Assembly (NCBI RefSeq): GCF_023055435.1 | Contig: NW_025963868.1 | Location: 23,870,001 to 23,934,000, forward strand | Source of the DNA: Haliotis rufescens | Lineage: Eukaryota | Length of the DNA stretch: 64,000 nucleotides | Direction of reading: 5' to 3' | Shown: in pieces, positions 1 through 64,000 of the stretch | Layout of the letters: each line of letters begins with the position of its first letter | Position numbering within the stretch: position 1 is the first letter of the stretch | The notes under the pieces: generated by a model | Databases searched by the model: none | What the model saw: the letters and a program-made list of their open reading frames with translations, nothing else | Told to the model about the DNA's origin: nothing | Program-made: the position numbers and the translations under genes

Positions 1-880
1 AGAATGAATAAAAGATCTGCCAGACTCGGTTCTATGTCACTGAACCCCAAAAATTCAGTATTGGTGTTGTCTTTGTATCAAAACATTTGAAGTAAAAGTG
101 AGGCGAGTATGTTTTCAAGGAATGTATAGTTACTGATTAAAAGGACCATGAACACCTTTCTTGCCTGAATTGCAATATTTAAGCATTCGACCTCAGTAAT
201 CTATTGCTAAAATACAAGCCAAGATAACTGTATCCAGTAACTACTTCAAACGCATTTCCATCATAATACCATTTTTTTCATAACGTGATAAACCTTCCCT
301 ATTTTTGAAAAACAACTATTTTTGTTTTCGATAGATTGACTGGCATTTCATATTTACAACAGTCATCATGCAATATATTCAAGTTCATTTGTCATTGTTG
401 AAAGTATTGCCAAACACAAACAGAAGCAGAACAAGATAAATAAATTCCGGATGTAACTCAATACCAAAACGACAATTTTGTTCCATTTCAGTAACCGGTT
501 CGTTTATAAAAAAAACTGAAACAAAAAGGGACAAAGCATACACCCATGCCCCACACCCATGAAGCAACAAATGTACCAGATACTCTGTTATTTGAACGAA
601 CACAAGCCTTTACATTACTGTACATGGATTGTAACATTTTACCCATTTTGGCGCTTAAAACATGTTTGTACAATGGCTTCCATAGATGTCGTCAAGGCCA
701 GCTGATTTATTATGTTTCTTGGCACTGATGTTTTCAAAAATTTCGGATCTGGTGATTGGGGATTCTAATATGTCAGTTTTTGCACATAACCTTGACATGT
801 CAATATGTCTTCCACCTCGCCAAGATTATCCTGAATACCCATTGGTTCAGAATTCAGTGACGAGAAATAGACTCCCCAGT
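1..880 (-). mobile_element. Degenerate LINE reverse transcriptase fragment (RTE-X-like)
   Basis: Minus-strand peptides in broken frames: ESPITRSEI..NKSAGLDDI, KMLQSMYSNVKACVR, VNLSKTKIVVF, WYYDGNAFEVVTGYSYLGLYFS, QARKVF. Confidence 0.65.
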
Positions 881-3800
881 CTTGTATATCAATAGGGTTG
901 GGTCGTTGCGGTCGTCCAGACACACACTTTATGATGTCCTAGGAACGTTTAGAGTCCACCGCTGCTGCATTTTCTGGGTCACTCCTTTTACATTGTGCAA
1001 ACTGGTCCTTCTTGATTCAACAGCTATCTGTATTCATTGCAAACTTTGTTATACTTAATAAGGTATGAGTTATCTTTAGTTTCTTCTGAACGCATTTAAA
1101 AAATGGCACCGCAGAGTTGCGTCCCTTGGGAACGCCAGAAACCTATGATTGTGGGTTTGTCAGCCCCATACCCGTGCTCGTGGGTTTCACCGAAGTGGTA
1201 AACGTCTGAGACCTGCATCACTCCGGGCTTTCCTCCCACATTCAGCTGACACCCAGAGATATAACTGGAATACTATTAAAAGCGACGTTAAACCCAACTC
1301 ACTCACTCACTCACTAAATGCCCAATAAATGTACAGTCACCGATCAGATAATCAGTTCCAAATCTTCCATTTGCAATATGTATGTTCAGAATTGAACACA
1401 TTTCCAAAAGAGTTTTTCCAAAGTTAATTAGTAATTTATCACATGAATATCTTTCCATCTCAAATTGTGTAAAAAATATTCTAAGTAATTATTAATTTCA
1501 ACATGGTGAATAACATCGTTCTCCACATAGTCCCGCGTCACACCGGTTCTACTGTTCATGTACAATGGACCTGTGAATATCCGGGGTAGAATTTGACTTC
1601 AGGAACCCATGCTTGCCGTAAAAGGCAACAAACGGGATCGGGTGGTCTCGCTGACTTGGTTGATGCATGTCATCATATCCGAAATGCGTGGATCGATGCT
1701 CATGATGTCAATCACTGGATTGTCTGGTCCAGACTCGATTATTTACAGACCGCCGTCATATACATGTACCTGGAATATTGCTGAGTGCGGCGTTAAACAA
1801 CAAACAAACAAATCCAAGTACAATGATACAAACACCTGGGTACTCTTCCAGTGAACTCAATCAAAAATACAACAAAATCTCTAACCCATTTTGTCTATCT
1901 TTGTTATCATACAAGGTCGATCTCTCCGGTTGGATATATGTAAACACACATAATGTAGCTCTACTGAAACCAAATATTTTTATCCAATAGAACAGTAACA
2001 GCATGTTCTCTGTATCAAACATCAACAACATATCGTAACAGTGAATCTTTTATCAAAAGTATTCCTCCCGAATACCTCCCGAACTTGGACCTTTTTGTGG
2101 CTGGTAAACAAAAATTTATATCCTGGAAAAATGTCACCAAAGTAATTTCTATTGACTATGGTGCATATAAAGCAACAATGTCATGTTCAGATACAAAAGA
2201 GACAAAGCCAATGTCGGGCAGTTTTTTGGTTAAATTTCTATATTCCTTGCAAGGTAAGATATGTTTTTGCATAACCTTCGACCTTGACGGCAGCACCCGC
2301 TCCTGATCCACAGTTGACGATCTGCGACTGGAGCCGACAACTGATGCGCATCACCTTCCAGAGTAGTAGCTGGCATGTCCTCAATAATGAGTCTGCCATT
2401 CTTATAATAGCCCCTCTTGTTCTCAGATCTGAGCAAAGTCAGTTTCTCACGCTGTCGCTTTTACGAATAATTGCAAGAAACCGAGCAAAAACAATAAAAA
2501 ACGTGAAAATAGCAAAACGGATCCTATATTTCCAATCAAACTTTGTTTATAAGAATATTTTATATTAAGGAGCGATATGTACGATATTAACCCTTAATGT
2601 AAAAAAAATAATTTGTACATTAAGGGTTGTGGGTTGTTACTCTTCATGTTAAAACAGGATATTATTCTGGTTTGGGGGTCACTGGCCTCAAGGACAGAAA
2701 TAAAGTTTGTTTTGTTTGTCTGTTGTTTAACTCCGCTCCCAACAATATTCCAGCTATTTGACGGAGGTCCTAAATTATCGAGTCTGGACCAGATAATCCA
2801 GTGATTGACATCATGAGCATTGATCAACGCAATTGGGATACAATGACATGCATCAACCAAGTCGACGAGCCTAATCCCCCGATCACGTTAGTCGCCTTCT
2901 ACGACAAGCATAATCGCCTTTAACGGCAAGCCTGGGTTGCTGAAGACCTATTCTACCCCAGATCTTCACGGGTCACAGAAAAATAAAGAATTGAGTTGAA
3001 TCAATGATCGAACATTTTGAGAAACATCTAACGAGAGTTCCCGTAACATAGATGCATAGATAAACATCAAGACGAACATTAGCGTTCATTTATAGGTAGA
3101 CCAACATAGACACATTTGACTGGTATTCACTGATACCACTAGCAGTGCAAGGGCGTATGTAATAAAACACTAAATCAACAACAGTGAGAAGTGTAAATAT
3201 GTGCGTATCAAACAGAGTGGTATGTTTATGTGCATGCACTCGGTGATTAGGTTCTAGTCAATAGTGCACCCATCACAAGGCGAAACAAAATGAAGACGGG
3301 GTTAGGTGTATAGCCCAGCGAAATGTGATGACACCAAAGTATGACCCAAGCCTAATGATAATGATAATTTTATGTAAATAGCATCATGAATTGTTTACGG
3401 AAACAAGAATTTGAGCATGAAGGCATCGGCGTGTCTCTTTAAATCATTCTCGTCAGTCATTTTTATTGCCAAATTTCACACGAAGAAGACACTGTTATGC
3501 ATGCTGCGGACATATTAAACACTTTAATTGTATGTCAGTTTGTGTTGGTTGGTGTTCGTGGTGCATGGTGGGAATTAAATTAAAAAGTCTCTCCCCGGTT
3601 TTTTTTGCAACCATTAAAAAAACGTCTTATCTCCCTCCTTACTTAAAAAACATGTGCCCGAGAAATATATATTAATATAATGCAGCTTTGGGTTTCTCTC
3701 GTGTTTGAAATATGCCCACCACCTGATAAAGTTGAATTTAGACTTAGCCGTTTTGGCGTTTTACATAACATTAGCAGAGAGTTTGTTTTGTCCTCGTTGG

Positions 3801-4689
3801 TTTCTTGTTAATATAGTTAGGTTCAAATATGACATTCACCATCTGTAGCCTCCTCAGCCTGATAACAAGAAGTACAATTTTATTTACAGATATACAGATA
3901 CCTTAATGGCCCGTCATAATTACCTTTGTTAGGTGATATTTTAACTTGTGAAAGAAAACACTCACATATTCTTTTCAAAGCATTTTTGGTTTGCAGACTG
4001 AAACTCAGATAAGGACTTTCTCTGTTACGAAGGGCACTTTGTGTGAAATATTCTATTTTAACATTACAACGGAAAAAATGTAATACGTTGCGAGCTGTGA
4101 GAACGTGGCAGATGTTTAGATAACGTTTGTAGTGTTTACAACAAAAGCTTCAGGCTTCACATTCCATTCCGTTCATAGCAAATAAATGCATACATATTTC
4201 GTTATATAAGACAGCAACGCGATAAGAACAATGAAGAACGAGGCTTGGTTTGTTTCACAATTAAACACTATTTTCGAACGTACGCTCACAACTTAAATTT
4301 GACGGTGCTATTGTTAGAGTTTAGTGAGTTGTTCCCCTTAGATGAAGCTGGGCAACGCAGAGAACTGTAATGGTCAAACGATCGCATCCACAAGTGGGCG
4401 AGACATGGTCATCTGTAATAGGAAAGGAACGGATAATGGTCGCCAAGTATCAAGTCGGCACGTTCTCTTTATACTGACAATTGTAACCTACATATTTATA
4501 AAATGGATATCTCCGACATTGCCGAGATCGGATTGTATGCAGAGAGTCATCCTTATTTAAATACGGGTAAATATTTTTAAAGCTTGTACATTTTATTAAC
4601 ATCCTCAAAGGGGCTGAAAATAATGTTGATTTCCCATATAAATGATGGCTACAAAACCCTTTTCATATTCATACTAAATCTCTGACAAA

Positions 4690-5000
4690 AGCAGAGTCGA
4701 TTGTCCGATTCCGACTATATCATGAGCATGTGTATATGAATCACTTTCAAATAGTGATGATTTTCCAGGTTTTCGCGAAAAGGTGAGCCTATCCTGCCCC
4801 ACCGGTGGCCCGTCACAAACACATGCAAAGGCAAGTCAATCGTTAACCTAAAAAAACACGGGAGCATAGTCAAAATAGGGAATTGCATCGGACATAATTT
4901 TGTAACTGATACGTTAAATTTGGAAATGTCCTCCACATGTCTACCATGCCATGTTTTGAAAGCTTTACTGAGGGAGAACCAACCACTCGGGGCTTATGAT
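4690..5000 (-). mobile_element. Second fragment of the same Penelope-like element
   Basis: The reverse complement matches about 6620-6770 (ATTATGTCCGATGCAAT.CCCTATTTTGACT, TTGACTTGCCT.TGCATGTGTTTGTGACGGG). Outer boundaries approximate. Confidence 0.55.
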
Positions 5001-6071
5001 TTATTCTCCCTGGTGTGTTTTACAGAACGACAAACAACTCTCCCTCGTAGTTTATGTCTTGCCAGAGCGCGGTTGATATTTAGATGTGTAGTGAAACCAT
5101 GTTAATTTTAACACAAAGGGGTTTGGGGGTAGCGACTACTGGGTGGGGAATTGGGTGGGAGGGGGGGGGGGGGGGGGGGAGGGGGGTTGAGTAGGGATGC
5201 AACCAAGTGGGTTAGAGAAGCGACCAAATCTTTGGTTAATGAGCTACTTCGCTCCGATTTTGGTATTTGGGCTGGTGAAATATTCACTCCTGTTTCATCA
5301 AGGTACTGGTCTACATCCCGTGTCACTTTGGCTTGTGAACTTTCTGGTGCTTGTGTTTTAGGTGGTAATCAGAAAACACACTGTTAGTTCTATGAGTGAA
5401 TATTGAAAGGATGGTTTCAGTTATCAAACTGTAGCGTTGTATCCTATTCTGTCAAAGTTTGGAGTAAGTGAGTGACTATGGTTTTCGGGAACACCACGTC
5501 CGGGGATTCCAGAAAGTGGTACTTTGTACCCCTGTGGTGTGTCGTCCGCCGACCCGTTTCACAAAACGATGAAAGCGATCCGACTTTCGTAATACCCCTA
5601 CTGTTACATAGGGTAACAATAGTCGTCACGCTACAATCGCTGTNNNNNNNNNNNNNNNNNNNNNNNNNNNNNNNNNNNNNNNNNNNNNNNNNNNNNNNNN
5701 NNNNNNNNNNNNNNNNNNNNNNNNNNNNNNNNNNNNNNNNNNNNNNNNNNNNNNNNNNNNNNNNNNNNNNNNNNNNNNNNNNNNNNNNNNNNNNNNNNNN
5801 NNNNNNNNNNNNNNNNNNNNNNNNNNNNNNNNNNNNNNNNNNNNNNNNNNNNNNNNNNNGTCACTTACTGGTACATAAATAGATAAGTGCCAACTTTACA
5901 TTTATTATCACATTAGAAGTTCAAAAAGGTGACTTCAGCTCGAGGCCATGGTGATCTATGCACCTTGAGATTAGAAAATGTTATGGAAATTTATATAAGT
6001 TTTACAAGAGCACATACCAGAACAGTGTGTGTGATTCTTGGACACCGAAGGGACTACATGCAGCTGGCAAC

Positions 6072-6203
6072 ATGCGTGCCGCCCACATCGTGACATGGCT
6101 GTCCTCCTGTCTGCCGTTGGTGCAATGCGACGAGACTATCACCATCTTCCCTGAGTTGCTGAAGATTGGAGATGGCGTTAACTTTGACCATGGACGCTGG
6201 AAC
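6072..6203 (+). pseudogene. Truncated exon 1 of a C/E-type GH86-like gene
   Basis: MRAAHIVTW...FDHGRWN, after which homology stops. 5860-6203 is an inverted near-copy of the gene C promoter and exon 1 (about 37937-38281). Confidence 0.8.
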
Positions 6204-6800
6204 TATATCGATGATCTGATACCGTTCAATAACCAACAAATTGCCAATTTCCTTCCACTGATTTACCCATCGGAACTAGAAATAAAGGAGACCAGTGCGA
6301 CCGCTCATCTGTTTCATATTTAGATCCATGCATAAAGATTCAGTGAAACAAAACACGCTCCAGAAGAGCTGTCTGACAAGAGGCTGACTTAACCTTTCCA
6401 ATAGTCAACTTTCCCTTCACGTCGAGCAATATTCTTGCCGCTCCAGCACTTGGTGTGTACATTTCACAACTTCTAAAGGGCAATCCAGCATGCTCGTTCT
6501 GCCAAGATTTCAAAGAGCGTCATACAAGCTTTGCTCATATTGTTTGATCAAGGTTGCAACATTCAAGGTTTCAATATAGCTTTCAAAAAATCATTTCCAA
6601 ATTTGACGTGTCGCTGAAAAACATTATGTCCGATGCAATGCCCTATTTTGACTTGTACCATATGTTTCTGTGTAAACAATTTTTCACGTGAACAATTGAC
6701 TTGCCTCTGCATGTGTTTGTGACGGGTGCTACCTGTGAGGCAGGATACCCGCGAACACCTGGTATTATTATTTTTTGACAGTGATTCATAAACACATGCT
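6204..6800 (+). mobile_element. Penelope-like retroelement RT fragment (degenerate)
   Basis: YIDDLIPFNN..IYPSELEIKET, then DKR..FPIVNFPFTSSNILAAPALGVYISQL. The 3' part (6620-6765) recurs inverted at about 4760-4900. Confidence 0.7.
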
Positions 6801-6809
6801 CATGATATA

Positions 6810-8337
6810 AACTGACGGCCAAAAGAAACGTTACCAACATTAACTGATTTGCCACTTTGAAACAAAGATGCCAACCTGTTCAAAAACAGTAAAGAACACA
6901 TCTCACGAATACAGCCTTCATGTTCTCTGTCGTTCTTTGCACGTGCTTTGCGGATTTTGGGAGATATTGGTGTTTTTCAGCAGTTTTTTAAAACATTCTT
7001 TCTCAAATTATCGTGCAATTTCCGGGTATAAATTACGCACGGATCTGTTCCCTATCATTGGTTGCGATGATTAACACCAACGAACACGCCAAGACTGACC
7101 GCTGTCCAGAGGGAGAGAGCCATAGGTATGCTGCAGATGGGAGCGACACAGAGAGCGGTTGCCATTAACGTGAACTGCTCCAAGATGACCATTACCAGAC
7201 TGGTCGCACGTCTCCGACAGACTGGCAGAACCGCAGACAGACCATGGAGTGGCAGACCAAAGGTCACGACCCCGCAGGATGACCGCTATTTACGGGTACT
7301 TCATCTGAGGAACAGATTTCTTACTGTGACGTCATCAGCTGCCAACAGCTTAGGACATCCGGTCAGCAGACAAACAGTGACCAGACGACTACGAAATTAT
7401 GGTCTCCGGGCTTATCGCCCTTTCAAGGGCATGACCTTGACCCGTCAACATCGACGTGCCAGATTGACGTGGTGCAGGCAAACTCAGCGATGGCAACAAA
7501 GGCAATAGCGGCGAGTGCTGTTTAGTGACGAGAGCAGGTTCCAACTCTTCAAACCTGATGGGCGGACGCGAGTTTATCGACGACGCGGTGAACGTACGGC
7601 TCCTTGTTGTGTCCAGGAGGTGGAACCTTACGGGGGCGGAAGTGTGATGGTCTGGGGCGGCATTTGCAGGGACGTGAAGACGGAACTTGTCATCATCGAA
7701 GGCAATCTGACAGCACAACGCTACGTTGACAATATCTTACGGCCAGTGGTTCTTCCTTCATCCAGCGTCAACAACGGACGGTGTTCCAACAAGATAAGGC
7801 CACACCCCACAAAGCCCGTATTACTGGAGACTTCCTCAACGCCAACAACGTGACTGTCCTGCCGTGGCCAGCTCGATCACCAGATCTGTCACCCATAGAA
7901 CATCTCTGGGACCAGCTGGGGCGTCGTCTTCAGAAACGTCAACATCCTCCCCTTACGAGACAAGCGTTGATCGTTGCCCTTCGTGAGGAATGGAATCGGA
8001 TACCTGCAGTCGATGTGAGGACGCTTGTCTACTCAGTTCGACGCCGCATTCGAAGATGCATTGCCGCTCATGGAGGTCATATCCCGTATTGAACGGTCTG
8101 GGCCGTCGTCACCTTATAGTTGTAACCAATGTTGTTGATCGAATACTGGACGAATGACCCCTTGTCAAGAAATGTCCCTGTTGGAGGTCAATGACTTTGT
8201 TGTTGAATTAGTAAATTCGCATTTTACTGTTCTTAATGATGAATTTCTACAATACAATTGTTATTGCTGCTTCAAATTGTGTTGGTCATATCTTATCCTA
8301 GAAATATCGTTGGTAACGTTTCTTTTGGCCCTAAGTT
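6810..8337 (+). mobile_element. Full-length, inactivated Tc1-family DNA transposon
   Basis: 29-bp TIRs (AACTGACGGCCAAAAGAAACGTTACCAAC, 2 mismatches) flanked by TA at 6808-6809 and 8338-8339. Transposase at 7086-8092 with start ATG>ACG, stop at 7506-7508 and a frameshift near 7760. FSDE, QQDKATPH and SPDLSPIEHLW motifs (DD34E type). Confidence 0.92.
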
Positions 8338-8518
8338 TAGTCGGAATTATACAATTGACTTTGCTATATTTTTTCTATTGAATATGTAAAGGGTTTTGCC
8401 GCTTTCATTATTATTATCAAACACACACATTTACTTCACTTTGTAACATATTTAAGCACAACTGTTAAGTTTTTGATAAATTTTATTCAGTTATTGGTTT
8501 TCCTCACATGTACCACCC

Positions 8519-10101
8519 TCAGTGACTTCCAACGATCACTGCCACAGTAGACAGATAACCCCCAGCCTCAGAGAAGCTAAGTTTGACGTCGTTGTTGTGT
8601 TGATGTAGCATGTTGTTGGGGACGTTGTACTCAAAGACCTCCCATACAGTGTCTTCACCAGCGCCGCTGTGGGTCTGCAGAGAGTAGAAGGACGTCAAGG
8701 TGTGAGTGTTAACAACCACCGTCTTTAGTTTCTGATGTGGAGACTTCATGCTGAAACTGACACTAACCCTCAGACGAACAAAGTCAATATTTCCAACGCG
8801 CGGGACGTTTACTTTAACATCGACGACGATGTTGTGAATGGGGACTACCATGTCGGGGGAGTAGTAGGTGTTCTGTGTCACAGTCGGAGCATGGGCAAAG
8901 TTGTGGGTTGTGTGGAATTGGAAGTAACAACTCGCTTCAGCAGGAACGGTTACCATGGAGTTCGTGACGTGAACTGGTTGGTTTGTAGCTAGAGTTGGTT
9001 TCTTTTGTGCGTTTAGATATTCACAGGTGGACTTTCCACTTGTGGGATGAAACCAACCTTTGTCAAAATGTAGCGTTACATGACTTGGCTTTTGGTCATG
9101 GTTATGGAGAAGAATGTTAAGACCGCCGTTCCTTTGATCAACTAAAACGTGGGGCACAATATTTCTCTCACTGTTATGGAACTGACTGTCTACTCGCAAG
9201 TATGTCATTGTGTCATAGAAGGACTTCCAGAACTTGAAAGCTTGGGCAATGTCCCTCTCGTTGTGGTTTTTATCAAGGATGCTGTAGTTAATACTTGCCT
9301 GCCCAAGTCGATCGGTATATGTGAGCAAGAAAGCTACCGCTTTTCTCATGACATCCCGACGTTGAAGAAAGGTGAATATCTGGGAATTATGTTGATAAAT
9401 ATACGCCCAGTCAAGAAAGGTGGATGGTTTTTGTACATCAAGTCCTGAAACCTGACCGAGACCAAATTCACTGACAATGATATCAATCAATTTACCTTTC
9501 TTCTTATTAGAATAGCTCTCAACGAGATCCAGAAGACCAAAGAGCTTAGCTTCGGAACTCCCGTGGAAATAGTGTGAGCCTCCACTCACATCCATGCTTG
9601 TGTAGGAATGAAATGAGAAAAAGTCTAAATGGTTCAGAGCCATGTCCAGAAATTCGGCATCTCTCTTCCAATTCCGGAAGTCGTTACGATCGAACAACAT
9701 AGAAGCTCCAGTTAACGTAGGCCCTCCGACCTTCATATTGGGATATTTTGCCTTAATCTTCTGAGCTACTGCCTGATGAAATGTGATAAAGGTAGTCCAG
9801 TTTGTGTTCTTCCATTGACTTTCTGGTTCATTGATGACTTCGAAGAACTGAGGTGGTTTTCCCTTGGATCCTTTGTTGACTGCGTCGATCAGCAGGAAGA
9901 CGAACTCGGCTGCAGCATCGATGTTGTTAGGGAAGAATCCGTGGTGGGCTGAGGTGTCAAGCCAGTGAGGCCAAGTGATACCTGGATACAAAACCATTAT
10001 TGTTTGTAACGACAGTGAAATATCGATGCGATGCGGTCAACTTTATCGACTATAGATAGTTTGGATATTAATATGCTGAGAATAAGCACATAAGTGTTAA
10101 T

Positions 10102-10173
<72 letters not shown>

Positions 10174-12564
10174 CGTCAGTCCATGTACTTCACAGGTTTG
10201 CATAAACTACGTCCCCTCGTGTATAGACCGCGTATAGTCATTATTTAACTAACAAATCAAACAACGGTATAGCTCATGTCAGAGGAGAAATAGCGAGTGC
10301 TCTGACCAATCAATTTCATGCAATATTTATTATGCAGCCATCTGCTCAAGACATTGCTTCATTTTAAGACAGTGCTTAAGACATATGCACATGTGCTATA
10401 AACGGCACCATGTCATTAGTTAACTACAAATAGTCACACGTCTGTACACACACTTAAGGGCAAATGTATTCACGGGGGATGGAGCAAGCTGGTAAACATC
10501 ACCAGTACACCGAGGACGTGTTATCCTGTTATTGAATGGAATTCAATTTGTCTGCAGATTTCTCCCTGAGCGACGTGGCCATGGCTTCCAACTGCACCAC
10601 GCCCTCTACAGGTACCTACCAGTATTGCCCTGTACCCTATATCCCCCGTGAACTTCCGGGTTAGAATTGGTCCTCAGCAGCCTCTTGTCGCACGAGGCGA
10701 CTAACGGGATCGGGTGGCCAGGATCGCTGATTGGCTGATTCATGTCGTCGTGTCCCAATTAATAATTGATGCTCATGATGTCAGTCACTAGATCCAGGCT
10801 CGACTATTTACAGACCGCTGTCTTATAGCTTGAATATTACTGAGTGTGGCANNNNNNNNNNNNNNNNNNNNNNNNNNNNNNNNNNNNNNNNNNNNNNNNN
10901 NNNNNNNNNNNNNNNNNNNNNNNNNNNNNNNNNNNNNNNNNNNNNNNNNNNNNNNNNNNNNNNNNNNNNNNNNNNNNNNNNNNNNNNNNNNNNNNNNNNN
11001 NNNNNNNNNNNNNNNNNNNNNNTCACCTCTCATTCTGAAAGAAAAGCCCTTATTGTCTTCTGAACATTTGACATTGTGTTGCATTTCATGTCCTACCATT
11101 TTGCTATCCCACCTGCCCCTTGGCTAATCAGAGCCTATCGCCTTCTATCAACAACCCTCAATGTATTTTATGAACACATTTAAGACACGTGAGCTTTAAT
11201 TCACAGTGAAAACTGAACTACCCTTTATTTCCATGACAACTTCTGGATGTTGATAACCATTCACATTGTCCAAGTATTTGGTGCAGATTTCGTTTTGATG
11301 GGCCTGAAAGTACTTCGGGTCAGGATAGCCCATTTTGTTGGGGTTCTCAGGTGCCTGACATGAAAGGTGATAGAGGGTTAGTCATTGATCTTTACCTTAT
11401 GACATAATATATACCTTAAACATTTTGTACAGATTACAGAGATAAAGGGAGTTAGACTGTTGGTAATAATATGCCTTTGGGGAATGTTTAGTGTAAGTGG
11501 AATCAGTGGAAAACAGTATCAGGACTACCATTGAAACCGACCATGAAGAAGCCGAACTATGGAAAATGTACACCCTTTCAATAGAAATAGCCACACAAAT
11601 TACAAACTTGACATACAATCTACAGATTACTGTCTTTTGTGGGCGATTTTTCGGACTTTTCACTGGATAGTATCTCTTTATTTAGCCTTTTGGCTTGGTG
11701 AAATGGATACACCATCAATTAGATATGTATTTTGGTCAATATTTATCAGAAATTTAGTTCAGTTTTTCCCCACATTCTGCTAATATAAAGTCAAAGCATT
11801 TCAGCATGACATTCCATTCCATTTCTAAATACATGAGTGACGTCATGTTTGACTGAAAATTAATGACTTTGTTGGGTTTCTTACGATGTTGATCAACATG
11901 TGTTTTCTGGTTTGCGGGTATAATTGAGTTTTTAATCATCAGAAATTTTAACATTTTAATTTTTAAACGTCAACGACAGAGAATAATCAGTCTCAAACAT
12001 AGTCCCAAAATAGATTCCCTTAATAGATTCCATATGGCATTAGGGCAAACAAAGTGTCGGACAATATGTGAATTGTTATAACGTCGTCGGTTCCAAAATT
12101 AATCATATTTCCGGGCAACACAAAACATTGAAAACTTATAATGTTATCTTCTTAATGTATAAACATAATAATTATACGGTAACCAAGTGCTAATGAAAAC
12201 ATAAAGAACGCCCCACCTTCTGAAATAATCCCTCTGCCAAATCTAAAAGTAATAATATATAAATGTCCTAAAAGGAGAAACATAATAATTATACGGTAAC
12301 CAATTGCTTATGAAATAATGCAATACGTCCCACCTTCTCAAACAGTCCACCTGCCAAATCTCTGTTCAACCACCTGGCTGTCGTTGCTCCAACCCCCTTA
12401 ACAAGAGGAATTGATGATGAGCTGTCCAATCCATTCTTCCCATTCCATCGACCGTGGTCGAAATGTGTAACTTTGCCAATCTTGAGAATTTCAGGATAAA
12501 TGGACACGGTGTAATCACATCTTGCGCTTGATAGAATGGACACGAAAAGTGTCAGACATTTCAT
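8519..12564 (-). CDS. GH86-like beta-porphyranase/beta-agarase, paralog A (secreted, 3 exons, 608 aa)
   Basis: Exons 12564-12334 (ATG MKCLTLFVSILSSARC signal peptide; AAG|GTGGGA), 11354-11222 (tgtcag|APENPNKMGYPDPKYF...VVMEIK G|GTAG) and 9981-8519 (tccag|GITWPHW...VGSH*). 231+133+1463=1827 nt, in frame. Clan GH-A motifs FFEVINEP and IVSEFG with the two Glu 120 aa apart, plus KVGGP and DFFSFHSY. AATAAA at 8487-8482. Confidence 0.85.
10103..10172. repeat. (CA)n microsatellite in gene A intron 2
   Basis: Perfect CA run. Confidence 0.95.
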
Positions 12565-12777
12565 CTCTGCTGCTTTCACGATAGATATCGCCTAACGAGA
12601 GAATCAGTGCCAATCTGTTGACAAGACTGTACCTTATATCCATGCATTGGAAAGAATGGTGCTATCTTATCAGTTGAACAATCCCTACAGTACATGTAGA
12701 CATTTTAACCATAAAAAGACGTCAGAGTGAGATTTAAAGCTAGTTCAGAAATAAATCCGTTCCGCACCAATACATGT

Positions 12778-13058
12778 GGGGTCACGGGTGGCCCAGTCGT
12801 CTAAGGCGCCTCGATTCGCTGTGCAGAGTTGCGACCCTTGGGCACGCCAGAAACCTATGATTGTGGGTTCGAATCCCGGTTCGCCCCGATTATGTTTCTA
12901 GGTTTGTCAGCACAATACCCGTGCTCGTGGGTTTCACCGAAGTGGTAAACGATTGAGACCAACATCATTTCGGGCTTTCCTCCCACATTAAGCTGACACG
13001 CCCTGATATAACTGGAATACTGTTAAAAGCGGCATTAAAACCAACTCACTCACTCACT
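12778..13058 (+). mobile_element. tRNA-derived SINE family 1, (ACTC)n tail
   Basis: A box TGGCCCAGTCGTCTAAGGC, B box GGTTCGAATCCC, body TTTCCTCCCAC, TSD CACCAATACAT. Other copies at about 1105-1315, 25217-25493, 42140-42373, 46117-46325, 56055-56313(-) and 61040-61115. Confidence 0.8.
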
Positions 13059-13756
13059 CACCAATACATATATGTGAGGTACACAAATTTACTTGGATTA
13101 AATAAGCAGCTAATTGTTAGTTGTATATGTAGTGACTGAGACGCCAGTGTATTAATAGTATATAATCATAAAATATATAATATGTACATATTTGATAGTA
13201 GAGAGGGGTACACTTTCAACATAAAAGGAGCATTTCCAGTATCTAATATTTTTTTATATGACTTTAACTAAAACAAATATTCTGCATACAATGATTTGAA
13301 CGATGGCATTGGTGTGATTCTGTGCGCCTAATGATAACAACGACATTGTCCGACATTCCAATGTTTGCTTTCTGTTTGTTTGTTTGTTGTTTAACGCCAC
13401 ACTCAGCAATATGACAGTTTTATGACGGCGGTCTTTAAATAATCTTAAACGTATGACGCTGACGACTTGCGGCCACATAAGCTCGCATAGCATATAAATT
13501 GATATTTCTACCTTTTCAGGCTGTGTTGTAGACTATCAATTTGTAGAAATAACATTGGAATCATTATTACCTTATATCAACATTGCTTTAAATATGGATA
13601 TGGCAGCAGTGTAGAGTTTATATCGTGTCCATATTTACAATGCAAAACTATCCATCTAAGGATCCCAAAATGGGATATCGAGTCACAAAATTGTTTGTAA
13701 GAACAAATCTTCCAAATACCTTGATATTTGCAAAAATCCGTTTTCCAATCATTAAG

Positions 13757-13757
13757 A

Positions 13758-13804
<47 letters not shown>

Positions 13805-13806
13805 AT
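13757..13806. repeat. (TAAA)n microsatellite
   Basis: About 12 units between genes A and B. Confidence 0.95.
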
Positions 13807-15571
13807 ATCCCCTACGCCTCTAAAAGTGCCAGTTTGTGTACGTAAACGTTCTTGTATGTTGTTTGTGGCCGGAGTCTGCACTGTTACGGCCATATCACAT
13901 TATCCATTATGTGTGATGCACAATTTTCTGGGCTGGGTCCATTGCACTAACCTGGCTGATACAATAAAACTAAAGTTACGAACGATGTACGATACTGGTT
14001 ACAATTCCAGATAATTCATTGAAAAAGTAGCAAAGTTGATCAGTACAATATATATGTGAGGTGCAGTTTAAGGTCGCTATGCAACCAATTTCTTTTATAT
14101 CATGACACGTTAAGAGAAGTAGGCTTGGGCATATTTGTACTAACATTTTCATGTGCAACTAAAGCGATAACCTCTGTCAACACACTTATGTCAATTTTCA
14201 CACATGACACCTGTAACTACTGTAGACCTTGACTGAAAATAGAAACGTAAATAGATAAACGTAATAGAAAAAAGTAAAGCCCAGAGTGACACGCGTTGTA
14301 GACAATTACAACATTGCTGAATCCCACGAGCAGGGGTGACAATGCACGTAGATTAAAAGTTGTGATTTTCCAAATAAGAATGACAGAGCAAGTTTTATCT
14401 TTTCACTTATATGTGCATGGTCACACCTAAAGCTCCAGTTAGAAATACTGAAAGATGTAAGCTATTAGCTTCTCAAGATTGCTGACATGCTCTCACAGTC
14501 CGCCACCTTCAAACTAGAATCACCCCTTTACGCTAGAAATCTGGCATACCAGTTAATTTGTCTTGACATCCAATTTAAGACGTCTTGAGTCATATCCGTG
14601 TGCACAGCTGGAACAAGTAAATTAGGCTGGGATTTTCACGCAGAAGGCCATGCATGCTCATAATGTTTTTACTCTTTGCAAGAACAAAAAGACGAAAAAT
14701 ATATTTCATCATTGAAATATTGGCATCTGCGTACCAGATAACCATTTCATGGCATCCAGCGTACTGTACTGCGGCATCCGAAATGCCACTTAACATGGCT
14801 TGGCATCAAGCGTACCAAAAGGGGCTTGGCACTCTCATTTTTCACAAAGTGATGTCTTATGGGGAAGCCTTATTCATATGAGCATGCAAAGTTAAAAAGC
14901 AATAATCAAAGCAAGTTAGAATTTTAGCATCAACCATTGCTTCAATGTAGACATTTTGTTGTCATGGTAAATACCATTAACTTATTATTTAATGACATTA
15001 AGCAAAAGTTATAACGTGTTGTTCAGCGTTCTTACGGTATGACGTCATTACACCTCAATCATGTTGTGATACATCATATCAAAATCATGACCTACTGGCA
15101 TAATTAGAGAAAAAACAAATTTGGAACAACGGCCATTTTCGAGTTTGCCTTAACCGGCACACAGCAGTACTTGATGCACCAGTGCAGTTGATCAATTTGA
15201 TTACAAATCACACTCTAGTTTTTCACACAGATCAAGATTTCTTATACGGGAAACCTCGTATCTGAAATAGTAGGAACTGAAAATACTTCATTTATGTATA
15301 TTATAATATTCATATTGTATTGAATATAACTTCCAAATAACAATAACCTTATTCTTAATACACTTGCGTGCTTCACATGGCTTAACCTTTATCTCACAAG
15401 TTCTGGCTTTAGATCTCACGTTGAGGACACTTTACCGTCAACAGTCCTATATTTCCATACTGTCAGGATTTCGAAAACTGATAAGATAGAAAAGGCCTTG
15501 AATATCTCCGCATTGCATACAAACTTGTCAGCTGATCGTCACTGACCCTCTTGTTGGTCAGGTAATATAAC

Positions 15572-18500
15572 ATGAACGCAGTAGAACTGAAATGTATGAT
15601 ACTTTTCGTGTCTGTTCTGTCAAGTGTTCGATGCGATTACACAGTTTCCATTTACCCCGAAATTCTCAAGATTGGGAAAATTACTCATTTCGACCACGGG
15701 CGATGGAATGGGAAGAACGGACTGGACACACCGGCATCAATTCCTCATGTTAAGGAGGTTGGAGCTACAGCAGCCAGGTGGTTGAACAGAGATTTGGCAG
15801 GTGGACTGTTTCAGAAGGTGGGACGTATTGCATTATTTCATAAGCAATTGGTTACCGTATAATTATTATGTTTCTCCATTTAGGACATTTATATATTATT
15901 ACTTTTAGATTTGTGGGTTGTTCTTGAATATCCAATGCCATGGAATAACATTTTGAACCGAAGACGTTTGTCTTTACGCCCTATGGAATTTGTTTTGGCA
16001 TATATTTGAAACTGACTATTGTCTGTGGTTGACGTATTAAATTCCAAAGGATAAAATTTACGGGTATCAAATTATCAATAATTCCTGCAAAATCTGAAAA
16101 CATGTTTATCGACATTATAAAACACAGTCGGTTATTGTCATTGTCATCCTTTGTCAACTTTCACAGTTTGTATTTTCAATCGTGTACCCATATGTACAGG
16201 ATGTTTCTATATAGTAAGAGGTAAAGATGAGTGACATACCCTCTATCACCTTTCATGTCAGGCACCTGAGAACCCCAACAAGAAGGGCTATCCTGACCCG
16301 AAGTACTTTCAGGCCCATCAAAACGAAATCTGCACCAAATACTTGGACAATGTGAATGGATACCAACATCCAGAAGTTGTCATGGAAGTAAAAGGTTGTT
16401 CAGTTTTTACTCTTGTGTGAATTAAAGGTTGCGTGTCTTAGATGTGTTCATAAAATCCATTGAAAGTTGTCAATGGAAGGTGATACTCTCTCATTAGACA
16501 AGGGGTTGGCGGGATAGCAAAGACGGAGACATATAGCAAAGAGGGAGGACATGATATGTAGACCTGATACAACCACAATGACAAATGTTCATTAGACAAC
16601 AAGGGCCATTCTTGTAGGTTGTGGATGAGGTGAAATGGGGTGCAACGTCACATTCAAGATGAANNNNNNNNNNNNNNNNNNNNNNNNNNNNNNNNNNNNN
16701 NNNNNNNNNNNNNNNNNNNNNNNNNNNNNNNNNNNNNNNNNNNNNNNNNNNNNNNNNNNNNNNNNNNNNNNNNNNNNNNNNNNNNNNNNNNNNNNNNNNN
16801 NNNNNNNNNNNNNNNNNNCTAATGCCATTTTTTAATAGTGCTAGCCCACTGATATATAGCCCACTGCTGCAGTTAAACATGAATACCCCACTCAGACACA
16901 GTATACTGACTCTGAGTCGATCAGTCCTTGTTTTAGCCCCTGAATGTCGAGCACGAGGCAGGGTAACAAGTACCATCTTTTAACGTCTTTTGGTATGGCG
17001 CGGTCTTGGATCGAACCAACGACCTTCCGCTCGCCGGGTGGACGCTCTATCCACTGGACTAAGCAGTTGGCAATTCTTTTTGAATGAGATGATCAATAAC
17101 ACAGTATGCACGTGTTTGTGTGGTTGCTTGTGCTAGTCCGTACTTGCTGCATTTGATCATGAATATCCCACTCACGACTCCGAGCGCCAGACAGGGTAAC
17201 AACAAGTACCATCTTTTGGTTTGAAACCACCAACAACCCGCTCTCCGTTTTTGAGAATGGGTGGTGGCAGATTGCATTAATGCTGTTGTTATTTATAAAA
17301 ACAAAAAATAGAATATGTGCTCATTCTCAGCATATTTGTATCCACACTATTGAGTCGACAGTGTTTACCTTGTCATTGATATATTGCAACCGGGCTTTGG
17401 ACAAGTTGAACCTCATCGATATTTTGCTGTTGTTATCTAATGGGTTTTTTATATCCAGGTTTGAATTGGCCTCACTGGCTGGACACCTCAGCCCACCACG
17501 GATTCTTCCCTAACAACATCGATGCTGCAGCCGAGTTCGTCTTCCTGCTGATCGACGCAGTCAACAAAGGAACCAACGGAAAACCACCTCAGTTCTTCGA
17601 AGTTATTAATGAACCAGATGCTCAAGGAAAGAACACAAATTGGACTACCTATGTCAAATTTCATTTGGCTGTTGCTCAGAAAATTAAGGCAAAATATCCC
17701 AATATGAAGATTGGAGGTCCAACCTTAACTGGAGCCTCTTCTCATTTTGACCGTTATGACTTCCGGATTTGGAAGAGAGTAGCAGAGTTTCTGGACATGG
17801 CTCTGACGCACCTAGATTTCTTTTCCTTTCATTCCTACACAAATATGGATGTAACAGGAGGGTCGCATCATTTCCATAGGAATTCCGAAGCAAAGATATT
17901 CGGTCTTCTAGATCTAGTTGAGAGCTACTCTCATAAGAAGAAAGGTACTCAGTTCAACGTCATTGTCAGTGAATTTGGCCTTGGGCCATTAACAGGAATT
18001 GATGTACAGAAACCATCCACCTTTCTTGACTGGGCGTATATTTATCAACATAATTCCCAGATATTCACCTTTCTTCAACGTCGGGATGTCATGAGAAAAG
18101 TGGTAGCTTTCTTGCTCACATATACTGAACTTAAAGGGCAAGCAAGTATTAACTACAGCATCCTTGATAAAAACCACAACGAGAGGGACATTGCGCAAGC
18201 TTTCAAGTTCTGGAAGAACTTCCATAAGACAATGACATACTTGCGAGTAGACAGTCAGTTCCATAATGCTGAGAGGAAGATTGTACCCCACGTTTTAGTT
18301 GATCAAAGGAACGGCAGCCTCAGCATTCTTCTTCATAACAATGACCAAAAGCCAAATCATGTGACCCTACATTTTGACAAAGGTTGGTTCCATCCCACAA
18401 GTGGAAAGTCCACCTGTGAATATCTAAACGCACAGAAGAAACCAACTCTAGATACAGACACACCAGTTCACGTCACAAACTCCATGGTAACCGTTCCTGC

Positions 18501-18921
18501 TGAAGCGAGTTGTTACTTCCAGTTCCACACAACCCACAACTTTGCCCATGCTCCGACTGTGACCCAGAACACCTACTACTCCCCCGACATGGTAGTCCCC
18601 ATTCACAATACCGTCGTCGATGTTGAAGTAAACGTCCCACCCGTTGGAAATATTGACTTTGTTCGTCTGAGAGTTAGTGTCAGTTTCAGCATGAAGTCTC
18701 CACATCAGAAACTAAAGACGGTGGTTGTTAACACTCACACCTTGACGTCCTTCTACTCACTGCATACCCACAACGGCCCGGATGAAGACACTGTATGGAA
18801 TGTCTTTGAGTACAACGTCCCCAACAACATGCTACAACAACACAACAACGACGTCAAACTTAGCTTCTCTGAGGCTGGGGGTTATCTGTCCACTGTGGCA
18901 GTGATCGTTGGGAGTCACTGA
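15572..18921 (+). CDS. GH86-like beta-porphyranase/beta-agarase, paralog B (secreted, 3 exons, 613 aa)
   Basis: Exons 15572-15817 (AAG|GTGGGA), 16262-16394 (tgtcag|GCA...AAA G|GTTG) and 17459-18921 (tccag|GT TTG AAT TGG). 1842 nt in frame. NEP and SEFG motifs intact. AATAAA at 18952-18957. An N-gap lies inside intron 2. Confidence 0.85.
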
Positions 18922-19456
18922 GGGGGATTTCTGTGCGGAATCGCATAGCTGAATAAATCTTATCAAAACATATAACTTGTACTTACATTTATCACCCCGT
19001 GGACAACATAAGATTTAAAGCAAGTGCACCTACATGTATATATTACAATAGCAACGAATGTTGAAAATGTTGAAGTGAACAATTAATGACAAAAATCACG
19101 TTGGCAAGTACCTATACTATCCATTTTTCTCTGAAACATGAAATGCATTAACGTGGTAAGAAAGGTGTTTTATTTAATGAGAACAGTGCCAAAGCCAAAG
19201 TGGTTTTACTATCTTCGTGTTTCGATTATCACGTTGACTATTTGATCCTTTTCTAACATTCTGCTCTTTTAATTAAGGTTAATGATAAACAAACACTACT
19301 ATTTAAATTATCGTTAATGATAAAATAAGACTAATAATAATAAATCACCATTTAAGTCCAAGAAAGCAACCAGACTGTGTTTTATCTCTATGAGTGAGTG
19401 AGTTGGATTTAATGCCGCTTAGAACAGTATTCGAGTTACAACACAACGTGACAGCT

Positions 19457-19755
19457 TGATGTGACAGGAACACCCGAAGTGATGCAGGTCTCGGACGTTT
19501 ACCACTTTGGTGAAACACAAGAGGACGGTTATGATGATGTGACAGGTTAGCTCGAAGTGATGCAGGTCTCAGACGTTTACCACTTTGGTGAAACACAAGA
19601 GGACGGTTATGATGATGTGATAGGTTAGCTCGAAGTGATGCAGGTCTCAGACGTTTACCACTTTGGTGAAACACAAGAGGACGGTTATGATGATGTGATA
19701 GGTTAGCTCGAAGTGATGCAGGTCTCATACGTTTACCACTTTGATGAAACGCAAG
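19457..19755. repeat. 78-bp tandem repeat (nearly 4 units) derived from the SINE family 1 body
   Basis: The unit contains CGAAGTGATGCAGGTCTCAGACGTTTACCACTTTGGTGAAAC, the reverse complement of the family 1 body. It produces the 26-aa repeat ORF 19345-19833. Confidence 0.85.
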
Positions 19756-20994
19756 ATGACCGGGACCAATAAACAACCGTGATTCGAACACAATGATAGG
19801 TTTCTGGATCGGCCAAGGCACGCAATACTGCATGTTGAAAAGGTTGTACCGTCTTGGGTGTAGTTGTCTACAGGCTAAAGGAGTTGTTCAACACCTGCAG
19901 GTCTGACTGTACAGTTTCATCCAGGAGAGCCTACTGAACATTTCTAGGTACTATGTAATGACAAATTATCGGTCTAATGCCAGGTACCTATTGTAAAAAC
20001 TAGGTTCATTTTATAAATATACCTGTATGGAGGGATAAAGACAATATTTGTAATAACAGTTACATGAGTTATAACCATGGCACAGAGTTACTTCGGTGAC
20101 CACCACATATTTCTAGAATGTATTTCAGTTAAGCCAATATCAGTCATGGCAGCCAATTTTCAAATTGGTCATTCTAAACCAGAATGGCACACAACTATTG
20201 TGGCCAAAGATTGCTTTAATACGTTTAATTCACACATAAAACTAAGCATCATTAGGGTAGTAGTGTTTTGTATTAATTCTTGGTGTAAATCCAGTCAAGA
20301 CCTAATATCTGTCGTCCATGATAGACATGCTACAAAATGGCCGCCATTCCCGACCATTGACAGTCATACCTTACAATACATTTTAGACAGTGTACATTTC
20401 TGAACATATCAATACACATTAAGTTATCCAAACTTTAGGGTTGGTAGGCCACAGTTCAATTATACATATTTGGCATAGCGTACCATTTGGTAAGATATCT
20501 GCACTTGTCCAATATCAATCCTAATGAGAAGAAGTAACTGTGCATCATATACATTTTAAAAAAAATACATTTATTCTGAAATTAAACAATACAACGCTCA
20601 AAACAAATTCAAAAAGACATCACCTCGACTTTAAGATCGTGATTCACAATTTACAGGTGCAATGCCTGGAGCACAATTTGGATGTTTGCGTGTTTGTATC
20701 GAGCATGATACTAAGACACATGGTTTGCGAAGGTAAACAGCACACAATGATTGTTTACCTGTCAGGTGCTCATACAGTACTTTTGTTTAACCGTAAATAA
20801 CGCTTACACAATGCATTGGCTTGCTGAAAACCAACGTCTACACGCCTTGGGTACACTGCCAACAGGGATGGCGGAAAACCGGAAGTTTTGAAGGTCATCG
20901 AAACATAATATCATCTCTTTGGAGACGTTACCTGAATGAATTGCCACTTGCCGTCCACCCACATTTGACGTCACATCAACAAGATAACCATGTA

Positions 20995-21261
20995 GACCCG
21001 TGAAGATTCCGGGGTAGAATAGGTCTTCAGCAACCCATGCTTGCCGTAAAAGGTGACTATGCTTGTCGTAAAAGGCGACTAAAGGGATCGGGTGGTCAGA
21101 CTCGCTAACTTGGTTGATGCATGTCATCGATCCCAATTGCGCGGATCGATGCTCATGATGTCAATGACTGGATTGTCTGGTCCAGACTCGATTATTTACA
21201 GACCGCTGTCATATAGCTGGAATATTGCTGAGTGCGGCGTTAAACAACAAACAAACAAACA
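20995..21261 (+). mobile_element. SINE-like family 2 (GACCCGTGAAGATCC head, (AAAC)n tail)
   Basis: Dispersed copies at about 1568-1811, 2705-2974(-), 10644-10851, 26212-26444, 32172-32385, 36655-36875(-) and 52290-52505(-). Tail GCTGGAATATTGCTGAGTGCGGCGTTAAAC. Confidence 0.78.
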
Positions 21262-23658
21262 GACAACCATTGTATGGTTAATGCATTAATGCCACATTAA
21301 CAGCTCGAACAATTCCTGGGTTGATATCAATTAGTAGCGGAAAAATACACAACCGGTTGAAGGGTTACAACATCCGGTCCCATCCAGTGATACGCCCAGT
21401 TTTGCTTACACCCCACCACCAAGCACGCCTTGTTTGGTGGAGACAGCATCTGAGTAAGTGAGTATGGTTTTACGCCGCTTTTAGCAATATTCCAGCAATA
21501 TCACGGCAGGGGACACCAGAAATGGGCTTCACACATTGTACCCATGTCGGGAATCGAACCCGGGTCTTCAGCATCCTAGAAGTATTGTGAGTAAGTGAGT
21601 ATGGTGTAACGCCGCTTTTAGCAATATTCCAGCAATATCACGGCAGAGGACACCAGAAATGGGCTTCACACATTGTACCCATGTCGGGAATCGAACTCGG
21701 GTCTTCGGCGTGACGAGCTTACGCTTGAACCACTAGGCTACCCGACCGCCCCAGACAGCATCTGAAGTTCAGAAGACATGCGCAGTATGTAGTACAGGTT
21801 TCCTCTGGACAGATGTGATGGTCGTGCAAGGAGCCGGGTTCGCTTCCCTACATGGGTACAATGTGTGAAGCCCATGTCTGGTGTCCCCCGCCGTGATATT
21901 GCTGGAATATTGCTAAAAGCGACATAAAACCATACTCACTCACTCACTCATATATTATGAATGAGACACTTGAATAGAAACAAACTACAAACTAATTTGA
22001 AAGACATGGGTAAAAACATGTTTGATGGTTAATCATATTATTGAAAAGTGTCATAACTTGGTATGCCCTTTTGAAAATTGTCTGCGATAACTGTCTTTGG
22101 CCTTTTTGAAATATATTCTACAACTAGAAATCTTTGTTGGTCACTGAAGTAACTCTGTGCCAAGATTCATAAGTTTGTTGATTACCCACGTGGTGAAGAT
22201 ACAGGTGATAAGATACTAAATCCGTACGTCACACGTGTGTCGTACAAGGTTGACCTTGTTTTATTCGTTTTAATTGGATAAATGTTACCTCTGTCACACA
22301 GGAACTACTTTTTATATTCAATATTCATGAGCAACCACATTTGCAACCGGTTTCAGTTTGGTATGTTAACGAACAAAAGTTGTTATGTATTTACACTTAA
22401 ATACATATTTAACGTGTGTAAAATAAAATACCACACTCATTCTCGTTTAACTATACACGTTAATAACGGTCAGGAGCTCAATATCCCAAAATATCAACAT
22501 TCTTTGAACATAACATGTTCATGAAAAGTGTGGAATATAGTTATTGGTGACATTTATTAGTTACCACCTCCCGCACGCGAGTCAACACGAGGTATGTTTA
22601 CACATTTCTACTGTCGTAACAATCGTTATATCAAGAGTCTAGAAAAGTCAGAAGAGAAATGTCAACACATTTAGACATTAAATACTTGATTATCTGAATA
22701 TATCATCACTTGCTTTGATAAATACAGGAGCAAGCAAAAGTCGAGCAAGGATTGTAGAAATGTACGTATTTGAACGGCTATTTGTTGAGGCTCTTGCTTG
22801 GTGTTGATGTTGTCGCATTGTAAGCACCTCAGAGAAAGATACACCAATTACCAAAACTGTTTAAACGGTTTAGAGGGTTAGAAGGTTAGAAGGTTAGAGA
22901 AAGGGTGGGTGGGTCGTTGGAGAGTGCCCGCCTCTGATATGAAGGCAGAGACCATATTAGATGACTAAATATTAGCTGAGATAATGATTAGGATAAGATC
23001 CTTTGAAAATTATTTGAACTCACATTCTTGTGTCACTTAACGATACACTGCTTGGGACCCAAGCTTCCATAGAGTAATTGCACTTAGCTGAGATAATCGA
23101 GACTGGGTATTCACTGTTATTTATTTGTAAGTGAATCGTGAAAGGCAGTTGCACGCTGTAATTGTGATCAAGGAGAACACTGTGAAACGTGATGTTCTTA
23201 TGGTGATGTCTGGTTATAAATTCAAAGAAGACATTTTTCTCGACATTGCTGACACATGTTGAAATGTTGAAGAACTTGAGAGTTTGGGTTGAACCCCCTA
23301 GAAGTGTAAATGTATCTTACTGTTTTGGATTTGTTAATGAGTTACTGACAATATTGAAGCAACTGCATATTAGTGCTTCACATTGACACTTCAAAGTAAG
23401 TCAATATGATCAGCAATTACAGTACATTACAAAGGCGATAATATCTTATATATGACAATAACAAGAAAGATGGAGTTCCTGGTTGAAACCTAAATTTTGA
23501 CATTTAAATTTCTCATACATTCCGAAGTGAAGACGAAATATTTTCATTTTTCTATATTGGCGGCAATCGTGGAGGCCATTTTGTCCGCCATATTGGATAA
23601 ATCCAATTTCTTAAGCTCGTACAAGATACTTAAACGATTCATGTGTTCAAATATAACA

Positions 23659-23826
23659 GGGGCTGTCGGGTAGCCTAGTGGTTAAAGCGTTCGCTCGTCG
23701 AGCCGAAGACCCGGGTTCGATTCCCGACATGGGTACAATGTGGGAAGCCCATTTCTGGTGTCCCCCGCCGTGATATTGCTGGAATATTGCTAAACGCGGC
23801 GTAAAACCATACTGACACACACACAC
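23659..23826 (+). mobile_element. Short tRNA-derived SINE family 3 (Asp-GTC-like head)
   Basis: TAGCCTAGTGGTTAAAGCG...GGTTCGATTCCC head and (ACTC)n-type tail. Other copies at about 21454-21752(-, dimer), 21832-21949, 42943-43108(-), 43728-43895(-), 49030-49160(-), 61598-61760(-) and 63660-63771. Confidence 0.8.
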
Positions 23827-25216
23827 TCAAATATAACAATTTAGTGTACAAGAATGTGAGTGTTGCCATAGTAATTTTTTCAATATGAAATTACATATTT
23901 NNNNNNNNNNNNNNNNNNNNNNNNNNNNNNNNNNNNNNNNNNNNNNNNNNNNNNNNNNNNNNNNNNNNNNNNNNNNNNNNNNNNNNNNNNNNNNNNNNNN
24001 NNNNNNNNNNNNNNNNNNNNNNNNNNNNNNNNNNNNNNNNNNNNNNNNTTTTCTGATATCATATAATGCCTCCAATGATCCTGGATTTTTGTATTAGCTT
24101 CTAAAGCATTCAGACAAATTCTGATATATCACATGACATGATTGTCAATATCGAGTTTACATTATCTATAGTTTTGTAATGATTTAAAAATGAAAAATGA
24201 GTGATTTTACTGTCTTTGGCCATAACTCGACTTAAACAATGTTGCTCATTGTTTATTTGTTCTATTGTAGGTTTCCTAAGTCAGCACACTGATTTTGTGA
24301 TGAAATGAGCTTTGCAATATGCAAACTGACTATTTTAGGGCCATTTATTTGATTTACTTAATTTTGACACACAAATGTGCATTTTACCACCAAAACCATG
24401 TCTGCCACCAAAGAAATCATAACAACCACCATCTTCTAATGCCTAAATGACATCTTGTGAAGAAAAATGTGGTTGTACTTGGTTTTACTGTGTGGAGGGG
24501 TTACTCCTTGAATAAGCCTCTTTTTACGGCCGCTAGTCTGTAATGCGTTCCTTTCAATAACTTATTGTGTCTACGCCTCTTAAAATGCATTATAAACTTT
24601 CTGAGCATACCTCCATGTCAGAATGATGACATCTGATTGTTCACGTGATCTTGATAAAAAGGGAAATACATTTCTGAGTGGGAGAATAAATGCGTCATAC
24701 CCCGCCACGAAGACGACACGTGGATTTTCGAGCGGTAGATTTCTATCAAGTTTGAATTTGTTTTAATTCATTCAAATGTCAGGGTAAAACATGTCGGTAA
24801 AATAAATTCGTTGCAGTTGTATCACTCGGGGTACATGGGGTTTTATGCAAGTACCTCCCTTGCTACTCCTACAACTTAAACTACATCTTAATATAATTGT
24901 GGCCGTAGTCAGCACTAACTACATCACATCAGCCTTTATATTATTGCTTATATTGTCACACCGTAGGTTTGGAGGGTTGGTTTTACTACACTAAGCTGGT
25001 TGATACAATTGAAGAAGTCACGATATTTGAACCTGGTTATAGTAATGCCAGATAATTCATTGAAAAGTAATCAATACAATCCGTATTTTAAAAGCGAGCT
25101 GCGGTTAAATAACGTTGCTATGCGACCGATTCCAATTGTAACATTTGTGCTTGTGTTTCACGTTTTTAGCAACTACAACGATAACCTTTGTTGGACATAT
25201 GTCATTTTCTTTTAGA

Positions 25217-25493
25217 GGGGGCACGGGTGGTCCAGTCGTCTAAGGCGCCGCGATTCGCTGTGCAGAGTTGCGTCCCTTGGGCACGCCAGAAACCTATGAT
25301 TGTGGGTTCGAATCCCGGTTCGCCCCGATTATGTTTCTAGGTTTGTCAGCACAATACCCGTGCTCGTGGGTTTCACCGAAGTGGTAAACGTCTGAGACCT
25401 GCATCACTTCGGGCTTTCCTCCCACATTAAGCTGACACGCCGCGATATAACTGTAATTCTGTTAAAAGAGGCGTTAAACCCAACTCACTCACT
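25217..25493 (+). mobile_element. tRNA-derived SINE family 1, full length
   Basis: Near-identical to 12778-13058, TSD CTTTTAGA. Absent from the paralogous site near 14190. Confidence 0.8.
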
Positions 25494-38465: not shown

Positions 38466-39544
38466 ACGTTTGAATATGTTTCGAGTGTTTGTGTGAGCGT
38501 GTATCTGCATGTACGTATAGGTGTCCGTGCGTATGTACATGTGTTGATAGGTTGTATCACAATATGTTGAATGTGTAATCACGTCATAGCGTAAGAACGT
38601 TGAGCAACTTGCTCCTGCTTTTGCTGCAAAGGTATTCAAAAAGCATTTTGAAATACTCACAATTAAAACATAATATCTAAATTGAACCACTTGTTGATGA
38701 TAAAAGTCTAGCCTGCTTTCAAGAAAGACAACCTTTGTATTATGTTAAATATGCATAATCCTTTGAATCAGCCTTGCAGTAAATTCCCTCACAACACATC
38801 ACTTTGATACGCCAGATGCCGAGCCATGTTAAGTGGCATTTCGTATGCCGCAGTGCAGAATGCTGGCTGCTGTGAAATGTTTAGCTTGTGTGCGGATACC
38901 TGTATTCCAATGATGACATAAATATTTCGTCTTTGTTGCAAATAGTTACAAATCAGTAATTTAAAACCTTACAACGTTTAGCCCTGAGTTTATGAGCACG
39001 CATGGTCATGTATTCTATGTGAAAATCCAAATGTAATATATAGAGAGAGCTTTCTAGACCCCTTAGCATTTTCACTTTCAACTTGAAGGGAATTGGTGAT
39101 CAGTTGTTTATCCTTAACCATAACCAAAGAGCGCATTGTCAGAACCTCGAAGTATATTTGTGACAACTGAGATCGTGACTGTATTATCAAATGATCAACG
39201 TATCCCAACACAAATGTTCCTGGGATAAAAGGAATGTTAAAGTGATATCGTTCACAATAAATAAAACAGAAGTTCTCTCACTACTGTATATTTTTGTATT
39301 TCATTGTTAGAGAGAAGGATGAATAGATGTGTTTTCTGTAGTCCGTTCTAAAGTACTTCTTATAAATAGCTCACTTTTACCATTTGAAAGCTCATTGTAG
39401 TTGTAATACGTCCACATGGGTATTTGTTATACACAGCATGTAGTTCACGGTGTTACATATGAAGTACCTATTAAATGTTTTGATCATAATCAGATTCTGA
39501 AATATTATTCATTCAGTTTTTGGGATTCCTTACATGTATCACCC

Positions 39545-42500
39545 TCAGTGACTTCCAACGATCACTGCCACAGTGGACAGATAACCCCCAGCCTCGGAGA
39601 AGCTAAGTTTGACGTCGTTGTTGTGTTGATGTAGCATGTTGCTGGGGACGTTGTACTCAAATACCTCCCATACAGTGTCTTCACCAGCGCCGCTGTGGGT
39701 ATGCAGTGAGTAGAAGGACGTCAAGGTGTGCGTGTTAACAACCACCGTCTTTAGTTTCTGATGTGGAGACTTCATGCTGAAACTGACACTAACTCTCAGA
39801 CGAACAAAGTCAATGTTGCCAATGTTCGGGACGTTTACTTTAACATCGACGACGGTGTTGTGAATGGCGACAACCATGTCGGTGGAGTAGTAGGTGTTCT
39901 GTGTCACAGTCGGAGCATGGGCAAAGTTGTGGGTTGTGTGGAACTGGAAGTAACAACTCGCTTCAGCAGGAACGGTTACCGTGGAGTTTGTGACGTGAAC
40001 TGGTTTGTTTGTATCTAGAGTTGGTTTCTTCTGTGCGTTTAGATATTCACAGGTGGACTTTCCACTTGATGTATGGAACCAACCTTTGTCAAAATTAAGC
40101 TTCACGTGACTTGGCTTTTGGTCAAGGTTGTGCAAAAGAATGCTGAGACTTCCGTTCCTTTGATCAACTAAGACGTGCGATACAACCTTTCTTTCAGCGT
40201 TATGGAACTGACTGTCAATACGCAAGTATGTCATTGTGTCATAGAAGGACTTCCAGAACTTGAAAGCTTGCGCAATGTCCCTCTCCTTATGGTTTTTATC
40301 AAGGATGCTGTAGTTAATACTTGCCTGCCCAAGTAGATCAGTATATGTGAGCAAGAAAGCTACCGCTTTTCTCATGACATCCCGACGTTGTAGAAAGGTG
40401 AATATCTGGGAATTATGTTGATAAATATACGCCCAGTCAAGATAGGGGGAGGGTTTCTGTACATCAAGTCCTGATACCGGACCGAGACCAAATTCACTGA
40501 CAATGATATCAATCAATTTACCTTTCTTCTTCTGAGAATAGCTCTCAACAAGATCCAGAAGACCAAATAGCCTAGCTTCGGAACTCCCGTGGAAATGGTG
40601 TGAGCCTCCACTCACATCCATACTTGAGTAGGAATGAAATGAGAAAAAGTCTAAATGGTTCAGAGCCATGTCCAGAAATTTAGCCAATGTCTTCCAAGTC
40701 CGGAAGTCATTACGGTCAAACAAAATTGAAGCTCCAGTATACGTTGGCCAACCGACCTTGATATTCGGATATTTTGCCTTAATCTTCTGAGCTACAGCCC
40801 GATGAAATGTGATAAAGGTAGTCCAGTTTGTGTTCTTCCATTGACCATCTGGTTCATTGATTACTTCAAAGAATTGAGGCGGTTTTCCATTGGTTCCTTT
40901 GTTGACTGCGTCGATCAGCAGGAAGACGAACTCGGCTGCTGCATCGATGTTGTTAGGGAAGAATCCGTGGTGGGCAGAGGTGTCTATCCAATGAGGCCAA
41001 TACAAACCTAAATAAGAAAAATAATGCCTCTGAGTGAGTGAATGAAAGTGCATCCTCTTCTGTCAACAACTTTTAAAGGATATTATGACGACATTATTCA
41101 TTATTATTTGTGAGAAATGAGGTTACTTCTTTCGACCATAGAATATAAGATAAACACTCCTCAAAACACACTCGCGTGATAACCTCTATTGATTCAAACT
41201 GGAATAATAATTGAAATACCTTTTATTTCCATGACAACTTCAGGATTGCCATATCCATTCACGACGTTCAAGTAACTGTTGCTGATTTTGTTTTGATTGG
41301 CCTGAAAGTACTTCGGATCAGGATAGCCCTTCTTGTTTGGGTTCTCAGGTGCCTGACATGAAACGAGATAGAAGGTTAAATGTTCAAGTGAGTGAGTGAG
41401 TGAGTGAGAGAGTGAGAGTTTTAAGCTGCTGTGGACTGTTTTATATTACGGCATGTCAACATGCTTGGTTGCTCAAACAATATTAGGACTAACCAGGATT
41501 CGAAATTTTGATCATAGGTCTCTGGCAGGCCAAAGGGGCGTAACACTGCACAACCAGTCGCGACACCTCAGTGCGTCCTGTACCTCTTGAAATTTAATCA
41601 TGCCCCTTACACGATTAGTATTAGTATGCCATTGCTGAATTTATCTTGTAAGTTAGATCGTTGGGTAGTGATATGTATTGAGTGGCATTACAGTTGCATG
41701 AGGCGAGGAGCTAGCCTTACACCTCGGTCGTCACGAGGTGCCGTGGTTCAACTCCTCACACGGGTACATTGTGAGAGAGTGAGTGGGTGAGTGGGACACT
41801 GAGTGGGCGAGTGAGATAGTGAGTGTGTGAGTGGGAGTGATGTTTAGCTATAAAACGATACGAACATGTTTCTAATAATTGCATCCTGTCAGCAAAGGAC
41901 AGCGAAACAGTTTGAACAATATTGCACATTGAAAATTATTTTAAATTATCACCATTATCACCAACAGTAAACTAAGTTAGACCACGTTTCTAGAGACCAT
42001 GGAGGACATCAATTCGGCTACTAGTTGCTGTATGCAATGCCACACTCCCAACTCATCCACACTAAGTGTGCCCTGTCGTGATATTGCTATGATGTTGCTA
42101 AAAACGGCGTAAAACCCAGTCCCTTAAATATTCCTTCTTTCAGAGGTGGCACAGTCGTCAAAGGCGCACGCGAGAAACGTATGATCGTGAGTTCGAATTC
42201 CTGTTTGCCCCGTTTATGTTTAGGTTTGTCTCCTTACTCTTGGTTTGCACCAAAGTGGTAGACGTTAGAAACATGCATCACCTCAGGCTTTCTTCCCACA
42301 TTAAGCTGACACGCTGTGACATAACTGGAATACTGTTAAAAGCAGCGTTTAACCAAACTCTCTCGCTCACTCATTTATAAGGAGGAGCATTACAGTGCTA
42401 TTTTAAGACTCGGATATAATAAAATATGTCCCACCTTCTCAAACAACCCGTTTCCCAAGTCTCTGTTCAACCATCTGGCTGCGGTAGCTCCAACCTCCTT

Positions 42501-42665
42501 AACAAGAGGAATTGTTGTTGAGCTGTCCAATCCATTCTTCCCATTCCATCGCCCGTGGTCGAAATGTGTAACTTTCCCAATCTTCAGAATTTCAGGAAAG
42601 ATGGACACGGTGTAATCACATCTTGCGCTTGATAGAATAGACACGAAAAGTGTCAGACATTTCAT
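39545..42665 (-). CDS. GH86-like beta-porphyranase/beta-agarase, paralog D (3 exons, 608 aa)
   Basis: Exons 42665-42435, 41352-41220 (APENPNKKGYPDPKYF...VVMEIK G|GT) and 41007-39545 (atttag|GT TTG TAT TGG). 1827 nt in frame. Both catalytic motifs intact, but GGP is changed to GWP. Confidence 0.83.
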
Positions 42666-42942
42666 GTCTGCTGTTTTCACGCTAGATATATCTCCCAACG
42701 AGAGAATGAGTGCTAATCAGTTGACTCGGCTGTACCTCATATACATGCATAGGAAAGAATGTTCCTATCTTATCAGTTACATGATCCCAACTGTTAATAC
42801 AGACATTGCAACCTTAAAAAGACACCCATGTAAGGTTAAAGTTAGATCGCATTTTAATTATAAACCTTGCCGTATGTGTGGCACTAAAGTATATTTTCAT
42901 GAAATCAGTAGGCTATTGTTAGCTGAATCTGTTGTAACTGAG

Positions 42943-43108
42943 TGAGTAGGTGAGTGAATATGGTTTTACGCCGCTTTTAGCAATATTCCAGCAACATCAC
43001 GGCGGGGGACACCAGAAATGGCCTTCACACATTGTATCCATGTCGGAATCGAACCAGGTCTTCGGCGTGACCAGCGAACGCTTTGACAACTAGGCTACCC
43101 GACCTCCC
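42943..43108 (-). mobile_element. SINE family 3 with a 14-bp TSD
   Basis: TSD CTGTTGTAACTGAG at 42929-42942 and 43109-43122. The paralogous site upstream of gene A (about 13135) is empty. Confidence 0.85.
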
Positions 43109-43603
43109 CTGTTGTAACTGAGACGCCAATGTATTATTAGTACATAATTATAAACATATATCATATATATTCGTGTTGTTAGGGAGGGGTACATTTAAAA
43201 CATAACAGTGGCATGTGCAGTGACTAACATTTAGCTGTAGCATATACAAATATTTTGAATGACATCTTCATGATAGAGATTTGTGATAATATTCATGAAA
43301 TGTCAGATGGCATTGGAGTGATTCTGTGAGCCAAACTTCGTTTTTTGCAGTTGAAGGTTAGTAGTGGGACATGATACTGGTATAATCTATGCCAACACGA
43401 ATAAGTGTAATGACGTCTTATTACAAGAAGGTCGCACTTTGGTTGAATGTCGCAAAAAATAGAGTTAATTCAACATCATTCATATACTTTTAACCGCTAA
43501 CATGCCTTTGGAATGTTCTGGCGGATAATCGGGAGTTATTGTTCTCTGGCGTTGACGTTTTAGGTAATGCATTTGACGATTGAATTGTCATCCCTGATCT
43601 CGA

Positions 43604-43722
43604 GGTTGGTCCGTTGCTGACTGCGTCGACCAGCAGGAAGACGAACTCAGATGCAGCATCGATGTTGTTAGGGAAGAGTCCGTGGTGGGCAGAGGTGTCC
43701 AGCCAGGGAGGCCAACTCACAC
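43604..43722 (-). pseudogene. Exon 3 5' fragment (A-type) of a GH86-like gene
   Basis: WPPWLDTSAHHGLFPNNIDAASEFVFLLVDAVSNG, then homology is lost. A SINE sits at its splice acceptor. 43908-43950 matches the end of gene A intron 2. Confidence 0.8.
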
Positions 43723-44649
43723 CTGGAGTAAGTGAGTAGGTGAGTATGGTTTTACGCCGCTTTTAGCAATTTACCAGCACTATCACGGCGGGGGACACCA
43801 GAAATGGGCTTCACACATTGTACCCATATCGGGAATCGAACCCGGTCTTCGGCGTGACGAGCGAACGCTTTAACCACTAGGCTACCCGACCACCCCTCAC
43901 ACGTGGATACAAAACCATGTGGTGTGTAACGACAGCGAAATATCGATGTGCGTCATGATCATATAGCTGGAATATTGCTGAGTGCGGCGTTAAACAACAT
44001 ACCAACAATCAAAAGATCGATGTGGTGTAACTGTGACAATATAAGCAAAGTGTGCATCACACCATGAAGGCTGATGTGATATAGTTGTATTATTGCTGAC
44101 TGCGGCCACACAAATGCAAACATACAAGAACGTCTGTAGTGTTTGGCATTCTTAGAGGCGTAGACACAATTAGGTTACTCAAAGGAACGGTGTTAACAAA
44201 GAATAATTTGAATCATGCTTGCGTGCGTTAATCAACAACGCACTGAGCAATATCCAAGGTATACGACGACGACCTGTAAATAATCGAGTTTGGACCAGTC
44301 AATCCATTGATTGATATTATAAGTAACGATTCGGGGTTCATTCACGAGCTATCAACCATGTCACCGTGCCTGATTCTGACCACCCGACTATTTTGGTCGC
44401 TTTTCTGGGGACGACATCCATATCAATCGAAAAAAAAGTTCCCGGAATATTTTGACAAAAATTATTATATTTCAAATTGTCAGGAAAAAAAAGAAATTTT
44501 CTCCCAAAGAAATTATATTGTTGCAATGTGTTTTTTAAGAAATGTGTTGGCTCGTAGTTAGAATTAAAAACATATTTTGTTTCAAGACAAAATCCTGGCA
44601 AACACCCTACACCCCCACATTTCTCAACTTCAACTGTAAATATTTGTTC

Positions 44650-44888
44650 TTGTCTTCAATTTCAGTTTCTGGGCAACAACCTGGTGAATTTAACAATGAT
44701 TGTCCAGTTCATAGAATGAATCTGTGAATCTGGTTCATTGATGACTTCAAAGAATAACGGAACCTTCTCATTGGTTCCTGTGTCGACTGCTTCCATGACT
44801 TGAAAGGTAAACTCTGCTGCCACGTCGATGTTGTTGGGGAAGACGCCGTGGTGCTCGGACTTGTCCAGCCAGTGAGGCTAATCAACAT
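44650..44888 (-). pseudogene. Exon 3 5' fragment of a third-subfamily GH86-like gene
   Basis: VD*PHWLDKSEHHGVFPNNIDVAAEFTFQVMEAVDTGTNEKVPLFFEVINEPDSQIHSMNWT. Trp codon changed to TAG, then a frameshift near F-HQVVAQKLK. Confidence 0.8.
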
Positions 44889-46333
44889 CTGCAAAGACCC
44901 AGAAGATAAGGTATCGACATTTATTATTCATGAGGCCCTAGCAGTTTTTGTTTGATAGAGCATATTTTTCTCAGTCGGCTCTTCAGAACACCGAGATAAT
45001 TTCTATGAAAATAAAAGCCAAACACATTTTTCTTACCCACACCACTTTATTTTTCACAACCACAAGAATGTCTAGTGAAATATATTATCTTTGTCAATGA
45101 TGAAGACAATTATGTTTTGGTGCTTACCTTTTTCGCGAACACGTGGTATCGTAACAGATTTCCAGTGTTTTATTCATATAACTGACAAAGCTATTTTGAC
45201 TTTTAAGCTAAAGTGTAATATGTATGGGCGGATAATCTAGACTGGTAAATCTCTTGCATTGACAATTTATATTCAGTATTTGGGGAACAGGTTTATTTTT
45301 TCTTAATCCCAACTAGCCTTGTTTTTCTTAAGTGAGATTGTTACTTAGTACAGGCTTGATCAAGCTTGTAAACTTTAGCAAAAAAGCAGAACCTTCCTTG
45401 GATTTTCTATTTCGATTCATATACTCTGTTATTCTTAGTACTGAAGATGAAATTAGCGCTGGTGGTGGTCCCTAACGTAATGTGAAATGATTCGGAGGTT
45501 GGAGGTTTTGAACAGGTGCCGTTGATATAAAATGTACGTCCAAATAGTCATATTAATGTATTTTTCTGTCAATACCAGCACCAAGAACGCTGTTATCTTT
45601 GTTTGTCATCGATCACAAGTTATCATCAAAAATATGTAATTCTTATGCCTAGAAGGTTCCTGAGACAACTTTTCAAAGAAGGATTTGATTATGGTTTATC
45701 ATCTTTTGTAAAAGATGTTCAATGTCTCTTGCGAAAATAAATTACGGCTTTTACTGAACATGACCCTTTGTCACAAATAAATACGTCCTTGTGGATTATA
45801 CTGAAGAGCTTAACATCTTCATAATCTACACCTGCGGCAATTGGAGTTTTCCTAATACCTTAAGGCGACACCCAAGCGTCATGAAAACACATCTTAAGTC
45901 GTTATCTAACGATATACAAGTCGTGTTTGTCTAGCCATATATTCAAGGCTTGGTTATATGGACATATATTCACGTCGTGTGTTGTGTTTTCAGTATATAA
46001 TTTGACTAAGACTAGACATCAACCTTCATAACAACTTTGCCTGCAGCCATGTCGTAAAATCACGGACTTTTAGTGGAATTTGTAAACTATATATGGAGTT
46101 TCGCCTTGAATATATATGGGGGCACGCGTGGCCAAGTCGTCTAAGGCGCCGCGTTTCTACGCGATAATGTTTCTAGGTTTGTCAAGCACCATGCCCATGC
46201 TCGTGGGTTTTGACGAAGTCTTAGACCTGCATCATTTCGGGCTTTCCTCCCACATTAAGGTGTCATGCCACGATATAACTGGAATACTGTTAACAACGGC
46301 GTTAAACCCAACTCACTCACTCACTTGAATATA

Positions 46334-47864
46334 TAGTCAAATTAAAAACTTCACATTTTTAAATGTAATCCCATATATGATATACGACGGACAAATGTAT
46401 CAGAGAAGGTAATTTTTTATCATTAATGTCCAAAGAAGGATTTTAATTACCGGTGGTAACCATAATTTGTTCCAAGCACCTACGGGATTCGGTAATAACA
46501 TGAACAGTTTAAATCATAAGTCCCAAGCACGAGAATCTGATAGCACACAAGTTCAGTAGCGTGTATGGCCACCATGTGCGTTGACAACTGCCACACAACG
46601 CCTCCGCATGGACCTTGTGATGCTTGTGACACATGATTGGGAAGACGACGCCATTGTTGCTGCAAAATGGTGCCAAGATCTTGCAAATTCCGTGGTTGGT
46701 TCTGGAGAGTGCACAAGAGACTTCTGCCAAGAGCATTCCAGATGTGTTCGATGGGATTGAGGTCGGGAGACCTTGACGGCCAGTCCATGACGTTGACTCC
46801 CGCATTCTGAAGGAAATTCCTTGTCAAAATTGCTGTGTGGGGTCTGGCATTGTCGTGTTGGAAGATCAAACCGGGTCCATGTGCTGCCATAAAAGGCAGA
46901 AGTTCTGGTGCCAGTACCTAGTCGCGGTAAGCAGCAGCGTTGAGGTTGCCACGGATGACAAGAAGCCTGGAACGTGCATTGCCACAGAAAGCACCCAACA
47001 CCATGACACTTCCGCCTCGAAATCTGTCAACTTCCTGTACACAACACTGGGCGTAACGTTCATGACGGCGCCTCCACACCCTCGCCCTACCATCAGCAAA
47101 TCGAAGATTAAATCGGGATTCATCACTGAAGACGACTTGTTTCCAATTCCTCTGAGTCCATCGTAAGTGTCGCTGTGCCCACAATTGACGTTGACATCTG
47201 TGTAATTGAGTCGAAATCGGCCCGCAGTATGGCCGTCGTGCTTGAAGGTGAGCAGTTCTCAGACGGTTTCGAACAGTTTGCGCACTCAGTCTACCCCTAA
47301 ACAGTTCATTTCTTGTTGATGTAGCCGTCAAAAATCGGTTACGGAGGTGACGTTAAGATAACCTGATGTCTTCTGCATGTGACGTCACACATGGTCGACC
47401 TGGCCGAGGGCGATCAGCGGTCTTACCCGTTTGCTGTAGACGCGTCTGTAAATCATAAACAGTCCGTCGACTACAACCCATCGTCCTTGCGACTTCAGCT
47501 ACGGTCGTTCCCGTCTGCAACATGCCGATGGCACGTTCACGTTGCAAATTTGAAAGTCGTGGCATGACAAATGGCCGTAAAGACTTTTGTTTGCTTGTGT
47601 TTTTCTTTTTTTGTTCATGAATGCTAAAAAAGTATGCCTGAAACACGTGCAGTATTATGGCCACGTGACCACTTGCACGTGAAAAAACACTTTTGCCACT
47701 ATAGCGCTGTGCACATGATTTTGATCGATTCACCTGCACATAAACGGTGTTATCTGAAGACAATACGTGGCCATTACTGTTTAAATACACAATAAGGGCC
47801 CACAATGATAACTGGTCAAAATGTTAAAATTTTAGGATTGTGAACTTTTTAATTTGGTTCAGTA
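46334..47864 (-). mobile_element. Inactivated Tc1-family DNA transposon (second family)
   Basis: Imperfect TIRs (CAAATTAAAAA.TTCACA) in TA context. Transposase at 47565-46553 (MPRLSNLQRERAIGML..., FSDESRF, FQHDNARPH, SPDLNPIEHIW) split by several frameshifts. Confidence 0.88.
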
Positions 47865-49248
47865 TATATACCTTTCAACATAACCATTTGTGGGTTGTTC
47901 GGGTATTTCACACTGATGTCTTGCTGGTTGGGATCCGGGTTCCCCTTCCTGGCTGGATTTGCAGTGACCTCTATGGAAATGATTCATATACAGGGCTGGA
48001 TTGTTCAATGAATATGTGGTTCTGGGCCGGGAGAGCGAAACCTAGCCATAATGAACTCTAAAAGCTCTTCGCTTTCGTGAAGCTACAGTAAGACTGGTCA
48101 CGCTACAGTAAACACGGGATATTGCTGTACCGGGACTCTCAAATTACAAGAAAAACACAGAAATGCGTGTACCGTATTTACAGTAGTAATTTATTAGATG
48201 CTGAAGTATAGTATAGTTGCACAAAAGTACTTTACATTTAACAAATTTAATAACTCTAATACTTTAATATTTCATAGATGTACATTATAATTTCATTTAC
48301 TCCAAGTGGATCAGGTCACCAACGTGATCTGTGCACTCAACGTCGCCGATGACGTTGTTGACGAGATTGTCTTTCAGAGCCTGAACAAGTGCTGACCACC
48401 TCGCACGGTATCAACCATGGTCACTCGAACTTGTGCGTTAGCCATTTTGGACATAGATAACTTACTTACTTTGGAGATTTAACGTGCGCTTTATATTACC
48501 GTATATTCCTACGTGGGCGGGTATCCACAAGAATGTTATTTGTTTGCCTGCCTTAGTTAGGTCGTTGGAGCTTTTAAGTATTTGATTTATTAATTTAGGT
48601 CGGTTTTGGGTATTTTTGATTTGGAGGGCTTGCAGTCCACTTAGGGAGTCGGTAAGTATTAGGATTTTTTTTGTGTTTTTTTTATTCTTGATTATGGAGG
48701 GCTGAGGCCATGCCCATTAGTTCTGCCGTGAATACTGATTGGTTGTTTGGGAGTCAGGCGCCAATCTAAACTACGGTAATCCGGTGTTTTTATAGCAATT
48801 ACTCATTTTTCGCTTTCGTAGGACAAATACCCCAACTTGGGTTTTCGCTCTACTGATACTAGGGAAAATTGGATTTTCGCTAACCCGGCACGACACCGAA
48901 TATGTACCAAAATCAGTAATTCACTGGAAGATTCATTGAGCAATAAATGGTTCGGCTCCAACTATCAGAGGAAACAATCTTTCGAAACAGTGACCACCCA
49001 ATACGTGGGCGCTTTGCTTGTTATTTGTTCACCCTGCTTTTAGCAATATTTCAACAATATCACGGACACCAGAAATATGCTTCACTCATTGTAACAATGT
49101 GGGGAATCGATCCCGGGTCTTCGGCGTGACGAGCGAACGCTTTGACCACTAGGCTACCCCATCGTTCCTGTATATGCAAAAAGACATTACTCCATATGAT
49201 AGCTTAAATGGATAGAATTATCATTAAACCCCTCGCATGTTATCAGAA

Positions 49249-49605
49249 GACCGCCTCCGTGGTCTAATGGTAGAGCGTCCGCCCGGAGAGCGAAAGGTCC
49301 GGGGTTCGATCCCCGACCGCGTCATACCAAAATACGTTAAAAGATGGTACTTGTTGTTATCCTGTCTGGCGCTCGGCATTAAGGGGCTAAAACAAGGACT
49401 GGTCGGCTCGGAGTCAGTATACTGTGTCTGAGTGGGATATTCATGTTAAACTGCGGCATGGTATCTCAGTGAGCTAGCACTATAAATCGGCATCAGTCCG
49501 GACTAGTACAAGCAGCCACACAAACACAAACACGTACATGCACGTCGCTATATAAGTGCAATAATCTTGGACGCGACGTTAAACCCCATTTCACCTCACC
49601 TCACC
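49249..49605 (+). mobile_element. tRNA-derived SINE family 4 (Meta-domain-like), (CACCT)n tail
   Basis: A and B boxes, then GTCATACCAAAA..TTAAAAGATGGTACTTG..TGGCGCTCGGCATTAAGGG, which resembles the MetaSINE central domain. Copies at 57280-57645, 58252-58609 and about 16830-17060(-). Confidence 0.75.
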
Positions 49606-50757
49606 TATCAGAAATGAGCGGGCCACTGTAACTTGATTAGGCCCTCTTCTTGCTTGACGACGGACCATTATCAATTATCATTTGTTCTATGACATTTCCA
49701 TATTTGTAAAAGTGGGTCAGTGACATTCGGTGTGTGTTAATTGCAGTAATGTTTCAAAACCAATATTTTTATTTGATAACAAATTCTACCCATTTTAGCT
49801 TTAATAACGGTAACGCTATTTTTCAGGGCATTGATATTTGCAGAAGCCCTGGGTCTTTCCAACAGTTAATGATAATGTCCTGTGAAAATAGCATTCCCTG
49901 ATAACAATGATTCGTTAATCAGGAAAATTGTTACGACGAATGATATTGCGTCCGGATTAACGGAACTTAACTTCACACGTACCTTGCAAACAGAGCCTGC
50001 GAGAGATCCCTGCAGATCCACCCGGTGGTCACAGCTCGAAGATTCTTCATTATTGACACCTGAGCCGGGGTGTCAAACCCGTTTTACCATTCCACTTTTC
50101 ATTGTCACGCTTCCGATTTTAAGTTTCGGGGGAAACTGTGAGTGAATAGTCCCCTCATGCGACATTGCACAGAACGGTCAGCAGAAGCACCTGCACTGCG
50201 AGATGTTCATATGCTGACGACACAAATTGTTGGGTCCTTGTCCTATCTTATCATGGAAGGTCTAGACTGTGTAAATCCATATTACATTGTAACGTCTGCA
50301 GAACGTACACACCCATGTTTGATTGTGCAGAAACATGACACAAACACGAAACGGTTATTCGAAGGTTATGTGTTTGATACAGGAATCACTGTTGTATTTT
50401 GGACCATGAGTGTTTCTATGGGTTTTTTATGTTTTGGTCAAATCCAGTTTTCGAGTGTAGACCTTCTTTTGCGCGGAAGTGTATATGAATCCCACTTTTA
50501 CTAAATCCCTGATGAGCCGCGTTGTACATAAAAACCTATGTGCCTAATGTATTTTAAAAAATAACTACCGAACAAGAAAGAAACATTTTCACCTCTGACT
50601 TTATTCATACATACAGTGGTTGGAATTGTTTTGTCTCGAATGCATTACCTTGAAGAATAAAGGATGACTTTGTTAATTGTTTGAGGTTTTTAGCTTCAAA
50701 GGTCATCGTCATAATTATGTTTATCGTGAATTCTCTCTCTGACCATTGACAAATAAT

Positions 50758-53164
50758 TCAGTGCCTGCCTACCACCAATGCGACGGTAGACACAAAGCCT
50801 CCAGTGTGAACAAAGGTAATCTTAACATCGTTGCTGTGCTGTCGTACGATGCTCGCAGGGACGTCATACTCGTAGGTCTCAAACACCGTGGAACTGGAAT
50901 GGCCAGCCTGGAGGGAGTAGAAGGAGGTCAAGGGGTGATTGTTCATCATGATCGTCTTTGGAGGTCCGTGAGTGGCCTTGCTGTCTCTGCTGAGACTGAT
51001 CCTCAGACGAACAAAATCAATGTTGCCAATGCTCGGGACGTTTACTTTAACATCGACGACGGTGTTGTGAATGGGGACAACCATGTCGGGGGAGAAGTAG
51101 GTGTTCTGGGTCACAGTCGGAGCATGGGCAAAGTTGTGGGTTGTGTGGAACTGGAAGTAACAACTCGCTTCAGCAGGAACGGTTACCATGGAGTTCGTGA
51201 CGTGAACTGGTTTGTCTGTATCTAGAGTTGGTTTCTTCTGTGAGTTCAGATATTCACAGGTGGACTTTCCACTTGTCGGATGGAGCCAACCTTTGTCGAA
51301 ATTTAGTTTCACGTGCGTGGGCTTTTGGTCGTGGTTGTGAAGAAGGATATAAACAGTTCCTGAAGATTTGTCCAGTAGGATGTGAGGCACAATGTTCCTC
51401 TCAGTATTGTGGAACTGACTGTCCACCCTCAAAAACATCATCGCATTGCGGAAGTTCATCCAGAACTTGAAAGCATCAGCAACATCCCTTACGTTCCTGT
51501 GCCTGTCAAACAAACTGTAGTTGATGCTTGCTTGTCCTTTAAGCTCAGTGTAGGTCAGCAAGAAAGCAACAACCTTTCTCATCACATCACGACGTTGAAG
51601 GAAGGTAAACATTTGGTCGTTGTGTTGATAGATATGGCCCCAGTCAATGAAAGGGGATGGTTTCTGTTCATCCAACCCCGATATACTTCCCATGCCATAT
51701 TCACTGATGATAACATCGAACGTCTTTCCTTTCTTCTTATGGGCATAACTCTCAATAAGGTCAAGAAGACCAAACAACTTTGCTTCAGAGGCATGGAACT
51801 GGTGGGTACCTCCGTGAACGTCCAGGCCAGAGTAGGAGTGAAAGGAGAAAAAGTCGAGATGATCCAGAGCCATGTCCATGAAGTCAGCCATCTTGCTCCA
51901 GACCCTGAATCCATTGGCGTCATAATTAGAAGATGCGCCTGTATACGTGGGCCCTCCCACTCTGATTTGTGGATATTTCGATTTGATTTTCTTAGCTGTC
52001 ACTTCGTGGTATGAGATGAATGTCGACCAGTTTGTGCTGGCATACTTGCCATCTGGTTCGTTGATGACTTCAAAGAATAATGGAAGGGTTCCTTTGGTTC
52101 CTTTGTCTACAGCGTCAATGAGAAGATACTCAAACTCCGCAGCAGCATCGATATTGTTGGGAAACAACCCCTTGTGGTGGGATTTGTCTATCCAGTGTGG
52201 CCAAAGCTTCCCTGTAAATACATACATTATAGGTAACAAGTTTGTTAGCTTGCTAGTTTTTATATCCGTGAAAGGGAATAATATTTATTTGATGGTTTGT
52301 TGAACTCCGCACTCTGAGCTCCATCTTTATGACGGAATCAGGACCAGACAATCCACTGATAGACATCATGACCATCTTTCTACGCAGTTGGGATACGATA
52401 ACATGCATCAACCAAGTCAGCAAGCCTGACCACCCAATCCCGTTAGTCGCCTCTTACAACAAGCATGGATTGATGAGGACAATTCTTACCAGTAACTTTA
52501 CTTGGGTGTAGGGGAAGTTGGATGGCCTAGTGGTCTGGTGGTTAAAGCGTTCACTCGTCACACTGATGGCAGTTATGAAGTTTTCTGAATATAATTTGGG
52601 CATTTTCACCTGACGTCATCATGACCATTTCCGGTTGGCCGTATCCTTGCATGTTGGCCAAGTATTTTTGTGCGAATTGCCCTTTTTTGGAATCGAAGTA
52701 GGCAGGGTCGGGATATCCCTTCCTGTGGGGGTTTTCCGTTGCCTGGGCAGATAAACGAAACGTTATAATCCTGGTAAGTAAATAGAAGAAATAAAACCCT
52801 TTCCATTTTCATCAGAAATCAATTGACGATTTTGACTCTATCGTAAGCATGTGGGGTTTCACTGTTATTTTGCAATAGGACAATACTAGTATTCAAAATG
52901 TTAAACAGTTTCTATAGACCTTACGTGCTCAAAGACACCGTCCGAACCCTCGGCTTTAACCCATCTGGCCGTCGTTGCTCCTATTTGTTTGACACGTGCA
53001 ATATCAGGGGTGTTGTCAAGGACGTTCTTGCCGTTCCAGCGTCCATGGTCAAAGTTGACGCCATCTCCAATCTTCAGCAACTCAGGGAAGATGGTGATAG
53101 TCTCGTCGCATTGCACCAACGGCAGACAGAAGAACAGCCAAGTCACGATGTGGGCGGCACGCAT
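50758..53164 (-). CDS. GH86-like beta-porphyranase/beta-agarase, paralog E (second subfamily, 3 exons, 608 aa)
   Basis: Exons 53164-52925, 52742-52610 and 52211-50758. 1827 nt in frame. Very close to C, including intron 2 and its SINE. NEP and ISEYG motifs. AATAAA at 50605-50600. Confidence 0.85.
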
Positions 53165-55035
53165 GTTGCCAGCTGCGTGTAGTCCCTTCGGTGTCAAAGA
53201 ATCACACACACACACTGTTCTGGTATGCGCTCTTGTATCTATACTGTATATGTTTTCTTATCTCACAGTGCACAGATTAGCCTAGTCACTGTGGCCTCGA
53301 GCTGAAGGGCCTTGGCCAAAAGAAGTCACTGTGGTGCACAGGCGTGTAACTAGTTACATATTTTAACTTGATTTATCATCCAAAACTGGATCCCACAGGA
53401 GATATCGCTCGGGTGAGACTCAAGCCATATCTATACTGCAGATATCGCTGCAATGAAATTGCATCACAATGCTTTGTAGACCATTGTGACGTCATTGGTT
53501 TCTGTTAGCAGTACGTTACACTCAAGACACTGCTTATTACTGTCTACAAACTAAAAAGGTTGGGAAAATGATTTTGGATGATAAAAAATCTCACCCTCGT
53601 GTCTTTTATTATCAAATATATCAAACGGCACGAGGGTGAGATTCTCTTTTTAAACATATTTATTTCCATAAAGTGGAGGGATTGGCAAACAAGCAAATTT
53701 TGCTTATCTGAATGCCTCTCCCAATCATGATACACACACACACAATACAATGTATTCACAGTGACATGAGAAATAACATACATTATATATATATGACATC
53801 AAAGATAAGTATTGTTCTGTAAGTGTCTAATTACTGGATTATCTTTCGTTACTACAGCTACGTTTTTATTTACATCCAGCACAACATCATATAGCAAAGC
53901 CAACATCTCAGACAAAATCTCTAAATCGGCAAGAAGACAGAATAAAACTGTGCACTGATTTCAAAATTTCAAGATTTGTTACTGCCGTTTAATGTGAATT
54001 ACCATTTAGAATTGAATTTAAATCGTAGCTTTTTACGAAATAATACTTATTTTGCCCTAATGTACCGTTTAAGGGACACGTAAGAAAGACATGAAGTGCA
54101 TCTTTTTTAACTTTAGTCTAATTTGATAAATGTAAAATTGGTATTTATCTATTTTTCGTGTCATTTATAAAACTGCCCCTAAATCAAGTTCGTCATACCT
54201 TATAACATTTAAATATCAGAGTTAATTTTCTAAATTAAGAGAGAGAGGGACGGCCACCAAATAAACTCACGAAAATGAAGTGTAAATCTATTATAATTAA
54301 ATAATTAAAGAAAGAATTATTTGAATGCTTCAAAGTGAATGCACCTTTTCATTCAGAACACAAATCTAGCCAAATTACCAATAACGTCATTATGACTAAA
54401 CAGTTGTTAATATGTATTTCATAAAATATTTATTTCAAATCTTACTTAAGCGAAAGACCCTTATATTTCAGCAAAGAATCTCCCCATGCCGATAATGATA
54501 GAACGATCCGAGACGCACATTCTCCAAAAGACCAGCTGTTCCCTCACCTGACGTAAATTAGGTCTGTAGACGCACAGATAGCATCTATTGTTGACAATCA
54601 AGTGCCGTGTTTCTAATTCTCTCGGCAAACATCTGCAGCAGTCCGTCGGATAACATCGAGTCTGTCCGTCAAAGTAAGATTGACACAACATCCGAGGATG
54701 GGAAGAGGATGCCAATAACCTGAATGCACAATTGAAGACGAGTCTAACAGTTTACATGGTATAGCTTGTTTCAAAACCTTTGGCTTACATTTTTTCTTAC
54801 GTGAGTCTGTCGATATATATTTAGCGTTGAACTGATAATTAGGTAAGTTCTATATTCATAGTATTATTTGATATATTTTTTTAGCATCGTAAGTCTTTCG
54901 TTCTTCAACAACTGTCAGTTTTGCGTTTCAACTGTGTTGATACTTTTAAACTGTCTAAACTACCGGGCAAAAGAAAATATAAATTTGAACATATGATTTT
55001 TGCAAAAAAATAGCAAACGCTAGAAAACGTTACTT

Positions 55036-55320
55036 TGGAACGGAACAGAACAAACAAAGCTCCAATAATAGATACCATCAAGAAAAGGCGGTGGATAGGT
55101 CACATCCTACGAAGGCCGCAAGGAAATATCGCGAAACAAGCACTCGACTGGAACCCACAAGGCAAGAGGAAGAGGGGAAGAGCCGTAACAACCTGGCGAC
55201 GAACCCTGGAATCAGAACTGAGATCAATCCACATGTCATGGGGAGAACCAAGACGAAGAGCACAAGTCTGAAACAGATGGAGAACTGTTGTGAAGGCCCT
55301 CTGCCCCTCAAGGGGTACGC
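55036..55320 (+). mobile_element. RTE-clade LINE 3' fragment
   Basis: IKKRRWIGHILRR..IAKQALDWNPQGKRKRGR..TTWRRT and WRTVVKALCP, typical of an RTE ORF C-terminus. Confidence 0.8.
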
Positions 55321-55410
55321 CATCTTCCCGAGGCAAGGGAGTTAACTGACTTAAAGTCCGGTTTCCACCCTTGCCGAACTAGGCTGGAATGCCTGCGCTC
55401 CTGGGTCTTA

Positions 55411-55782
55411 GTGAGTGAGTTTGGTTTAACACCTCTTTGGAAGTATTTCAGTTATAACGCGGCGTGTCAGTAAGAAAGTTTGGTTTAATACCTCTTTGAA
55501 CAATATTTCAGTTACACCACGGCGCGTCAGTGAGTAAGTGAGTTTTGTTTGGCACTTCTTTGAACATTATTTCAGTAAAACCACGGCGTGTCAGTATGTA
55601 AGTTTGGTTTAACATCTCTTTGAACAATATTTCAGTTTACACCACGGCGTGTCAGTGAGTGAGTTTTGCTTGTCACTTCTTTAAACAGAATTTCAGTTAT
55701 ACCGCGGCGTGTCAGTGAGTGAGTGAGTTTGGTTTAAAACCTCTTTGAACAGTATTTCAGTTATAATTTACCACGATGTCAG
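55411..55782. repeat. Six tandem copies (about 60 bp) of a SINE 3' tail
   Basis: Unit approximately GTGAGTGAGTTTGGTTTAACACCTCTTTGAACAATATTTCAGTTATACCACGGCGTGTCA, the reverse complement of the family 1 tail. Confidence 0.85.
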
Positions 55783-57279
55783 GTAAATGTTACAGGAAAT
55801 GGTGCCGGTTTTAGAGGTTTACCACAAAACAGTCATAATCGTGGCTAACTGAGGTGACGGTGTTAGAGGTTTACCACAAAACAGTCATTAACTAAGGATC
55901 CGAACCAATAATCACAGGATTGGCATGTCTGAGGGACGTAACACTGCACAGCAAAATGCGGCACCTTGGACGTTGTCATAGACGTAATATAAATGAGATC
56001 TGGGCATCGATATATTCAAATACATAGACACAATACACGTGTGTAGAATGAGTGTGTCAGATGGGTTTAACGCTGCTTTTAACAGTATTTAAGTTATATC
56101 ACGACGTGTCAGCTTAATGTGGGAGGAAAGCCCGAAGTAATGCAGGTCTCAGACATTTATCACTTCGGTGAAACTCAAGACGGCGTGTATGGGGCTTGCA
56201 AACCTAGAACCATCAGAGCGAACTACGATTCGAAAACACGCTCACAGATTTCTGTCGTGGCTTTAACTCTTCCAGTGACATGCTGCGCCTTAGGCGATTG
56301 GGCCACCCGTGCCCCCTGTATGTGGAAATTGGTTCAGGACACAGTGCAGGCAAGCGTACGTCAATGTGTGTGTATGGGAACATGTTTAGTACCACTGTTT
56401 GGACAACGTAGAGAAGATCCAGGACTTATACCAGTCACTGTCTTGTGTCTTGCAGTCACTGAATTTCAGGTATCTATTCATATATTTTTCACCGCCGTTT
56501 GCCTGTTACGCCCAGTGGAATCTGTTTCGGCAGATAATCGAGACTGGTTATTCTCTGGCGTTGACGTTTTAAACCTAATACAGATCGCCTTGTCAGCCTG
56601 TTGACTCCGAATCACGCTCAAATCTCGCAGGGCTTATATACATAAATGCGAGGCCTATTTGCTCAATACACATGTCCAGATGGTCGTTAAAATGTTAGAA
56701 AGGTATTTCAATGTGTTTGGTCTTTCTGTAAACATAAGTAAGCCTCGAAAATACAACTTGCGTTGGTAAATCAATCATCTGACATGTTATAATAATAATA
56801 ATAATAAAGTCCATTTCTTCAGCGCCATATCCGTCTACGTAGTCGCTCATAGCGCCTCTCACAGGGTCACAGACACATCTAAAGAGATAAGTCTTTAGTT
56901 TTGTCTTGAAAGTGTCCAGAGTTGGAGATTATAACCGGGCATTCACTGTCGTGTGACGGAAAAGCATGTTACCTTGACCTGTTTCCAAAGTTAATTTGTC
57001 ACAAGCGTCGTAATGCAATTTTTGTTCCTATTATACAATACGACACGGAAACACCGAAACTATGCAGGTGACGTGAGGTGAATGGAGTTTAAACTTAAAG
57101 GTAAAATACCCAGGTAGTTCATCCCTTTCAAGTACATCACCATCGAAAATCCATTTTTAGTTTGTTTTATTTGAGTCACCATCAAACATGGGTGTGTTCT
57201 TTCTTTTACTTGAATGGGTTTTACAAGACTGTGACTACCCAATCAGATGGCTGGATAATATTATGCGTAATGACAAATG

Positions 57280-57645
57280 AACCGCCTCCGTGGTCTAGTG
57301 GTAGAGCGTCCGCCCGGAGAGCGGAAGGTCTGGGGTTCGATCCCCGGCAGCGTCATACCAAAAGACGTTAAAATATGGTACTTGTTGTTACCCTGTCTGG
57401 TGCTTGGCATTAAGGAGATAAAACAAGGACTGGTCGGCTCGGAGTCAGTATACTGTGTCTGAGTGGGGTATTCATGTTAAACTGCGGCATGGTATCTCAG
57501 TGGGCTAGCACCACTATAAATCGGCACCAGTCCGGACTAGTACAAGCAGCCACACAAACACACACACGTACATGCACGTCGCTATATAAGTGCAATAACC
57601 TTGGACGCGACGTTAAACCCCATTTCACCTCACATCACCATCACC
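57280..57645 (+). mobile_element. SINE family 4 copy
   Basis: Near-identical to 49249-49605. Confidence 0.75.
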
Positions 57646-58712
57646 GTAATGACAAATTCTATCGTATATCACTTTAATACGCCCTGTTATATAAGTATAA
57701 CCAGATTTTTCCCCTTATGTAAACATATGTTTTTCGTTGCACAGGTTGCTCGAGATGACATATTTTCTTGCATTTAAATGTTTTTAACGCCATGGAGAAA
57801 AGTCCATTTACTCTCGCGCTGACAGCTAAATATGCAAAACGCTGACAATAAAAGATTACTGTTAGGCATAAAGCGAACATTCGTTGAAAAGAAACAGTAG
57901 TTTTAATGTTATTTATAGGAGGTGAAATACATGTGGAATTCTGCGGAAAGTTTTTTTGTAATTGTCAAAAATAAAGCATTTGGAAGCCAAATGCAGAGAA
58001 GATTTTTTCGTTTTAGGGGTGTCATTGACTTCATTTCTAAATTGCCTGGCAAAGGAAAGAATACACTTAATAATTAGATCTTCTAAGAAATTACATCGTT
58101 ATTAAAATGTTATTAGGCTGAAAACAATCGCCGAAACACTGCAAACCTCAGGTCAAAACGTAACCATGAATCAAATACATCACTGTCGAAAAAACATTTC
58201 TTGTTTGTTTTAATTTTAGCCACCATCAAACATGGGTGTATACTTTTCTTTTGGTAGAGCGTCCGCCTGGAGAGCGGAAGGTCCGGGGTTCGATCCCTGG
58301 CCACGTCATACCAAAAGAGGTTAAAAGATTGCACTTGTTGTTACCCTGTCTGGCGCTCGGCATTAAGGGCTAAAACAAAACTGGTCGGCTCGGAGTCAGT
58401 ATACTGTGTCTGAGTGGGGTATTCATGTTAAACTGCGGCATGGTATCTCAGTGGGCTAGCACTATAAATCGGCATCAGTCCGGACTAGTACAAGTAGACA
58501 CACACGCACACACGCACACACGCACACACACACACACGTGCATGCACGTCGTCGTTATATAAGTGCAGTAATCTTGGACGCGACGGTAAGCCCCAGTTTA
58601 CCTCACCTCCTTGGTTAAGTCCATGCGTCCGATGGGAAGAAATAAAATAGAGCATAATGAGGTTTAACATGACCCCCTTTTGACACAAGTTCTTAATTCT
58701 GAATCGAAATTA

Positions 58713-58871
58713 CAGTAGACTACGTTTATAACGAACTGACGGATTTAACGAACTTATTTTTAGTCCCGGCCATTTGGTGTATATATGCTGTTTATATGCT
58801 TATAACGAACTACGGTTATTACGAACTAAAATTAGTTGTCCCTTTGAGTTCGTTATAACCGTAGTTTACTG
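58713..58871. mobile_element. Tc1/mariner (pogo/Tigger-type) MITE
   Basis: 25-bp TIRs (CAGTAGACTACGTTTATAACGAACT / AGTTCGTTATAACCGTAGTTTACTG, 2 mismatches) with TA on both sides. Confidence 0.8.
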
Positions 58872-58988
58872 TAGCTCTTATTCTGTTTTCTAAAACCTTT
58901 ATTTCAGACACTGATCACGTGTGAACACCAAACACCTGGTGGCTGAACAGTGACAATGGTGGACGGCGTCGATGGAGTTGGTTGCTAA

Positions 58989-59176
58989 TTATTTGTCAAC
59001 ACAATCACCTCCGAGGTCGACACACTTCTGCCAACGGTGCTGAACTACCTGGATCCCACTGGTTTCTAGAAGGCTTCTTCCTGGTGGTGTAAAAAGTCCC
59101 CCACAGCAGAAATGACGTCATCGTTATTTGCACAATGCTTCCTGACAGTTCCTTCTTCAGGTTCTGGAAGAGGTGG
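58989..59176 (-). mobile_element. Mariner transposase C-terminal fragment
   Basis: HLFQNLKKELSG..NDDVISAVGDFL..GIQVVQHRWQKCVDLGGDCVDK* with frameshifts. Abuts a Tigger-like end (TACAGTCAAGTCTCGTTAATCCGAC) at 59178. Confidence 0.7.
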
Positions 59177-59891
59177 ATACAGTCAAGTCTCGTTAATCCG
59201 ACATCGTTGGTTGCACATGATTGTGTCGGATTAACGAGTATGTCGGATCAACGAAATTAAGTGATTTGTGATCGAAAATCGGACGTCTTCACGATAGATA
59301 ATAACCCTGTGTACCTTGTAATAAAATCATTAAAAACGAAATATTTATATTGTTATGTTGTTTATTCATTCATTCCTTAATTTATAATTAATGACATTGC
59401 AAAATTAATAATAATTTTCCCATTTATACATAACAATAGAGACATTACTCACTGAATTTATCACATCAACGACACACGTTGCATCTTGCACTGCCAAATC
59501 TGGTGAAATAGAGAATGTTCAATGTTTCAATGAGTTCAAAGCCACCGTCATGCATTGCAAACATGGAGACAACAGACTAGCACCGGTGCTTATTTCCTGG
59601 TGGAACAAACGTATCTTTAATCACTTTCCCACGACGTCTAGCCTTGATATTTGCATGCAATTGCCTCTGACGTTTGACATAATAATGCCCAAGGCATGAG
59701 ACAAGAGAATAAATTCAAGATGATATATGAATGAATTCCACTCAGCATGTATGAATTAATTATACTTAGTTGATAAAAATGTACGTTATGTTTTCTCCCC
59801 ATGTTTAACATCGGGTTAGTTTCTAGGCCGTTGTCATCCAAAATAGCCTAAAGAATTTTTTTCATATTTAATTATGTCATCGAAAAAATAT

Positions 59892-60720
59892 AGATAGAGA
59901 ATTATAATAGGAGCATGTGTTTCATACTGATTTTACTAAACGAGTGTCAGAATGTTTGTATTTCCCGAGCGAGAGCTAGAGTAATACATTAATGCTTGCA
60001 CGAGTTTCGTAAAATCAGAATGACACACATGCGAGTGTATTGATTTCTTTATTACCCAGTATATCTGAATCGTTTTGAGCTCCCCTTTAGAAAAATGCAC
60101 TTATCACGCCAGCCGTCTTAGACAACAACAATCTTCAGCTATGACGTAGTTTATAGTGTGGCGTCATTCCGTCCTTACGTCACAATATGATTCGATTGAC
60201 GTCCATAATGCCGTCCGCATGACGTCAACAATGCCGCCCGGATGACGTCAACAATACACTTGTGCGCGTGACGTGATATTTGCACTTTTGCGCATACGAT
60301 TTTTATGAACTCGGTCAGCTCTAACCCTATGGGTAATAAATAGAGAATATTATATGAGTGTACATGTTATACTATGCTTACGACACGAGCGTCTAAATTC
60401 CGGTATTTCCCGAGCAAGAGCGTCGTAACATAGTATGATATGAACACGAATATGATGTTCTATTTATTACAGAAGAAGATGTCTAAATACAGAGACGAAT
60501 TTTAGTGTTTACCAATAAGGGCAGCAAATCGCAACAGCAGCTGAACCACAATTTGTCGAATGACGTCAACAATCTTCAGCTATAACGTCGTTTCCAGTGT
60601 GACGTCATTCCGACCTCAGGAACCATTGAGATTTGAATGGCGTCAACAATGCCGTCCGGATTACGGAAATAATACACTATTGTCTCGTGACGTGATATGA
60701 CCCTAGGGCAAATGATTTTC
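59892..60720. repeat. Two diverged tandem copies of an unclassified hairpin element with TGACGTCA-rich arms
   Basis: Inverted repeats at about 59910-60032 and 60355-60450, each followed by a similar CAACAATCTTCAGCTAT.ACGT..TGACGTCA-rich block (60125-60285 and 60565-60700). Confidence 0.55.
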
Positions 60721-63700
60721 CTGAACCGATATTTGTTTGAACTCTTAGGTTAAATAATGATTGAAATGAAGATGCAACCGCGTTACTGCGGCGTTGTAGG
60801 AGACCCTACTGCGTGCACCTCGGCGTTCTGCACTTTTCATGGACGCCGCGAGATCGCCGTGAGGACGCAGCCCTGGTGTGACAGCTGTTTAAGGACTGAG
60901 GGGATATCGTTAATCCCCTAATGCACGTCACAAATTGACGAAAATTGACGAGTTGTTCAAGTGAAACCTTCCTTCTGTGACAGTACATTAGTAATATATA
61001 TATATAATAGTATATAATAAGTTTTACTTCAGGGAACAATTCGCTGCGGAGAGTTGCATCCCGGTTCGCCAAGATTATGTTTCTAGGTTTGTCAGCACCA
61101 TCGTGGGTTTCACCAATGTCTCATAAACCTTACTGTTGGACTTTACTTTTAAATTACATGCCCATTGTCTGTATATATATACAGCTTATGTAACGTGTGA
61201 CACATATAAACTATTTCTCTCTGAGTGTCATGTTTGTCCGTAGTATAAAGGGGAAAATAATGTTCAACGGATGTAACTCGTCGCCAAAGCGTATTTTTAC
61301 TTGTTCAATTATCTTCACGTAAAAGTAAATAATTGCTGACAATCTTAGAATGTATTTATCGAATTATAACCAAATGTTGTTTTAAGAAACGGTATTACTG
61401 TTCAAAGTCTTTGGCTGCCTGTATTAACGCGTCAAAATGAAACAATTAAACTAGACATTTTAAAATCAAAACATTCTTTCAGGTTAGTATCTGATAGATT
61501 CGCTGATCGAAATAAATAATTACACAAAAAATAAATGAGATTAAACAATTATTTATCAATCCCGACCCCCTAGAGCTGAAAATTACCTCAGTAAAGTGAG
61601 TGGGTGTGATTTTACGCCGCCGCTTTTAGCAGTTTTCTGGCAATACCACGACGGGGGACATCATCAATGGGCTTCACACATTGTACACTTGTCGGGAATC
61701 GAACCCGAACTTTCGGCGTGAGGAGCGAACGCTTTAACCACTGGCCTACCCCACCGCCCCCTTGTCTTGTTTAAGTCAATATAGTTTACTTGTTGTAAAA
61801 TGTGGATAAATGCCTCTGCTTAATTACAGTTATGTTTTGGTTTTTTGGGGGTTTTTTTATTTTTATCTATTTTTATATTTTTTTACTTTTTTTAACTTTT
61901 TTTTTTATTGAGGCTTGTTACCATCTTGATCTGCATTGTATATTTTATGTAACCACCGTCGGGTTTTTTTTCAGAGAAATATAACTGAACTGTGTATAGT
62001 TTTGTGTTGTCCTCCTTATATCTTTACATAAGCTCTGTTTGTTTGTTAACAGACTCGGTTTCCACTAAATGTGGAAATATAAATGCTAAAAAAAATGCGC
62101 CATGCCCAAACTGTAGACGAGAAACCAGTTCGTTCAAGTATGAAATAAAGTTTAATTTCCCTTCTCATTTTCATTTAATTCCAAAAGTGAAGTTTACAGA
62201 TTTTTAATACGCCGTTACCACTTCATAAGGGGTTATTCTGACTGTGAGTGAGATGGGATGTATTCCAACTCAAAGCAAATTAATTGTTGATATGACATGA
62301 TACATATGCATAGACTATAAAACATGGATAATAAAATAAGTTCTCATATTCCTCAAAGAATTGTTTTCCATTTTATTTGACAGAATGTCCAATGTTATGT
62401 ATCCTAAGAGTTTGTACTTCTGTGGTGACATTTATTTAAAATAAATCAAACTTAATGTTTTTTCCGTGTGTTATTTTTTAAACTTTGGTCCATTTGGGGT
62501 CCCAGGTGTGGCCTCTTGTATAAACAACTAGGAATTACATACATTTCAAAGAAGAGACGTCTCGTCAGTTGTACAGATTAACGGCCGCTGTCATTAGAAT
62601 GCCTTGAATGGATTATCGCTGGTTACGTAAGCTTTATTGATGAATAAAGAGCGGCGCAGCTCAATTCACTGCCGATTATGCAATTTGAAACAACCAGTTG
62701 ACGAGCCCGCTGGTCTGTGACTTTAGAGTGTCCAAATGTGTCTTTATTATCAGTAACCGTGCTGGCCTGGCGGTATGCATTGTCCTTAGCCAAGCGATCG
62801 TTGTCGTGCTGCTTGCTTGGCTCGAGGTTACAAACTACTCAAGGTGGACGTGAGTGACCTATATGTTTTTTTGTTGTGTTAATTTCTACCCAGGCAGCCA
62901 TATATCAGCTCTGTGTCTCGGAAGAAGCTAGGTAAAGTTAGTGGAAGCGTTTTTCTAAAATTTGAAACTGAGCGAGTTGTTTGTTGTGCAACGCCTCACT
63001 CAGCAATTTTGTATATGAAGGCAGTTAACACGTCACCGACCATCTAGATCATTGAGTCGCCGCTTTGGAGTAATTCTAAAACGGGGTCCCGTCTGATCTT
63101 TTCACACCTGTTTGTTTTTGAGAGATACATGTGGATGTTTGTATACACAAATGTGTGTTTTTGCGCTGTTATGTATGTGATGTAGTAATGACGTGTCAGT
63201 CGCGCCCAGCTGTGAATACCGTCGAACATAAAAACGCCCATCACCTGTGGCACGTCGCCGGGAAAAACAAAATGGCGCCGGCTGGAACGGGTCTAACTGC
63301 AAGGCATGCGCCACAGGGTTTGACGCTCGTGTCATGGCAAACCTTTCTTTTTACTTCTACTTTTCTACTACAATCATAACAGTTTCGAAGAGGAAAATTA
63401 TGGGGGAAACTAATATGGAAAACCCGGATGTTGGAAGTAAAAGTTGGACTTGAAACCGAAATGGGGTGTCAGAAAAATGTGATCAGTTCTAAGTCCAGTC
63501 TCACTAATTACCGGTCCCTAAGTGGCGTTTCTTGTGTGTAGCTTGACAGCGTCTATACACAATGTCGGCTTTATAATCTTCATTACCGTTTCTTACATAA
63601 CATCTCGTTGTTATCGAGAGTTGTGCGAAGGCCCGGTAAACAAAGTCAAGATACACACATTAAAAAAAGTTCCCATGATGCACCCCGTGTGTAAAGCCCA

Positions 63701-64000
63701 TTTCGAGTGTCCCTCGCCGTGATATGGCTGGAACAGTGCTGAAAGCGGCGTAAAACCATACCCACTCACTCAAATTGATAAACTATAAAATGATATGCTT
63801 TATGTAAGATGCTTGTTGAAAAGGTTAAAAAGTAAATCGTTATAAATTGGACAACACTAAAACCTCCACCACTTTGAATACGACCGGCCATTTCCACTAT
63901 TACGGACAGGGGCGCGGTTTGCCGATTGCGTCCTCGGCAACACTCGGGGCACGTTCGCTGATCTACAGAATCTCGTACCGCCCGGTTTCTGAACGAATGG

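What the first reader, a model, noticed from the sequence alone, without database searches (positions are those of the whole stretch)
8519..53164. Expanded cluster of intron-containing, secreted GH86-like porphyranase/agarase genes in an animal genome
Seen: five intact genes of about 610 aa, each with a signal peptide, FFEVINEP and SE[FY]G motifs 120 aa apart, KVGGP and DFFSFHSY motifs, and a long beta-rich C-terminal region; at least five remnants as well. Established: GH86 is a clan GH-A family characterised in bacteria (for example Bacteroides plebeius beta-porphyranase BpGH86A) that cleaves red-algal galactans using acid/base and nucleophile glutamates at beta4 and beta7. Seen: conserved GT-AG introns, polyA signals and host SINEs inside the introns, so this is not bacterial contamination. 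Inference: a host-encoded system for digesting red-seaweed agar/porphyran in an algae-grazing mollusc, plausibly gained by horizontal transfer from marine bacteria and then amplified. The alternative assignment is another GH-A family such as GH39.
Basis: partly seen in the sequence, partly recalled or inferred. Interest (0 to 1): 0.93.

Follow-up and report, generated by a model that had tools for sequence, protein, structure and literature searches.

The report
Host-encoded GH86 galactanase gene cluster in abalone
The red abalone genome carries a tandem cluster of five intact, spliced and transcribed genes for secreted enzymes of the bacterial-type GH86 agarase/porphyranase family. This suggests the animal itself may digest red-seaweed gels, a job usually credited to gut bacteria, but no enzyme activity has been measured.

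Summary
Window 8519-53164 (Haliotis rufescens) holds five intact three-exon genes of 608-613 aa and six exon relics.

- **Gene structure:** all introns are GT-AG, and intron positions and phases match in all five genes. Transcript contigs from four studies skip both g3 introns.
- **Family:** GH86, not GH39. A mollusc-only profile hits BuGH86 (1e-39), Aga86A_Wa (2e-38) and BpGH86A (1e-26), against GH39 at 2e-4. An AlphaFold model (pLDDT 91) matches the GH86 structures at TM 0.70-0.80, against at most 0.51 for other families. Both catalytic glutamates are present in all five genes.
- **Assembly gaps:** two lie in intron 2 of g1 and g2. Three are intergenic.
- **Family size:** the cluster is one of several arrays. 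About 50 open full-length exon-3 copies were found genome-wide, and the scan flagged other arrays in this genome earlier.
- **Origin:** recent transfer is not supported. Homologues in Mytilus, Pinctada and a chiton form one mollusc clade. No listed non-mollusc hit exceeds about 36% identity, or 30% over a full-length match. The nearest relatives are protist-labelled sequences, so donor and direction stay unresolved.
- **Function:** red-algal galactan digestion is inferred, not tested.
- **Prior knowledge:** NCBI auto-names these proteins "beta-porphyranase A-like". I found no paper describing them.

The parts
8519..12564 (-). g1, subfamily A, 608 aa. Exons 12564-12334, 11354-11222, 9981-8519. 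Assembly gap 10852-11022 lies in intron 2.
   Evidence: The exon 2/3 junction is seen as a loose end at 41000.
15572..18921 (+). g2, subfamily A, 613 aa, identical to NCBI model P0002. Exons 15572-15817, 16262-16394, 17459-18921. Assembly gap 16664-16818 lies in intron 2.
35128..38067 (-). g3, subfamily B, 609 aa. Exons 38067-37825, 37111-36979, 36581-35128. Both introns are skipped in transcript contigs.
   Evidence: with boundaries shifted 1 nt by hand in line with the joints (36580>36978 and 37110>37824, CT..AC on the + strand, 'cut +1')
39545..42665 (-). g4, subfamily A, 608 aa, identical to NCBI model P0001. Exons 42665-42435, 41352-41220, 41007-39545. It has KVGWP in place of KVGGP.
   Evidence: with boundaries shifted 3 nt by hand from the junction contexts.
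50758..53164 (-). g5, subfamily B, 608 aa, matching NCBI model P0005 (exon 1 at 100%, exon 2 at 96%, exon 3 at 99% by tblastn). Exons 53164-52925, 52742-52610, 52211-50758.
   Evidence: with boundaries shifted 1 nt by hand from the junction contexts
6072..6203 (+). Relic r1: a truncated exon-1 copy of 44 open codons, subfamily B type.
26852..27028 (+). Relic r2: a decayed exon-1 copy with two stops.
30915..31154 (+). Relic r3: a complete, open exon-1 copy of subfamily B with an intact GT donor. No exon 3 follows in the read sequence. It is flanked by gaps 30360-30521 and 31684-31971.
43598..43732 (-). Relic r4: a fragment of the 5' end of exon 3, 45 open codons.
44641..44907 (-). Relic r5: a fragment of the 5' end of exon 3 that includes FFEVINEP, with stops.
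49982..50202 (-). Relic r6: a decayed exon-1 copy with stops and a frame change.
35367..35672 (-). Gene-conversion tract in exon 3, shown here for g3. Subfamilies A and B are 89-96% identical here against 60-79% elsewhere, and synonymous sites are homogenised too.
36582..36978 (-). Intron 2 of g3, holding a dispersed SINE-like host repeat. Transcript-contig depth at 36700-36899 is 30,000-85,000.

Best explanation
The region is a tandem array of five functional red abalone genes. Each has three exons and encodes a secreted protein of about 610 aa from glycoside hydrolase family 86.

**Fold and chemistry.** Each protein has a (beta/alpha)8 catalytic barrel followed by two beta-sandwich domains. 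The acid/base glutamate sits in the NEP motif (E173). The nucleophile glutamate sits in SE[FY]G (E293), equivalent to E322 of the Bacteroides uniformis agarase. This predicts retaining hydrolysis of beta-1,4-galactosidic bonds.

**Likely role (inferred).** Extracellular depolymerisation of agar-type red-algal galactans (agarose, porphyran, funoran) in the gut.

**History.** The array grew by tandem duplication into two subfamilies, A (g1, g2, g4) and B (g3, g5). The two also exist in H. asinina. They stay under purifying selection, exchange sequence by gene conversion, and have left six exon relics. The array is one part of a family of about 50 genes in this genome. The family is old in molluscs (gastropod, bivalves, chiton). 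Its ultimate source is probably bacterial but unresolved.
For: **Shown**
- Gene models, GT-AG introns and conserved phases.
- Splicing of g3. Coverage is confined to exons, with zero depth in the intergenic stretch 38300-39299, in four runs from four studies.
- Similarity to GH86 structures. One protein gives 3e-20 to 5e-20. The mollusc-only profile gives 1e-39, 2e-38 and 1e-26, against 2e-4 for GH39.
- AlphaFold model of P0001 (g4) with pLDDT 91.2. Its seven best PDB matches are all GH86, at TM 0.70-0.80. Other families reach at most 0.51.
- The nucleophile aligns with the residue mutated in 5ta0 (ISEYS versus ISQYS). This is E322Q in PMC5849685.
- Both glutamates are present in all five genes.
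- dN/dS is 0.19-0.25 within subfamilies and 0.11-0.12 between them.
- 72 scored matches in the genome, about 50 of them open and full-length.
- Homologues in Mytilus, Pinctada and Liolophura. Molluscs form one clade with 100% support.
- The same three-exon structure in four divergent paralogue loci.

**Context from papers**
- Abalone viscera are reported to contain agarase activity (PMC11241667).
- Characterised GH86 enzymes are endo-beta-agarases or beta-porphyranases (PMC5849685).
Against: - No activity has been measured for any mollusc member.
- Identity to characterised GH86 enzymes is only 16-20% in the structural alignment. Specificity cannot be transferred at that distance.
- The residues that separate agarase from porphyranase at subsite -2 could not be mapped reliably.
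- Mussels and pearl oysters, which filter-feed (my own knowledge), also carry the family. The ancestral substrate therefore need not be macroalgal agar.
- From my own knowledge, red abalone eat mainly brown kelp.
- The tissues of the RNA runs are coded, so gut or digestive-gland expression is not shown. The runs are only guessed to be RNA.
- g4 has Trp at a nearly invariant Gly (G208).
Confidence: 0.6

Rival explanations
1. The genes and fold are as described, but the natural substrate is not agar or porphyran. The mollusc clade would act on another beta-galactan or sulfated glycan, for example from microalgae, biofilms, green or brown algae, or an endogenous glycan.
For: - The clade is very divergent: no listed non-mollusc hit exceeds about 36% identity, and the stem is long at 0.77-0.8.
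- It is present in the bivalves Mytilus and Pinctada, which filter-feed (my own knowledge), and related sequences carry protist labels.
- The subsite -2 determinants are not conserved in any recognisable way. Leu stands at the position of BuGH86 T82 / BpGH86A F77 (alignment read).
Against: - The only activities named for GH86 in the papers read are on agar-type galactans.
- The expansions are found in Haliotis, which are macroalgal grazers (my own knowledge).
- Agarase activity is reported in abalone viscera.
Confidence: 0.25
2. The proteins are secreted but mainly non-digestive, for example glycan-binding, immune or anti-biofilm factors, with hydrolysis secondary or lost.
For: A sister paralogue clade elsewhere in the genome (P0009, P0012, P0020) has Ala in place of the nucleophile and is conserved in three Haliotis species. 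This shows the scaffold can be kept without catalysis.
Against: All five window genes keep both glutamates and the NEP and SE[FY]G motifs. They evolve under purifying selection.
Confidence: 0.07
3. The genes are a recent, abalone-specific horizontal transfer from marine bacteria that was then amplified.
For: - Most GH86 relatives listed are bacterial or metagenomic.
- Among animals, homologues were found only in molluscs.
Against: - Homologues in bivalves and a chiton group with Haliotis as one clade at 100% support.
- No listed non-mollusc hit exceeds about 36% identity.
- Intron positions are shared by paralogues that are only 35-47% identical.
Confidence: 0.02
4. The cluster is bacterial contamination or an assembly artefact.
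For: Assembly gaps lie within the region.
Against: - Spliced introns are seen in transcript contigs.
- Host transposon relics and SINE-like repeats lie within the array.
- The window sits on a 32.7 Mb scaffold.
- Orthologues exist in H. asinina, H. rubra, H. cracherodii and other molluscs.
Confidence: 0.005

Closest known systems
BuGH86, the endo-beta-agarase of Bacteroides uniformis NP1 (PDB 5TA0/5TA1/5TA5; PMC5849685)
   Same: - It is the best structural and sequence match: Foldseek E 8e-42, TM 0.80; mollusc profile E 1e-39 over residues 38-608.
- It has the same three-domain layout.
- The NEP acid/base motif is shared, and its nucleophile E322 aligns with the SE[FY]G glutamate.
   Different: - Identity is only about 20%.
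- It is a bacterial, intronless gene in a polysaccharide-utilisation locus and is predicted to be periplasmic.
- The abalone genes have two spliceosomal introns and a eukaryotic signal peptide, and sit in tandem arrays.
- The subsite -2 residues are not recognisably conserved.
Aga86A_Wa, a GH86 beta-agarase (PDB 8H97)
   Same: - Full-length alignment: E 3e-20 with one protein and 2e-38 with the mollusc profile.
- TM 0.80.
   Different: About 18% identity. It is a bacterial enzyme with additional C-terminal sequence.
BpGH86A, the beta-porphyranase of Bacteroides plebeius (PDB 4AW7). NCBI names the abalone proteins after it.
   Same: - It shares the family and fold: TM 0.70, E 7e-33; profile E 1e-26.
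- The Pfam domains BPA_C and Porphyrn_cat_1 give sub-threshold hits on the two C-terminal domains.
   Different: - It is a weaker match than the agarases.
- A single-protein search did not find it at E<=10.
- The name 'porphyranase' is therefore not a justified statement of specificity.
Other endogenous algal-polysaccharide enzymes of abalone, such as the GH45 cellulase of H. rufescens (PMC11025796); from my own knowledge also PL14 alginate lyases and GH16 laminarinases
   Same: They are the same kind of thing: host-encoded, secreted digestive carbohydrate-active enzymes of a seaweed grazer.
   Different: - They belong to different families and act on different substrates.
- None acts on red-algal galactans.
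- I found no paper reporting a GH86 in an animal.

Membership tests
GH86 | Significant full-length sequence similarity to characterised GH86 enzymes, stronger than to any other GH family | tested here: met
   - The mollusc-only profile A2 gives 5ta1 1.3e-39, 8h97 2.1e-38 and 4aw7 1.1e-26. The next family, GH39, reaches 2e-4 over about 50 residues.
- A single protein gives 3e-20 against 8e-4.
GH86 | (beta/alpha)8 barrel followed by two Ig-like beta-sandwich domains | tested here: met
   - AlphaFold model with pLDDT 91.2 and pTM 0.91.
- The top seven PDB matches are all GH86, with TM 0.70-0.80 over the whole chain.
- The architecture is described in PMC5849685.
GH86 | Clan GH-A catalytic pair: acid/base Glu in NEP and a nucleophile Glu equivalent to BuGH86 E322 | tested here: met
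   - E173 is invariant in 40 aligned sequences.
- E293 aligns with the residue that differs between 5ta1 and the E322Q mutant 5ta0.
- Both are present in g1-g5.
GH86 | Hydrolysis of beta-1,4 linkages in agarose or porphyran | not testable with these tools
   This needs a recombinant enzyme assay.
GH86 | Subsite -2 determinants of specificity (agarase T82/M396 versus porphyranase F77/S326) | tested here: inconclusive
   - Anchored on the invariant Arg (R64), the abalone residue at the T82/F77 position is Leu66 (one search read).
- M396 could not be placed in the chain numbering of the alignment.
- At about 20% identity this is only a lead.
GH86 | Assignment by the CAZy/dbCAN family model | not tested
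   - dbCAN is not available here.
- Pfam has no GH86 catalytic-domain model. It gives only weak local GH39 and GH5 hits around NEP, plus BPA_C and Porphyrn_cat_1.
- NCBIfam gives nothing.
   - PF01229 gives 22-30 bits over about 90-100 residues (profile positions 151-244 of 472), around the NEP motif only.
- GH39 structures reach TM 0.48-0.51 against 0.80 for GH86.
Bacterium-to-animal horizontal transfer | Animal sequences nested inside a bacterial clade | tested here: not met
   - In three trees the molluscs, together with two protist-labelled sequences, form one side of a 96-100% supported branch. All sampled bacterial and metagenomic sequences lie on the other side.
- The trees are unrooted, and both protist-labelled rows are long branches.
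Bacterium-to-animal horizontal transfer | Patchy distribution in animals against broad distribution in bacteria | tested here: met
   - Among animals the family was found only in Haliotis, Mytilus, Pinctada and Liolophura.
- Named bacterial relatives come from Bacteroidota, Verrucomicrobiota and Planctomycetota.

The most novel reading that the evidence does not exclude
Molluscs carry their own ancient, intron-bearing lineage of GH86 enzymes. It would have been present before chitons, bivalves and gastropods diverged, and may be shared with protists such as choanoflagellates. Abalone have expanded it to about 50 genes. That would give the animal an endogenous ability to depolymerise agar and porphyran, one that current models assign to gut bacteria.
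Probability: 0.45. Interest if true: 0.82.

Novelty: new variant of a known kind. Interest (0 to 1): 0.72.

Why it matters
- **Attribution of digestion.** In the papers read here, agarases are listed from microbes (PMC5874223). The study of the abalone gut community looked for agar- and porphyran-active families (GH16, GH86, GH117) in gut bacteria (PMC5870069). A large, expressed, host-encoded GH86 family would change how seaweed digestion by abalone is attributed.
- **Practical uses.**
  - It would bear on feed design for aquaculture.
  - From my own knowledge, it might explain the seaweed wall-lytic activity of crude abalone gut preparations.
  - It offers eukaryotic, probably glycosylated GH86 enzymes for making agar oligosaccharides.
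- **Evolution.** It is a case of a 'bacterial' carbohydrate-active enzyme family long resident in animals. The family has introns, tandem expansion, gene conversion and a paralogue clade without the nucleophile.

Tried and rejected
- **GH39 or GH5 assignment:** rejected. There are only local hits around NEP, and the fold match is much weaker.
- **Contamination:** rejected.
- **Recent transfer:** rejected.
- **Haliotis paralogue clades older than the gastropod-bivalve split:** withdrawn.
  - Two taxon sets gave 91-99% support for Mytilus grouping with one Haliotis clade.
  - Support fell to 55% once Pinctada and chiton were added.
  - An AU test does not reject a single Haliotis clade (p = 0.39).
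- **Naming the nearest non-mollusc sequences:**
  - A scan with P0072 found no relative among bacterial and archaeal species genomes.
  - A word search with P0031 found only itself, a Mytilus protein and one unnamed protein.
- **NCBIfam:** no hit.
- **'Careful' mixture-model tree:** it did not finish in the time allowed. The quick PMSF trees and LG+F+G4 ultrafast-bootstrap trees were used instead.
- **Literature:** ten searches found no paper on animal GH86.
- **Joined spliced models:** not sent to any search.
  - g2, g4 and g5 were represented by the database proteins P0002, P0001 and P0005.
  - g1 and g3 were handled exon by exon.
- **Subsite mapping:** M396 of BuGH86 could not be placed.


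Full report
**1. What is in the sequence**

The window has five ORFs of 492-502 aa. They are 68-90% identical to one another at the protein level.

A search of 5.8 billion proteins returned NCBI models from Haliotis rufescens. P0001 is 100% identical over exons 1 and 3 of g4, and P0002 over exon 1 of g2. P0005 matches g5 at 96-100% per exon. The other exons match at 92-97% by tblastn, partly because hits overrun splice sites. The window is therefore red abalone, at G000:C90:23870001-23934000 on a 32.7 Mb scaffold.

Mapping these proteins back gives the same three-exon structure for all five genes:
- Exon 1 is 231-246 nt and encodes a signal-peptide-like N-terminus and the first beta-strands. 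It ends in phase 0.
- Exon 2 is always 133 nt and ends in phase 1.
- Exon 3 is 1454 or 1463 nt.
- All ten introns are GT-AG. No exon has an internal stop, and the products are 608-613 aa.
- The exon ends of g3, g4 and g5 were adjusted by 1-3 nt by hand from the junction contexts. The adjusted set was not re-run.

I did not send joined models to any search. The database proteins stood in for g2, g4 and g5, and g1 and g3 were treated exon by exon.

Six relics are present: four exon-1 copies and two fragments of the 5' end of exon 3. The exon-1 copy at 30915-31154 is complete and open.

**2. Assembly gaps**

- Gap 10852-11022 lies in intron 2 of g1, and gap 16664-16818 in intron 2 of g2. No reading frame crosses a gap.
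- For g1, a transcript contig carries exactly the g1 exon 2/exon 3 junction. It appears as a loose end at 41000, read against the junction sequences.
- For g2, continuity rests on the assembly and on NCBI's model.
- The other three gaps are intergenic. Two of them flank the solo exon-1 copy, so a hidden sixth gene cannot be excluded.
- No N was filled or looked up.

**3. Host context and expression**

- Contigs of four public runs from four studies cover the exons of g3 and exon 3 of g4. They skip 36581-36977 and 37111-37823, with ends CT..AC on the + strand, which is GT..AG on the gene's strand.
- The intergenic stretch 38300-39299 has zero depth in all four runs and serves as an internal silent control.
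- The runs are only guessed to be RNA, and their tissues are coded. Transcription and splicing are therefore supported, but the site of expression is not.
- Intron 2 of g3 and g5 holds a dispersed repeat. There are six further copies in the window, one of them in intron 2 of g1. Its depth in the transcript contigs is 30,000-85,000, as expected of a host SINE.
- Two decayed Tc1/mariner transposons lie within the array.

**4. Family**

- One exon-3 protein matches the GH86 structures 8H97, 5TA1 and 5TA0 over residues 43-487 at E 3e-20 to 1e-19. GH39 xylosidases reach 8e-4 over about 85 residues.
- A profile built from 18 mollusc proteins only gives 5TA1 1e-39, 8H97 2e-38, 4AW7 1e-26 and GH39 2e-4.
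- Pfam has no GH86 catalytic-domain model. It returns weak local GH39 and GH5 hits around NEP, plus sub-threshold hits to the two porphyranase beta-sandwich domains.
- An AlphaFold model of P0001 has pLDDT 91.2. Its seven best PDB matches are all GH86, with TM 0.70-0.80. GH30, GH79, GH39 and GH51 follow at 0.41-0.51.
- The glutamate of SE[FY]G aligns with the single residue that differs between 5TA1 and 5TA0. This is the E322Q nucleophile mutant of PMC5849685.
- The NEP glutamate is invariant in a 40-sequence alignment. All five genes keep both glutamates.
- GH86 membership is therefore met on every feature testable here, and GH39 is rejected.

**5. Specificity**

PMC5849685 attributes agarose versus porphyran selectivity to subsite -2: T82/M396 in the agarase against F77/S326 in the porphyranase.

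Anchored on an invariant arginine, the abalone residue at the T82/F77 position is leucine. The second position could not be mapped. The NCBI name 'porphyranase' is therefore not justified as a statement of specificity. The agarases are in fact the better matches.

**6. Evolution within the window**

- Subfamily A (g1, g2, g4) copies are 89-93% identical in exon-3 DNA. Subfamily B (g3, g5) copies are 96% identical. A against B is 73%.
- dN/dS is 0.19-0.25 within subfamilies and 0.11-0.12 between them, which indicates purifying selection.
- A tract of about 300 nt in exon 3 is 89-96% identical between subfamilies. Its dS is 0.07-0.20, against more than 2 elsewhere.
- The same tract is homogenised between the H. 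asinina orthologues of A and B.

**7. Size and age of the family**

- A six-frame search of the genome scored 72 of 225 candidates. About 50 are open, full-length exon-3 copies in arrays on C90, C1, C190, C445 and on smaller scaffolds, some of which may be allelic duplicates.
- The scan's first readers had flagged such arrays elsewhere in this genome.
- Four divergent paralogue loci show the same three-exon layout.
- Named homologues occur in H. asinina, H. rubra and H. cracherodii. They also occur in Mytilus, in the pearl oyster Pinctada and in the chiton Liolophura.
- An exhaustive HMMER search of 1.84 billion representatives found 351 hits. The top ones are all molluscan. Below them, sequences align at 23-36% identity, and at most 30% over a full-length match. 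The named ones come from Bacteroidota (including Flammeovirga) and Verrucomicrobiota.
- In three trees the molluscs form one clade with 100% support, on a long stem.
- Whether the Haliotis expansion predates the split from bivalves is unresolved. Support was 91-99% in two taxon sets and 55% with more taxa, and an AU test does not reject one Haliotis clade (p = 0.39).

**8. Origin**

- The sister group of the molluscs consists of two long-branch sequences (94-99% support as a pair, and 96-100% with the molluscs).
  - P0072's cluster includes a Picozoa single-cell assembly and marine metagenome contigs.
  - P0031 comes from an unnamed EukProt transcriptome. It has a signal-peptide-like start and many N-glycosylation sequons.
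- A partial transcript of the choanoflagellate Diaphanoeca grandis is 34% identical to P0072.
- No close relative of P0072 was found among bacterial and archaeal species genomes.
- The trees are unrooted, and bacterial contamination of the protist data is not excluded.
- A bacterial source is plausible from the family's overall distribution. The donor, the direction and the number of transfers are not established. A recent, abalone-specific transfer is excluded.

**9. Literature**

Ten full-text searches found no paper reporting a GH86 encoded by an animal. The papers read list agarases from microbes or look for them in gut bacteria. One notes agarase activity in abalone viscera.

**10. Verdict**

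The feature is real, host-encoded, expressed and well classified. It is already auto-annotated by NCBI, but apparently not described in the literature. The catalytic mechanism is well supported. The substrate and the digestive role are inferences (about 0.6). The scenario of recent transfer from bacteria is not supported.

Noticed in passing
window 27212-28330 (-): A single-exon ORF of 372 aa sits in the middle of the array. It has an N-terminal membrane anchor and a DXD glycosyltransferase domain (PF04488, E 3e-8). It looks like a Golgi-type glycosyltransferase gene unrelated to GH86.
   Followed up: partly
window 7128-8092 (+) and 46480-47805 (-): Two decayed Tc1/mariner-type transposons, with HTH_Tnp_Tc3_2 and DDE_3 pieces split over several frames, lie between the GH86 genes.
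   Followed up: partly
window 36700-36899; also 1584-1733, 2783-2911, 10635-10793, 21059-21186, 26275-26398, 32120-32336, 52211-52606: A dispersed repeat of about 130-220 bp, probably a host SINE. It is present in intron 2 of g1, g3 and g5, with depth of 30,000-85,000 in the transcript contigs.
   Followed up: partly
window 35367-35672 (g3) and the matching part of exon 3 in g1, g2, g4 and g5: A gene-conversion tract between subfamilies A and B. dS is 0.07-0.20 here against more than 2 elsewhere. The same tract is homogenised in H. asinina.
   Followed up: yes
window about 40750 (g4, residue 208 of P0001): g4 has KVGWP where at least 90% of 40 aligned GH86 sequences have Gly-Gly. This may be functional divergence or early decay.
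   Followed up: no
L002 (G000:C1:76829000-76836600); proteins P0009, P0012, P0020: A paralogue clade conserved in three Haliotis species has Ala in place of the catalytic nucleophile (SAHG or SAYG). These are candidate non-hydrolytic GH86-like proteins.
   Followed up: partly
proteins P0031, P0072, P0133: - Protist-labelled sequences are the nearest relatives of the mollusc clade: an unnamed EukProt transcriptome, a Picozoa single-cell assembly and the choanoflagellate Diaphanoeca grandis.
- P0072 also carries a GH3 N-terminal fragment at its C-terminus.
   Followed up: partly
proteins P0026 (Mytilus edulis) and P0027 (Mytilus coruscus): These gene models join GH86 pieces to a DDE transposase domain or a sulfotransferase (CHST1) domain. 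They are probably annotation chimeras.
   Followed up: no
G000:C90:25280321-25281711 (-): A GH86 copy about 1.35 Mb beyond the window is split over two frames and has a TAA stop.
   Followed up: partly
window 30915-31154 (+), gaps 30360-30521 and 31684-31971: A complete, open exon-1 copy with an intact donor site is flanked by two assembly gaps. The rest of a sixth gene might be hidden in unread sequence.
   Followed up: no
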